Positions 1 through 46,676 of a stretch of 46,676 nucleotides of DNA are shown piece after piece. This DNA is from a virus (Duplodnaviria; Heunggongvirae; Uroviricota; Caudoviricetes), in IMG/VR virus record IMGVR_UViG_3300024348_000013, positions 1-46,676 of that record. One strand, 5' to 3'. The translations under genes were made by a program, and so were the position numbers. How positions within the stretch are numbered: the first letter of the stretch is position 1; every line of letters begins with the position of its first letter. The notes beneath the pieces are model-generated. The model was not told the origin of the DNA. It saw only the letters and a program-made list of their open reading frames with translations, and did no database searches.

Positions 1-528
1 AAATACTCTAGTCACATCAATTGTAGAACTACCCGTAAATAATGTTGCAAATGATGAAGATGTTTCTGAATCAATCGATGCACTCATTATATTGTAAACT
101 TGTTTGCCAGGTGTTAAATCAATATATGCTTTTTTGATTGAAGTTGCACCACCAACTCCTGCTAAAGTTCCGTATTGTTGTGCCATACGAACTGCAGTTG
201 GTAAGAATGAACCATCCACAAGTGTTTGTGAATAATTTGCAACTTTACCTTTGGGCTGTCCTCTAAGAATATCTACGTTATTTCTAAGATTGAATTGATT
301 TACTTGCGCAGAATATTCTGATGTTGATTCTTCAAAACATGCAAATATTTGTTCGTTATCTAATTCGACATTGATAATTGGATATCCCAATCGTTTTGCT
401 ACCCATGTAGCGGTCTTAGGTGCATCGTTTCTAAAATCACTATCAGCATCATATAATCCAAAGGGAGTTGATGAGCCAGATATAAATGAACCGGATGCTG
501 CGCCTGACCAATATGTGTTTACAGACAT
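1..528 (-). CDS. gp13: Neck/head-completion protein, T4 gp13-like (N-terminal 176 aa, runs off the left edge; absent from the ORF track)
   Basis: Manual translation from ATG at 528: MSVNTYWSG...WVAKRLGYPIINVELDNEQIFACFEES..., open to position 1. RLGYPIINVELD..QI resembles T4 gp13 RLGAPIINVEL. It lies just downstream of the capsid gene. Confidence 0.8.
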   Translation of the reverse strand, partial: MSVNTYWSGAASGSFISGSSTPFGLYDADSDFRNDAPKTATWVAKRLGYPIINVELDNEQIFACFEESTSEYSAQVNQFNLRNNVDILRGQPKGKVANYSQTLVDGSFLPTAVRMAQQYGTLAGVGGATSIKKAYIDLTPGKQVYNIMSASIDSETSSSFATLFTGSSTIDVTRVF

Positions 529-552
529 AATTCTTAATTATAGTTTTACTAC

Positions 553-561
553 TATAAATAT
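553..561 (-). promoter_or_regulatory. ATATTTATA motif upstream of the gp13-like gene (putative late promoter)
   Basis: The same 9-mer recurs on the sense strand upstream of several gene starts; here it is 24 nt before the ATG at 528. Confidence 0.55.
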
Positions 562-594
562 AAGAATAAAAAAAGAAGTGAGATTAGTATGAGC

Positions 595-628
595 ATAAAA
601 AAAGAGGAGATATTTCTATCCCCTCTTT
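595..628 (-). terminator. Rho-independent terminator after the major capsid gene
   Basis: The minus strand reads AAAGAGGGGATA-GAAA-TATCTCCTCTTT-TTTT: a 12-bp stem with one G-U pair, a GNRA tetraloop and a U-tract, about 23 nt after the gp23 stop. Confidence 0.9.
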
Positions 629-651
629 CCGATTATCCTAATCCGTTAAGA

Positions 652-2265
652 TTAAAGAGTTTCTAAACCGTCAATTACTACTTTACCGTAGAATTCTGGT
701 CTTACTAATTTCTTAGCGTAACGAGTCATAACTCCTCTTCTTGGAGTGAAGTTAGTTGGGTCGTACACTAATGGAGTCATAATCAATGGTACATAAGGTG
801 CGTAAACTGCTCCGGTTTCGAAGAAGTTAGAACCTTTGAAGCCCATTAATAATACGTTCTCAGTCATATAAGGGTTTTTGTAAACATCGTATCTATTAGA
901 GATTTGTCCAATGTTAGTTACACCAGCTGCAAATGATAAAGCATCTTTACCAGGATTTGCTGAGAAACCATTCATTGATTCTAAAATAGTTGCAACGTTA
1001 GGAGAAACTACTACGAAGTTTGCTCCACCTCTCATTGTTAATTGGTGAATCTTATTAGAAACTTTTTGTAATTTAATACCTAAAGTCTGGAACCAAGTAT
1101 TCTTTTGGTATGCTGAAGCTGCTGCTGCAGATGAATCGATAGCGAAACCGTTTCCAGTCCAATCGTATCCAACCTTTGCTGACCAGTATTCAGTTGTGAA
1201 AGCGTTTTGTTGTAACATTTCTAAGATTTCTAAATCGATTTCTAAAGAGATGTACTCACTTAACATTTGAGTCAATTCCGCTTCTGCATCTACAGAGTGG
1301 TATGCGTTCAAATCTTGCGCCAATTCAGGAGTCCAAATTGCTTTTAATTTTCTTGTCTTAGCAACAATTGGTTCAGATTTCAATTCTAATTCGATTTCTG
1401 GAATTGCTAAATCAGTTCCTCTATCTTCAAAATCTCCACGAGAAATATCAGTAGGTTGTTTGTGGTATGCTAAAGATATACCAACAGTAGCCAAGTTTGA
1501 TAAACCAGTTACAGTTGCAACGAATTCAACGTTAGAACCATTCTTAGTTGTGTATTGAGGATAAACTCCTGTTACAGAACCTGTTAAGAATGTTGGTTCG
1601 AAAGCTCTTACACCATTCCAATCAGCATCAGCTGGGATAGGAACTACGATTTTTTTCAATGTGTTACCTGCAAATGATGCAGAAACTGAACCTGAAGATA
1701 AATCATAATCGATATCTGCTAAAGATGCTGAAGCGAAAGTTGAAGTGATAGCTGCAGTTGAATTGTTAATAGTATATCCGAATCTACCTGGACCATATAA
1801 ACCACCTTCAGCTGCTTGAGTTGAACCTAATTTGTTTGTGTTTTGGTCTAAAGAATCTTTACCAAAAGTTCCACTTTTACCGAATAATGAAGAACCTGTA
1901 AAGTCAGGATTACCTGCTGGGTTAGTACCATACTTAAAATCCATGTAGAAAATAAGACCTGAAGGTAAGTTCATTGGTTGAACCGAAACGAATTCTTTCG
2001 CTGCGATAGAACCGAAGATACGTCTTACCAACGGTAATGCTACACCTGCCCACTCTTCAGAACCTGAAGAAGTACCAGTACGAGTTGCCTCATCTAATAA
2101 TTGTTTAGCTTGGTTTTCTAACATTACTGCCATACCATGCTTAGTTGTTTCAGAACCTGCGTTCTCTAACAAACCTGTTTTTTCCCACTTAGCTTTCAAA
2201 CCTCTTGTTTGCTCTAACATAAGAGTCTGAGGATTTGCGCCAGTCATTAATTTTTTTAAGTCCAT
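652..2265 (-). CDS. gp23: Major capsid protein, T4 gp23-like
   Basis: Hallmark motifs LPLVRRIF, VQPMNLPSGLIFY, KTRKLKAIWTPELAQDLNAYHSVDAEAEL, YAPYVPL and FTPRRGVMTRYA; 537 aa. Confidence 0.97.
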   Translation of the reverse strand: MDLKKLMTGANPQTLMLEQTRGLKAKWEKTGLLENAGSETTKHGMAVMLENQAKQLLDEATRTGTSSGSEEWAGVALPLVRRIFGSIAAKEFVSVQPMNLPSGLIFYMDFKYGTNPAGNPDFTGSSLFGKSGTFGKDSLDQNTNKLGSTQAAEGGLYGPGRFGYTINNSTAAITSTFASASLADIDYDLSSGSVSASFAGNTLKKIVVPIPADADWNGVRAFEPTFLTGSVTGVYPQYTTKNGSNVEFVATVTGLSNLATVGISLAYHKQPTDISRGDFEDRGTDLAIPEIELELKSEPIVAKTRKLKAIWTPELAQDLNAYHSVDAEAELTQMLSEYISLEIDLEILEMLQQNAFTTEYWSAKVGYDWTGNGFAIDSSAAAASAYQKNTWFQTLGIKLQKVSNKIHQLTMRGGANFVVVSPNVATILESMNGFSANPGKDALSFAAGVTNIGQISNRYDVYKNPYMTENVLLMGFKGSNFFETGAVYAPYVPLIMTPLVYDPTNFTPRRGVMTRYAKKLVRPEFYGKVVIDGLETL

Positions 2266-2298
2266 TTTGAATGAATTTATTTGTTTTTGTTTGATTAA

Positions 2299-3552
2299 TT
2301 ATTTAATTATACCTGCTAATTTCTTAAATCTGTCAGAGAAATTTGTAGATTCAGCAATTACTTGCTTAGATACAGCTGGCTTAGTAGATTTTGTTACTTT
2401 GCTAGCGATTCCTTCAGAAATAGATTTCTTAGTAGATTTGTTAGAAATTGAATATTTGAAATTCTCTGCTAATGTAGAGTAAACCAATTTCACTTCTCTA
2501 ACTGAATTTGTTCTATCTAAAGTTTCAATCACTTTCACTTTTTGTTCGTTAGTCATGTTGTGTGCTCTAAATAATTTGTTTGCGAATAATAACTTAGCGT
2601 TTAATAAGTTTACTTCGTTGATTGTTTTTTGTAAAGATTTGATAGTTTTGTAAGCTTCGTTTAATTCAGCTTCTTTTTCTGAATCATCTGCAGATGCATC
2701 ATCAGTCATATCAGCTTCCATTTCTCTTAAAATTTCTTCTAAGTCGATTACTTTCTCACCATCTTTATCAGTACCGGCTTCAGCGCCATCAGTATAGTTT
2801 TCTTTCTTTACTGATTTTCCTTCAGTTGCTGCTGGCATTTCTTCTTCAGAATCTTCTCCTTCTAATTCAGCCAATTGTCTTTTTAATTCTGCAATTTGTG
2901 CCGCATTAGGGTCTTCTTCTGGAGTTTCTTCGCCTTCAGTCGCTGTTTCTTCTTCACCACCATCTAATTGAGCTTCTAACTCACGGATGATAGCTTCTAA
3001 ATCCAAGTCATCTTCTGACTCTTCTTCATCAGAATCCATGCCCATGTCATCCATGCCCATTTCATCTTCACCTTCTGCTTGTGCGAAAGGATTTTCTTCT
3101 TCTGAACCTGCTTCACCTTCTAATTCTGCTAATCTAGCTTTCAATTCTGCAATTTCTGCATCTTTGTCACCTTCTTGGTCAGCGAATGGATTTTCTTCTT
3201 CAGAAATGTCTGCTACTTTTTCGTAGTCAGTTCCAGCTTGTTCTGGCTTACCACCATCTTTAGTTACACCTACTGATAAATCAGTGTCTGCATCTAATGT
3301 TGGCATTGCGCCAGGAGTTTCAGCGTATCCTGCGTCTACTTTAGACCCGATACCATCTGAACTCAATTCCTCATCTACTTTTTCAGCATCCATATCCTCT
3401 GCTTCAGCTTCTGCTCTCATCTTTTGAGATAAGATAGATTGAAGTCTAGGAGTAAATGCCTCTTCAAGAGCGAGTTTTGCGTTTGCTAATGCTGTTTCCT
3501 TTACGGCTTTAGCATCGGCGATTGCTTCTTTCAATAATTTTGAATTTGCCAT
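2299..3552 (-). CDS. Prohead scaffolding/core protein (gp22-like)
   Basis: Very acidic, coiled-coil-like 417-aa protein directly upstream of the capsid gene, with many L/I-x-E sites and internal IAELK..LAELEGE repeats. Confidence 0.8.
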   Translation of the reverse strand: MANSKLLKEAIADAKAVKETALANAKLALEEAFTPRLQSILSQKMRAEAEAEDMDAEKVDEELSSDGIGSKVDAGYAETPGAMPTLDADTDLSVGVTKDGGKPEQAGTDYEKVADISEEENPFADQEGDKDAEIAELKARLAELEGEAGSEEENPFAQAEGEDEMGMDDMGMDSDEEESEDDLDLEAIIRELEAQLDGGEEETATEGEETPEEDPNAAQIAELKRQLAELEGEDSEEEMPAATEGKSVKKENYTDGAEAGTDKDGEKVIDLEEILREMEADMTDDASADDSEKEAELNEAYKTIKSLQKTINEVNLLNAKLLFANKLFRAHNMTNEQKVKVIETLDRTNSVREVKLVYSTLAENFKYSISNKSTKKSISEGIASKVTKSTKPAVSKQVIAESTNFSDRFKKLAGIIK

Positions 3553-3710
3553 CTTGTTTTTTCCTTAAATTTGTTTGTGAAGTTATTCTCTTGGGAACTC
3601 CAATGTAATTATGTTGATTGTTCGGTCACACCTTATAGAGAAGGGTATTCATTAATCAACTGTTGTCTTAAAAGTAATCCCATATGAATGGGATATTTGA
3701 TAATAAGTAT
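3553..3710 (-). promoter_or_regulatory. Long, possibly structured leader of the scaffold-capsid operon, with promoter-like ATACTTATTA at 3701-3710
   Basis: About 150 nt of non-coding sequence with a perfect 7-bp hairpin (3677-3683/3688-3694), a 7-bp long-range stem (3613-3619/3654-3660) and AAGGA 9 nt before the ATG. Confidence 0.45.
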
Positions 3711-3746
3711 GTAAATTTTTTAGAAAACTAAAGAAATATAATAAAA

Positions 3747-3926
3747 TTACAAAGAATATTTATTTTTTCTTTTAGCTTCTTCAATTTGTAACCGCTTTTT
3801 GACTGATTTTTTTATAAATTCTTTTCGTTCTCTTAGTTCTTCTACTTGCTTTACCTTTTGAATTTTTCGTTTGTATTCTTTTAAAGCTACCTCTATATTT
3901 CCGTTTTTAATACCAACTATCAACAT
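3747..3926 (-). CDS. rpsU: Phage-encoded 30S ribosomal protein bS21 (59 aa; missing from the ORF track)
   Basis: Manual translation: MLIVGIKNGNIEVALKEYKRKIQKVKQVEELRERKEFIKKSVKKRLQIEEAKRKNKYSL. It matches the bS21 pattern MLI..K.G.NI..ALK.YKRK......LR.R..F.K.SV.KR of the Bacteroidota type. Confidence 0.9.
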   Translation of the reverse strand: MLIVGIKNGNIEVALKEYKRKIQKVKQVEELRERKEFIKKSVKKRLQIEEAKRKNKYSL

Positions 3927-3929
3927 ATA

Positions 3930-4223
3930 TTAACCTAATGCGTTTTCTAAAGCTCTTTCGAATTTAGCTTCGATTCTATCTAAAAAATCTTTAGCTTTAG
4001 ATAAATTACTTTGATTAGCTTTTAAATTAACTAATGCTTTTTTTCTATCTTCTTCAGTTTTTGCACTGAAATATGGTTTTGTTAAATCCTTTTGTCTATC
4101 TGCTAAGGTTTGGTATTTAGCCAATGATTCTAAATATTCTTTAGCTATTGGATTAAATGCTTTAACTTCTTTTTGAGAAGGCCCTTCTACTTCCTTTAAA
4201 GGTATAAGGTTTACTAATTTCAT
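3930..4223 (-). CDS. Hypothetical protein, probable head-internal protein
   Basis: 97-aa ORF starting MKLVNLIPLKE (LxE protease-site-like leader), located in the head module. Confidence 0.6.
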   Translation of the reverse strand: MKLVNLIPLKEVEGPSQKEVKAFNPIAKEYLESLAKYQTLADRQKDLTKPYFSAKTEEDRKKALVNLKANQSNLSKAKDFLDRIEAKFERALENALG

Positions 4224-4224
4224 A

Positions 4225-4596
4225 TTATTGATGATTTACCAATTTATATTTAGTTCTATACATTAAAGATACAACGGTATCGATATCATTTTGTATCCAA
4301 CTATCTTTTAATTTAGGATTTTGTCTTAATCTAGCTACCATACCACATAAAGTTTCAAAATATTTAATAATATTTTTAATATCATTATTTTTATCCAATG
4401 TACCAATGCCAGATAATTGAATTAGTCCTTCTTTTCCCTGATAAGTTTCTACTAACCCATCAATTAATCCACTAATTGCATCATAGTATTCACCCAATGC
4501 AAGATGCGCTGAATGAGAACCTATTCCCTTAACACCCAAATGAAATGAATGAGCCTGTGTTCTACTTTGTAATAACAATGATGCTAATTCTTCCAT
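4225..4596 (-). CDS. Ferritin/Dps-like four-helix-bundle protein
   Basis: QAHSFH...SHSAHLALGEYYDAISGLIDGLVETYQG shows the His/Glu/Asp spacing of phage ferritin-like proteins. Confidence 0.6.
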   Translation of the reverse strand: MEELASLLLQSRTQAHSFHLGVKGIGSHSAHLALGEYYDAISGLIDGLVETYQGKEGLIQLSGIGTLDKNNDIKNIIKYFETLCGMVARLRQNPKLKDSWIQNDIDTVVSLMYRTKYKLVNHQ

Positions 4597-5031
4597 TTAT
4601 TTAGAAGTTTTAGATTTTTGTTCTCTTAATCCCAATCGTTGTTTCATAACATCTTCTGATAAATCTGCTATTTCAAAGTATCTTCCTAAAACGTGTCCCA
4701 TATCTTCATATAGAGCTTCTAATCTTTGTTGTTGAGATTTTGCTTCTACTGCTTCCTTTTCAAAACCTGATTGTAACTTTTTAAGTTCATTCATATTTCT
4801 TTTAATGGTTACTCTATCAAACCAATCACCACCTTCTCTCAAAGTGTATTCTTGTGCAGCATCTGCAATTCCACCCAATGTTTCTGCAATTTGCATAATA
4901 TCAGATTTTCTGCTCATTCCTTCTCTATGCTGATTATACGTTGAAATGATTTCTAAGAAATGCTTTTTCAATTCAGTTGGAAGTTGTTGAAACTCTTCGG
5001 TTTCGTTTAATAAATCTTTTAAACGTATCAT
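4597..5031 (-). CDS. Hypothetical protein, probable head-internal protein (ATG at 5031 preferred)
   Basis: Starts MIRLKDLLNE and is predicted helical. The ATG is 4 nt after the upstream stop, whereas the track's TTG start overlaps that gene. Confidence 0.6.
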   Translation of the reverse strand: MIRLKDLLNETEEFQQLPTELKKHFLEIISTYNQHREGMSRKSDIMQIAETLGGIADAAQEYTLREGGDWFDRVTIKRNMNELKKLQSGFEKEAVEAKSQQQRLEALYEDMGHVLGRYFEIADLSEDVMKQRLGLREQKSKTSK

Positions 5032-5035
5032 AGTA

Positions 5036-5287
5036 TTATTTCTTTGCAATTTTATATTTTTTCAATCGTTGAACGGCTGCTGCTAAATCTTGTGGAGTCA
5101 TTCCCAACGCATCTACCATTTTAGCCATTACTAATTGTTCTTTTTTTCTCGTCAAACTATATGATTTAATAACTTGTAAAGCTCTTTCTAAAAATTTGTC
5201 TACTTTAGATGGTAGAGTTACATCCATATCTTCAATGGATTCTTTTTTTAGTTCCTTATTTGGTATTAAATTTATTAACTTTGCCAT
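5036..5287 (-). CDS. Hypothetical protein, probable head-internal protein
   Basis: 83 aa starting MAKLINLIPNKELKKE, similar to the leader of 3930..4223; directly after the prohead protease. Confidence 0.55.
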   Translation of the reverse strand: MAKLINLIPNKELKKESIEDMDVTLPSKVDKFLERALQVIKSYSLTRKKEQLVMAKMVDALGMTPQDLAAAVQRLKKYKIAKK

Positions 5288-5288
5288 A

Positions 5289-5879
5289 TTAGTTTAATTC
5301 AATTATAATTTCTCTCATCAAATTTTGTGAACGACACCACTTACCACATTCTTCTGCTATTTTAGCCCATTGCTTTGATTCCTGTAAAGGTGCCATAAAT
5401 GCTCCATGCGTTGATGGATTGGATACAAAATCCCATCCAACTAATTCAAAGTCTTCCTGAACCATTACAGTCCCATCTGATAACTCTTTTACTGAACCTA
5501 ATCCTCTTGATGAAATACCTAAACGAATATTATTTTTTAATAATTCTTTTAAGATATTTCCAGATGGAGTTGAAAGAATTTCTACTACACCACAAACATC
5601 ATCACCTTCCCAATAAATTTCTCTAATATTATGAGAAACATTCTTTAGATTGATAACGGGAGAATCCGGATGGTCTAATTCACCCAATGCTCTTCTTTCT
5701 TTAATGAGTTGTTCGTATTTTTTACATTCTCTTTCCAATATTCCTTTAGGATATCTTCTATGATTTTGATTTGGAGCACCTGCTCTTTGTAGGATTCCCT
5801 TAACTAAGTAAGTTCCATTTTCTTCTTGTTGAAGTTTTGCTTCGAACAAATGCGTTTCTATCAATAATCCTTTACTCAT
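5289..5879 (-). CDS. gp21: Prohead core protease, T4 gp21-like
   Basis: Motifs NQNHRRYP, RALGELDHP, NVSH, LGISSRGLGS and DFVSNPST (catalytic His/Ser region). Confidence 0.95.
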   Translation of the reverse strand: MSKGLLIETHLFEAKLQQEENGTYLVKGILQRAGAPNQNHRRYPKGILERECKKYEQLIKERRALGELDHPDSPVINLKNVSHNIREIYWEGDDVCGVVEILSTPSGNILKELLKNNIRLGISSRGLGSVKELSDGTVMVQEDFELVGWDFVSNPSTHGAFMAPLQESKQWAKIAEECGKWCRSQNLMREIIIELN

Positions 5880-5880
5880 T

Positions 5881-6249
5881 TTATTTTATATCTTTTTTAA
5901 CTTTTTCTATTGCCTTATCAATATTTGCTTTATCTGACCAAGACTTTAAAAATATAGTTTTTATTTGATTTTCCATTTCTGTCTTATCCAAATCACCAAT
6001 ATTTTTAGAAATTAAATTCTGAACAATTGGTAACTTAACTATTCCATCAGCCATTGTACTATCAATTCCTCTTTTGGTATCAATCATATTGGTTACTCTA
6101 TCTATGAAACTATTATCATTAGATAATTTATTTAATATGTTTTTTACCGGTTCTTTATAATCTTTATTAGCTGTAAAATATTTCATTCCTTTTTCAACCA
6201 AATCTATCATATAATAGAACATAATCTTACCAACTATAATACCACCCAA
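5881..6249 (-). CDS. Hypothetical protein; probably the C-terminal part of 6282..6596, joined across an A11 run
   Basis: No ATG near the start (TTG only). The frame stays open upstream to about 6309, through the A11 tract, in the -1 frame of the preceding gene. Confidence 0.6.
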   Translation of the reverse strand: MGGIIVGKIMFYYMIDLVEKGMKYFTANKDYKEPVKNILNKLSNDNSFIDRVTNMIDTKRGIDSTMADGIVKLPIVQNLISKNIGDLDKTEMENQIKTIFLKSWSDKANIDKAIEKVKKDIK

Positions 6250-6281
6250 AGTTGTTAGTATTCCAATTGCTAGATTTTCAT

Positions 6282-6596
6282 CTACCTTTTTTTTTTTACC
6301 ACTTCGTTTTTAGCTCTTAATGCCGCTAAATCCGAACCTTCAATCTCACCATCGCCATCGGTATCAATTTTCTTTTGACCCGCAGTTAATTCAGCTTCGT
6401 TATATCCTTTCAATCTACCTTCGGATTTTGCTTTACTTGCTTTATCTACTGCAGTAAAAAATTTAACTTTTTCCGCATCTGTCATATCAGGAATAGATTT
6501 ACCCGTTCTATCCAACATATGTTTGAATAATTGTTGGTAATCGCTTTCTTCTTTTACTATTTGGCGGATAAGTTCTTTTAGTTCTGTATGTTTCAT
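6282..6596 (-). CDS. Hypothetical protein with an EF-hand-like Ca-binding loop
   Basis: IDTDGDGEIEGSDL is a Dx[DN]xDG loop. Leader MKHTELKELIRQIVKEE; ends in a poly-A (KKK) tract. Confidence 0.65.
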   Translation of the reverse strand: MKHTELKELIRQIVKEESDYQQLFKHMLDRTGKSIPDMTDAEKVKFFTAVDKASKAKSEGRLKGYNEAELTAGQKKIDTDGDGEIEGSDLAALRAKNEVVKKKR

Positions 6597-7039
6597 TATT
6601 CTGATATTTGTCTAATTTTCTGGTCTAGTTTTAATAATCTCTCTTGTATACTATAAATATGACTATTTGTCCTTTTCCAATAAGATTTATTATCTACACC
6701 ACTTTCGTTCTTAATCTTACCATACCAATTAAGAAATCTTTCCATTTCTTTTAATTGTTTATTGATATTAGATATACCTCTACCAATTTTAGCTTGTGCG
6801 GTTGATTCATCTTGTTTTAATGCCAACCATCTATTTTCATTAACTGGTGTGTATCCTGTAAGGTCTGCTTGTTTTTTAGCTTTTTTCTTTTCACCATCTT
6901 TACCACTAAATGCAAAAGGTGTATTATACCCTTGTACATTGCCAGTGGTATTCATCTCATCAATCATTCTTTCTCTCACCATCTTACGAACAATTTCTCT
7001 TATTTTATTAAGTTGTTCTGTTTTTAATGTTTCTGGCAT
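6596..7039 (-). CDS. Hypothetical head-module protein
   Basis: 147 aa, with the leader ending ...RERMIDE; its stop overlaps the next start. Confidence 0.6.
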   Translation of the reverse strand: MPETLKTEQLNKIREIVRKMVRERMIDEMNTTGNVQGYNTPFAFSGKDGEKKKAKKQADLTGYTPVNENRWLALKQDESTAQAKIGRGISNINKQLKEMERFLNWYGKIKNESGVDNKSYWKRTNSHIYSIQERLLKLDQKIRQISE

Positions 7040-7057
7040 TTGATTATATGTTTAATT

Positions 7058-7282
7058 TTAAGCTAATACATAAACAGAACCACCATTGGTTACTGTTATA
7101 CTTTTAACATAGCAAGGAAAAGGTTCTCCTGCTGTCAAATGTGCTAATGAAATAGTTGTATTACCTTCCAATGTAACTGTGCCTGTTACACCAGTTACAG
7201 GCATTATACCCCAAACTCTATCTATCAATGTAGCAGAACCAGATGTTACTAATTTTGCATTAAATGCTCTATAATTTACCAT
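7058..7282 (-). CDS. Hypothetical small beta-rich protein
   Basis: 74-aa ORF with an A-rich initiation region, co-oriented in the operon. Confidence 0.6.
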   Translation of the reverse strand: MVNYRAFNAKLVTSGSATLIDRVWGIMPVTGVTGTVTLEGNTTISLAHLTAGEPFPCYVKSITVTNGGSVYVLA

Positions 7283-7285
7283 TTT

Positions 7286-8161
7286 TTATTTTTTTATCGA
7301 TTGTTTTAATTCACTTAATAACTCATAAGTCATCATTAATGCTGATAAGTGTTGCTCTTTGATTTTTTTAACCGATTTAACTTTTCTTACATTAGCGATA
7401 GTTTCTGCTAATTTAATTTGAGTTACTTTATCAGTTATTTTAGAACCTACTTCTTTTAATCCATTGATTAATTTAGTAATTTCATTCGAAACATATTCAT
7501 TTAACTTACCAGTATTATTAATATTATTTATATACTCTCTTAATAATCCTTTTTGTTCATTGGTAAGATTTTTATATTTGTTATTAAATGATTCAACTAA
7601 TAATTTATAAGAAACAGCTCTTAAATCTTCATCTTGCTTCTTATATTCTTCCATTACTAAATCTTTCAGCTTTATATCTTTATTTTGAATAGAAGAATTT
7701 ATAATGCTTTCAGTTATTGTAAAACGAGAACTTACAATATCAGTTGGGTCGTATTGTTCATCCGTACTAGCTACTTCAAATATTTTATATATAGATGCTA
7801 ATGTTTTATAATTAGAAATTGGAGATTTAATAAATTCTTCCAAATTGTAAGTATCTTTAATTTCTTTTATAAGATTATATTTTTCTCTTGTAAGCTTAGT
7901 TTCATCTAATCTTTTACGAGCCTCTAATATAGTATCTATGAATTTTTCAGCTTTTGATTCTGAATTATATTTTTCGTTAATTAAATATTGGTATAATTTT
8001 AATTCTTTTGAAAGTTCTTTTTTAGAATTAAAATGTTCTTTTAAAATACGCTCGGCTACTGATTTATTTGCAGACATGATTTCTGATGTAATCTGTCTTA
8101 CTAATAATTCAAATATAAACCCAGTGTTTTTAAATTTCGAATGTTTTATTTTTTTCATCAA
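7286..8161 (-). CDS. Hypothetical helical protein downstream of the portal gene
   Basis: 291 aa (MKKIKHSKFKNTGFIFELLVRQ...), preceded by ATATTTATA at 8180-8188. Confidence 0.7.
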   Translation of the reverse strand: MMKKIKHSKFKNTGFIFELLVRQITSEIMSANKSVAERILKEHFNSKKELSKELKLYQYLINEKYNSESKAEKFIDTILEARKRLDETKLTREKYNLIKEIKDTYNLEEFIKSPISNYKTLASIYKIFEVASTDEQYDPTDIVSSRFTITESIINSSIQNKDIKLKDLVMEEYKKQDEDLRAVSYKLLVESFNNKYKNLTNEQKGLLREYINNINNTGKLNEYVSNEITKLINGLKEVGSKITDKVTQIKLAETIANVRKVKSVKKIKEQHLSALMMTYELLSELKQSIKK

Positions 8162-8205
8162 ATTGTATGATTTATCAGATATAAATATATTTTTCTATTG
8201 GTTTC

Positions 8206-9957
8206 CTACTTTTTATTTATATCTTCTGTCAAAATTCTCTTTTTACCACCTTTCATATCCTTAAATATCTCTTGGTAATTCGTTCTTGGTTTGTATTTTA
8301 CCGAACCTTCTTTTTGTTTAAGGGTCTTAATACCTAATGGGTCTCTGCCCTCTGGGTGGTCATCCTTACCATATCTAACCGGGTCTTTTGGTCTACCAAC
8401 TTGCCCTTCTTCCTCTAATTCCGTTTTCAATCTATTCAATTCTTCTTCTACATTCGTTGGTCCTTCGGTTCCTGTTTCTTTAGCAGGGTCTACACCTTGT
8501 GTTTCGATTGATGTTAAACGGAATGTTTGTTTGGTATCATCTAATACTTGCAATGTTAATTCATCTTGCTCATCTTTAGCCATCTTCATTACTGCCTCAT
8601 ACATCCATTCTTTAGAGAACATCTTTGTTTGTTGCATTTGTTGAATTAGAGCTACCTTTGAAGTATATAGTTCAACTTGCTCTTGCTCATAGATTTTAGA
8701 TGGAATAGTTAATTCTAATGTAAAATTAGTTAATCTATCATCATCTATACCCTGTGCATATAAGTGAATAATTGCGATTTTAGTTAATTCTGAAATTAAT
8801 ACTCTTTGTACTCTTTCAATTGTTTTTGCAAAACGGATATCCATTGCTGCCAATGTTGCTTTACCATTGGTATCTTCTTCGTATCCTAAATATGCTTTTG
8901 GAATTTTCAATGCTGCCATCATTTTACCTTTTAAGTAATTGATGTCATCAATCATATTATATTCTAAACCTTTTAACGTATCAATTGAAGTACCATTATC
9001 ACTACCACGAACTGGCATATAATAATCTTCAATAAGGTTTTGCATATTGTACTTTAAGTTATAATCACCCGTTCTTTCATCAACGAAAGGAACTTTTTTA
9101 GATGAGTTTATAATCTTCTGCATGTAGTTATCCACTTCATTTGGTGGGATGTTACCAACATCTACTTTGAAAATTCTCTTTTCAGGAGCTCTCATTACTC
9201 TATGGATTAACATTGCGTCTTCCATCAACATTAATTGTTTCCATACTCGTCTACCACCTTCAATCATAGATTTTCCGTAAGGTAAAAAGTTTGAATCTGA
9301 ATTTAAACGGAAGTGAGCCATCTCATAGTTTTCAAATTCCTTCTTTGGGCTCATACCATATGCTCCTAATGGATTTTGGTATGGCGCATAAACGAATTTA
9401 ACTCTTTGAGGATTCTCCATATCAAATCCCTCTACTCTACTAACCTCATAGGTTGATAATGGCATTACGTTTACAATACCAATACCTTCTTCTGCTGCTA
9501 TTTCTAATTGTAAAAAGAAATCACCATATTTAACCAAGTTTCTTGTCCAAGGCCATAAGTTGAATTCTACATTAAGAATATCATAAAAAAGATTTTCTAA
9601 AATTTGTTTGATGTTATCATCTTCGTGGTGGATTTTTAATACATTACCCATTTCATTTCTAGCCGTACACTCATCTGCGTATACATCTAATGCTGATGCT
9701 AAAATCGGGTCGGTATCCATTGAATCGTAATCTCTAAACAAGTCAATTCTAACTTGCTGATATGCCATCGATGATTCTAATTGGCCTGTACCATAATTAG
9801 TAACCTTTAATTTCATAAAACGGTCTACTAAGTTAGTAGTCATATTCTGATACTCATCGGTATCAATGACCTTAACCCCATCTGCTGTTTTACGAACTAT
9901 GGTATTTGTTGAAAATAATTTTTGTAACCTACCTAATATTGATTTATCTGCTGCCAT
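8206..9957 (-). CDS. gp20: Portal protein, T4 gp20-like
   Basis: Motifs MEDAMLIHRVMRAPEKRIFKVDVGNIP, EDYYMPVRG...GTSIDTLKG, IDDINYL and ALKIPKAYL. Confidence 0.96.
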   Translation of the reverse strand: MAADKSILGRLQKLFSTNTIVRKTADGVKVIDTDEYQNMTTNLVDRFMKLKVTNYGTGQLESSMAYQQVRIDLFRDYDSMDTDPILASALDVYADECTARNEMGNVLKIHHEDDNIKQILENLFYDILNVEFNLWPWTRNLVKYGDFFLQLEIAAEEGIGIVNVMPLSTYEVSRVEGFDMENPQRVKFVYAPYQNPLGAYGMSPKKEFENYEMAHFRLNSDSNFLPYGKSMIEGGRRVWKQLMLMEDAMLIHRVMRAPEKRIFKVDVGNIPPNEVDNYMQKIINSSKKVPFVDERTGDYNLKYNMQNLIEDYYMPVRGSDNGTSIDTLKGLEYNMIDDINYLKGKMMAALKIPKAYLGYEEDTNGKATLAAMDIRFAKTIERVQRVLISELTKIAIIHLYAQGIDDDRLTNFTLELTIPSKIYEQEQVELYTSKVALIQQMQQTKMFSKEWMYEAVMKMAKDEQDELTLQVLDDTKQTFRLTSIETQGVDPAKETGTEGPTNVEEELNRLKTELEEEGQVGRPKDPVRYGKDDHPEGRDPLGIKTLKQKEGSVKYKPRTNYQEIFKDMKGGKKRILTEDINKK

Positions 9958-9974
9958 TTTTTTTTATATTTTTC

Positions 9975-10006
9975 TAAAGATACGGAAATTTTTTGGATTT
10001 ACCAAA
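9975..10006 (-). promoter_or_regulatory. Bacteroidota sigma70-like promoter candidate for the portal gene
   Basis: TTTG-N20-TATCTTTA versus the Bacteroidota consensus TTTG-N19-21-TAnnTTTG (last base differs); 17 nt before the ATG. Confidence 0.5.
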
Positions 10007-10954
10007 TTACCATTTCCTGCAGCTCCAATAATTTGCTTTGTGTCTTGGTCCTGGACTATCACAATTCATTCTTGCTCTAAAAGATTTTCTTGCTTTTGGA
10101 TTTGATTTTCTTATTTTCATTCCTTTTTGGCCGAAGTTTACCTTAACAACATTACCAGCTGGATTCTTAACATATACTTTGAATTTCTTTACATCACCTT
10201 GCATTGGTTTACCCAATTGAACACTTCTACCCTGATACTCTGCTTCATAAACACAATTGCAATTTGCTTCACTTAAATCTTTAGAATATGTTCTCATAAA
10301 GCCAATAAAATCTACCATATCCTCATCCTCTACATCATATTCTTCTGGTTCAACGTATCCGTAATTTACATCATCATCACTATTAATATCTTCGCTTACA
10401 GGAACGCAATTTGGCACCATCTTACCATTTTTCATTTTACCACCAACTTGCTTATACCCATCCCAACAATCTTCACATAATGCGTTAGCTTCTCCCTCAT
10501 TACAAGTTTTCCATCCTCCACCTTTACCTTTGTAATTTTTTGCAGCCCATCCATTTGCGTATGCTGATGGATATACATCAAATTTAGATTTTGCTGCCGA
10601 TTTAGATGCAGACCATTTAGCCGGGTCGGTTGGGCAATTTTTTTCTAAAAATAAATTTAGTCTTTCTTCTATGTTCATAGTTTCATTTTTTGGTTTTGTT
10701 GAAACATATATTGGTTTTTTACCTTGCCCACTACTATCTTTACCACCTCTTCCTGCATCATTTTGTGCATCTCTTTTTCTACGAGTTGCACTTTCTTTTT
10801 CTTTTTTACTCATTCCGGCTGCTTTTGCTGCAGGAACACATTTTGCATAACCTTTCTTTTCTCCCGAAGTACCACATGGTGGGTGTTTACCATCGACCTT
10901 TTTTCCGATGTTTACCCACTTTTCTTTAAACCATTTATTTAAGTCTTCGTTCAT
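10007..10954 (-). CDS. Multi-module basic Cys/Trp-rich protein (four small modules with xxE linkers)
   Basis: Modules: LNKWFKEKWV...KCVP; AKSKFDVYPSAYANGW; CWDGY...KMVPNCVP; and EAEYQGR...VNFG...SFRARMNC...ANYWSC. I recall these as DUF5872/DUF6321-like modules of T4-like phages. Confidence 0.7.
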   Translation of the reverse strand: MNEDLNKWFKEKWVNIGKKVDGKHPPCGTSGEKKGYAKCVPAAKAAGMSKKEKESATRRKRDAQNDAGRGGKDSSGQGKKPIYVSTKPKNETMNIEERLNLFLEKNCPTDPAKWSASKSAAKSKFDVYPSAYANGWAAKNYKGKGGGWKTCNEGEANALCEDCWDGYKQVGGKMKNGKMVPNCVPVSEDINSDDDVNYGYVEPEEYDVEDEDMVDFIGFMRTYSKDLSEANCNCVYEAEYQGRSVQLGKPMQGDVKKFKVYVKNPAGNVVKVNFGQKGMKIRKSNPKARKSFRARMNCDSPGPRHKANYWSCRKW

Positions 10955-10971
10955 TTAGACTAGTTTCAATA

Positions 10972-11003
10972 TATAAATATAAAAAAATTACTTTAGCAAC
11001 CAA
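10972..11003 (-). promoter_or_regulatory. ATATTTATA motif overlapping a TTG-N19-TATATTTA host-type promoter candidate
   Basis: TTG at 11003-11001, a 19-nt spacer, TATATTTA at 10981-10974 and ATATTTATA at 10980-10972; 17 nt before the ATG at 10954. Confidence 0.5.
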
Positions 11004-12595
11004 GTTAAGTTTTCAACCTGTCCTTTACCTAATTCCATTTCATATGGGTTCTTACTTAAATAGCCGGTTGATACAAATCCTTCGTACTGATTTATCTGAG
11101 AAGCGTTTAACATACTCTTAGTTAAATCAATTCCTTCTTGTCTTAAACGGAGTGCGGTATTACGAACCCAAAGTCCAATTGCCAATGCCATCGTAAGGTC
11201 ATCATTGTAACCCTTCATAGCTTCAGCCCTACCACCATTCCAAATAAATGTAAATAACTCATCTATGAGTCTCTGTGAACGAATTAGGATATCCTTATCG
11301 GTCATATATGTATCTAATGCTGATATGATAAGAGGACGAGTTTTAGATGTTGTAGAAAATCCTGCAACCATTTGCTTTTCATCTCTATAAAACTTATTAC
11401 TCATCTGCCTTTCAGTATCAATATATTTTAAATCATTACTCATATAGAATAAATTTCCATATCCTCTATTGATGATTTGTTGAATTGTTGCCCAACCCAC
11501 ATTTGAATTCTCTACTACTAATAGGGCGTTATTATATTCTGTTGCCAAACTTACTAAAAAGTTTCCAAAATCTTTTGTTTCAATTTTACCTCTATATTCT
11601 GCAACTTGTGAACTATCTTCGATATCAATTACTTGTACCGTTGAAAAATCGGCTCCATCTCCACGCGCAACGTCAGCGGATACCATATATTGTCTATTAT
11701 AATTGGGATGTTCCCATACCCATAAATTTCCATCAAATCCTCGCTTATCAACCGGCTCCATTATATAGGTATCTTTATACCAAGTCAATAATGCCGGGTC
11801 GATTACGGTATCACCTGAACCAATAAAGTCACAATCACATTCTTGTGCTGCTCCTTTAACTCCTAAGATACGAGTTTGTTCATCTCTCCATGCCTGATTT
11901 CTTTCAGGATGCTTTGTCCAATGTAGATTGATACAATTAAATCCATTTGCACCACTTTCACCTGCTACCCAAGTTTTATGAAAGAAATTACCCACACCAT
12001 TTGGAGTAGATAATACAATTGCAGCTCCACCTGTTGATAGAGTTGATTGTGCTGATAACCAAATTTCATCAATATCTCTAATGAAAGCTGCCTCATCCAC
12101 AACTAATAGGGATAGGGCTTCCGAACGTCCTGCATCCGGAGAACTTGCAATTGCTTTTACTTGAGAACCATTTTTTAATTTAAGGGAAAGTTTGTTATCT
12201 TCAACAGATGAACTTCCACCATCTCTTAACCAAACTGGTAACAAATCGTGCATAACTCTTACCTTTTCTACAAGGTTTTTAGCTACCGTTACTTTTGTTG
12301 CAATAACCAACGCATTAAAATCTTGATTGAATAACATCTTCCAAAGTATAAAGCCGGCAGATAAAGTTGATAATCCTAATTGACGAGATTTGAGGATAAT
12401 GTTAAAACGATTATCTTTAAAATCAGTTAAACAATCCTCCTGGAAAGGATAAAGGTGAAAGGGTATTTTTCCTCTCACCGGGTGTTGTATAACACAATAT
12501 TTCTTCATAAAGTAAATGGGGTCTTGTCCACATTTACGATATTCTTCAGCTATTATTTCCTTTAATGACTTCTTTGGTTGCCCTTGAACTGACAT
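10988..12595 (-). CDS. gp17: Terminase large subunit, T4 gp17-like
   Basis: Walker A region ILKSRQLGLST, Walker B LLVVDEAAF, STPNG, and nuclease motifs ADVARGDGADFS and GYNDDLTMA; no intein. Confidence 0.96.
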   Translation of the reverse strand: MSVQGQPKKSLKEIIAEEYRKCGQDPIYFMKKYCVIQHPVRGKIPFHLYPFQEDCLTDFKDNRFNIILKSRQLGLSTLSAGFILWKMLFNQDFNALVIATKVTVAKNLVEKVRVMHDLLPVWLRDGGSSSVEDNKLSLKLKNGSQVKAIASSPDAGRSEALSLLVVDEAAFIRDIDEIWLSAQSTLSTGGAAIVLSTPNGVGNFFHKTWVAGESGANGFNCINLHWTKHPERNQAWRDEQTRILGVKGAAQECDCDFIGSGDTVIDPALLTWYKDTYIMEPVDKRGFDGNLWVWEHPNYNRQYMVSADVARGDGADFSTVQVIDIEDSSQVAEYRGKIETKDFGNFLVSLATEYNNALLVVENSNVGWATIQQIINRGYGNLFYMSNDLKYIDTERQMSNKFYRDEKQMVAGFSTTSKTRPLIISALDTYMTDKDILIRSQRLIDELFTFIWNGGRAEAMKGYNDDLTMALAIGLWVRNTALRLRQEGIDLTKSMLNASQINQYEGFVSTGYLSKNPYEMELGKGQVENLTWLLK

Positions 12596-13245
12596 TATTT
12601 TTTGAATTTAATTTTCCAAAACACCCCACCACCAATGAATGGAGTTAATACTCCGTTTGTTCCATCAGTTCCAACTTTGTTAGCAACTCCTATACCTAAT
12701 TGATATATTTTATCACTTTTAGATTTAATCAATACACCAGCTCCTAAATTTGCAACTACGTCTACTTTATTAAATCCACCCGTAAATCCATAATATACTT
12801 GGGTTTTAGGTAATTCTTTAACAATTGTAGTTTCTTTGATAATTCTTTGCTTAACATTAGCGTTGAAAGTTCTACCCCATATTTTATTTTGTGAGATTGT
12901 ATCGGTTACGTCCACAGTTCCTAATGAATCAGGCAATACTAATACATCTTTGTATAATACTTTTGAGTAATAATCTTTTAATAATGCCGCTGTATCTATC
13001 ACTGCGGGGATTATTACTTCTTTCTCAACGATTGTTTCGTGATAAATATCTTCACCCTTTTTAGTTACCACTTTTGTTTTAACTACTTCAACTGTATCAA
13101 TTTCATGTTTGATAAGTTCATACTTTTTACCATCTACTTTTACAATTTCGCCAGTTCCTTTTTTGTTTCCACCACATTGTTGAAAAAGTACTATTGCAAC
13201 TAAAAGTGCTATTGCAATATTTTTTAAATTCAATAATTTTTTCAT
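12595..13245 (-). CDS. Envelope protein with an N-terminal signal/lipobox-like segment and C-terminal beta-strands
   Basis: IAIALLVAIVLFQQC is a hydrophobic segment ending in Cys; the C-terminus has amphipathic strands ending GGGVFWKIKF. Confidence 0.55.
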   Translation of the reverse strand: MKKLLNLKNIAIALLVAIVLFQQCGGNKKGTGEIVKVDGKKYELIKHEIDTVEVVKTKVVTKKGEDIYHETIVEKEVIIPAVIDTAALLKDYYSKVLYKDVLVLPDSLGTVDVTDTISQNKIWGRTFNANVKQRIIKETTIVKELPKTQVYYGFTGGFNKVDVVANLGAGVLIKSKSDKIYQLGIGVANKVGTDGTNGVLTPFIGGGVFWKIKFKK

Positions 13246-13248
13246 ATT

Positions 13249-13917
13249 TTATTTTTTAATCAATTCAGAATGATTTAGTTCAATCAATTTTTCTTCTAAT
13301 AATGTTTTTCTATGAATCAATAATTCAATTGCTTCATATGCTCCATCTATATCTTTTTGTAAATCTTCTTTTACTTTTTCAATATCAACATCCCAAGTCC
13401 AAGTTTGCAATGTTCCATCTTCATTTAAAAATTCAATTTGTTTTGAAACACCACTCAAAGCCTCTTCATATCTATCTTTCAATTCCCTAACATAAGCTAA
13501 CTTATTTCTAGTTATCTTATAATCTTCATAAAATGGATATGTACCATCTTCTTTTAATCCTTGTTCAAATTTAGCCAAACAGGTTGTACACATTCCAGTT
13601 TTACGGATTAATTTTTTATCCGCTGCACTATATTGAACAATTGTACAATCTTCTTTAGAACAATTACTTAATTTATTTAAGTAATCTCTAATATCATCCA
13701 TTCTGGTTACATTTGTTTTGTACCCCTCTTTTTGCTCCCACTCTTTACCATCCTTATCGGTCCAAATTTCACCAACTTCTCTTTTCTTCTCAGCTTCACC
13801 TTCATAACCAAATTGTGTTTGATTATTATCCGTTCTTCCAAAAACCGTGTCAATAATGAGTTTACGAGATTTGTGCATCCCTTTTGATTTCTCATCAAAA
13901 CTTTTTCTTTGTGCCAT
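13249..13917 (-). CDS. Hypothetical protein with a probable Zn site
   Basis: C-x4-C...C-x2-C (NCSKEDC...GMCTTC) followed by a coiled-coil-like C-terminus. Confidence 0.6.
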   Translation of the reverse strand: MAQRKSFDEKSKGMHKSRKLIIDTVFGRTDNNQTQFGYEGEAEKKREVGEIWTDKDGKEWEQKEGYKTNVTRMDDIRDYLNKLSNCSKEDCTIVQYSAADKKLIRKTGMCTTCLAKFEQGLKEDGTYPFYEDYKITRNKLAYVRELKDRYEEALSGVSKQIEFLNEDGTLQTWTWDVDIEKVKEDLQKDIDGAYEAIELLIHRKTLLEEKLIELNHSELIKK

Positions 13918-13962
13918 ATTTCTATACTTTTATAACTGTTTCTTTATACTATATATATCAAA

Positions 13963-16900
13963 TTAAGCGTAAAAAATACCAAGTATCTGATTAAGTGGTG
14001 CAAACGTACCTGTAAGTTTGTATGTTTTTCCACCATAAAAGAATACTAATCCTTCACTCGCTACAATTCTATCTACTCCCCCTAATTTGTTTAATCTTGC
14101 TAATTCTGCTTTTAATTTTGCTATTTGAGCAGGATTTCCTGCTGTTCTAACTTGGCTTGCAACTGATTTAAATTTATCCTTCATAGCTCTAATTGCTTTA
14201 TCAGGATGTACAGTCAATACTGAGCTAACAAAATCTAAAATATCTGCACCAACTCCTAAGAATATTTCTTCGAATGGTCTGATGTTATCCTTTTGTTGTT
14301 TTGCTACATTAACTTTATCATTATTAATTGCCCAAGCTAAAATCTTTTCGTTTGTAATATTATTCTTATCCAATCTAAATGCCTTTTCACCAAATGCCCA
14401 TCTTCTAACCAATGCATCTCTTGTCAATTTATTAACTTTTTCGGGTGATTTTGTATCTATAAAGTTTTCCCACCATGCTTGATGATAATTTGCTACATTA
14501 TCACTATCTGATAAACCAAATTGGGATTGTAATTTAGATAATTTACCTAAATACTTTCCTTGCTTACCACTTAGATTTTCATTCTTTGGTATTGATGTTA
14601 CAGGTGGTCCTTGTATTGTATATTTAGATTGTACATCTGCATTAACTTGCTTAATCATTCCTGCTAATTGAGATGCTGCTCCCTGATTTGCTCCAATAGC
14701 AGAACCTTTCTCATCATAACAAGTTGTATTATGAAATACTAAGATTGCCTGTCCATAAGGAATAACATTAACCGATGTTGGCCATATTACTTCCAAATTC
14801 ATAAAACACCTACCATCATTAAAGATTTTCTTTCTTTGAGCTTCTGATAATGAACTGATTGCTGCGGTTAAATCTCTCATTGCGAAATTATATGCATCAG
14901 TCAATGCACCTCTACCGCCAAACTTAGATGCTACATCAGCTATTCCCATTGCACCTGCTCCGGCATTTTGTAAATGTGATTTGTTACGAGCTGCAATCAA
15001 TCTACCATTTTTCCAGCTGATTGCTAATGCTTGTCCATCGGTTTTTTCTCTTACTACTCCCAAATCACCATTAAGTGCTTTTGAAATAATATTCTTTAAA
15101 TCACCAAAAGTTAAATCCATATCATCAAATGGATGGCTCATATGACCATATGCCCCACCTTCTAATAATAATGATTCGTTAAGAGTTTTTTTTTCTACAA
15201 ACTCATGTAATCCTAATTTATCAGTATAATCTGATATATCGTTATAACCACTATATCTTAATTCTCTTGCAACATCACTTTTAGTTGCTCGGGGGTTAGC
15301 ACACACCGCTGCTCCTATTTTCTTTCTACCAAATGAACCTGCTTTATCCCATAATTTCATAATTGCTTTGTAATGCCAATCGGTAGTACTTACTTCATCG
15401 GTTGCTTTAAAAATGTTTTGCCCCTTATCTCCCAATCTAAATGTTGTTGCCTTTTTACCATTAATTGTTGGCATACCGTGGTCATCTTTTCCGAAATCTT
15501 TAACAACAACTTTTTTGTTTTTAAATTTTCCCATCAAAACAGTATCACCCTTATCAACATCTATATTGATATCTTCGGTATAAATTTGTTTATTGATTCT
15601 ACCATATTCTCTCATCAATATTCCGGCTACCGCATGTGCATTGTTCTCAATCGGAGAACCATCATTGCCATCGGATTCATTTCTCACCAATCCCATCTCA
15701 TCTTGCTTTCTATGAACCATTTCATGTGCAATAGTTCTAAGAATATCCGCACCTAATCTTCCTTCGATTGCTACATATATTTCTTTGGTTTGTGGATTAT
15801 AACCACCTAATGAAGTTTTTGTTTCTGCAAATTCTCCACCACCAATTAAATTTACTTTTGGTTGTTCTTGTAATTTTAATCGGCCGCTTGCCCATTCTAC
15901 AAAGTGTTGAATAGATTTTTGTTTTGTTTCTGAAATATTTTCTTTTAATAAATCTTCTAAATCTTTCTTAGGTTTATTTTCACTATATCTTTTTACAGAA
16001 TCTAACATTTGCTGATTAGACATCTGATATGTAGACATCTTTTCTAATGTTTTAGATACGACTTTATCTACAAATTTTGCACCACTATCATCTCCTTCAC
16101 CTTCTAACAAACTTCCGACTACGCCAACTGCCGCGGTTGCTCCGGCGGCATGTACTCCACCCAATCCCATTGTTTCAAAAAATGAGTGTTTGACTAAATC
16201 TTTACCGAGATGTGCAGCAAAGCCAGTTGCTCCGTGATGCGCTAATCCCGTAACACCATGAACTGCTCCATGCCCAATTGCCGAACCTATTCCGTGTGCA
16301 CCCGCTGCTTTAGCAGCTGCGATACCACCACCAATTGCTCCACCAATTGCAGCTGCCCCAATCATAGATGCTCCCAATAACAATACATCTTTACCTAAGT
16401 GTTTAAGTGCATGCTTTTGTTTGTGGTGTTCATCTTTACTATATTCGTATTTACCCGTTTCTTCGTTTTTCTTATAACCCAATTTACCACCAGAATTATA
16501 TAATGATTTAACACTATCAACACTTCCGGTAACCATTTCTTTCTTTTCGTGTGCCCAATGTTTTGCACCATCCCATAAACCCTCTCCTTTTTTCTTAAAC
16601 CAATCACCAATGTTTTTGGCAGTTGATTTTCTACTCTCAGAATTAGGGTCATTCATTTCTTTTGCAGCCGTTTGGTCTTCTTTTGATAACTTAGCAAGTT
16701 CTTTATCCAATTGTTGCTTTGTTTCTTTTTCCCTTGGGTCTACCGGTGGTTTCTCAGCTGATGATTTTAGTTCAGCTCCACTTAATTTATTTGGTGGCGG
16801 TGCCTCTGCCGTAGGTGCTTCTCCACCTTTAGCTTTATCAGCTTTACCCTGTGTAGTTTGGTCTTTCTTAACAGGTTGACCAGGTTCAGCCGGCTTTGCA

Positions 16901-17862
16901 GATTGTGCTGCTGCTTTTCCAGGTTCTTCTTTTTTCTTTGGTTCGTTTGCGGGAGCATCTTCTGGTCCTGCTATTTTTGAAGCTTGAATATGTGCCGGAT
17001 GTTCTTTTGGTAATCTTAACGCATCTCTTGCTTTTATTTTCTTTTGTTCACCTTTACTATTTGTATAACTAATATCTACATCCAATGCTTTATTTTCAGC
17101 TTCTCCAAAATATTCATTAACAAAATCTTTAAATATTTCTTCAGCTGCTACTCTACCTAATAATTCGGATATTGGGTCATATGGTGCTTTGTTTCCGTCA
17201 AATGCTTTCTTCTCATCTTCTGGATGTTCGGTTTCATGTCTTGTAGGATGTGGCTCAGGTATTAATTCAGATGATGGTTCTGTATTTACTGATTCATTTA
17301 ATTTACCTGTTATCATTTTGTATATATCTTTATCAAATTTTGGATATGCTTTTAAGAAAAACTTCTTTGATTTTTCTGCATCATCACTACCCAACCCATT
17401 ACGAACATCAGTTCCACTTATTGGATTTTGTTCAGCTGGTACTGGGTACACATAACCAATTTCATCATAACCATATCCCATTTTATTGTTGTATGGTTTA
17501 AAATATTTACCATGCAATCTATTTGCATCCTTTTCACCTACTGCTGCAATATATTGAGTAGTTTTACCATCGAATTTTGAAAGTATTTCTTTTGGAGCAT
17601 ATGGATTTCCAACTCTAAGAAATTTAGATGATGGAATACCAAACATTGTAGTTGCTATTTTTTTCTTCTCGTTAAAATTAAATGGAGATTTATCAGAACT
17701 TGTATCGTTTGATGTACCTATATAAACATTGTTAGCACCAAATTTTGATACTAACTTTGAATAAGTAGCATAGTGTCCTTTGTGGAATGGTTGGAAACGG
17801 CCGGAGTATACTACTACCAGCTTTGTTACCTTAGGCTTATCTGCTTCGTTTATTGAATTCAT
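13963..17862 (-). CDS. 1299-aa multidomain protein: HxGH nucleotidyltransferase, low-complexity linker, Gly-rich hydrophobic segment, HExxH module and KxDG ligase-like domain
   Basis: GRFQPFHKGH (residues 21-30), AHEMVH (HEMVH at about 713-717) and EKTDG (K about 940). Modules are bounded by LNE/LLE/ISE/LLLE. Confidence 0.8.
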   Translation of the reverse strand: MNSINEADKPKVTKLVVVYSGRFQPFHKGHYATYSKLVSKFGANNVYIGTSNDTSSDKSPFNFNEKKKIATTMFGIPSSKFLRVGNPYAPKEILSKFDGKTTQYIAAVGEKDANRLHGKYFKPYNNKMGYGYDEIGYVYPVPAEQNPISGTDVRNGLGSDDAEKSKKFFLKAYPKFDKDIYKMITGKLNESVNTEPSSELIPEPHPTRHETEHPEDEKKAFDGNKAPYDPISELLGRVAAEEIFKDFVNEYFGEAENKALDVDISYTNSKGEQKKIKARDALRLPKEHPAHIQASKIAGPEDAPANEPKKKEEPGKAAAQSAKPAEPGQPVKKDQTTQGKADKAKGGEAPTAEAPPPNKLSGAELKSSAEKPPVDPREKETKQQLDKELAKLSKEDQTAAKEMNDPNSESRKSTAKNIGDWFKKKGEGLWDGAKHWAHEKKEMVTGSVDSVKSLYNSGGKLGYKKNEETGKYEYSKDEHHKQKHALKHLGKDVLLLGASMIGAAAIGGAIGGGIAAAKAAGAHGIGSAIGHGAVHGVTGLAHHGATGFAAHLGKDLVKHSFFETMGLGGVHAAGATAAVGVVGSLLEGEGDDSGAKFVDKVVSKTLEKMSTYQMSNQQMLDSVKRYSENKPKKDLEDLLKENISETKQKSIQHFVEWASGRLKLQEQPKVNLIGGGEFAETKTSLGGYNPQTKEIYVAIEGRLGADILRTIAHEMVHRKQDEMGLVRNESDGNDGSPIENNAHAVAGILMREYGRINKQIYTEDINIDVDKGDTVLMGKFKNKKVVVKDFGKDDHGMPTINGKKATTFRLGDKGQNIFKATDEVSTTDWHYKAIMKLWDKAGSFGRKKIGAAVCANPRATKSDVARELRYSGYNDISDYTDKLGLHEFVEKKTLNESLLLEGGAYGHMSHPFDDMDLTFGDLKNIISKALNGDLGVVREKTDGQALAISWKNGRLIAARNKSHLQNAGAGAMGIADVASKFGGRGALTDAYNFAMRDLTAAISSLSEAQRKKIFNDGRCFMNLEVIWPTSVNVIPYGQAILVFHNTTCYDEKGSAIGANQGAASQLAGMIKQVNADVQSKYTIQGPPVTSIPKNENLSGKQGKYLGKLSKLQSQFGLSDSDNVANYHQAWWENFIDTKSPEKVNKLTRDALVRRWAFGEKAFRLDKNNITNEKILAWAINNDKVNVAKQQKDNIRPFEEIFLGVGADILDFVSSVLTVHPDKAIRAMKDKFKSVASQVRTAGNPAQIAKLKAELARLNKLGGVDRIVASEGLVFFYGGKTYKLTGTFAPLNQILGIFYA

Positions 17863-17865
17863 ATG

Positions 17866-17874
17866 TATAAATAT
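17866..17874 (-). promoter_or_regulatory. ATATTTATA motif 3 nt before the ATG of the 1299-aa gene
   Basis: The minus strand reads GGG-ATATTTATA-CAT-ATG. Confidence 0.45.
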
Positions 17875-17889
17875 CCCAAATCTATTAGT

Positions 17890-18015
17890 TTAGAAATTTT
17901 TATAAACAAATGGGTCTCTTTTTTTCAATTCTTCTAGCTTTTTTTGAATTTTTTTCTTCATTTTATAAGCTTCATACCATTTTACAAAAAATGATATTAT
18001 AGGTAATTTCTTCAT
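17890..18015 (-). CDS. Small basic hypothetical protein (41 aa, ATG at 18015)
   Basis: MKKLPIISFFVKWYEAYKMKKKIQKKLEELKKRDPFVYKNF; the ATG is 4 nt after the upstream stop. Confidence 0.5.
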   Translation of the reverse strand: MKKLPIISFFVKWYEAYKMKKKIQKKLEELKKRDPFVYKNF

Positions 18016-18019
18016 AATT

Positions 18020-18562
18020 TTAATTTTTATAATATAATTCGGGCCATTCAACGATAATATGAACACCACCTTCATTATAAGCGTTAGTGTATATACTATA
18101 AATATCTTCTGAATTTTTTAATTCCCAAATTTTAGTGAATTGTAATATTGATTTAAATTCATTTGTATAATCATTTCTATGTTGAATACCTGGGTCTAAT
18201 GGGTCTTTACTACCAACCCCAACTCTAATGATAACATTAACCTTTTTACCGGTCATATTTTCAAATTTATCAGCGTGGTTGATTAGTTGATTTGCAGCTG
18301 ATACTAAAAAATCCCAACGAGGATAGAATGTAATAACTGATTTGCCAGTCATTGCCATACCTAAACTCATTCCCATTTGCGTTTCTTCCATAACAGGAAC
18401 TTCAATCATTTTTTCCTTTGGTACTTCCGTTAGGGTTGTACTCATTGGATTTCCTGCATAAACTATTTGTTGTCCTATAAAGATTGTATCTTCTTTTTCA
18501 GCAAGGAATGTCATTGCTTTAGTAAGTTCATCTTTATATGGAGAAAGTTGTGGAGTACTCAT
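18020..18562 (-). CDS. TPP-dependent enzyme beta subunit (E1-beta/transketolase pyrimidine-binding domain only)
   Basis: IEVPVMEETQMGMSLGMAMTG, QLINHADK and IIRVGVG..DPGIQH. At 180 aa it lacks the C-terminal domain of true E1-beta. Confidence 0.85.
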   Translation of the reverse strand: MSTPQLSPYKDELTKAMTFLAEKEDTIFIGQQIVYAGNPMSTTLTEVPKEKMIEVPVMEETQMGMSLGMAMTGKSVITFYPRWDFLVSAANQLINHADKFENMTGKKVNVIIRVGVGSKDPLDPGIQHRNDYTNEFKSILQFTKIWELKNSEDIYSIYTNAYNEGGVHIIVEWPELYYKN

Positions 18563-19554
18563 TATGGTCTTGAATTTGGATTATATAAATGTTTATTTGC
18601 TTTATACCACTCAATTGTTTCTTTTAGAGCTTCTTTTAAGTTTCTCTTTGGCTTCCATCCTAAATCATTAATCTTTTTTGAAGATAACAATCTAATAGGA
18701 ATCATTGGTGCTTTGTTATTCACATATTCAATTGGATTTGTATTACTATCCAATTCTTTAATAGTTGCAAGTGTTTCATTTACTGTAAACCCTTCTCCAT
18801 AACATACATTGAAAATATTGTATGTATCGTTATTCTCTGCTACAAAGATAAAACCATCTGCCATATCTTCAACATGCAATAAATCTCTTACTTCCGTACC
18901 ATCACCCCAAACTGGGATTGGATTTAAACCATCTGCTACTTTACGAATGTTTGCAGGAGTAACGTGACATTTTTCAAAATCAAATTTGTCATTAGGGCCG
19001 AATGCGTTTGAAGGTCTAACTATCAAACACTGCATTGGTTCGTGAATTTGATTAGAAAAGAAATCACATAACATCTCACCGTATCTTTTCATACCACCAA
19101 CTGCTTTATAAACTGGCAACATAGGTGTAGCGTGTACGTTCATATCTTCGGTACAAAATTCAGTTCCCATATCAGGATAAGTTGTATTAGATGATATGAA
19201 TAAAAACTTTCTAACTTTGTTTTTCCAACTTTGTTCCATTAAGTTTACATTCATCTCCACATTTGGAGTAACGTGTAATAATGGATTAAATTTAGTATCT
19301 AATGCATTTGATGTGTTTGCTGCACAATGAAATACAACATCTACATCTTTACTGATTAGTTCACAAAACTCTGCATTTTGTAAATCTCCTTTAATGTGTT
19401 CTACTTCCGATGTTCCTTCGAAATCGTTTCTCAAATCTCTACTGAATGATGTTGAACGGAGGTTTCGGTAACCTTTTTCGTGTAACAACCTTAATAAGTG
19501 TGAACCTATAAATCCACTTGCTCCTGTAACTAAAACCTTGTCTGTTTTTTTCAT
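18562..19554 (-). CDS. NAD-dependent sugar epimerase/reductase (extended SDR, GDP-L-fucose synthase-like)
   Basis: VLVTGASGFIG, FHCAA, ISS, YKAVGGMK, RPSNAFGP and VWGDGTEVRDLLHVEDMA. Confidence 0.9.
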   Translation of the reverse strand: MKKTDKVLVTGASGFIGSHLLRLLHEKGYRNLRSTSFSRDLRNDFEGTSEVEHIKGDLQNAEFCELISKDVDVVFHCAANTSNALDTKFNPLLHVTPNVEMNVNLMEQSWKNKVRKFLFISSNTTYPDMGTEFCTEDMNVHATPMLPVYKAVGGMKRYGEMLCDFFSNQIHEPMQCLIVRPSNAFGPNDKFDFEKCHVTPANIRKVADGLNPIPVWGDGTEVRDLLHVEDMADGFIFVAENNDTYNIFNVCYGEGFTVNETLATIKELDSNTNPIEYVNNKAPMIPIRLLSSKKINDLGWKPKRNLKEALKETIEWYKANKHLYNPNSRP

Positions 19555-19560
19555 AATAAT

Positions 19561-20598
19561 TTATTTAAATATTTCCCAATTAAGAACTACATCATTTACG
19601 AATTTTTTAGTTAATATGGCCGATGTGTGTCCATACCAACTTTTTTCTAAATATTTTTTTTGTTCATCTACATTCATAAAATTCATTTCTCTCCATAATA
19701 CATTTGGTAATTCACCATCTATATTAGAGTCAAAATTTCTAATACTCCATTCTATAATTCCACCATACAAATGTACGAAATTTTCTTCATAAAACCAAAA
19801 GTATTTTTTAAAATCTATTTTATCTGCATATGTTTTTACATATGAATTATTAAAATGTAAATCTTTTTGTTCCCATGTATCACAAATATCTTTATTCTCT
19901 ATAATACATTCATATACTGATTTTGATTTTGGTGTATGATAAAATGGTGGCGTTTTTCCTTCTTCTAAATATTTTTTACTAAAATTATTACTCATAGTAA
20001 AAAATTTAATATTATCAATACCATTTGATTTACAAAAATCTAATAACATACAAATATATTCAAACCACTCAAAATATCTTTCATCATATGATAGAAGATT
20101 TTGATGATAATTCCAAATAAATGTATCCAAATTTATAGGATTTTCTGTCATATTATATCCACCTGTCAAATGAAAATACCCTTGTTGATATGGTGATACT
20201 TTATCTTTACCATTTATTAAATAATCAACAGTATGCGGCCAGCTTTCAGTATTTTTTTGAAATCTTAAAGCTGGATTGGCTTTTTGATATTTTTCCGGAG
20301 TTATAAAAAAAGAATTTCTAGTTAAAGAAGTAAATTGTGCAATAACATTTATATCATTTGGATTAACGCCTTCTTTTAATAAATCTGAAATTTTGTATAT
20401 AATAGAACGAATTATTGTTTTATTATCATTTGTAATAGTTCCATAATTATGAAGTATATGCGTTTCCTTTAAAGATTGTTGTAGCCAATGTGCCCAAGTC
20501 CAATCTTCAATTCTATCATTTAACCAATATCGTTCATCTTGTAAATTACAACGATAATTATTTGTAAATGAACAACCGGATACTACAATGTGCTTCAT
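19561..20598 (-). CDS. SGNH-hydrolase-like hypothetical protein
   Basis: Block I-like VVSGCSFT and late GH motif; shares GGIIEW with 33588..34427. Confidence 0.5.
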   Translation of the reverse strand: MKHIVVSGCSFTNNYRCNLQDERYWLNDRIEDWTWAHWLQQSLKETHILHNYGTITNDNKTIIRSIIYKISDLLKEGVNPNDINVIAQFTSLTRNSFFITPEKYQKANPALRFQKNTESWPHTVDYLINGKDKVSPYQQGYFHLTGGYNMTENPINLDTFIWNYHQNLLSYDERYFEWFEYICMLLDFCKSNGIDNIKFFTMSNNFSKKYLEEGKTPPFYHTPKSKSVYECIIENKDICDTWEQKDLHFNNSYVKTYADKIDFKKYFWFYEENFVHLYGGIIEWSIRNFDSNIDGELPNVLWREMNFMNVDEQKKYLEKSWYGHTSAILTKKFVNDVVLNWEIFK

Positions 20599-21596
20599 TA
20601 TAATCTGCTTTTATATTCTAAAATTGATTTAGTCAATCCTTCTTTTAAAGTTGTTTGTGGTAAGATACCATATTTCTTTTGTCTATCTGCGCCTAAACAT
20701 CTAATTGGGTCACCATTTGTTTTTGTAGAATCCCATGTAATAACTTTTGTTTTACCTGTGATTTCTTTATAACATTCAACAATGGTTTCAATTGTTTCTT
20801 TAATAGTTACTGCTTCTGCACAACCAAAGTTAATAATATCACTAACTTCTTTTTTAACTACATCGATTGCAGCCTGTGCAACATCATCACCAAATACAAA
20901 GTCTCTTTTAGATGAACCATCTCCCCAACAAACCATTTCCTCACCTTCTACATTAAATAATTTCCAAATATTAGAACTAATAACAGTTGCATCTTGTGCA
21001 AAGTTATCATTCGTACCATATATGTTTGAAGGTCTAATAACCGTATAGTTTTTCCAACCATATTGAACTCTTAACGAATCCAATGTTAATTCACCCATTC
21101 TTTTTGTCCAACCTGGATGCCAATCTAAACGAGATGGTGTAGACGCCCAAGTTTCTTCTTGATTCCAAGTATCACCCTCATTCATTACATCTGCCGGCTT
21201 ATAAACACCAACCGATGAAAGGTATACAAACCAATCTACTTTTGCATCAAATGATGCTTTAATCATATTGGTATTAAACATCAGCATTGGGAATAGGTAA
21301 TCAGCAGGTTGTGTCGATGACCTTGCTGGCGAGCCTTTAACACCTGCGATATGTAGAACTATATCTATTTTTTCATCTGCAAATAAACTTTCACAATGAG
21401 AAAGATATGTTAGGTCTGTTTTTACCAATTCCAATCTATCTTGATATTGTCCTTTTAGAAAGTTTAAGTTTTCACTAAATCTAAGGTCTACTGCGTATAC
21501 TTTTGCAGCACCTTCTTCTAAACATTTTTTAACTGCTGGTAATCCTACCAAACCATTTGCTCCGGTTATAATAACCTTTTTTCCTTTAAATTCCAT
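20598..21596 (-). CDS. NAD-dependent sugar epimerase/reductase (extended SDR, GDP-fucose synthase/GME-like)
   Basis: IITGANGLVG, LHIAG, YLSSVGVY, PGWTKRMGE, RPSNIYG and WGDGSSKRDFVFGDDVA. Confidence 0.9.
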   Translation of the reverse strand: MEFKGKKVIITGANGLVGLPAVKKCLEEGAAKVYAVDLRFSENLNFLKGQYQDRLELVKTDLTYLSHCESLFADEKIDIVLHIAGVKGSPARSSTQPADYLFPMLMFNTNMIKASFDAKVDWFVYLSSVGVYKPADVMNEGDTWNQEETWASTPSRLDWHPGWTKRMGELTLDSLRVQYGWKNYTVIRPSNIYGTNDNFAQDATVISSNIWKLFNVEGEEMVCWGDGSSKRDFVFGDDVAQAAIDVVKKEVSDIINFGCAEAVTIKETIETIVECYKEITGKTKVITWDSTKTNGDPIRCLGADRQKKYGILPQTTLKEGLTKSILEYKSRL

Positions 21597-21597
21597 T

Positions 21598-23010
21598 TTA
21601 TATTAGTTGTTTGTTTTCGTAATCAAATTTTATTTGTCCAAATATTTCATCAAAACATTCATATTTTTCAAACGTATATAAATGCTTTTGATTGTATAAT
21701 AAAATATCAACAATTGAATAATACCAATTATGCATTTCTTCTATTGTCATATTTTTTAATTTAAGTAATTCTTTTTCTAAAAGTAATATTCTTTTTTTAG
21801 GGTCTCTCTCTAAGTCATAACTTTCATCTATAAATGGTTCAAACGTTTTAAATCCTAATTTTCTTAATTCTGCCAATGTTAAATAATCTCCAAATACTAT
21901 AAATGGTTGTAAATTTGAAACTGGTTTAAATATTTTTTCTGAAAGAAATACATTTGGTCCAAAGAATGTTTCCGTTACTAAATGAAAATATGAATCCGAA
22001 TACCAACTTTTTTTATTATTTTTAGAACCGAAATTTGATTTTTGCTCAATTGTTAATGTATTGGTATCTTCTTCGTATGGTAATAATTCTTCTAATTCAG
22101 ATGTATATTTATTGATATTTTCATTGGTATCATTGTATATTTGTTGTATTGCACTTTTTAATCTATCTTTTGATGTTTTTTGAACAAATGTAAACATTCC
22201 TTCTTTTAACAAATTATATTTTAATGCAAAATATCCCATAATAGCTCTTTGTGATTTTTCCATAGTTCTATTTGGACAAATGAATTTATTTTTTCTTAAT
22301 ATATTTGGATTTAAATCTTCTTCCTTAAATAATTCACACATATATCCTAAATTACCTACACATGGAAATTCTTTTATTTGGTCTACATATCCTCTAATAA
22401 ATAAATGTCCATTATATATTTTAACTTTACTTTTAGGATGTTTTTCATAATATTCTACAAATTTACTCCCACCTAAAAATATAATATTTGAACCATTTAT
22501 TCCTAATTCATTTAATTGTATTTCAAATTTTCTAATATTATTTTCATCATATAATGGGTCATGTGTTATATTAATTAATATTTTAACTTTGCCTGATTTT
22601 AAATGATTTATTATATCAACAGGAATTATATCTTTAAAATAATATTCATATGATGTATCTCCTATTTTAAATTTATTTAAATCATTTAACCCACCCAAAG
22701 TTGCTTTAATTTCAATTGGGTAAATATAAGTAAATTCATCATCTAATATTTGATTTGATGAAATTATATTTGTTCTAAAATTTCTGCCAAAATAGTTTAT
22801 TAATTCTGAATGTCCAAACTTTATAACTTTTTCTTCCGCATTATTTTGCAATGCTTCAAACCAATCAATTTTTAAATTTCGTTTTAGTGTATCTTGTATA
22901 AACTCACATATAGCAGGATGTGTTCCATTTCCATGCGGCTTACGTTCACCGCCCTCAATGTACCAATCCGTATATATTAATTTAAAATACGACCCATTTA
23001 CCGCTTCCAT
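21598..23010 (-). CDS. Putative glycosyltransferase (GT-B; C-terminus resembles GT10/fucosyltransferase)
   Basis: SYFHLVTET...FLSEKIFKPV...PFIVFG resembles the GT10 donor-binding motif ENS...YITEK...PIVxG. Confidence 0.5.
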   Translation of the reverse strand: MEAVNGSYFKLIYTDWYIEGGERKPHGNGTHPAICEFIQDTLKRNLKIDWFEALQNNAEEKVIKFGHSELINYFGRNFRTNIISSNQILDDEFTYIYPIEIKATLGGLNDLNKFKIGDTSYEYYFKDIIPVDIINHLKSGKVKILINITHDPLYDENNIRKFEIQLNELGINGSNIIFLGGSKFVEYYEKHPKSKVKIYNGHLFIRGYVDQIKEFPCVGNLGYMCELFKEEDLNPNILRKNKFICPNRTMEKSQRAIMGYFALKYNLLKEGMFTFVQKTSKDRLKSAIQQIYNDTNENINKYTSELEELLPYEEDTNTLTIEQKSNFGSKNNKKSWYSDSYFHLVTETFFGPNVFLSEKIFKPVSNLQPFIVFGDYLTLAELRKLGFKTFEPFIDESYDLERDPKKRILLLEKELLKLKNMTIEEMHNWYYSIVDILLYNQKHLYTFEKYECFDEIFGQIKFDYENKQLI

Positions 23011-23611
23011 AATGAGGATATTTTGATTTATAAGTGTAATGAATTACATCCGATGGAACTTCTCTTTTTGTATTCCAAGTAGCTTCCGTTGGTGTGTAGG
23101 TTGATACCGCATTATCTTCAACTACAAATACAATTGGTAAGTCAAAGTTTCTTGCATACTTGTGAACTTCGTAAAATATACCACTTTCAAATGACATATC
23201 ACCTACGAACACAAATACTTTTTCATCACCACCTTTTTGTTTGATTCCCATTGCAACACCCAATGCTACCGAAAGAGTACCACCTACAATTGCAGATGAA
23301 TAAAACTTTTCATCAATATTACAAAGAGTAATTGATTTTCCTTTAAGAATTTCTTCTTCAATCCAATCAATAGGAACTTCTTTTAATAATGCGTGATAGT
23401 GAGAACGCCATGTACTAAACACCCAATCCGAAGTTTTAATTCGTTTGAATATTTCAATTAGTTGTTCTTCGTTTCCGTTTGATAAATGAATTGGGCCTCG
23501 TATCTTTCCATCTTCCCAATGTTTTACTATTAAATTTTCAAAATCAATTAATGATTCTGCTGTGTGTTGAATATCTCTTAATATTGGATATTGTTCTAAA
23601 TTTTGTATCAT
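22982..23611 (-). CDS. TPP-dependent enzyme alpha subunit (E1-alpha-like; ATG at 23611 preferred)
   Basis: GPIHLSNGNEE, STWRSHYHAL and TPP-binding GDMSFESG...EDN; ATGA overlap with the upstream stop. Confidence 0.88.
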   Translation of the reverse strand: MIQNLEQYPILRDIQHTAESLIDFENLIVKHWEDGKIRGPIHLSNGNEEQLIEIFKRIKTSDWVFSTWRSHYHALLKEVPIDWIEEEILKGKSITLCNIDEKFYSSAIVGGTLSVALGVAMGIKQKGGDEKVFVFVGDMSFESGIFYEVHKYARNFDLPIVFVVEDNAVSTYTPTEATWNTKREVPSDVIHYTYKSKYPHYGSGKWVVF

Positions 23612-24144
23612 CTGTCTCTTTTTTGTAATATAGGGTTTGTTGTTGGCCATTCCATTTGATATTCCGGGTCATTCCATTTAACTACTCCTTGCTCATCCGC
23701 ATCCACATAACCATCTTTGTAAAATAAGTTATAATGAAACATACAATCAGTTAATGCGTAATGTCCATTTGCAAAACCTGGTGGAACTAATACTTGATTT
23801 CTATCCTTTTCCGTTATCATAAATGATTCCCATTCTCCAAAGGTAGGACTATTTTTTCGCATATCCAAGACAATTAGGTAAATATCACCAACTGCCGCTT
23901 GAACTAATTTCCAAGTCTTATTATCATAATGCAATCCTCTTAATACACCTTTATATGATTTTGAGAATCTACCATGTATTTCATTTCCCTCACCAATTTT
24001 TGTCATAACAGGATGTTCACCTGAATGAAAGGTTGTAAATATTTCACCTCTATATTCCCTATAAATTGATGGAGTATATGTTGGTACTTCATAACCGAAT
24101 TTTTTCGATGGAGTAATTTGAAACTCATCCCATTTATTACTCAT
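23608..24144 (-). CDS. rmlC: NDP-4-keto-6-deoxyhexose 3,5-epimerase (RmlC-like cupin)
   Basis: YRGEIF, S...GVLRGLHY, IYLIVLDMRKNSPTFGEW, QVLVPPGFANGH and GVVKWNDP. Confidence 0.9.
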   Translation of the reverse strand: MSNKWDEFQITPSKKFGYEVPTYTPSIYREYRGEIFTTFHSGEHPVMTKIGEGNEIHGRFSKSYKGVLRGLHYDNKTWKLVQAAVGDIYLIVLDMRKNSPTFGEWESFMITEKDRNQVLVPPGFANGHYALTDCMFHYNLFYKDGYVDADEQGVVKWNDPEYQMEWPTTNPILQKRDR

Positions 24145-24145
24145 A

Positions 24146-25111
24146 CTATGTTTGATTTGCGTATCCTAAAGGAAAACCATTTCTAAATTCTGCTCCCATT
24201 TTTGGAACTATCATTTGATATCCTTGAATTAATTGTTTAATACCTTTATCCAAATCCCACTCTGGCATCCAACCAGTCGCTTCTATTTTAGCGTTTGATA
24301 CGATATAATCTCTTTTATCAGGGTCCTCATAAAAGTCGTTGTATGATACCGCAAAATCCTTTACATGAGATTGTATCTTTTCTAACAATCCTTGCTTTGA
24401 AAGATTTGCAGAGCTTAATCCTACATTGAAAATTTCACCTTTATATGTTTCATAATTTTCTAACATAAAAAGAAATGCTGATGCAACATCTTCAACGTGA
24501 ATAAAATTTCTTTTAAAATTCTTTTCAAATACTACTATGTATTTATCCGTAATTGCTTTATAAGTAAAATCATTTACCAATAAATCCGTTCTCATTCTCG
24601 GTGAAACTCCAAATACAGTTGCTAATCTAAATGTAATTGCTGATGTATTTGCTCTAAGAAAGTTTTCAGAATCACATTTAGTTTGCCCATAAACTGATAT
24701 TGGTGCAATTGGTGATTCTTCAGTACATTCTCTTTGGCCTGTGCCTAATCCATATCCACTATTTGTATTTGGATATAAAATCTTTTTATCTTTTGCAAAT
24801 TTTACAATATTGAATATTTGGTCAAAATTAATTTCTCTTGCTAACTTTGGGTCGGATGCGCAAGCAGGAAATCCTACGATTGCAGCTAATGGAATAATAA
24901 CATCTGCTTCTTTACATAATGTTTGTAGTAATTCAACATTACGAACATCTCCGTAAATAAATTTAAATTTAGGATTTGATGTATATGATAATAGCGATGT
25001 TTGATTAAATAATAATTTATCTAATACAACAACTTCATGTCCAGCATTTAACATTTTACCAACAATGACTGAACCCAAATAACCTGCACCACCTGTGATG
25101 AATATTTTCAT
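24146..25111 (-). CDS. NAD-dependent sugar epimerase/dehydratase (extended SDR)
   Basis: IFITGGAGYLG, LAAIVG, YGQTK (YxxxK), FRLATVFG and RNFIHVEDVA. Confidence 0.92.
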   Translation of the reverse strand: MKIFITGGAGYLGSVIVGKMLNAGHEVVVLDKLLFNQTSLLSYTSNPKFKFIYGDVRNVELLQTLCKEADVIIPLAAIVGFPACASDPKLAREINFDQIFNIVKFAKDKKILYPNTNSGYGLGTGQRECTEESPIAPISVYGQTKCDSENFLRANTSAITFRLATVFGVSPRMRTDLLVNDFTYKAITDKYIVVFEKNFKRNFIHVEDVASAFLFMLENYETYKGEIFNVGLSSANLSKQGLLEKIQSHVKDFAVSYNDFYEDPDKRDYIVSNAKIEATGWMPEWDLDKGIKQLIQGYQMIVPKMGAEFRNGFPLGYANQT

Positions 25112-25118
25112 AACTTCT

Positions 25119-25868
25119 TTAAAAATAAATATTATGTTCTATATAAAATTGAGGATAATTTCCACTAAAAGATATATCCCATACTTTGTATCTATTAAAA
25201 TGGTCAAAATCACACATAAAAGCAAAGTTTTTTCTTAATGGATAATCATAATTTAATTTTCTTAAATCATTGAATACAATATGGCTGTATTTATCTTTGT
25301 AATTATCTACAATATCTTGTACTTCTAATAATTCTAATCTTTTATTTAAAACAAAGCATAATTTATATTCAAACTTACCATATCCTCTATGTTCTTCTGG
25401 TCCAATCATGCTACCACATCCAAACCAATAAAAAGCGGCTTCATATGATTGCCTTTCATCGTTTTCAAAATAAATTGTTCCTACTAATTTGTTATTAAAA
25501 TAGCAATCTATTTTTCTCTCAATAAAATTATCACAAATCATATTATATTCATTGAATTCATTCAATTCAATATCTTTTAATCCATAAAATATTTGCTTAA
25601 CTCTTTGCTCACCATTTTCATCTTTAAACCAATATGTAAATACAACATTTACATTACCAAAATCATCTTTAAAAGCGGAAATGCCAGAATGCATTCCGTT
25701 TCTAGCAAACATATATGCTTGCCTATTTTCTAATGTTTCAGGAAATAATTTTGCAGTTAAATGTATTGTAAAATCTTCTTCCATCCATTTATCAATTCTA
25801 TCTGATACTGCATATCTGCTTTCTGGTAAAATGAAAAATATATTTTCTTTATTTACTACTAAACTCAT
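25119..25868 (-). CDS. Stand-alone LamG/ConA-like lectin-fold protein
   Basis: FTIHL...GMHSGIS...YFNNKLVG...FGCG...CDFD....VWDIS mirrors the inserts in the neighbouring GT7 genes. Confidence 0.5.
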   Translation of the reverse strand: MSLVVNKENIFFILPESRYAVSDRIDKWMEEDFTIHLTAKLFPETLENRQAYMFARNGMHSGISAFKDDFGNVNVVFTYWFKDENGEQRVKQIFYGLKDIELNEFNEYNMICDNFIERKIDCYFNNKLVGTIYFENDERQSYEAAFYWFGCGSMIGPEEHRGYGKFEYKLCFVLNKRLELLEVQDIVDNYKDKYSHIVFNDLRKLNYDYPLRKNFAFMCDFDHFNRYKVWDISFSGNYPQFYIEHNIYF

Positions 25869-25872
25869 AAAC

Positions 25873-27288
25873 TTAAACTTTTATTGTTTTACAAAAATTA
25901 TAAAATTCCTCTAATTCTGGAAATGTTTTTACAAAATCAGTTCCTCTACGAATATCGTGATTAGAAAAATATTGGTAAAAACTATATCTATTTTTCATTT
26001 GTTGAGATGCATCTTGTGGTGCATTCATCCAATCATATATTCGTTTTACCTTTTGAACCTCAACATCACTATATCCAATGTGTTCAGGACTAAATGATGG
26101 TGCCGCATAATATGTAATCAACTTAGATTGGTCTAAAATATATTTAGCAAAATCATATGGAAGAACTTGTACAGTTTGGTGTAATGGATATCTTAAATAA
26201 GATGAATCCAAAAACACTGCTGAGTTCCAATATCTATCGGTTGAAGCGTAAGCATCTTTTAATCCATATACATTATGAATTAATGTTTCATAATTAAATA
26301 CACTCAATGCGTTATATGTAGACATAAACGTAATGATTACTCTCGGGCATTGAGTAAGAATCATATTTACATGGTCCCAAAATCTATTAAATTCCAAACC
26401 TGTTCTAATATATTCAGCTTGTTCACCCCAAGTATCTACTGATGTGAAAATTACAATTTCTTTTACTCTACCCTCATCTTCAATTCTTTTGATTTTTTCA
26501 ATTAATTTTTCAACCAATGAAGTTGGTACGCCTAAATTAGAATTAATTGCTAATTTTAATTCGGTGTTAGGGTTTTCTTGTTCTAAGATATAATCCAATA
26601 CTTTCCAAGTATCTTTTGCCATCAAAGGTTCGCCTCCAGTAATTCTGAAAGTATGTAAGTCTCTATATAAATCTGGCCACCATTTCCAAAATGCTTCTAC
26701 ATATGGATTATGTTCTCTAGCTGGAATTGGAAATTTATCTTCTAATTTTAACCAATCAGGTGAATTAAAATTATCTAATGTAGGATAAGCTCCATATTGT
26801 TCAATTTCTTCTACCCACTTAGAACTAAATGCCGGTCCACAATATGAACATTTAAAGTTACAAGCATTACTAAATGCAACCTCAACATATTTTGGATTAT
26901 AATCATCTCTCCAATCAGATTCTTTGATTTCTTTTAAAAATGGATAAGACCAGCTTTCTCCTGATTTAAAAATTCTATCACTAAATCTATCAGAGTTATC
27001 CTCTACTCCCCAACAATAATCACATTCCGAAGGTCTACTACCTTGCAACATTTCTTTTCTACGAAGTTTTTTATACCTCGTATTATGAAGAGCTGATGGA
27101 TTTCGTGCAATTTCTTGTTCAGAAATTTTATGAGTACGAGGGTGGTGACAAGAGTGGTTGTGCCCATTTTGTAACTGCAATGTTACTTGAGTCCATTTTG
27201 CCGCACACATTCCTGGTCCAACTTCGTTCAATTCTTCTTTTACTCTCAAATATATCGGATTCTCCGAATACGTTTTTTCGTCTGCCAT
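25873..27288 (-). CDS. Radical SAM enzyme with extra Cys clusters (twitch/SPASM-like)
   Basis: CNFKCSYC (CxxxCxxC) and ITGGEP; N-terminal CAAKW...HSCHH and CDYCWGVE. Confidence 0.93.
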   Translation of the reverse strand: MADEKTYSENPIYLRVKEELNEVGPGMCAAKWTQVTLQLQNGHNHSCHHPRTHKISEQEIARNPSALHNTRYKKLRRKEMLQGSRPSECDYCWGVEDNSDRFSDRIFKSGESWSYPFLKEIKESDWRDDYNPKYVEVAFSNACNFKCSYCGPAFSSKWVEEIEQYGAYPTLDNFNSPDWLKLEDKFPIPAREHNPYVEAFWKWWPDLYRDLHTFRITGGEPLMAKDTWKVLDYILEQENPNTELKLAINSNLGVPTSLVEKLIEKIKRIEDEGRVKEIVIFTSVDTWGEQAEYIRTGLEFNRFWDHVNMILTQCPRVIITFMSTYNALSVFNYETLIHNVYGLKDAYASTDRYWNSAVFLDSSYLRYPLHQTVQVLPYDFAKYILDQSKLITYYAAPSFSPEHIGYSDVEVQKVKRIYDWMNAPQDASQQMKNRYSFYQYFSNHDIRRGTDFVKTFPELEEFYNFCKTIKV

Positions 27289-27298
27289 ATTTTATTTA

Positions 27299-28762
27299 TT
27301 AACAATGAACATTAATCATTTTGTGTTTTTCAAATATTGTTGTTGTACTAATATATGTGTAATCCATATTATTAATACCATCTTTTTTATAATCAATCAA
27401 ACCTTGCTGCATTTGTAGAACATACCTTCTTTCGTTTCGTGCAGTAGTTGCTCCCTTTGCCCATTGTTCAATACCATTTACATTTATTAATCCTTCAGTT
27501 TGATGTGGTAAACATAAAAACTTACCATCTTTTCTATGTGGTAAAATAACATCAGGTATTATAATTTCTCTATCTTCAAATGTAACATTATTTATAAAAC
27601 CATCATTTAATTCTGATTGGTCTATTAAATATCCATTCTCAATATCGTCAAAATTATAATGTAAAGCCAATCCGTTTGTCGAATATTGCTTATGTAATAG
27701 TTCAACTTCAGCTCCTTCTAATGCCCTATTCCATATTTTTATATCTGCTAATTCACCTTTAAAAAATGCATTTGGTTCAAATCCAGCTACCGATGGGGTG
27801 TGTCCTATATAAAATGGTTCACTACCATATCTTTTTAAATCATGCTCATATCTTATTGGAGATTGTGTTCCCATGCCATTTCTGGCATTACTTTCTCTAC
27901 CATTGATATACAAATGCATCTTTTTTCTTTTTGAATCTACTACCATAGTAATCCAACTCCATTCATTTTCGTATCGCTTAACCCATTGGTATATTGGTTC
28001 TCTATGTGAATTCCATAACATACCTGTATATGCTCTACTATTATTAAAAGATATTCCCCAATCAAATCCTGGCTTTCGTATGATTGGATATTCTACAAAT
28101 TTTCTATCAGAATCTCCTATCAACCATATTGGTGCTTTTTCTATTTGCTGGTCAGCTTTTACTAAAACCGATACAGTATGACAAGCTCCAACTGATAATC
28201 TTAATTTATCATCTTTTTGATTTGGAATTTTAATACATGAATTAGTACCATTGAATATTCCTACTCTTTTTGTTTTTCCATAAGATAAATTTTGCCTATC
28301 AACCATTCCTTCTTGAATACATCTCCAAAACAAATCATCATCTTCCATGCCCCAATCCCAATAATCATTTGAGTAACCATTGGTAGCATCTACTTGCTCT
28401 TTAGTAAAGACAACTGCTCCGCCAAAGTATTCTTGATATTTTAAGTTATAATCGGATTGAGATATTCTAACTGCTATATGTTGTGGATTTTCTTCAGGAT
28501 ATGAATAATCGCAACTATCATCTTCTGGAACCATATCAATATCATGCCAAACTATATAATCACATCCATCTTCAAATGCATGTTTAGCAGCGATATTTTT
28601 CATCAACCCCCTATTAAATAATTTTTCATCACATTGGTGCGCAAGATACACAGTATGTTCTATTCCTCTATTAGTTAAAAATTCACTAATATGCGGAACA
28701 AATTTATTCATATGTTCTTCTCTATTCCTATATGGTACACAAACCCCTAACTTATGAGCCAT
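27299..28762 (-). CDS. GT7 (beta-1,4-galactosyltransferase family) glycosyltransferase with inserted LamG domain, paralog 1
   Basis: VPYRNR, FNRGLMKN, HDID, YFGG and NGYSNDYWDWGMEDDDL, then a ~240-aa beta-sandwich, then a GT7-like tail. Confidence 0.9.
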   Translation of the reverse strand: MAHKLGVCVPYRNREEHMNKFVPHISEFLTNRGIEHTVYLAHQCDEKLFNRGLMKNIAAKHAFEDGCDYIVWHDIDMVPEDDSCDYSYPEENPQHIAVRISQSDYNLKYQEYFGGAVVFTKEQVDATNGYSNDYWDWGMEDDDLFWRCIQEGMVDRQNLSYGKTKRVGIFNGTNSCIKIPNQKDDKLRLSVGACHTVSVLVKADQQIEKAPIWLIGDSDRKFVEYPIIRKPGFDWGISFNNSRAYTGMLWNSHREPIYQWVKRYENEWSWITMVVDSKRKKMHLYINGRESNARNGMGTQSPIRYEHDLKRYGSEPFYIGHTPSVAGFEPNAFFKGELADIKIWNRALEGAEVELLHKQYSTNGLALHYNFDDIENGYLIDQSELNDGFINNVTFEDREIIIPDVILPHRKDGKFLCLPHQTEGLINVNGIEQWAKGATTARNERRYVLQMQQGLIDYKKDGINNMDYTYISTTTIFEKHKMINVHC

Positions 28763-28773
28763 TCTATAACTTT

Positions 28774-30204
28774 TTATAATAAAACTGATATATGATGTAG
28801 GTGTCCAACACTTGCTTCACCAATTGGTTGATATAAGCAATTATTTAACCCATCCATATCAATATTGTATAATCCTTTTTTGATTTCGTTTAAAAATCTA
28901 AGTTGATTTATTCTTGTTTCTTTATGTACCCAACTAGCTCCGTTCCAACTATTTGGTTTATGTGAAAGTAATTTAAAAGTACTTTCTCTCCTATATGGTA
29001 CATTCATTTCTTGTCCTAACGTTTGATTTGCTTTTACAAAATGAGAATTATGTATATCGCCATCATTATTATTTCCAGATAAATCTAATATTTTACCATT
29101 TTTATAAAATTTAAAATCATAATATAATTTTAAATTATTGGATGATTTATATGCTCTAAAATTTTCTAAGTAAGAATTCTCTAAAGTGTTTTCTGCTAAT
29201 ACTTCAATTTCTCTTTCATTTAATTGTTTATCAAATACAGCAAATTCGGATATTATTCCAAAAAAATAGTTTTGATTTGTATCTCTTTCAGGAGAACCAA
29301 CACCTAAATAGAAAAATTCTGCATCAGAATAATTTCTAACACCATTTTTAATTTTAGTAGTTTCTATCAACTCACCATCTTTATATAAAGATATTTCTTT
29401 TGTTTCTGCACAATATGTTAAGCACATTTGTGTAAAATGATTTGTTAATATTTCTGAATTTATTGATGTGCATTTATCCGATGTATTCCATATATCAGCT
29501 TTATATCTTCTAAATGAATTATAGGAAATACTTGTATCATATCCAGGTATTGAGAATACAGTATATTCATCATATTCTTTTGTTGGATTTGAAACTATTT
29601 CATCAGGCTTAAAACTTATTAAAATACTTAAATCTTTTTCAAAATTTAATAGTTCTTTTTTTGGTATCTTAATATATGCATCCTTACCATTGAATGATAA
29701 TCCATATACTTTTTTTACTTCCTTTTTACCAATAATTTTTGTATCTAATAATATATTTTTTTGAGCTATTCTAAATAATAAATCATCATCTTCAAATCCC
29801 CAGCCCCAATATAAATTAGAGTATCCATTTATTTTTTCAAAGATAGAATTGGATAACATAGTTACTCCGCCAAAATAATCATCAAATTGTAAATTTTTTG
29901 ATTTTTCATATTCTAATTCAAAATTAGTTGCTAAATGTAATGGTATTTCTGAAAATGAATAATCAACCTCAATTGGTATCATATCCACATCATGGAATAC
30001 AACGTAATCGCATCCAAGTGATTTAGCTTTAAGATATCCTATATTTAATAATTTTCCTCTATTAAATGGTTTATCATCTGATTGTTCTACTACAACTATT
30101 TCAAAATCTATTTTTTTAGATTTTAAATAAGCAGTAGTTTCATCTGTAAACTTACTTAGATGTGATTCTCTATTTCTATATGGAACTATAACTCCTAATT
30201 TCAT
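28774..30204 (-). CDS. GT7 glycosyltransferase with inserted LamG domain, paralog 2
   Basis: VPYRNR, FNRGKLLNIG, FHDVD, YFGGV and INGYSNLYWGWGFEDDDL; insert contains ISLYKDG...FGIISEFAVFDKQL. Confidence 0.92.
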   Translation of the reverse strand: MKLGVIVPYRNRESHLSKFTDETTAYLKSKKIDFEIVVVEQSDDKPFNRGKLLNIGYLKAKSLGCDYVVFHDVDMIPIEVDYSFSEIPLHLATNFELEYEKSKNLQFDDYFGGVTMLSNSIFEKINGYSNLYWGWGFEDDDLLFRIAQKNILLDTKIIGKKEVKKVYGLSFNGKDAYIKIPKKELLNFEKDLSILISFKPDEIVSNPTKEYDEYTVFSIPGYDTSISYNSFRRYKADIWNTSDKCTSINSEILTNHFTQMCLTYCAETKEISLYKDGELIETTKIKNGVRNYSDAEFFYLGVGSPERDTNQNYFFGIISEFAVFDKQLNEREIEVLAENTLENSYLENFRAYKSSNNLKLYYDFKFYKNGKILDLSGNNNDGDIHNSHFVKANQTLGQEMNVPYRRESTFKLLSHKPNSWNGASWVHKETRINQLRFLNEIKKGLYNIDMDGLNNCLYQPIGEASVGHLHHISVLL

Positions 30205-30212
30205 AGTTTAAA

Positions 30213-30512
30213 TTAAACTGTTTCTATATCTTTTTTAGGTCTTACCTTTCTTGGTGGAGCTGGTTGCTCTGTTTGGGTTTCAGCTACATCGGTAGATGCA
30301 CTACTTCCGTTTTTCAAAATATTATGAAAATCGTATAAATACCATGCAATTCTTTCACCCCATTCTTTTTTATCAATTTCTTCAAACCATACAGTCAATG
30401 CATCTACTGAATTTGCGATTTTTTCTAATGCTTTTACTTTTCTAGTTTCAAGAACGATTGCTTCCAAATCTTGTGATGGAGTTGTTGTTTCTTCTAATTT
30501 TAATTTTGCCAT
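30213..30512 (-). CDS. Hypothetical protein
   Basis: 99-aa ORF packed between GT7 paralogs. Confidence 0.6.
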   Translation of the reverse strand: MAKLKLEETTTPSQDLEAIVLETRKVKALEKIANSVDALTVWFEEIDKKEWGERIAWYLYDFHNILKNGSSASTDVAETQTEQPAPPRKVRPKKDIETV

Positions 30513-30517
30513 TTTTG

Positions 30518-31969
30518 TTATATTTTAATTGAGTGTAAGAAAATGTTATCTTTTATTTGTTCTGTTTTATATAAATCGTAAGATAATGTATTTAGTCCAA
30601 AATTTTTGGTATTTAATGTTTTATTAGCTATTTCATAGAAAAATATAGTTTCATTTTCTACAAAATTACCATCTCTATCATTCCAACTATAATTGTTTAA
30701 TTTTTCAAATTTATCAGCTCCTTCCATTAATTCAAATCTACCCGCACATTGTTCAGGCATATTTGTTTCATATGAAAGTGTTATATCTTCTGAAAATATT
30801 GGTTGATGTAAACCCGTAGATATTAATCTAGCATGCGATTTTGATTTAGATTCATCTACATAAAAATCACCAAATTTCTTTGTAAATGGTATATCAATTA
30901 TTGCATCAAAATTTGTATTAATTGTATCATCAGTTTTATATCCATCTATATATAATTTTTCAATCTCCGAATCATTTAATGGATAATCAAAACATAATAA
31001 ATTTGATATTTTTCCTTTGAATGCATCTTTGAATGCCATACTACCAATCCAAACATCTTTTCCTCTATAATCTTTCAACATATTAGGTAAATCACAGCTT
31101 TTAACCGGTTTACCATCTATATACAAAGTTGCTTTAGCTTTATCCATATCAACTTTTAATGAAAGATTTACCCATTGATTACTATGATTTTTATGTGGAT
31201 ACCATATGTTAAATAATTCATTTGTATCGCTCCAAAGTTGAACACATATTGCTTCATTTTTCATAACAAAAATACCCATATCATATCCTTGTTTACCAAT
31301 GATACACCCATCCTGCGATTGTTCATCATCTATCCAAATATTCATAGAAATTGTAAAAGAATCTTCAAAAAGGTAATCAGTTTTTTTATTTGATTTTATA
31401 AATGCACAATTGTCTGTGTTAGCTACAAATGGATATACTGTTTTTTTACTAAATTTTGTAACTTCATCGGTATCAACTAAACGATGTGGTTTGTATATGT
31501 CTTTTGTATAAAATCTTTTTATTGGTAATAAATTATACTGATTCAATCTAAATAAAAAATCTTCCCAATGAAATATTCCACCCCAATAATCATTACTAAA
31601 TCCATTTGCTTTAATAAAATCCTCTTTGGATATTTTAAAAGCTCCGCCAATCCAATTTGCATATGGCTTTAAATTACTACATAAATGAGTTGGATAATGT
31701 GAGTATGTATAATCGCAAATATCTTGCTTAGGTAATACATCTATATCGTGAAACACATAATAATCTGAATTTTCTGCTGTGATATCAACTCCTATATTAC
31801 ATAGTTTACCATAGTTAAAATAAACATCGGCATCTTTTTGTTCAATAAAATGAATTTGATAATCTACCTTATCTTTGAGAAAGTACTCCATGTGTCCTAC
31901 GAATGTGTAGAGTTGCTCCTTCCTATCGGAATACGGAACTATAATAGATAACTTTTTATGTTCTGACAT
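30518..31969 (-). CDS. GT7-like glycosyltransferase with inserted LamG domain, paralog 3 (degenerate catalytic motif)
   Basis: VPYSDR, FNYGKLCNIG, FHDID and ANGFSNDYWGGIFHWED; insert contains FTISMNIW, LYIDG and FKGKISNL. Confidence 0.85.
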   Translation of the reverse strand: MSEHKKLSIIVPYSDRKEQLYTFVGHMEYFLKDKVDYQIHFIEQKDADVYFNYGKLCNIGVDITAENSDYYVFHDIDVLPKQDICDYTYSHYPTHLCSNLKPYANWIGGAFKISKEDFIKANGFSNDYWGGIFHWEDFLFRLNQYNLLPIKRFYTKDIYKPHRLVDTDEVTKFSKKTVYPFVANTDNCAFIKSNKKTDYLFEDSFTISMNIWIDDEQSQDGCIIGKQGYDMGIFVMKNEAICVQLWSDTNELFNIWYPHKNHSNQWVNLSLKVDMDKAKATLYIDGKPVKSCDLPNMLKDYRGKDVWIGSMAFKDAFKGKISNLLCFDYPLNDSEIEKLYIDGYKTDDTINTNFDAIIDIPFTKKFGDFYVDESKSKSHARLISTGLHQPIFSEDITLSYETNMPEQCAGRFELMEGADKFEKLNNYSWNDRDGNFVENETIFFYEIANKTLNTKNFGLNTLSYDLYKTEQIKDNIFLHSIKI

Positions 31970-31977
31970 ATAACCTT

Positions 31978-32841
31978 TTATATAGATATTATTTTATTAA
32001 ATAATTTACTCCAATTTTTATAATTTTCAAAATTTGCTGTTGGGCAGTATTCGAACACATATTCTATATCAGTTGTATCTAATTTAAAATTTGTACTTTT
32101 TAATGATTGATACATTTTTAAATATTCAGTAGAATATGCATATTCTTTACGAATATCTGCTACTTTTTTAATTCTATCACCTACCGTCTTATCCCATTTA
32201 AAATGATGAACTTGTACACTATATTTATTAGTTGGTGCAATTTGTGGATGATTCCAACCCTGCCATCTCCAAGTTGTTTGTCCATTTATTTTTGCATAAT
32301 GCTGGCCTGGAGTTATTTCTACATTTCCTTTCATTATACAAACTTTATTTGGACAGGCTGAACTCATTGGTGTTCTAAAAAATCCAGCCATTGGGAATTG
32401 ACTGAATATACTTTCTTTTTCAGATATTGGTTTTATTTCTGCAAACTTACCATCTGGTCCAATTCTATCTATAAACCCACCTCTAACTAAATCCCATCCA
32501 TTTAATTCACAATCTGAAATTATCTCTTGTAATGGTTTAGGATACACATGAAATTCATCATCATCTGAAACTACCCACCAATCGTTAGGATATAAACTTT
32601 TAATTTCATTGTATATAGCAGTAACTGTTTCCCAATTGTATTCTTGGTCATCTTCATGCTTATATAAAAAAACTTTTTGTTTAAATTTATCAGTAATAGC
32701 TTTTACGTTTGCATGCTGTCCATTATTTGTATCATATGCAACCACATAAATTTCATCTACCAAATCATAATAATGGTTTAGCATGTATTCTAAAGTGTCT
32801 GTTCTGCTGCCTGTTACCGTAACCAATCGTATTTTATTCAT
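31978..32841 (-). CDS. GT-A fold glycosyltransferase (GT2/GT92-like)
   Basis: MLNHYYDLVDEIYV, WWVVSDDDEF (DxD), NKVCIMK and VHHFKW. Confidence 0.75.
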   Translation of the reverse strand: MNKIRLVTVTGSRTDTLEYMLNHYYDLVDEIYVVAYDTNNGQHANVKAITDKFKQKVFLYKHEDDQEYNWETVTAIYNEIKSLYPNDWWVVSDDDEFHVYPKPLQEIISDCELNGWDLVRGGFIDRIGPDGKFAEIKPISEKESIFSQFPMAGFFRTPMSSACPNKVCIMKGNVEITPGQHYAKINGQTTWRWQGWNHPQIAPTNKYSVQVHHFKWDKTVGDRIKKVADIRKEYAYSTEYLKMYQSLKSTNFKLDTTDIEYVFEYCPTANFENYKNWSKLFNKIISI

Positions 32842-32845
32842 TATT

Positions 32846-33604
32846 CTATTTTCTAGTTAGTATTGTAAATCCGGTTGTAGATGTTATTTTATCAAACATA
32901 CGAAAATTATTTAACTTTACCAAATTCCAATCAATATTTTTTTCTAAATCTTTAATAAATTTTGCCGGGCCGTCAAATGAGACAAAATCTTTTTTAGCAT
33001 TTTCCGTTACAACAAATGTATTATGGTAGTTTTGGTCCGTATCGTGTATCGTTATAATCCCATTTTCAGACATTATAGTTGAGTATAATTCAAAATCTTT
33101 TTTAACTCCTTCATATGAATGGTCACCATCGATATGTAAGTAATCTATTTTAATATCCTGTCTTACAAAATAATCATAGAAAGCCTTTTCAGATGTTTCT
33201 AATATAACTTGCGGGTCAAAATGTTTTCTTAAAAAACTATTTTCTTCAGTCCAATCTGTAAATCCACCCACACCATTCGCAGCATCTATAATCAATGTAG
33301 TTCCAATATCTCCCCACTCCGTAGAATTATTTCCTTCAAATATTTTTTGTTCCCATAAATCTTTACGAGCTTGTGTCATAAGACGTGGAATGAATCCTCC
33401 TCCTGAACCAATGCATACACAGGTTTTTGCTCTATTAAATAATATGAGAGAATATACCAATAACCCATCACCTAAGTGTAAATCGGTTGCACCATGTGTC
33501 CAACGATACTTAACTGGTTCTAATATTAATTTACCAGTTGATTCATCGATTGTATGATTATTACATAAGTAATCTTTTATCAATTGCTTATTTAGTAACT
33601 CCAT
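32846..33604 (-). CDS. Class I SAM-dependent methyltransferase (Methyltransf_24-like, probably a sugar O-methyltransferase)
   Basis: CVCIGSGGG and IDYLHIDGDHSYEGVKKDF...GIITIHDT. Confidence 0.88.
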   Translation of the reverse strand: MELLNKQLIKDYLCNNHTIDESTGKLILEPVKYRWTHGATDLHLGDGLLVYSLILFNRAKTCVCIGSGGGFIPRLMTQARKDLWEQKIFEGNNSTEWGDIGTTLIIDAANGVGGFTDWTEENSFLRKHFDPQVILETSEKAFYDYFVRQDIKIDYLHIDGDHSYEGVKKDFELYSTIMSENGIITIHDTDQNYHNTFVVTENAKKDFVSFDGPAKFIKDLEKNIDWNLVKLNNFRMFDKITSTTGFTILTRK

Positions 33605-34427
33605 TTATTTCATTTTTTAATTTATCCCATAAAAATTCTTCGAAAAATCGTTGGTGTTGTTCGGATGATGGGTGATGATTTCCTCCTGATAGTATTTCAT
33701 TTTTATTTAAAAACCATTCTATAATACCACCACCAAATCCATGTATTTTTGTATTATCGGTAAAAATAAATTTTGTAAAATCTATTTTATCTATTAAATA
33801 TTTAATGTTATCTGTATCGTACCAAGATTCTTCTAATTTTTCTAATTTATCAAATATATTATTTATTTTTGAATTTGAATATTTTCCTTGTGTTAAATCA
33901 TTTCCGTTTTGCAATTCAACTAATTTAGATATACTGGCATCCATGCTAAATAAATTTCCAATTGTAATCATTTTATATGGCATATTGATAGAGTTTAAAT
34001 ATAACTGAGTATGGTATATATTTTCCAAAGTATCAATAACTGCACCATATAATGAGTAATATGTTTCATAGAATTTACTACCATATCCAAATGTGTCTGT
34101 ACCATTACTCATATAGTTTATTTTATTAATTCTTTCGGGGTGCATATTCATTCTTGGAAAATCACTTGCTCTATCTTCTGAAACAAATACGGGGTAGTCC
34201 CATCTATCAATTGTACTCCATTGAATTATAGCATAATCATATTTTTTAGCATTAAAATTATTATTTAAATGCCAAAATACTCTTCTAGAAATTAATTTAT
34301 TAGAAGAACCGCCTGCTGATACATTTCTAACAGTATCTACATCTTTAATTTTTTCAGTCAAATATGTTGACCAAGTATTATAATCACTATACTCCGATGT
34401 AAATGAACATCCACTTATTAAAATCAT
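33588..34427 (-). CDS. SGNH-hydrolase-like protein
   Basis: ILISGCSFT, NVSAGGSSN, IIQWS and NHHPS..QH correspond to SGNH blocks I, II, III and V. Confidence 0.6.
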   Translation of the reverse strand: MILISGCSFTSEYSDYNTWSTYLTEKIKDVDTVRNVSAGGSSNKLISRRVFWHLNNNFNAKKYDYAIIQWSTIDRWDYPVFVSEDRASDFPRMNMHPERINKINYMSNGTDTFGYGSKFYETYYSLYGAVIDTLENIYHTQLYLNSINMPYKMITIGNLFSMDASISKLVELQNGNDLTQGKYSNSKINNIFDKLEKLEESWYDTDNIKYLIDKIDFTKFIFTDNTKIHGFGGGIIEWFLNKNEILSGGNHHPSSEQHQRFFEEFLWDKLKNEINGVTK

Positions 34428-35767
34428 ATTAATTTATTTTTTTTATTTTCTTTTAAAAGTAAAAAATTTACATCATTCATAATTTTACAAAAATGATTAA
34501 TCATTTTTTCTTTATTGGATTTAATTATATCATATTTTTCAATATATAAATTCTTTAAAAATGTAATATTTTTGGTTTTTAAAGAATTTATAATCATGTC
34601 TATTTGCTCCAATTCATCTTTATCTTCTATTCCATTTAATCCGAATTCATTTAAAAATAAATCAATACCTAATTTTTTGTATTCGCTATATACTTTTTTA
34701 GAACCATAAATCATTGCAAATTTTTCAGCCAATATTGGTTTAATTGACTTTTCGGTAAAAAATCCATATTGTAAATCAAATATACAATGCGTTTCACCAA
34801 CAACTTCTACATATGATTTATTGAATTCTTTTTTTATAAAATAATTTCTTAAATGCTGATACAAAAAATCTGGTTCATTTGGTGTTATATTGATTTCACT
34901 TTTTATTTTTAATAATTTATCAAATGTTTCTTTATTAAAATACTTTAAATGATTTTTACTATGTTTTTTTGTATTATCAGTATGTAACAATTTTTGACTT
35001 GTAAATTTTTGATATTCTTCCCAAAATTGTTCATTTATATTATTTATACCATACTTTAATATATTAGCATCATTGGCTTCTAATAAAAATTTAACTCTAT
35101 GATATCTTGGTTTCAATGAAAGATGCGAATACATATATTCACGATTTATTAATCCATTTATATTTAAATTTTCAAATATTTTATCAAAATTAATATGATA
35201 ATTAAGCCTTGATGTTAAGGTATTTGGATATAAAATATCTCTCATTTGAGCTTCAGCTAATAAATGATATAAACAATAAAATGAATCATAATAAAAATTC
35301 TTTTTACCATCAAACAATTCATAATCTGAAATTTTTATATGGTTAAATTTAAAATCATATAAAAAATATTCTTCATAATCCTCATAATCAACTGCTTCTA
35401 AAAATGCAAAATTAAAGAAAACAGTTACATTTCTTTCAACATATATTTTTTCTAATTTTTCAAATATGTCTTTATGGTGACGCATTAATGGAAAATATAA
35501 TTCACTCCATAACTTTCTATCACATATGATTGTTAAATCATCTATTGGCGACGTATATAATGAATTTATATTTAATATGTTTTCTAAATTTGATAATTTA
35601 TCGAATACATTTTCAATATAATGTACTAATTCAAATGTTTCATTATTTGCTTCCAATGTAATTTTACTAATTAAATAATTTTCCATAATCTTATATGATT
35701 TAATTTTAGCCGTTGGGAATAAGCAATTTAATTCATATGTATTTGCAAGTAAATTTATGTATTTCAT
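34424..35767 (-). CDS. Putative glycosyltransferase (GT10-like C-terminus), paralog of 21598..23010
   Basis: SYVEVVGET...FFTEKSIKPI...AMIYG...YKKLG and upstream LSLKPRYHR. Confidence 0.5.
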   Translation of the reverse strand: MKYINLLANTYELNCLFPTAKIKSYKIMENYLISKITLEANNETFELVHYIENVFDKLSNLENILNINSLYTSPIDDLTIICDRKLWSELYFPLMRHHKDIFEKLEKIYVERNVTVFFNFAFLEAVDYEDYEEYFLYDFKFNHIKISDYELFDGKKNFYYDSFYCLYHLLAEAQMRDILYPNTLTSRLNYHINFDKIFENLNINGLINREYMYSHLSLKPRYHRVKFLLEANDANILKYGINNINEQFWEEYQKFTSQKLLHTDNTKKHSKNHLKYFNKETFDKLLKIKSEINITPNEPDFLYQHLRNYFIKKEFNKSYVEVVGETHCIFDLQYGFFTEKSIKPILAEKFAMIYGSKKVYSEYKKLGIDLFLNEFGLNGIEDKDELEQIDMIINSLKTKNITFLKNLYIEKYDIIKSNKEKMINHFCKIMNDVNFLLLKENKKNKLI

Positions 35768-36738
35768 ATAATATTAATTATGGAATTAATCCAATTTTGT
35801 TTGTTTGTATATTTTTCTAATCCTGCTTTTAATCTGTCGAATTGTTTTTTGTTTTTTTCAAATCCATCTTCTAATATTTTTATGTATTGATAATGAAATT
35901 GTTTTTTATTAATTGCCCTATATCGGTATTTAATATCTTTCATCCAACTACCATCTAATATTGGAAGTTTACCATTATCAATTGCGTCAAATATTGCATA
36001 TCCAAATGGTTCTTTGGTATATGCTCCATGAAATATTTGGAAATTCTTTTCAAAAAACTTATTATGAAAACGATAATCAAATTCTATAAATGTGTGTACT
36101 GATGCATTTATTTTACTACCTTCTAACATTCTCTTATAATCATATTTGTTACTAAATATAAATGCTGGTATACTATCTAAGTAGTGTGCATTTTTTCGGG
36201 TTTCGCATCTAGCTGCATATCCCACTCTATTACTAATTATTCCAAAAAATGGTTTGTTATGTTTCCATTCATAATAATTTGGAATAGTAATAGTATTTGG
36301 ATAGTAAGTATGTATCGTATCCGTTTCATATCCAATCCAAATAATATTTTGTGAATTATCTAATATTTCTTTTTGCCAATACCAATCTAAACGAGTCATT
36401 AGGTTTTCATATTCATCATTTAATCCTAACATATCAGGAATAAAAGCATGAACAAAGGTTGTGTGGGTTTTGTGAAGATACTTTTTGATTATAGGATTTG
36501 GTTTATAGGAATGATGTAAAAAAACAATCTTATCACACTCATCTAATATCCTATCAATTTCTTCATCGTTTCCAAAAGTGTAGATTGCATCTTTTTCTGG
36601 CAATAAAGGTCTACCATCAACTACAATTTTGTAATCTTCTGTAACTAATGGTAAAATGTTCTCTATAAAGTTATTACACCATATATCCGAACCTCCTATA
36701 ACATTTTTTCCGTAACCTGTTGTAATGAATACTATCAT
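35764..36738 (-). CDS. GT-B glycosyltransferase (GT4-like)
   Basis: N-terminal GGSDIW and C-terminal EPFGYAIFDAIDNGKLPI (ExFG motif). Confidence 0.78.
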   Translation of the reverse strand: MIVFITTGYGKNVIGGSDIWCNNFIENILPLVTEDYKIVVDGRPLLPEKDAIYTFGNDEEIDRILDECDKIVFLHHSYKPNPIIKKYLHKTHTTFVHAFIPDMLGLNDEYENLMTRLDWYWQKEILDNSQNIIWIGYETDTIHTYYPNTITIPNYYEWKHNKPFFGIISNRVGYAARCETRKNAHYLDSIPAFIFSNKYDYKRMLEGSKINASVHTFIEFDYRFHNKFFEKNFQIFHGAYTKEPFGYAIFDAIDNGKLPILDGSWMKDIKYRYRAINKKQFHYQYIKILEDGFEKNKKQFDRLKAGLEKYTNKQNWINSIINII

Positions 36739-37463
36739 AATTCATTTTTTATATAATTATCAACCATTTTGATAAAAAAGTTTTCGTATTTAATTCCACC
36801 ATAAAAATGTGAATAATCATTTGTAATTGATAATGGTTGTTCTTTTACACATTTAGAATCTAAAATACAACCTAATGAGTATTGTCCAATTATCATTGTA
36901 TCCAACCTTTTATGCAATCGTATGGGATATTTAGTAAAATACCAATCTTTTATTTGATAATAATATTTTAAGTATTCTGATTTTATATCATCATCAAAAA
37001 ACCCAAGAATACCTATGTTTATAGCCTTCTTGCAATCCGTTTTCCAATATGGGAATATATCAGCTATATTATGATTATTAAAATCTAATATTGATTTAGA
37101 ATAATAAAATTCTATTGCACTTTCCGAATCGTAGTTATGAAATACAACACCATTACTATGGTATTTTAATTTTTCATTTAAAAATATATCACCATCAATT
37201 ATAAAGGAATCTTTTCCAATTTTAGATAATGCTTCAAATTTTGCTTCACTCCAAAGATAGTTTTTATCTTTTTTTAAAAATTGAATATCATCAACAATAC
37301 CTCCTAATTTTGATGCACCATATTCATCAGTATATAAAATTATATTATGATATTGTTTAGCTAATTTAATAGATAATTCATAATTTTTTATTAATTTATC
37401 TAAATTAGATTTATCATAATCATATTTAAGTAAATTCGTATTAAGGCTGTATATTAGATTCAT
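36735..37463 (-). CDS. GT-A-like nucleotide-sugar transferase (DUF6734-like)
   Basis: IILYTDEYG, WSEAKFEAL, FIIDGDIFL (DxD) and NIGILG. Confidence 0.6.
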   Translation of the reverse strand: MNLIYSLNTNLLKYDYDKSNLDKLIKNYELSIKLAKQYHNIILYTDEYGASKLGGIVDDIQFLKKDKNYLWSEAKFEALSKIGKDSFIIDGDIFLNEKLKYHSNGVVFHNYDSESAIEFYYSKSILDFNNHNIADIFPYWKTDCKKAINIGILGFFDDDIKSEYLKYYYQIKDWYFTKYPIRLHKRLDTMIIGQYSLGCILDSKCVKEQPLSITNDYSHFYGGIKYENFFIKMVDNYIKNEL

Positions 37464-38097
37464 TGTATAACTTATTTAAATCATCAATAGATTGTATTTG
37501 TGTACATATTGTGTATTGATTGTTCATTAATTGGACTCTATGTTTTTCAGCTGGTAACCAATTTTCATTAATACCATATTTTTTATAATAGTGTTTAATA
37601 TTAAATCTATATCCATTATTATTAAATTTTATAACATCAATTGCGGGATATAAGCCTGTATAACATATATTTGCATTAACCATATATTCCATATAATTTT
37701 TATTTTTAGTATGAAACTCTTTATCAAAATCATATGCACATACATCTAATAATATTTGAAATTTATTGTAAGATATATCTAATTGTTTTTGAAGTAATGG
37801 TTCTAATAAATCTAATTGCTCTTCTAAAAATGGATAATCAATATGTATTCGCATATCCACATCATATGCAGTTTCTCTTTTATTAGAATTAAAACTACCA
37901 TATATTTCTACATGAAACATATTGAATAAATCACTATTATTAATTAGTGAATATTTCAACATTTCTTTTACAATATCTTCAGTTGGTTTTATACAATTTT
38001 TTGTAATAATTACATCAAACATATTAACCTCAAAGAAATCATATTCTTTGAAAATATCAAAATTGCCAACTTTATGCATTTGAATAAGGATTTTCAC
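37441..38097 (-). CDS. Hypothetical protein with a Pol-beta-type nucleotidyltransferase motif
   Basis: IYGSF...AYDVDM (GS...DxD) and a later LDV. Confidence 0.45.
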   Translation of the reverse strand: MKILIQMHKVGNFDIFKEYDFFEVNMFDVIITKNCIKPTEDIVKEMLKYSLINNSDLFNMFHVEIYGSFNSNKRETAYDVDMRIHIDYPFLEEQLDLLEPLLQKQLDISYNKFQILLDVCAYDFDKEFHTKNKNYMEYMVNANICYTGLYPAIDVIKFNNNGYRFNIKHYYKKYGINENWLPAEKHRVQLMNNQYTICTQIQSIDDLNKLYNESNIQP

Positions 38098-38335
38098 CTA
38101 AAACCTCAGGCCAAATGTTTCGTAAATCATCTGGAGTTTGTATAGATGATAAATCTGTCAAAGTTATATCTCTTAACGATTGTTTTTCAATTTTAATACT
38201 TTCCATTAACTCTGTATTATTTTGTTCTAATGCTCTCATAAATTGAGTATCTAACTTTTCTAATAATGGAGTTCTTGCTATTCGATATTTGTTTAACCAA
38301 ATTTCTTTTGCTTTTTCTAAATTAAGTGTGAACAT
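38072..38335 (-). CDS. Tail fibre assembly chaperone-like protein
   Basis: YRIARTPLLEKLD...KQSLRDIT...IWP resembles Tfa/gp38-type chaperones; adjacent to the tail fibre. Confidence 0.7.
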   Translation of the reverse strand: MFTLNLEKAKEIWLNKYRIARTPLLEKLDTQFMRALEQNNTELMESIKIEKQSLRDITLTDLSSIQTPDDLRNIWPEVLGENPYSNA

Positions 38336-38339
38336 AAAT

Positions 38340-38636
38340 TTAAATTATCATTTCTGTTATATTATTTAATACTTTAGCTACTATTTCTTCTCTTTCTTCA
38401 TCATTACTTCCAATTCCATCATATGAATTTTCAAAATCATATTCCCATGTTTCCTGAAACATATCGGTGGTTGGTAAATCCAATTCTTTTAATAGTTTAT
38501 ATTTAACTCCTTCGGGAGTTATACACTTAGCCGTTTCATCCATTGTAAATCTTTCATCTGCTCTCCAAAATACCGAAATTACATTGGTATTTGGGTCTTT
38601 ATAAATTATTACATCATTGTTTATTAATTCTTCCAT
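38340..38636 (-). CDS. Tail-fibre-associated small protein
   Basis: IIYK...ITPEGVKYKLL...LP...WEYDF pattern; immediately after the fibre gene. Confidence 0.55.
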   Translation of the reverse strand: MEELINNDVIIYKDPNTNVISVFWRADERFTMDETAKCITPEGVKYKLLKELDLPTTDMFQETWEYDFENSYDGIGSNDEEREEIVAKVLNNITEMII

Positions 38637-38646
38637 ATTTTTAATT

Positions 38647-41600
38647 TTAAGCGAATACTACTACATTTAATAAATTAACATTTTCAAGTGTATTTTTATC
38701 ATTATCATATGTATACACCATAACAGAACTACCGCCTCCCCAAATTGGGTTACATGCTATATCAACTTGATATTCTCCGGTACTTGCTCCCGCACCACTA
38801 TATCTTCTTAATCCACTTGCGAAAATTGCGCCCATTGTATCATAATCTCCATATCCACCAATATTACCTTTTGGTAATGAAGATGTAAATGCTATATTAT
38901 TAAATCCTATATTATTTCTACCAACTGCAAGAACATTCCCACTAGCTTTAATAGTAGCTGATAAATAATTATTTATTCTATTTGCAAAAGTAGCTACTAC
39001 CCAAGCTCTTGCAACATATCCAGGCCTTCCATCAACTTTATCCCATTTAATTCCTCCTTCAATATTAACTGCATCGGTTGTTGAGTTTGACATTCTTAAA
39101 TATTTACCGGCATTTACTGCTGATAAAAATCCACCACTATTGATAGTAACAGTGGCCACTTGAACTGCAATATTTACAGTAACAGCTGAAAAATTAATTG
39201 CAACATAACTAGCATCAGGGGCTCCCGCAGTTCCCTCCACAGGAGTATCATATTCAAAATAAAGTTCTGCTCTATACGAATGACCATTAGTTAATGTTAC
39301 CTCAATTGATGCATTTGCATTTGCTAATAATGAATACCCCTGATAAACACCGCCACCCGATACACTACCAATACTATATGAATTATCTCCACCCTGTGCT
39401 GCTGCCGTACCTATTAATATAGGAGTACCTACAATGGTATTCGTTGTTGTATTTCTAATTCTATAATATGCATTTAATGTTGATGTTTCAGTACCTCCAT
39501 ATTCTGCTGCAGCCGATGTATTTGTAAATTGAATTGCAAAGGTACAAAGAACAGAATTTGTTGCAGGAAATGTATTAGAATTATATTGTTGCGAACCAAC
39601 TCCCTGAAATGTACCTGAACTTGCTCCTATTGAAAGAATACCATCACCGATTACATTTGGGGTTGGTAGTGTACTATCTGTATTTAGATTAAAACGAACT
39701 AACCCATCAACAGACATTTTAATAGTATTTGCACCACCATCTAATATAATTGCATTTGAATTTGATTTTAGTTGAGTACCATCGATAGTCCATCCACCAA
39801 ATACACCACCCGTCGCAGTTACTTCACCTCTAAATTTAGCCGCACCTGCGGAAGTTATTAAAAAGTTTTTAGCAGTTATAGAACCATTTGTTAAATCAAT
39901 CTGCATGCCGGCATCTGCGTATTCTTCACCGGCATCTGGCCCGTCCCAGTTATTAGATTCTATATTTCCGGTTCTAACCTTAGCTCCACTAATTGTTGTT
40001 ACGCCTGTCCCTCCAATATTATTTGTAACATCTGCGGGTGATACTTTAGTAGCTAATCCATTAGTTAGTGCAGTAGATGTTGATAGAGCCGATGCTAAAT
40101 TTGCACCAATACTAACATCACCACCAATTGATAAAGCGTTACCATCCCAAGTTATACCTTTTGTAGATGCATTACCAATTGAAAATTTATAGTCAGTACC
40201 ACTATATCCTAAAAAGAATCCTGTTCCTGTATTAAAATCAGTTTGTCCACCCTTAATATTTCCGCCACCACTTAAAGTTATACCACCTCCGGTAATTGTA
40301 GTTCCAGCTATAAGTCCAGTTTGTGCTTGGTTTTGTGGACTTAAATTTGATACGTTTCCTAATCCAATAGTACTTGCGGTATTATTTGAATTTAATGTAT
40401 TTGCAGCATTTAAAGCAGTTCCACCAACTTGAACAGTTCCACTAAAAGTACCACTTGCTCCCGTAATATCTCCTTTAAATGATGCAGCTCCGGTTGATGA
40501 TATTTTAAATTCTTTTGCAGAAATCCACCCAGCTCCGATTGTTATATCACCTGCGGCTGATGTAAATGTATCATCAGCTCCCAATGTTCCTTTGTGTATT
40601 GCAGTTGATGTGATAGTCCAACCACCTACACTTCCTGCGGTTTTTGCCGAATTATTTTGTTGAGCAGTTGCTCCACTAGCTGCACCAGTTTGAACAGTTG
40701 TTGCGGCTACTCCATTAATTAAAGCGGATGCTCCAATTTTTACTGCTCCAGCTATATTTACATCCGTTCCATCAAAATAAATATATCCGGCGGATGGGTC
40801 TCCAAATCTAACATTTCCATTTACGTCTAAATAAAATCCTTTACCTACGGTTAATGATGTTGCGTTTGCTGAACGAATAAATCCACTAAATGAACTCAAT
40901 GTTCCCATCACTAATCCACGTGTTATTGTTGCATCTTGTGCCAATAATACATCGGTGGCTACTGAACTAAATTGAGCTCCAAATGATGTCCAATTTGAAC
41001 CAACTCCAGGTTGTCCCGTCGTTGCATTTCCTGTTACGGATGTGTGTGTTACATTTGTTAAATAATATGCACCTAAATAAGATACAACATCAACTCTTGT
41101 AGAAGTTTTATAATAAATTGTGCTATTAGCCCATTCTCCTCTATAAACTACACCAGGCCCTGCTCCTCCATCTGCTCCATTACCTCCTTGAACTGCTACT
41201 CCAACACTAAAGTTTATTGTTTTACCAGTTACCGTTGTTCCTTCTGAATTTGTATATGATAATGTTATAACACCCGATACTCCAGCCGAAGTAGTTGGTG
41301 TGTTTGGTGTAATTGTTCCGCTTGAATTTGTACCATTTGTAACATTTGTAATTGTAAATGTGCTATTACCACTTCCGTATGTATAAGATGTACCGCCTTC
41401 ATTTACTGAAACAGCTATTGTGGATGGTGCCGTATAAACTCCCGCCGCTGTTGCTGGAACAGTTTGTGATTGTGGGTTTGCCGATATTACAACTACGGGT
41501 GAAGCTTTTTTAGCTTTTGAAATCGTTGCTATTGCCGTTTTACTTCCCGTATTTCCTTCACTATCGGTATAATTTATAGTTACCGTAATAGTTGCCGTAT

Positions 41601-44583
41601 CAGCTGATACACTACTTAAAGGAATGGTTGCAAAATTAAATGGAGATGAACCATTATATGTTATTGTACCGATTGTAACTCCAACGCCAACTGCTGAAAC
41701 GGATGTTAGTCGGGTCGTACCACCTTCTAATGCTTTTACCGTCAAAGATGTTGGTGTTGCCGGACTTGAACCATCAGAATTAGCAGTAACAGTTTGTGCA
41801 GCTGGACTTATTTGCCCTTCCACATTCGGTGTTGCTTTTTTAACTTTAGATAAACTTAATGTATCGGTTAAAGTTCTACTAACTCCTTCCGAATCCGTAA
41901 CTACTGCCGAAATTGCTATCGTTGTTGCGTTTGTGGAATTACCTAAAGTTCTACCATTTAAAGTAACAACTCCCGTTGTATAATCCGTTACAATAGATGA
42001 AATATCCGAAGATGTTGCGGTTAAAGATGTTATAGTTAAAGTTGTTGTAGCACCATTATATGTTTCTTTTACACTAATAGTTACATTTGAAAAACTATCT
42101 ACTTGCTCACCTGTTGATTTTGCAGAAACACTTTGGTCTTTAGGAGTTGCTTCCAATCTTAAAACGGGTGCTGCTTTTTTATTTTTTGTATAAGTTACTG
42201 TCTTTACAATATCGGTTGTATCACCGGCTCCATCTTTATAATTAATTGTAATATCCAATGAACCCGAATCTGCTGTGAGATTTGTAATACCATATGTGTT
42301 TGTAGTTGGATTTGAATTATTGCCAGTATTAGGCGTACACCCTGTACCACTTATATTTGTTATTGCAAATGTATTATTTGCTCTAACACTATCATTATCA
42401 TCATCAAATGAAATACTTTCATTTCCTACTTTAACAGCCACCGAACCACTTGTTAATACGAATGAACCACTTGCTACAAATCCATTAGAAAGCGCAGGAA
42501 GTGATGCATTATCGTTTGTAAGAGTCGCTGATAATCCATCTAATATTTTTACAGGAGTTATTTTGATTGCATCTGAAAATTCATTACCAAATTGGTCTGA
42601 ACCGGAAATGTAATAAATACTTTCACCCGTTGTAAATAGAAATGATGAACCTGCTAATGTGTAAGTATCTACCCCATTTGTTGCATTTGTAGATACCAAT
42701 GTTAATGGTGGTTTTCCACTTCCAGAATTTACAGTCAATGGAGTGGTAGCAGATGCTAAGTTTTTACGTTTAGCCTCTAATGTTATAATTTGCCCCGATG
42801 GATTTATTGACAAATCGGTTGCTTTGTAAATAAATTGATTTGTATTTGCGGTTACAAATACACCCGGAGCATTATCACCATCTTCAAAACGATATATTGT
42901 TTCAAATTCAGTAAACCCTTCACAAGATGCAGTATATACAATTGAACCAACCAACACACTACTAACACTTCCACTAAAACTAGCTATATTTAAAAGTGCT
43001 CCATTATCATTTTGAGATGTAAACCAACCCGGATAAGTTCCTGCATAAGAAGTTGGTTCAATATAAGTACCACCAACATCAAATGCAGATGATGCATATG
43101 TTACTGAACCTGTAAAATTTGTTTTTATTGTTTTAAATCTTACTGATTGATTTGGCGGATTTGCAAATGAGCCTGTACTAAAACGAAATGCTGTTCTATC
43201 TGATTCAAATGTTAATAATTTTGTAATAGTATTTGAACCACCTGTAAAGTTTGCACTTTGTGTTACAGCAACCGGTACATAGTTATTATTTATATCATAA
43301 AATTCAAATTTAAAATTATAATCTTGATTACCAACAACCATCGGCATAGATGTTATAAATGAAACACTATCCGGTGAAAATGCAGTATCTTGTGATAATT
43401 TTAAACTAACATTCCCAACATGCCATTCATATGCGCCCGATGGAAATTCTAAATATAAACTAGCACTTGGTTCTGTTTTGGTTAATGAGAATGGAATTAC
43501 TTGGTCTTTTAAATTTTTTGTTGGGGAAGTACCATTCAATGTACCAATTAATACTTCACCATTATTAGAACCACTAATATAAATGTTTAAATCTTTATTA
43601 TCAATAGATGCTGAATAAAATGCATCTAATCCAAATTCATAAACACTTTTCGCAGATAAATTTAATGATGACGAATAATAAAAATATGTAGGTGTATTTT
43701 GTAATGGTTTTATTTTAATACCATTATCAATTCGTGTGGAATTTAATGATATTTGAATATTTTCTGGTTGATATTCCCATACTTTTTCTAAAACTTCCGA
43801 TGTGAATAATCCGGCATTACCAACTACACTACCACTTAGATTATAAGATGTCAATTCTTCTTTTGATTCAACTAATATATCTTGAACCATATCATAATCA
43901 GAAATATCACCCAATGATGTTCTAAATACTTTTATACGCTTTACATCTCCAGCAAACGTTTCCATTTGAGATAATTTAATATCTGCAAATGATTGATTAA
44001 TTCCCGTATTTGTTTTATTGCCTGTGGATGAATCTATCGTATATATTGGTGATACCAATTCTTTAATAGCTGCAGTAGGTCTTTTGTAAAAACGAATCTT
44101 AGTTGTATTTGCTAAAGATGGGTTTACATTGATTTGCTTTTGCCATTTTACATTATATTGTCCTTGCCAATTTAATGGAACGGGTGAACGTAATCCATTA
44201 TTATCATATTCCGAAAGTTCTCCTAATATTGTAAGAGTACATGGCCCGTATGCTGTTTCCGGATATATGTAAACTGCTACTACTTTTGAAACACCTTCAT
44301 AATATTCACTTATAAATTCCTCACCACTTAAAGAAGATGATATAATACCTTCACCTGGTTCGTGATAAATTATATTACCAGATGCATCTTTTAATTCAAT
44401 TTTAATTAAAGTATCTGCTACTAAGTATTCTGAACCTTGTATAAGAAATGCGTTTTTACCACCTGTAAATGTATCAGGTAATTCCGTTACTTTAAAATAT
44501 TTGCTATTGGTATCAGTATCTTGTACAAACGTATTGTATCTATCTAAATTTTCACCGAATAATGTTTTTTGTATGACAGCCAT
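38647..44583 (-). CDS. Large tail fibre / receptor-binding protein (~1980 aa; ATG at 44583 preferred)
   Basis: Ser/Thr/Gly-rich beta sequence with Ig-like repeats, a short GXY run, a YRGEW...DVV.Y.G carbohydrate-binding-like module, GQTDFNTGTGFFLG and a tail-fibre-type C-terminus followed by chaperones. Confidence 0.8.
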   Translation of the reverse strand: MAVIQKTLFGENLDRYNTFVQDTDTNSKYFKVTELPDTFTGGKNAFLIQGSEYLVADTLIKIELKDASGNIIYHEPGEGIISSSLSGEEFISEYYEGVSKVVAVYIYPETAYGPCTLTILGELSEYDNNGLRSPVPLNWQGQYNVKWQKQINVNPSLANTTKIRFYKRPTAAIKELVSPIYTIDSSTGNKTNTGINQSFADIKLSQMETFAGDVKRIKVFRTSLGDISDYDMVQDILVESKEELTSYNLSGSVVGNAGLFTSEVLEKVWEYQPENIQISLNSTRIDNGIKIKPLQNTPTYFYYSSSLNLSAKSVYEFGLDAFYSASIDNKDLNIYISGSNNGEVLIGTLNGTSPTKNLKDQVIPFSLTKTEPSASLYLEFPSGAYEWHVGNVSLKLSQDTAFSPDSVSFITSMPMVVGNQDYNFKFEFYDINNNYVPVAVTQSANFTGGSNTITKLLTFESDRTAFRFSTGSFANPPNQSVRFKTIKTNFTGSVTYASSAFDVGGTYIEPTSYAGTYPGWFTSQNDNGALLNIASFSGSVSSVLVGSIVYTASCEGFTEFETIYRFEDGDNAPGVFVTANTNQFIYKATDLSINPSGQIITLEAKRKNLASATTPLTVNSGSGKPPLTLVSTNATNGVDTYTLAGSSFLFTTGESIYYISGSDQFGNEFSDAIKITPVKILDGLSATLTNDNASLPALSNGFVASGSFVLTSGSVAVKVGNESISFDDDNDSVRANNTFAITNISGTGCTPNTGNNSNPTTNTYGITNLTADSGSLDITINYKDGAGDTTDIVKTVTYTKNKKAAPVLRLEATPKDQSVSAKSTGEQVDSFSNVTISVKETYNGATTTLTITSLTATSSDISSIVTDYTTGVVTLNGRTLGNSTNATTIAISAVVTDSEGVSRTLTDTLSLSKVKKATPNVEGQISPAAQTVTANSDGSSPATPTSLTVKALEGGTTRLTSVSAVGVGVTIGTITYNGSSPFNFATIPLSSVSADTATITVTINYTDSEGNTGSKTAIATISKAKKASPVVVISANPQSQTVPATAAGVYTAPSTIAVSVNEGGTSYTYGSGNSTFTITNVTNGTNSSGTITPNTPTTSAGVSGVITLSYTNSEGTTVTGKTINFSVGVAVQGGNGADGGAGPGVVYRGEWANSTIYYKTSTRVDVVSYLGAYYLTNVTHTSVTGNATTGQPGVGSNWTSFGAQFSSVATDVLLAQDATITRGLVMGTLSSFSGFIRSANATSLTVGKGFYLDVNGNVRFGDPSAGYIYFDGTDVNIAGAVKIGASALINGVAATTVQTGAASGATAQQNNSAKTAGSVGGWTITSTAIHKGTLGADDTFTSAAGDITIGAGWISAKEFKISSTGAASFKGDITGASGTFSGTVQVGGTALNAANTLNSNNTASTIGLGNVSNLSPQNQAQTGLIAGTTITGGGITLSGGGNIKGGQTDFNTGTGFFLGYSGTDYKFSIGNASTKGITWDGNALSIGGDVSIGANLASALSTSTALTNGLATKVSPADVTNNIGGTGVTTISGAKVRTGNIESNNWDGPDAGEEYADAGMQIDLTNGSITAKNFLITSAGAAKFRGEVTATGGVFGGWTIDGTQLKSNSNAIILDGGANTIKMSVDGLVRFNLNTDSTLPTPNVIGDGILSIGASSGTFQGVGSQQYNSNTFPATNSVLCTFAIQFTNTSAAAEYGGTETSTLNAYYRIRNTTTNTIVGTPILIGTAAAQGGDNSYSIGSVSGGGVYQGYSLLANANASIEVTLTNGHSYRAELYFEYDTPVEGTAGAPDASYVAINFSAVTVNIAVQVATVTINSGGFLSAVNAGKYLRMSNSTTDAVNIEGGIKWDKVDGRPGYVARAWVVATFANRINNYLSATIKASGNVLAVGRNNIGFNNIAFTSSLPKGNIGGYGDYDTMGAIFASGLRRYSGAGASTGEYQVDIACNPIWGGGSSVMVYTYDNDKNTLENVNLLNVVVFA
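41500..42500 (-). repeat. About three ~110-aa Ig-like repeats in the tail fibre
   Basis: Repeats end in TYTKNKKAAP, SLSKVKKATP and TISKAKKASP at ~330-340-nt spacing. Confidence 0.6.
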
Positions 44584-44597
44584 TGAAATATCTTTAT

Positions 44598-44636
44598 TAT
44601 AAATATTCACAAAAAAATATTTATCTCATATTTATA
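44598..44636. promoter_or_regulatory. Divergent pair of ATATTTATA motifs
   Basis: Minus-strand copy at 44598-44606 faces the tail fibre; plus-strand copy at 44628-44636 faces the RHH gene. Confidence 0.6.
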
Positions 44637-44640
44637 TAAA

Positions 44641-44670
44641 GAAAACTAATAAAAACTAAAGAAAACTAAA
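44641..44670 (+). repeat. Three tandem 10-bp repeats RAAAACTAAW (operator-like)
   Basis: GAAAACTAAT AAAAACTAAA GAAAACTAAA, between the promoter-like motif and the ATG. Confidence 0.7.
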
Positions 44671-44674
44671 TGTT

Positions 44675-44854
44675 ATGAAATATTCAATGTTACAAATAAA
44701 AAAAGAAACCCATGAACTTCTCAAAAATTATTGTGAAGAACACGGGTTTAAAATGGGAAGTTTAGTAGAGAATTTGATTAAAAAACACGTTGGTGTTCAA
44801 AAACCTCAAGCGAGTGTGTTGAAAGCTGATAAGGTTAGGAATCAATCTTACTAA
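44675..44854 (+). CDS. Ribbon-helix-helix DNA-binding protein (59 aa; missing from the ORF track)
   Basis: MKYSMLQIKKETHELLKNYCEEHGFKMGSLVENLIKKHVGVQKPQASVLKADKVRNQSY: a beta-strand, helix A, a G-turn and helix B, as in CopG/Arc. Confidence 0.75.
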   Translation: MKYSMLQIKKETHELLKNYCEEHGFKMGSLVENLIKKHVGVQKPQASVLKADKVRNQSY

Positions 44855-44859
44855 ACATC

Positions 44860-45570
44860 TTATTTATACGAATTAAAACATACAATATTGTATTTTGTAT
44901 CTTTTAATACTTTTTCTACTTCGTGGAATAAATTTACATCCGAATCTAATACAGCAAAGTTGGGAAATGTTGGAGTTATAGGGATAGGTTGATTATTTTT
45001 ATCATATATTATAAGTCTACCACCATTTTCTATATCCCATTCATTATTTAAGAAATATAAAAAAACACATATTCTTTTTTCAGATTTACCATCATCGTGT
45101 AATTTTATTTCACATCCTTCATCATAAAATTGTAATCTAAAATTGTTTTCAAAATCAGTATAATTTTTTTCAGAATAATATTTTTCTACAAAGTTTTTTT
45201 GAAATTTTGATAAAATACCATTATTAATTTTATTAGTTATTTCTGAATTTAGATTTGTACCAAATACCCAAGTTGGTAATATACCATCTTCTTGCATTTT
45301 TTTAACTTGATAACGATGTGCAAGTGCAAACATTTTATCTGCTGTATTTAAATCTTTATCTCTAAGTAAGTAGTTATCATACTCAAGTTGTTCAATATAT
45401 GAAAGTTCATCATATTTAAACCAATAATCATATCTGGAATATCTTTTTATATCATTGGAATCTATAAAACTTTTAATTTCTTTAAAATCTTCAAAAGAAA
45501 ATAAATCAGTATAATTTTCTAAAGTATCATACAAATATCCTTGCTCTCTAAATGTTGCTATATCTATCAT
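44860..45570 (-). CDS. 2OG-Fe(II) oxygenase (prolyl-4-hydroxylase-like)
   Basis: QFY...LHDDG (HxD), FLYFLN..W....GGRL and LFHEV (distal His). Confidence 0.9.
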   Translation of the reverse strand: MIDIATFREQGYLYDTLENYTDLFSFEDFKEIKSFIDSNDIKRYSRYDYWFKYDELSYIEQLEYDNYLLRDKDLNTADKMFALAHRYQVKKMQEDGILPTWVFGTNLNSEITNKINNGILSKFQKNFVEKYYSEKNYTDFENNFRLQFYDEGCEIKLHDDGKSEKRICVFLYFLNNEWDIENGGRLIIYDKNNQPIPITPTFPNFAVLDSDVNLFHEVEKVLKDTKYNIVCFNSYK

Positions 45571-45581
45571 ATAAATAAATA

Positions 45582-46676
45582 TTAAAAATCAATCTTACTA
45601 AATCCATTTTCTTTCCTGATTTCTATCAGTCCATCTACAATATCTCTCATTTGTTCTAAGTGAGAAATTACCCAAATGAAATCAAATTGAGTTTTAAGAT
45701 ACTGCATCATCATAAATAACGATGATAAGTTATCACTATCTAATGTGCCAAATCCTTCATCAATTACTAAGAAGTTTGGACGAGGTAAGTTACATACATT
45801 AATAAGTGCTACTCTAATAGCCAATCCACTTATAAATTTCTCCATACCACTACACATTTCCAACGGCCATTCTTGGTCATCATAAACTATTTTTGCATTG
45901 ATTGATTTACCATCTACATCCATCACTACACTAAAATCTACAACTTGTGAAAGTATATTATTCACCTCATTTTCAATTACAGGTAGAGCTTTTGAAATCA
46001 ACTCATATGGAATACCATCTCTCTTTACAGCATCTAAATAATAGGTGTATAGGCGATTCTTTTCTTCCAATTCCTTAACATCATTCATCTTAGCTTTTAT
46101 CCCCTCTATAAACGAAGATATAGAAGAAATAGAACCATTTAAAGTTGCTATATCTTTAGTTACTTTTTTAATATCTGATTCAATCTCACTTTTGGTTTGT
46201 TGTAAGCCTGAAATGATTCCATCTATTTGTACATTACGTTTAATAGTTTCCTCATTATCGTGATATTTTTGAATATTATCTTTTACCGATTGTAATTGGT
46301 GTTCTAATAATTGTACTTTTGTATCAAACCCCAATGATTCAGCTTCTGCTTTTTCTTTAATAACAATTGCTTTCTGATATTTGGCTTTTAAATCAGTTAG
46401 TGTTTCCCATTGTTCTTCTACATTTGCAATTTTGCCAGCTTGTGTAACTAATGCACCATGTAAAATATTTAGAGTTTCTAATTGACTACCCTGCTCATCA
46501 ACCTTCTTTTGTGTTTCAATTGCATCTTTTACGAATACATTGTTCATACAAAAGTTACAATTAGGGTCATATTCGTGCTCTGCTAAATGTGATAACTTCT
46601 CTTTGTTATGTTCAATACCATTTTCTAATAATTCAATTTGGTGAATTGTATCATTTATTTGGTCTTTTAATAAATC
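45582..46676 (-). CDS. gp46: SbcC/Rad50-like recombination ATPase, T4 gp46-like (C-terminal part; runs off the right edge)
   Basis: The frame is open to 46676. Zn-hook DPNCNFC, coiled coil, signature CSGMEK, Walker B LVIDEGFG and ISH. Confidence 0.93.
   Translation of the reverse strand, partial: DLLKDQINDTIHQIELLENGIEHNKEKLSHLAEHEYDPNCNFCMNNVFVKDAIETQKKVDEQGSQLETLNILHGALVTQAGKIANVEEQWETLTDLKAKYQKAIVIKEKAEAESLGFDTKVQLLEHQLQSVKDNIQKYHDNEETIKRNVQIDGIISGLQQTKSEIESDIKKVTKDIATLNGSISSISSFIEGIKAKMNDVKELEEKNRLYTYYLDAVKRDGIPYELISKALPVIENEVNNILSQVVDFSVVMDVDGKSINAKIVYDDQEWPLEMCSGMEKFISGLAIRVALINVCNLPRPNFLVIDEGFGTLDSDNLSSLFMMMQYLKTQFDFIWVISHLEQMRDIVDGLIEIRKENGFSKIDF

What the first reader, a model, noticed from the sequence alone, without database searches (positions are those of the whole stretch)
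18020..38097. ~20-kb phage-encoded glycan factory coupled to the tail-fibre operon: candidate virion glycosylation system
Seen: 19 co-oriented genes, many overlapping or abutting, continue directly from the tail fibre and its chaperones (38072 overlaps 38097). They comprise sugar-nucleotide enzymes (RmlC, 3 SDR, TPP alpha+beta), up to 8 GT-like genes of several folds, a methyltransferase, 2 SGNH-like proteins, a radical SAM enzyme and lectin domains. I saw no intergenic promoter motif or terminator between 44598 and 18020. I also saw no nucleobase-modifying genes (no dCMP hydroxymethylase-like gene) and no flippase or Wzy gene. Known: virion glycosylation is documented in chloroviruses, Mimiviridae and some mycobacteriophages, and GT7 enzymes typically extend glycans on glycoconjugates. 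Inference: late co-expression with structural genes points to building a complex, decorated glycan on the virion.
Basis: partly seen in the sequence, partly recalled or inferred. Interest (0 to 1): 0.9.

Follow-up and report, generated by a model that had tools for sequence, protein, structure and literature searches.

The report
Phage fibre-linked glycan synthesis cluster
A large uncultured water phage carries about 21 enzyme genes for making and trimming unusual sugars directly behind its tail-fibre gene. The set has no membrane or export proteins, so it most likely sugar-coats the virus particle, but which molecule receives the sugar is not shown.

Summary
Window 18020-38097 (minus strand) carries 21 tightly packed genes, with gaps from -43 to +11 bp:
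- seven glycosyltransferases supported by family match, fold or profile, plus one by motif only;
- a methyltransferase, an N-twitch radical SAM enzyme and a free LamG protein;
- an RmlC-like epimerase, three SDRs, a split TPP E1-like pair and two SGNH-like proteins.

The 1978-aa gene upstream belongs to a tail-fibre family. It has a conserved N-terminus and swapped tips, and most homologues carry Peptidase_S74.

An invariant core (GT-B, MT, GT2, GT7-LamG x2-3, 99-aa protein, rSAM) recurs in all 80 related IMG/VR loci examined, out of 198 hits. It always lies behind such a fibre gene and is followed by a variable sugar cassette. Four complete 237-287 kb relatives keep the order SbcC, fibre, cluster, 1299-aa protein, terminase, portal, capsid.

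A family-specific start-proximal motif (ATATTTAT) marks the fibre gene and the gene after the cluster, but rarely genes inside it. This fits one late transcription unit.

No polytopic membrane protein, PGT, WecA or Wzx was found. Two complete relatives lack any ThyA homologue, and none has TET/JBP or a C5-methyltransferase.

Virion, probably fibre, glycosylation is the best reading (about 0.45) but is unproven. This scan reached the same reading on other genomes. Those notes are not independent evidence.

The parts
44675..44854 (+). 59-aa ribbon-helix-helix-like ORF (by eye only), divergent from the fibre gene; candidate regulator at the 5' edge of the unit
   Evidence: ORF. It is 81-95% identical in 10 relatives and 49% in one more distant relative, and is always divergent and next to the fibre gene. 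No family test was run.
44584..44674 (-). Conserved control region: two copies of TTAGTTTTCTTTA, then TATAAATA, then ATATTTAT, then the ATG
   Evidence: Alignment of 10 relatives, nearly invariant blocks; motif statistics.
38647..44583 (-). Tail-fibre-family protein (1978 aa from ATG 44583), 23% Ser+Thr, with Ig-like repeats by eye
   Evidence: At least 781 homologues share the N-terminal 460 aa, lengths run 1100-2470 aa, and most carry PF13884 Peptidase_S74. It is 81% identical to P0003 over about 1740 aligned residues, and P0003 carries PF13884, which this copy lacks. Residues 1156-1234 resemble a Cellulophaga phage phiST virion structural protein. Its own Pfam and PHROG scans are empty.
38340..38636 (-). 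98-aa protein, unknown
   Evidence: No Pfam or PHROG match; no homologue in the 80 loci.
38072..38335 (-). 87-aa protein, unknown (phrog_20196)
   Evidence: PHROG 58.7 bits, function unknown; found after the fibre gene in 3 loci.
37441..38097 (-). 218-aa protein, unknown; specific to this phage; GC 0.22
   Evidence: No match in Pfam, NCBIfam or PHROGs; absent from the 80 loci.
36735..37463 (-). 242-aa DUF6734-like protein, possible GT-A (IIDGD motif by eye)
   Evidence: PF20508 at 25.5 bits, just under the cut-off of 27; absent from the 80 loci.
35764..36738 (-). u324: compact GT-B glycosyltransferase, first gene of the invariant core
   Evidence: Present in 70 of 80 loci. AlphaFold pLDDT 88.7. 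Foldseek top hits are GT4 enzymes (GlgM, PimA, BshA, WaaG), with T4 BGT and AGT also listed. A 32% homologue lies near the fibre-like gene of LR756508.
34424..35767 (-). u447: GT10-like GT-B paralogue of u470
   Evidence: hhalign to the u470 family gives 97.8% probability, E 1e-12.
33588..34427 (-). u279: SGNH-like protein, paralogue of u345
   Evidence: BLAST to u345. Invariant G-C-S, N, GG, E and H blocks. Motif only; no PDB or Pfam hit.
32846..33604 (-). SAM methyltransferase (Methyltransf_24), core
   Evidence: Pfam 42.1 bits against cut-off 26.3; hit in 75 of 80 loci, 72 of them covering more than half the protein.
31978..32841 (-). GT-A glycosyltransferase (Glyco_tranf_2_4), core
   Evidence: Pfam 28.9 bits against cut-off 27.5; 78 of 80 loci.
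30518..31969 (-). G7a: GT7 with inserted LamG; has lost the EDDD motif and is probably inactive or altered
   Evidence: Pfam; alignment A5 shows WGGIFHWEDF in place of WGWGxEDDD; an orthologue assigned in 40 of 80 loci.
30213..30512 (-). u99: conserved small protein with a helical N-part (by eye), a variable acidic/Ser-Thr linker and a basic tail (RKVRPKKD)
   Evidence: Alignment A2; 79 of 80 loci; no family match.
28774..30204 (-). G7b: GT7 glycosyltransferase with LamG inserted in the catalytic domain, core
   Evidence: Pfam 7N, 7C and Laminin_G_3; motifs in A5; 80 of 80 loci.
27299..28762 (-). G7c: GT7 glycosyltransferase with LamG inserted in the catalytic domain, core
   Evidence: Pfam; 198 IMG/VR relatives. 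In the genome collection, full-length matches occur only on two MAG contigs that I read as phage DNA. No hit in GenBank phages.
25873..27288 (-). N-terminal-twitch radical SAM enzyme, last core gene
   Evidence: NF033640 at 347.8 bits against cut-off 170; CNFKCSYC cluster motif; 79 of 80 loci; 39% to a Ralstonia phage RsoM2USA protein.
25119..25868 (-). u249: free-standing LamG-like protein
   Evidence: hhalign to the LamG insert of the GT7 family gives 99.2% probability, E 1e-19.
24146..25111 (-). SDR1: extended SDR; has YGQTK but lacks the T-D-E triad of 4,6-dehydratases; ATATTTAT lies 21 nt upstream
   Evidence: Pfam Epimerase 117.9 bits; sequence; motif.
23608..24144 (-). RmlC-like NDP-4-keto-6-deoxyhexose 3,5-epimerase
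   Evidence: PF00908 at 113 bits; TIGR01221 at 108.9 bits, below the equivalog cut-off of 155.75.
22982..23650 (-). TPP enzyme alpha part (E1_dh type, 222 aa)
   Evidence: PF00676 at 58.8 bits; PDH E1 alpha models far below cut-off.
21598..23010 (-). u470: GT-B glycosyltransferase, GT10-like
   Evidence: AlphaFold pLDDT 88.1. VIA-align Z about 10, tied between T4 BGT, H. pylori alpha-1,3-FucT, EXT1, FUT13 and FUT9. The nearest named Atlas cluster is Glyco_transf_10 at 0.79, a lead only.
20598..21596 (-). SDR2: GDP-fucose-synthase-like SDR
   Evidence: Pfam Epimerase 120.8 bits; NF047922 at 122 bits, below cut-off.
19561..20598 (-). u345: SGNH-like protein
   Evidence: Alignment A6 motifs; no family hit.
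18562..19554 (-). SDR3: GDP-fucose-synthase-like SDR
   Evidence: Pfam Epimerase 151 bits; NF047922 at 140.6 bits, below cut-off.
18020..18562 (-). TPP enzyme beta part (Transket_pyr type, 180 aa)
   Evidence: PF02779 at 26.8 bits (cut-off 27). phrog_34187 at 97 bits, matching positions 238-401 of a 405-residue profile, which suggests the family may include fused alpha-beta proteins.
13963..17862 (-). 1299-aa multidomain protein with an N-terminal HxGH nucleotidyltransferase. It is a conserved downstream neighbour with its own ATATTTAT motif and is probably not part of the glycan pathway.
   Evidence: PF01467 at 23.4 bits. Its homologue follows the fibre-like gene directly in LR756508, which lacks the cluster. 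Motif 12 nt upstream.
44860..45570 (-). 2OG-Fe(II) oxygenase of the prolyl-hydroxylase type. It lies upstream of the fibre gene here. Paralogues lie inside the variable cassette in some relatives.
   Evidence: PF13640 at 43 bits. The nearest solved relatives are OGFOD1, PHD/EGLN and Tpa1, weakly (E 0.003-0.2). Paralogue pairs sit inside the cluster in G002 and G004.

Best explanation
This is a phage-encoded, fully cytoplasmic glycosylation system. It is transcribed as one unit with a tail-fibre gene and most likely puts a complex, tailored oligosaccharide on virion protein, the fibre being the prime candidate.

Shown:
- The gene content.
- The invariant core (GT-B u324, methyltransferase, GT2, two or three GT7 enzymes with an inserted LamG module, a 99-aa protein, an N-twitch radical SAM enzyme).
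- A hypervariable downstream cassette.
- The fixed position behind a tail-fibre-family gene.
- The absence of any membrane or export component.

Inferred mechanism:
1. Host NDP-4-keto-6-deoxyhexoses are taken over, because the cluster has no nucleotidyltransferase and no clear 4,6-dehydratase. The RmlC-like epimerase and three SDR reductases/epimerases remodel them.
2. The split E1-like TPP enzyme adds a two-carbon branch.
3. A GT-B or GT2 enzyme starts the chain on a protein side chain. This could be Ser/Thr, or hydroxyproline made by the neighbouring prolyl-hydroxylase-type oxygenase.
4. The GT7 enzymes extend it on sugar acceptors, while the LamG insert next to the acceptor loop holds the macromolecular substrate.
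5. GT10-like enzymes cap it.
6. The methyltransferase, SGNH proteins and radical SAM enzyme tailor it.

The variable cassette would give different phage lineages different glycan 'serotypes'.
For: - Gene families. Folds: u324 is GT-B and u470 is GT-B with GT10-like matches. u447 is homologous to u470. u249 is a LamG.
- True GT7 motifs, with LamG inserted before the C-terminal His/DGLN segment.
- The core order is identical in 80 of 80 loci, always behind a large fibre-type ORF, with a variable cassette after the rSAM gene.
- The same overall layout holds in four complete 237-287 kb genomes.
- Fibre identity: at least 781 homologues, a conserved N-terminus, variable length, PF13884 in most, and a relative that is 81% identical over about 1740 residues but carries PF13884, which this copy lacks, plus a match to a phiST structural protein.
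- GT genes also flank the fibre-like gene in the distant relative LR756508.
- Tight packing.
- The ATATTTAT motif lies before 7 gene starts in the window against 0.5 expected. In relatives it precedes the fibre gene in 11 of 12 cases and the gene after the cluster, and almost never core genes.
- No polytopic membrane protein among 1401 ORFs of the 80 loci or in the window cluster.
- No Bac_transf, WecA/MraY or Wzx family in four complete relatives, with positive controls ringing.
- The ThyA family is absent from 2 of 4 complete relatives. TET/JBP and C5-MT are absent from all 4.
- The oxygenase's nearest solved relatives are protein prolyl hydroxylases, weakly.
Against: - No result identifies the acceptor.
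- Compact GT4-like GT-B enzymes with the same structural neighbours as u324 (BshA, PimA, 7qsg, 7fg9/8x3q) are proven DNA glycosyltransferases in other phages (PMC13326640, Table 1). The Atlas also places u324 near T4 AGT clusters.
- DNA-glycosylation clusters can lie next to terminase and structural genes (bioRxiv 10.1101/2023.12.21.572611).
- The 80 loci are relatives with conserved synteny, so fibre adjacency is close to one evolutionary observation. LR756508 adds a partial second one.
- N-x-S/T sequons in the fibre are not enriched (z = 1.7).
- Ser/Thr richness is normal for fibres.
- The timing class of the promoter motif is not measured, and no RNA data could be used.
- The TET/JBP and AGT searches had no positive control that rang.
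Confidence: 0.45

Rival explanations
1. DNA hypermodification. The GT-B enzyme u324 glycosylates a hydroxylated base in phage DNA late in infection, and the other transferases extend that sugar into an oligosaccharide. This would protect the genome from restriction, and the variable cassette would reflect an arms race with modification-dependent nucleases.
For: - u324 is a compact GT-B whose Atlas neighbours include T4 AGT clusters (0.96).
- Its Foldseek list includes T4 BGT and AGT, and the same GT4 structures that match proven DNA arabinosyl- and glucosyltransferases (PMC13326640, Table 1).
- Phage DNA-glycan clusters hold epimerases and secondary GTs, and can adjoin terminase and ParB-like genes (bioRxiv 10.1101/2023.12.21.572611, section 9). 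The LR756508 homologue of the downstream 1299-aa protein carries a weak, sub-threshold ParB_N match (20.7 bits against a cut-off of 26.3).
- Late, pre-packaging modification is described (PMC13326640, abstract).
Against: - Two complete relatives that keep the cluster have no ThyA-family gene at all.
- None of four has TET/JBP, Pfam AGT or a C5-cytosine methyltransferase.
- The oxygenase in the window is of the prolyl-hydroxylase type, not TET/JBP, and it is not part of the invariant core.
- Eight or so transferases plus heavy tailoring far exceed the mono- to trisaccharides known on DNA.
- u324's structural neighbours are generic GT4 enzymes, not specifically DNA enzymes.
Confidence: 0.12
2. 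Host envelope remodelling. The enzymes alter the infected cell's LPS, capsule or glycoprotein glycans by working on host lipid-linked intermediates. This would block superinfection or adsorption of progeny to lysing cells. It is the reading proposed for the glycosyltransferase-rich host-recognition islands of pelagimyophages and cyanomyophages.
For: - Published interpretation of analogous islands, which combine tail fibres, GTs and radical SAM cassettes (PMC7029224).
- Many O-antigen transferases are peripheral proteins without membrane spans.
- The sugar-nucleotide enzymes (RmlC-like, fucose-synthase-like SDRs) are of the O-antigen type.
- Hypervariability resembles O-antigen loci.
Against: - No initiating phosphoglycosyltransferase, flippase or polymerase family, and no other polytopic membrane protein, in the window cluster, in 1401 ORFs of 80 loci, or (for Bac_transf, WecA/MraY and Wzx) in four complete genomes.
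- The genes appear to be co-transcribed with a fibre gene in a structural region, which is late for a surface change that needs export and assembly.
- The GT7-LamG architecture is unknown in bacterial envelope pathways. Bacteria carry only the LamG-less domain.
Confidence: 0.15
3. A soluble tailored oligosaccharide or another non-virion acceptor. The cluster would make a free, heavily edited oligosaccharide, or glycosylate a small carrier such as the conserved 99-aa protein or a host protein. The product would act inside or outside the infected cell.
For: - The enzyme mix (E1-like TPP pair, radical SAM, 2OG oxygenases, methyltransferase, several GTs, SDRs) resembles the tailoring sets of orthosomycin-type oligosaccharide antibiotics. 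This rests on my own knowledge and was not tested here.
- AviGT4 appears among u324's structural matches.
- The conserved 99-aa protein, with its Ser/Thr/acidic linker, sits among the GT7 genes in 79 of 80 loci.
- All proteins are soluble.
Against: - No polyketide, aglycone or export genes in the window cluster or among the representative cassette genes scanned, and no polytopic membrane protein in any of the 80 loci.
- The constant linkage and apparent co-transcription with a fibre gene is unexplained by this reading.
- The LamG inserts suggest a macromolecular acceptor.
Confidence: 0.12

Closest known systems
Host-recognition cluster (HRC) of pelagimyophages and cyanomyophages (Zaragoza-Solas et al. 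2020, PMC7029224)
   Same: It is a large hypervariable island inside the structural region of T4-related aquatic myophages. It combines tail-fibre genes with many glycosyltransferases, deoxysugar enzymes and exchangeable radical SAM cassettes. Its function is untested.
   Different: The phage lineage is different (capsid nearest to Flavobacterium phage immuto and Microcystis phage Mel-JY01). Here there is an invariant core with GT7-LamG enzymes plus a variable cassette. That paper found GT8 to be the commonest family and favoured host O-chain modification. The absence of any export gene here argues against that reading.
Virion glycosylation of mycobacteriophages (Freeman et al. 2023, Cell Host Microbe, as cited in PMC12619734)
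   Same: Phage-encoded transferases glycosylate virion proteins in the cytoplasm.
   Different: Those systems have a few transferases and act on the C-termini of capsid and tail-tube subunits. Here there are about 8 transferases, their own sugar-nucleotide tailoring, and linkage to a fibre gene. Homology was not tested, and glycosylation is not shown here.
Chlorovirus capsid and Megavirinae fibril glycosylation machineries (my own knowledge, not tested here)
   Same: These are virus-encoded, host-independent cytoplasmic glycosylation systems with rare, methylated sugars. Their glycan gene clusters vary by clade, and in mimivirus they lie beside the gene of the glycosylated fibril protein.
   Different: Those are eukaryotic giant viruses with unrelated enzymes. 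No tailed phage is known with a system of comparable size.
Animal beta-1,4-galactosyltransferases, CAZy GT7
   Same: FNRGxLxN, HDVDMxP, WGWGxEDDD and the C-terminal His/DGLNxLxY motifs are all present in G7b and G7c. Pfam Glyco_transf_7N and 7C score above their cut-offs.
   Different: A LamG domain of about 200 aa is inserted between the EDDD helix and the C-terminal segment. There is no membrane anchor. One paralogue (G7a) has lost EDDD. The full architecture is found only on phage DNA.
Phage DNA sugar-hypermodification clusters (bioRxiv 10.1101/2023.12.21.572611; PMC13326640)
   Same: They have GT-A and GT-B transferases with sugar-nucleotide enzymes, are sometimes near terminase, and their GT-B members have the same GT4-like structural neighbours.
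   Different: Those clusters include a ThyA homologue or a 5mYOX (with or without a methyltransferase) that creates the acceptor base, and they add one to three sugars. Relatives of this phage lack those genes, and the transferase count is much higher.
'Moraphages', large aquatic phages predicted to infect Bacteroidota (PMC12619734)
   Same: They are large freshwater phages with a predicted Flavobacteriia host and four core glycosyltransferase orthogroups of unassigned role.
   Different: Whether they are the same lineage is unknown. None of four complete relatives here carries DnaK, but only some moraphages do. That paper does not describe the cluster.

Membership tests
CAZy GT7 / Pfam Glyco_transf_7N+7C (beta4GalT-like) | Pfam 7N and 7C domains above the gathering score | tested here: met
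   G7b scores 74.6 and 62.8 bits, G7c 66.1 and 68.2, G7a 58.8 and 26.4, against cut-offs of 27 and 23.
CAZy GT7 / Pfam Glyco_transf_7N+7C (beta4GalT-like) | DxD (DVD) metal motif and WGxEDDD catalytic motif | tested here: met
   HD(I/V)DM and WGWG(F/M)EDDD are conserved in the G7b and G7c lineages. G7a keeps DID but has lost EDDD.
CAZy GT7 / Pfam Glyco_transf_7N+7C (beta4GalT-like) | Contiguous catalytic domain | tested here: not met
   A Laminin_G_3 domain splits the fold in all three paralogues and in all aligned relatives. This is a variant architecture, not a canonical member.
GT-B fold glycosyltransferases (GT4-like), for u324 | Two Rossmann domains; structural match to solved GT-B enzymes | tested here: met
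   pLDDT 88.7. 296 PDB matches at E <= 0.001, and the 50 listed are all GT-B enzymes, mostly GT4, with TM about 0.6. Pfam GT4 models hit only 1-2 of 21 members, weakly.
GT10 fucosyltransferases, for u470 and u447 | GT-B variant fold closest to GT10, and the family's C-terminal motifs | tested here: inconclusive
   VIA-align Z of 10.2 (H. pylori FucT), 9.8 (FUT13) and 9.5 (FUT9) ties with T4 BGT at 10.3 and EXT1 at 10.2. No Pfam hit. The Atlas lead is 0.79. A conserved ETxx...(S/T)EK motif is seen by eye.
NCBIfam NF033640, N-terminal twitch radical SAM | Score above the curated cut-off, and a CxxxCxxC cluster motif | tested here: met
   347.8 bits against 170; CNFKCSYC at residues 143-150.
dTDP-4-dehydrorhamnose 3,5-epimerase (RmlC) | Pfam family membership and the NCBIfam equivalog score | tested here: inconclusive
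   PF00908 scores 113 bits against 27, which is met. TIGR01221 scores 108.9 against 155.75, which is not met. It has the RmlC fold family, but its substrate is not assigned.
NDP-hexose 4,6-dehydratase, for SDR1 | T-D-E triad before YxxxK | tested here: not met
   YGQTK is present but there is no TDE or TSE motif. All dehydratase models score far below cut-off.
SGNH/GDSL hydrolases, for u345 and u279 | Blocks I (GDS), III (N) and V (DxxH), and a family or fold match | tested here: inconclusive
   Invariant G-C-S, N, GG and H columns. No Pfam, NCBIfam, PHROG or PDB sequence match. Not folded.
Phage tail fibre / tailspike proteins with a C-terminal intramolecular chaperone | Peptidase_S74 (PF13884) domain | tested here: not met
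   The window's own protein has no Pfam hit. Most of the 120 listed homologues carry PF13884, and a relative that is 81% identical over about 1740 residues has it. The window copy belongs to the family by its N-terminal 1700 residues but lacks that tip domain.
Phage DNA sugar-hypermodification pathway | An enzyme that makes the hydroxylated acceptor base: a ThyA homologue, or 5mYOX/TET-JBP with or without a C5-MT | tested here: not met
   Tested in four complete relatives, not in this phage's whole genome. ThyA is present in 2 of 4, and TET/JBP and C5-MT in none. The TET/JBP search had no positive control.
Wzx/Wzy- or ABC-dependent lipid-linked polysaccharide pathway | Initiating phosphoglycosyltransferase, flippase or permease, and polymerase or ligase (polytopic membrane proteins) | tested here: not met
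   No ORF has more than 2 hydrophobic segments among 1401 ORFs in 80 loci, and there are none in the window cluster. PF02397, PF00953 and PF01943 are absent from four complete relatives, with controls ringing.
Virion glycosylation system | Glycan covalently attached to a virion structural protein | not testable with these tools
   This needs virions, and no cultured member is known: there is no nucleotide or GT7-LamG match in GenBank phages.

The most novel reading that the evidence does not exclude
The tail fibre carries a phage-made, lineage-specific oligosaccharide (branched-chain, methylated, radical-SAM-edited). The glycan itself would be the functional surface of the fibre: a ligand that the glycan-foraging Bacteroidota host binds with its own surface glycan-binding or uptake proteins. 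In that case host range would be set partly by a swappable sugar cassette rather than by the fibre's protein tip.
Probability: 0.08. Interest if true: 0.92.

Novelty: new variant of a known kind. Interest (0 to 1): 0.72.

Why it matters
Glycosylated virions are established for giant eukaryotic viruses and for a few mycobacteriophages. They are treated as rare in tailed phages.

Here a 20-30 kb export-free glycan pathway recurs in hundreds of uncultured large aquatic phages. It has enzyme architectures found only on phage DNA (GT7 split by a LamG module). It is always tied to a tail-fibre gene and has a serotype-like variable cassette.

If the product sits on the virion:
- Phage particles in lakes and seas may commonly carry self-made, diversifying glycans. 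That would bear on host recognition, particle stability and grazing or adhesion.
- The cluster would be a source of new sugar-tailoring enzymes.

If the product instead sits on DNA, it would be by far the largest DNA glycan known. Either outcome is informative, and virion mass spectrometry and nucleoside LC-MS can test the question directly.

Tried and rejected
- Megablast of the cluster against GenBank phages: no match.
- tblastn of GT7-LamG against GenBank phages: no match.
- An exact 40-mer of the window in IMG/VR: no match, so the window's own contig is not held there. No whole genome is held.
- Profile searches of the u324, u249, u470 and u345 families against PDB sequences: nothing meaningful.
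- Per-member Pfam scans at E <= 1: only stray GT4 hits for u324 and nothing for u470.
- PHROGs for ten cluster proteins: none.
- Sigma-70 promoter and terminator scans: at or below shuffle expectation, hence uninformative for this AT-rich, probably Bacteroidota-type system.
- T4 late-promoter box TATAAATA: 7 copies, about 8 expected from base composition (my estimate), and none within 45 nt of a start. One conserved copy does lie before the fibre gene.
- N-x-S/T sequon enrichment in the fibre: z = 1.7, not significant.
No expression data.
- DnaK search to link the lineage to 'moraphages': none, inconclusive.
- Ralstonia phage RsoM2USA shares only the rSAM and an SDR, not the cassette.
- Foldseek of u470 gave low TM-scores (0.25-0.37), with protein O-GlcNAc transferases SdgB and GtfA near the top. 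I do not read substrate type from that.
- Complex prediction was not used. An enzyme-substrate pair is a poor case for it, and no binding claim is made.

Full report
**What the window is.** All substantial ORFs lie on the minus strand. The left part holds a T4-type head and packaging module:
- large terminase 10988-12595;
- portal 8206-9957;
- prohead protease 5289-5879;
- major capsid protein 652-2265.

The capsid protein is 54% identical to those of Microcystis phage Mel-JY01, Flavobacterium phage immuto and the 484-kb uncultured phage LR756508. The phage is therefore a distant T4 relative. Gene starts lack Shine-Dalgarno sequences. A 248-kb look-alike contig was binned with a Flavobacteriaceae MAG. 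Both fit a Bacteroidota host, as earlier notes on this genome also proposed. The right end holds SbcC and a 2OG-Fe(II) oxygenase.

**Checking the observation.** Between 38097 and 18020 I count 21 ORFs, with junctions from -43 to +11 bp.

- Methyltransf_24, Glyco_tranf_2_4 and three GT7 (7N+7C) proteins with Laminin_G_3;
- a radical SAM enzyme that is a clear member of NF033640, the N-terminal-twitch family, at 348 bits against 170;
- three extended SDRs, an RmlC-like epimerase, and E1_dh-type and Transket_pyr-type TPP halves.

The unknowns resolve as follows:
- u324 folds with confidence (pLDDT 88.7) as a compact GT-B transferase with GT4 neighbours.
- u470 folds (pLDDT 88.1) as a GT-B with GT10 fucosyltransferases among tied best matches at Z about 10.
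- u447 is its homologue (hhalign 97.8%).
- u249 is a free-standing copy of the LamG insert (99.2%).
- u345 and u279 are paralogues with SGNH-like blocks, by motif only.

So 'up to 8 GT-like genes' is fair. Seven are supported: five by family match, u324 and u470 by fold, and u447 by profile. DUF6734 rests on a motif only. No cluster protein has a transmembrane segment.

**The GT7 enzymes.** The alignment of the three paralogues and 17 relatives shows the beta4GalT signature motifs (FNRGxLxN, HDVDMxP, WGWGxEDDD). The C-terminal His and DGLNxLxY follow only after about 200 residues of LamG. The lectin-like module is therefore inserted in the catalytic fold, next to the segment that forms the acceptor site in animal enzymes (my own knowledge). 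G7a has lost EDDD. Bacterial genomes carry only the LamG-less domain. Full-length matches in the genome collection lie on two contigs that I read as phage DNA. GenBank phages have none.

**The neighbour is a tail-fibre-family gene.** The 1987-aa ORF, really 1978 aa from ATG 44583, has no Pfam or PHROG hit itself. Several results place it in a fibre family:
- At least 781 database proteins share its N-terminal 460 residues at 66-96% identity.
- They vary from 1100 to 2470 aa, and most carry Peptidase_S74, the intramolecular chaperone of phage fibres and spikes.
- A relative is 81% identical over about 1740 aligned residues and carries PF13884, which this copy lacks.
- Residues 1156-1234 resemble a virion structural protein of Cellulophaga phage phiST.

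This is the usual pattern of a fibre with a conserved anchor and swapped tips. The two small genes after it have no chaperone match. That label is unsupported, although the missing S74 tip leaves room for it.

**Conservation.** A GT7-LamG query found 198 IMG/VR relatives. In all 80 loci fetched the order is u324, MT, GT2, (G7a), u99, G7b, G7c, rSAM, behind a large ORF. That ORF is a homologue of the fibre in about 40 loci and another ORF of several hundred to about 1,700 aa in others.

After the rSAM gene the content varies between three kinds of cassette:
- the SDR / RmlC / TPP / GT10-like set seen here;
- sets of 250-300-aa DUF proteins (DUF5672, DUF6071);
- up to five radical SAM paralogues.

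Four complete genomes (237-287 kb, CheckV 100%) keep the order SbcC, fibre, cluster, 1299-aa protein, terminase, portal, capsid. In LR756508 the fibre-like gene is followed directly by the homologue of the 1299-aa protein. The cluster is therefore an insertion at that junction. A u324 homologue (32%) and a GT32-like gene nevertheless lie just upstream of that fibre-like gene.

**Transcription signals.** Generic sigma-70 and terminator scans are uninformative. The region between the fibre gene and a divergent, highly conserved 59-aa RHH-like ORF is nearly invariant across relatives. It contains two TTAGTTTTCTTTA repeats, TATAAATA and ATATTTAT.

ATATTTAT occurs 11 times on the coding strand of the window. 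Seven copies lie within 45 nt of a start, against 0.5 expected. The genes are 2OG, the fibre, SDR1, a 61-aa ORF, the 1299-aa gene, and two genes of the head and packaging module.

In the 80 loci the motif precedes:
- the fibre gene in 11 of 12 cases;
- the 1299-aa gene in 2 of 3;
- u324 in 11 of 69;
- SDR1 in 5 of 66;
- a few further starts (MT 3 of 71, u345 3 of 17, SDR2 2 of 45);
- no other labelled gene; chance is about 0.007 per site.

In the four complete genomes it sits at orthologous starts, with essentially none between the fibre and the 1299-aa gene. I infer one transcription unit from the fibre gene through the cluster, of the same class as structural-region genes.

**Testing the rivals.**

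*Host-surface glycan.* No ORF among 1401 in the 80 loci has more than two hydrophobic segments. Bac_transf, WecA/MraY and Wzx families are absent from the four complete genomes, while control genomes ring.

*DNA glycosylation.* This rival deserves weight for three reasons. u324's Atlas neighbours include T4 AGT clusters. Proven DNA arabinosyl- and glucosyltransferases have the same GT4-like structural neighbours (PMC13326640). Such clusters can adjoin terminase and structural genes (bioRxiv 10.1101/2023.12.21.572611).

Against it:
- Two complete relatives have no ThyA-family gene.
- None has TET/JBP, Pfam AGT or a C5-methyltransferase. The caveat is that the TET/JBP and AGT searches had no ringing control.
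- The oxygenase here is of the prolyl-hydroxylase type, and it is not a core gene.

*A free oligosaccharide or another acceptor,* such as the conserved 99-aa protein, cannot be excluded.

**Sugar chemistry (inferred).** There is no nucleotidyltransferase and no clear 4,6-dehydratase. SDR1 lacks the TDE triad. The pathway probably starts from host NDP-4-keto-6-deoxyhexoses. The RmlC-like epimerase and fucose-synthase-like SDRs point to 6-deoxy-L-hexoses. By analogy with E1-like pairs in antibiotic sugar pathways (my own knowledge), the E1-like TPP pair points to a two-carbon branched sugar. The TPP beta half matches the C-terminal half of a 405-residue PHROG profile, which suggests the family may include fused alpha-beta proteins.

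**Literature.** Two papers come close:
- Pelagimyophage and cyanomyophage 'host recognition clusters' combine tail fibres, glycosyltransferases and radical SAM cassettes, and were read as host O-chain modifiers (PMC7029224).
- 'Moraphages' have four core glycosyltransferase orthogroups with no assigned role (PMC12619734).

I found no paper that describes this cassette or GT7-LamG enzymes. Earlier follow-ups of this scan on other genomes reached the same 'fibre glycosylation' reading. They used similar reasoning and are not independent evidence.

**Verdict.** Coupling to a tail-fibre gene and a soluble, self-contained glycan pathway are well supported. The acceptor is not identified.

| Reading | Probability |
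|---|---|
| Virion (fibre) glycosylation | about 0.45 |
| Host envelope remodelling | 0.15 |
| DNA hypermodification | 0.12 |
| Other acceptor or free product | 0.12 |
| Open | the rest |

It is a new, much larger variant of virus-encoded glycosylation. It is widespread in uncultured large aquatic phages and can be tested by virion mass spectrometry and nucleoside LC-MS.

Noticed in passing
window 44675-44854 (+): This 59-aa ORF is the only plus-strand gene in the region. By eye it looks like a ribbon-helix-helix DNA-binding protein. It is 81-95% identical in ten relatives (49% in an eleventh), which is more conserved than its neighbours, and it is always divergent from the fibre gene. It may regulate the fibre-glycan unit.
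   Followed up: partly
window 44584-44674 (-) and 45582, 25132, 18105, 17874, 10980, 8188: The motif ATATTTAT lies 12-30 nt before gene starts (7 of 11 copies, 0.5 expected) and is conserved at orthologous starts in four complete relatives. Before the fibre gene it follows two TTAGTTTTCTTTA repeats and a TATAAATA box. It is a candidate promoter class of this phage family.
   Followed up: partly
window 30518-31969 (-): The first GT7-LamG paralogue (G7a) keeps the DxD motif but has WGGIFHWEDF in place of WGWGxEDDD. An orthologue was assigned in only 40 of 80 loci. It is probably a pseudo-enzyme or has changed chemistry.
   Followed up: partly
window 34001-38000: The 5' part of the cluster has very low GC (0.20-0.27 per gene for u218, DUF6734, u324, u447 and u279), against 0.30-0.37 in structural genes. 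u218 and DUF6734 have no homologue in any of the 80 related loci. This suggests recent additions at the fibre-proximal end.
   Followed up: no
window 13963-17862 (-); L082 22141-24888: The 1299-aa protein after the cluster (HxGH nucleotidyltransferase N-terminus, with NMNAT-like weak hits) is a conserved partner of the fibre-like gene even in LR756508, which lacks the cluster. There its homologue shows a weak, sub-threshold ParB_N match. Its role is unknown. It may be relevant to the DNA-modification rival.
   Followed up: partly
window 30213-30512 (-): This 99-aa protein sits among the GT7 genes in 79 of 80 loci. It has a conserved N-terminal part that looks helical by eye, a variable acidic/Ser-Thr linker and an invariant basic tail (R-P-K-K-D). 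It matches no family. It could be an adaptor, a carrier or an acceptor.
   Followed up: partly
L086 (CBFHJJ010000001.1, 248,233 bp) and L085: Two 'bacterial' MAG contigs with full-length GT7-LamG genes look like phage genomes binned with a Flavobacteriaceae MAG and a Pelagibacterales MAG. The 248-kb one has the size of a complete relative.
   Followed up: no
L081 (Ralstonia phage RsoM2USA, 217327-218748 of the record): A cultured jumbo phage encodes a 39%-identical N-twitch radical SAM protein and an SDR in a run of co-oriented hypothetical genes, behind a 7.6-kb gene. It may be a distant, culturable analogue.
   Followed up: partly
G002 and G004 (loci L026/L121, L040/L125): Tandem pairs of prolyl-hydroxylase-type 2OG oxygenase genes sit inside the variable sugar cassette of some relatives. 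Here a single copy lies upstream of the fibre gene. The oxygenase seems to be a movable accessory of the system.
   Followed up: partly
I did not examine it.
   Followed up: no

What the first reader, a model, noticed from the sequence alone, without database searches (positions are those of the whole stretch)
18020..25111. Minimal split TPP enzyme among sugar epimerases: possible branched-chain sugar pathway in a phage
Seen: an E1-alpha-like gene (~209 aa) and a truncated E1-beta-like gene (180 aa) bracket two SDRs, next to RmlC and a third SDR, with no E2/E3 genes in the window. Known: TPP enzymes in sugar clusters (YerE for yersiniose, AviB1/B2 for eurekanate) transfer a pyruvate-derived C2 unit onto NDP-4-keto-6-deoxysugars. 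Inference: the phage makes a C-branched or higher-carbon NDP-sugar, rather than carrying a pyruvate dehydrogenase metabolic gene. The initial nucleotidyltransferase and 4,6-dehydratase may come from the host or lie outside the window.
Basis: partly seen in the sequence, partly recalled or inferred. Interest (0 to 1): 0.75.

Follow-up and report, generated by a model that had tools for sequence, protein, structure and literature searches.

The report
Mini thiamine enzyme in phage heptose pathway
An uncultured T4-like water phage encodes the two halves of a stripped-down thiamine-dependent enzyme 4.4 kb apart, inside a gene block that turns a seven-carbon sugar nucleotide into its reactive 4-keto form. 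It most likely adds a short carbon branch to that sugar and is not a pyruvate dehydrogenase.

Summary
A 209-aa E1-alpha-like PP half (22982-23611) and a 180-aa E1-beta-like Pyr half (18020-18562) bracket four genes: a GT-like gene, an Fcl-like SDR, a DUF6071/SGNH-like gene and a second Fcl-like SDR.

The upstream SDR matches PDB 6VO6 at E 4e-104; I recall 6VO6 as C. jejuni Cj1427. The "RmlC" matches GDP-4-keto-heptose epimerases best. So the pathway tailors GDP-heptose, not a 6-deoxyhexose, and needs no 4,6-dehydratase.

Both halves match one fused ~400-aa phage protein (PHROG 34187, function unknown). The family has about 150 clusters at 50% identity and forms a clade apart from full-length E1 alpha. 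It lacks the E1-beta C-domain, and complete relatives of the phage have no E2, lipoyl or E3 gene.

Across 126 loci a dehydrogenase almost always accompanies the enzyme (Cj1427-like or Zn-ADH), while GmhA rarely does. My best reading (about 0.5) is a ThDP carboligase that adds a 2-oxoacid-derived C2 unit to the keto-heptose. Chain building at another step, or a transketolase-like role, is not excluded.

This scan reached the same reading earlier on other DNA. No biochemistry exists for the family.

The parts
22982..23611 (-). PP (pyrophosphate-binding) half of the minimal ThDP enzyme, 209 aa; the ORF is open up to 23650, giving 222 aa
   Evidence: Pfam E1_dh E 5.7e-16, with weaker TPP_enzyme_C and DXP_synthase_N hits. 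It is 39% identical to the N-half of S-SM2_198. Family-invariant residues are H55, D75, H84, G150 and N180; D151 is in >=90% of sequences. The C-terminal motif YxYxRxYPHxGxGxxVxF is also conserved. PHROG 34187 positions 2-197.
18020..18562 (-). Pyr (pyrimidine-binding) half of the minimal ThDP enzyme, 180 aa, with no E1-beta C-terminal domain
   Evidence: Pfam Transket_pyr E 4.7e-6. It is 34% identical to the C-half of S-SM2_198. Invariant residues are E54, E59 (aligned to the cofactor-activating Glu of E1 beta), R82, Q127 and H128. In the model of a fused homologue this part matches E1-beta residues 1-173 with Z 22.6.
24146..25111 (-). [quoted passage not shown]
   Evidence: PDB 6VO6/6VO8: E 3.7e-104 over residues 2-307; the next hit is at 3e-21. 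Present in 61 of 61 relatives' loci.
23608..24144 (-). RmlC-like cupin, GDP-4-keto-heptose 3- or 3,5-epimerase type
   Evidence: Best PDB hits are C. jejuni heptose epimerases 7AN4, 8DCL, 7M14 and 8DCO (E about 1e-36), against 1e-23 for dTDP RmlC. Its stop codon overlaps the ATG of the 209-aa PP gene.
21598..23010 (-). 470-aa protein, probably a glycosyltransferase (GT10-like is a lead only)
   Evidence: No Pfam, NCBIfam or PHROG hit. The protein atlas gives GT10-bearing clusters at 0.79, which is only a lead.
20598..21596 (-). Fcl-like extended SDR (GDP-sugar C4 reductase type)
   Evidence: NCBIfam GDP-L-fucose synthase E 2.9e-35. Best PDB hits are GDP-fucose synthases.
19561..20598 (-). 345-aa DUF6071/SGNH-like protein
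   Evidence: No Pfam hit. The atlas gives DUF6071 clusters at 0.96, some carrying GDSL lipase. It is 24% identical to the window ORF at 33588-34427.
18562..19554 (-). Fcl-like extended SDR (GDP-sugar C4 reductase type)
   Evidence: NCBIfam GDP-L-fucose synthase E 7.4e-41. PDB hits include 7ANH and 7M13. A homologue is fused to the PP half in P0121.
25873..27288 (-). Radical SAM enzyme with an N-terminal twitch domain, upstream in the same gene run
   Evidence: NCBIfam NF033640 E 8.5e-104. It co-occurs in 53 of 61 relatives' loci.
25119..25868 (-). 249-aa protein of unknown function between the radical SAM gene and the C4-dehydrogenase
   Evidence: No family hit. Conserved in many relatives' loci.

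Best explanation
The two small proteins assemble into an E2-independent, E1-derived ThDP enzyme that contains only the PP and Pyr domains. It works inside a GDP-heptose tailoring pathway.

Shown by homology:
- The Cj1430-type cupin would epimerise the 4-keto sugar.
- Two Fcl-like SDRs would reduce part of the pool to ordinary heptose isomers.

Inferred:
- The ThDP enzyme decarboxylates a 2-oxoacid, most simply pyruvate, to an acyl-anion equivalent.
- It adds this to the carbonyl of the keto-heptose nucleotide, giving a C-acetyl (later hydroxyethyl) branched heptose.
- Neighbouring glycosyltransferases place that sugar on a phage or host glycan.

In this phage lineage a cassette of reductase, transferase and esterase-like genes has been inserted between the two subunit genes.
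For: - ThDP machinery is intact and conserved: G150 and N180 are invariant and D151 is in >=90% of sequences in PP; E59 and H128 are invariant in Pyr.
- E1 ancestry: Pfam E1_dh scores best. The Pyr part matches the E1-beta N-domain with Z 22.6, rmsd 2.1 A over 167 aa.
- It is not a dehydrogenase complex. The beta C-domain is absent, and three complete relatives have no E2, lipoyl or E3 gene. One of them is 77-81% nt identical here.
- The family forms its own clade (SH-aLRT 100).
- The keto-sugar supply is adjacent: a 6VO6-type SDR (E 4e-104) and a Cj1430-type epimerase.
- A dehydrogenase partner is near-universal. It is Cj1427-like in 61/61 and 19/22 split loci and Zn-ADH in 43/43 fused loci.
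- The core module of dehydrogenase, epimerase, PP and Pyr exists without any Fcl-like reductase in L029, L034 and L079. Something else must consume the 4-keto group there.
- Reductases of three superfamilies sit beside PP or are fused to it: the SDR-PP fusion P0121, an aldo-keto reductase in L086 and L083, and Zn-ADH. This fits reduction of a newly made ketone, as Pau7 does in paulomycin biosynthesis (PMC4753412).
- Published precedent exists for E1-type pairs and for YerE installing a pyruvate-derived C2 branch on 4-keto sugars (PMC4425429, PMC4753412).
Against: - No biochemistry exists for any member of the family. The donor, the acceptor and even the direction of the reaction are inferred.
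- In the fused lineage the invariant neighbours are Zn-ADH and an HldA-like heptose kinase, with no Cj1427-like enzyme (43/43).
- In a SAR11 single-cell genome the pair sits between GmhA and HddA. That would also fit an early step at the sugar-phosphate stage.
- In bacterial cassettes a DegT aminotransferase (18/22) could consume the 4-keto group itself.
- The known E1-type branching pairs are full-length proteins. I could not place AviB1/B2 in the tree because no sequence was available to me.
- That 6VO6 is Cj1427 rests on my memory of the deposition, not on a tool result.
Confidence: 0.5

Rival explanations
1. Carbon-chain building or side-chain extension rather than C4 branching. The enzyme ligates a C2 unit to an aldehyde or ketone elsewhere: on a sugar phosphate before the anomeric kinase, or on the exocyclic end of the heptose. 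This would give a higher-carbon (octose or nonose) or omega-deoxy sugar. The logic is that of the cluster-encoded transaldolase LmbR in lincosamide octose synthesis, which I cite from my own knowledge.
For: - Kinase adjacency in two lineages with unrelated kinases: HldA-like PfkB in 43/43 fused loci and GHMP/HddA-like in 13/22 bacterial loci.
- The gene order GmhA-PP-Pyr-HddA in SAR11.
- Trios of Zn-ADH, ThDP enzyme and kinase with no nucleotidyltransferase or SDR nearby.
Against: - GmhA is co-located in only 3/22 bacterial loci and in none of 104 phage loci. It was not found in three complete relatives.
- In the window's lineage the pair is always with nucleotide-sugar tailoring enzymes, while the kinase lies about 130 kb away.
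- A pyruvate-type donor would give a 1-deoxy-ketose, which GmhA could not isomerise.
Confidence: 0.22
2. A minimal transketolase that supplies sedoheptulose 7-phosphate for heptose synthesis during infection.
For: - The predicted PP-Pyr arrangement superposes on transketolase residues 16-473 (Z about 21, 349 aa).
- The family is always found in heptose pathways.
Against: - Sequence affinity is to E1, not transketolase. There is no Transketolase_N hit, and the NCBIfam transketolase score is 23 bits against a cut-off of 488.
- Sedoheptulose 7-P is a central metabolite in hosts.
- GmhA is rarely linked.
- This role would not explain the near-universal dehydrogenase or reductase partner.
Confidence: 0.1
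3. A plain 2-oxoacid decarboxylase tied to the redox cycle of the Cj1427-type dehydrogenase, which in C. jejuni needs alpha-ketoglutarate as oxidant (PMC10680097). Alternatively, a decarboxylase acting on a sugar-borne alpha-keto acid.
For: - The pair co-occurs with the Cj1427-like enzyme in 80 of 83 split loci.
- E1-like residues that normally hold a 2-oxoacid (the WRSH motif at 81-84) are conserved.
Against: - No chemical need is known. Decarboxylating the co-substrate would starve the dehydrogenase.
- The fused lineage lacks a Cj1427-like enzyme altogether.
Confidence: 0.06
4. An auxiliary metabolic pyruvate or acetoin dehydrogenase E1 that uses host E2 and E3.
For: Automatic names in public sources say 'pyruvate dehydrogenase E1 alpha'.
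Against: - The beta C-terminal domain, which docks E2, is missing.
- Alpha is 209 aa, against more than 320 aa in E1 alpha.
- The family forms a separate clade.
- It sits in glycan clusters in all 126 loci examined.
- No E2, E3 or lipoyl gene is present in complete relatives.
Confidence: 0.02

Closest known systems
E1 alpha/beta-type sugar-branching pairs of actinomycete antibiotic pathways (AviB1/AviB2 of avilamycin; Pau11/Pau12 of paulomycin)
   Same: A two-subunit ThDP enzyme of E1 descent, encoded in a sugar cluster without E2 or E3, next to enzymes that make a 4-keto sugar. It has a ketoreductase partner, as Pau7 (an aldo-keto reductase) serves in paulomycin. The proposed donor is pyruvate (PMC4425429, PMC4753412).
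   Different: The known pairs are full-length (Pau11 325 aa, Pau12 345 aa). Here alpha is 209 aa and beta is 180 aa with no C-terminal domain. The acceptor here would be a GDP-heptose, not a dTDP-deoxyhexose or a glycoside. The genes are 4.4 kb apart. Sequence relatedness to AviB1/B2 was not tested. Even for the known pairs the reaction rests on genetics, as far as the papers I read say.
YerE (yersiniose pathway, Yersinia pseudotuberculosis)
   Same: The only biochemically shown ThDP-dependent transfer of a pyruvate-derived C2 unit onto the C4 carbonyl of a nucleotide 4-keto sugar (cited in PMC4753412).
   Different: YerE is a single-chain flavoprotein of the acetolactate-synthase type (PMC4753412), with Pyr-FAD-PP domain order by my own knowledge. 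The phage enzyme is E1/transketolase-type with PP before Pyr, and has no hit to the TPP_enzyme_N or TPP_enzyme_M families.
Campylobacter jejuni GDP-heptose modification pathway (Cj1427 dehydrogenase, Cj1430 epimerase, Cj1428 reductase)
   Same: The genes around the ThDP enzyme are homologues of all three steps (pathway in PMC10680097).
   Different: C. jejuni has no ThDP enzyme in this pathway; neither 'thiamine' nor 'transketolase' occurs in PMC10680097. The phage window lacks the GmhA, HddA, GmhB and HddC supply genes.
Fused 'transketolase central region-containing protein' of cyanophages S-SM2 and P-TIM68 (PHROG 34187)
   Same: The same family, at 34-44% identity to the two halves.
   Different: It is one chain of about 400 aa. 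It is flanked by a Zn-ADH and an HldA-like kinase in an ADP-heptose-type cluster instead of Cj1427- and Cj1430-type genes. Its function is unknown too.

Membership tests
2-oxoacid dehydrogenase E1 alpha/beta (PDH, BCKDH, acetoin DH) | PP domain with the ThDP-Mg motif GDG-X(24-27)-N | tested here: met
   GDM(150-152)...EDN(178-180). G150 and N180 are invariant and D151 is in >=90% of 22 family members. Pfam E1_dh E 5.7e-16.
2-oxoacid dehydrogenase E1 alpha/beta (PDH, BCKDH, acetoin DH) | Pyr domain with the cofactor-activating glutamate | tested here: met
   E59 is invariant in 32 sequences and aligns to the E1-beta Glu. The fold matches the E1-beta N-domain with Z 22.6.
2-oxoacid dehydrogenase E1 alpha/beta (PDH, BCKDH, acetoin DH) | Beta-subunit C-terminal domain (Transketolase_C) that docks E2 | tested here: not met
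   The protein ends at residue 180. Alignments stop at chain residue about 173 of 325-340. There is no Transketolase_C hit.
2-oxoacid dehydrogenase E1 alpha/beta (PDH, BCKDH, acetoin DH) | E2, lipoyl and E3 partners in the genome | tested here: not met
   PF00198, PF00364 and PF07992 are absent from three complete relatives. The window's own genome is not held.
2-oxoacid dehydrogenase E1 alpha/beta (PDH, BCKDH, acetoin DH) | Placement among E1 alpha sequences in a tree | tested here: not met
   28 minimal PP sequences lie on one side of a branch with SH-aLRT 100, apart from 66 full-length E1 alpha proteins. This is the quick tree with a midpoint root.
E1-type sugar C-branching pairs (AviB1/B2, Pau11/12) | An E1-like pair inside a sugar cluster, with a 4-keto-sugar-forming enzyme and no E2 or E3 | tested here: met
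E1-type sugar C-branching pairs (AviB1/B2, Pau11/12) | Full-length alpha and beta subunits (about 325 and 345 aa) | tested here: not met
   209 and 180 aa here, against the Pau11/Pau12 sizes in PMC4425429.
E1-type sugar C-branching pairs (AviB1/B2, Pau11/12) | Sequence clustering with AviB1/B2 | not tested
   No AviB or Pau sequence could be fetched with these tools. The one full-length sugar-cluster E1 alpha at hand (L086) falls outside the minimal clade on a very long branch.
E1-type sugar C-branching pairs (AviB1/B2, Pau11/12) | Transfer of a pyruvate-derived C2 unit to a keto sugar | not testable with these tools
   This needs an enzyme assay.
Transketolase | A single chain of PP, Pyr and C-terminal domains, with a Transketolase_N signature | tested here: not met
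   No Transketolase_N or Transketolase_C hit. NCBIfam transketolase scores 23 bits against a cut-off of 488. Only the PP-Pyr arrangement is alike (Z about 21).
YerE / acetolactate-synthase-type ThDP enzymes | Pyr-middle-PP domain order with TPP_enzyme_N and TPP_enzyme_M | tested here: not met
   Only a weak TPP_enzyme_C match to the PP motif. In fused members the order is PP then Pyr.
C. jejuni-type GDP-heptose tailoring pathway | Cj1427-type C4 dehydrogenase and Cj1430-type epimerase | tested here: met
   6VO6 at E 3.7e-104; 7AN4, 8DCL and 7M14 at E about 1e-36. That 6VO6 is Cj1427 is from my memory of the deposition.
C. jejuni-type GDP-heptose tailoring pathway | GDP-heptose supply genes (GmhA, HddA, GmhB, HddC) | tested here: inconclusive
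   None is in the window. Complete relatives have a GHMP kinase and a small HIGH-motif nucleotidyltransferase elsewhere, but no detectable GmhA or NTP_transferase.

The most novel reading that the evidence does not exclude
Abundant freshwater and marine phages, and SAR11-like bacteria, use the smallest known transketolase-superfamily enzyme: about 390 aa of PP plus Pyr, usually as two polypeptides. With it they make a C-branched heptose, a nine-carbon acetyl- or hydroxyethyl-branched sugar that I found described in no paper, and display it on virions or cells.
Probability: 0.4. Interest if true: 0.8.

Novelty: new variant of a known kind. Interest (0 to 1): 0.62.

Why it matters
- If the reading holds, it defines a new minimal architecture for ThDP carboligases. 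It would also define a new class of branched higher-carbon sugars in very abundant aquatic phages and bacteria.
- It would give the widespread PHROG 34187 and the mis-named 'PDH E1 alpha' metagenome proteins a function. These are currently miscounted as central-metabolism auxiliary genes.
- The assay is simple to set up, because methods to make GDP-4-keto-heptose are published (PMC10680097).
- A small two-subunit enzyme that ligates onto ketones would also interest biocatalysis.

Tried and rejected
No whole genome is held for the window.
- Viral scans with P0124 (the B12-rSAM-PP fusion) and P0142 found nothing.
- Literature searches for the cyanophage 'transketolase central region' protein, and for thiamine plus heptose plus phage, found no study of the family.
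- I could not confirm from a held paper that PDB 6VO6 is Cj1427. That link is from memory.
The careful tree search did not finish, so I report the quick tree.
PF00364 is absent from four related phage records.
- The PDH-type metabolic reading was rejected.
- The reading 'transketolase feeding GmhA' was considered seriously after the SAR11 and cyanophage contexts. I marked it down because GmhA is rarely linked while a dehydrogenase almost always is.
- Promoter and terminator scans of 17600-27500 gave nothing above shuffled expectation.

Full report
**What the window is.** All genes run on the minus strand. The window carries a T4-type portal (8206-9957), major capsid protein (652-2265) and large terminase (10988-12595). 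The nearest cultured relatives are Microcystis phage Mel-JY01 and Flavobacterium 'immuto' phages, at only about 48% portal identity. A glycan gene island of about 20 kb fills 18020-38097. G+C is 0.27-0.32 across the finding's stretch (17001-26000) and 0.22-0.39 across the window as a whole.

**The observation.**
- The E1-alpha-like gene is real (22982-23650). It hits Pfam E1_dh at E 5.7e-16, with weaker TPP_enzyme_C and DXP_synthase_N matches.
- Thousands of metagenomic homologues are 209 aa.
- The E1-beta-like gene (18020-18562, 180 aa) hits Transket_pyr and PDH E1 beta models over their first ~140 positions only.
- The layout needs correction. Between the two lie four genes, not two:
  - a 470-aa protein with a weak GT10 lead;
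  - an Fcl-like SDR;
  - a 345-aa DUF6071/SGNH-like protein;
  - a second Fcl-like SDR.

**The two genes are halves of one enzyme.**
- Each aligns to one half of the fused 402-aa 'transketolase central region' protein of cyanophage S-SM2, at 39% and 34% identity.
- Each also aligns to one half of PHROG 34187, whose function is unknown.
- An exhaustive search with a fused member found 151 clusters (50% identity) at E < 1e-30. Most are separate PP halves (about 200-215 aa) and Pyr halves (about 175-185 aa). A few are fused proteins of about 400 aa.
- Cofactor residues are conserved. In PP, G150 and N180 are invariant and D151 is in >=90% of sequences, together with H55, H84 and a C-terminal YxYxRxYPHxGxG motif. 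In Pyr, E59, R82, Q127 and H128 are invariant.
- An AlphaFold model of the fused member P0122 is confident (pLDDT 87.8).
- The Pyr part of the model superposes on the N-domain of E1 beta (Z 22.6, rmsd 2.1 A, 167 aa, chain residues 1-173). The whole chain superposes on transketolase residues 16-473 (Z about 21).
- The enzyme therefore keeps only the two catalytic domains of the transketolase/E1 superfamily.

**It is not a pyruvate dehydrogenase.**
- The E2-docking C-domain of beta is absent.
- In a quick maximum-likelihood tree all 28 minimal PP sequences, split and fused, sit on one side of a long branch (SH-aLRT 100). They lie apart from 66 full-length genomic E1 alpha proteins.
- Three complete relatives of the phage lack E2 (PF00198), lipoyl (PF00364) and E3 (PF07992) genes. 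One of them is 77-81% nt identical over 17000-26000.

**What the neighbours say.**
- The SDR at 24146-25111 matches PDB 6VO6/6VO8 at E 3.7e-104; the next hit is at 3e-21. [quoted passage not shown]
- The 'RmlC' matches the C. jejuni GDP-4-keto-heptose 3- and 3,5-epimerases at about 1e-36, against 1e-23 for dTDP RmlC.
- The two inserted SDRs are of the GDP-fucose-synthase type, as is Cj1428.
- This is the heptose pathway worked out by Raushel and colleagues (PMC10680097). There the 4-keto group comes from direct oxidation, so no 4,6-dehydratase is 'missing'.

**Comparative context.** I compared 126 loci with at least 5 kb on both sides, in three groups.

| Group | Loci | Linked genes |
|---|---|---|
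| Window's phage lineage | 61 | Cj1427-like 61, epimerase 58, Fcl-like 55, twitch radical SAM 53 |
| Bacterial-type (genomes and metagenomes, including SAR11 and SAR116 single-cell genomes and Verrucomicrobiota MAGs) | 22 | B12 radical SAM 20, Cj1427-like 19, DegT 18, GHMP/HddA-like kinase 13, GmhA 3 |
| Fused cyanophage-like lineage | 43 | Zn-ADH 43, HldA-like kinase 43, usually HldC- and HldD-like genes, no Cj1427-like gene |

- In the window's lineage a Pyr gene lies within 10 kb in 57 loci, but it is adjacent in only 3. The median gap is 5.8 kb.
- When the halves are adjacent (L029, L034, L079) there is no Fcl-like reductase at all. The Fcl/GT cassette therefore looks like an insertion between the subunit genes.
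- In the bacterial-type group PP and Pyr are adjacent in 21 of 22 loci.
- The enzyme belongs to heptose pathways of both the GDP and the ADP type. Its one near-universal companion (123 of 126 loci) is a dehydrogenase.

**Fusions and other partners.**
- PP is fused to an Fcl-like SDR in P0121, and to a B12 radical SAM enzyme in P0123 and P0124.
- An aldo-keto reductase sits beside the pair in L086 and L083.

**Mechanism.** I favour, at about 0.5, a ThDP carboligase. It would add a 2-oxoacid-derived C2 unit to the carbonyl that the partner dehydrogenase creates on the heptose nucleotide, and the new ketone would then be reduced. Four points support this:
- the E1 ancestry, with 2-oxoacid-type residues;
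- the dehydrogenase that is almost always present;
- the core modules that have no C4 reductase;
- the recurrent reductases of unrelated families.

It follows the precedents of YerE and of AviB1/B2 and Pau11/12 with Pau7 (PMC4425429, PMC4753412).

**Rivals.**
- The main rival (about 0.2) is chain building or side-chain extension at another position or stage. Support comes from the tight linkage to anomeric kinases of two unrelated families and the SAR11 gene order GmhA-PP-Pyr-HddA.
- A plain transketolase role (about 0.1) is weakened because GmhA is almost never linked and was not found in complete relatives.
- None of these readings has been tested at the bench.

**Relation to earlier notes of this scan.** After I had reached the heptose reading, the scan's notes showed that other readers and follow-up agents had reported the same minimal pair in heptose cassettes on other DNA, with the same favoured reading. 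I do not count these as independent evidence.
- the census across three lineages;
- the Zn-ADH/kinase rule of the fused lineage;
- the negative lipoyl test;
- the tree;
- the view that the 4.4-kb separation is a cassette insertion.

Noticed in passing
L238:5183-11140 (IMG/VR contig of 193,754 bp): One phage carries two minimal ThDP pairs. The first runs Zn-ADH, Pyr (175 aa), PP (202 aa), a 308-aa ORF, then an HldA-like kinase, so the subunit order is reversed. It is followed by a second PP (198 aa) and Pyr (179 aa) pair. This suggests two paralogous enzymes with different jobs.
   Followed up: partly
L086:644-13154 (588-kb bacterial MAG contig): One sugar cluster holds both a full-length E1 alpha/beta pair (310 and 312 aa, with a Transketolase_C domain) and the minimal PP/Pyr pair. 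It also has an NDP-sugar C-methyltransferase, a Cj1427-like SDR, an RmlC-like gene, an aldo-keto reductase and a GHMP kinase.
   Followed up: partly
P0121, P0123, P0124 (metagenome proteins): Natural fusions of the PP half exist: with an Fcl-like SDR (519 aa) and with a B12-binding radical SAM enzyme (686 and 696 aa). Whether these are true fusions or gene-calling read-throughs was not checked on DNA.
   Followed up: no
L166:7022-14828 (G001, complete 238-kb relative; about 130 kb from its ThDP cluster): Relatives encode a GHMP kinase (HddA-like, 28-35% identity to bacterial ones), a HAD-like protein, an APS-kinase-like protein, a NifU-like protein and a 144-aa HIGH-motif nucleotidyltransferase. 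This may be the phage's own sugar-activation set. No GmhA was found.
   Followed up: partly
window 27299-31969: Three tandem GT7-type (beta-1,4-galactosyltransferase-like) genes, each with a Laminin_G_3 domain. They lie just upstream of the radical SAM gene. Another finding of this scan already covers them.
   Followed up: no
window 13963-17862: A 1299-aa protein with an N-terminal cytidylyltransferase-like domain lies directly downstream of the Pyr half. Its homologues follow the Pyr gene in many relatives.
   Followed up: no
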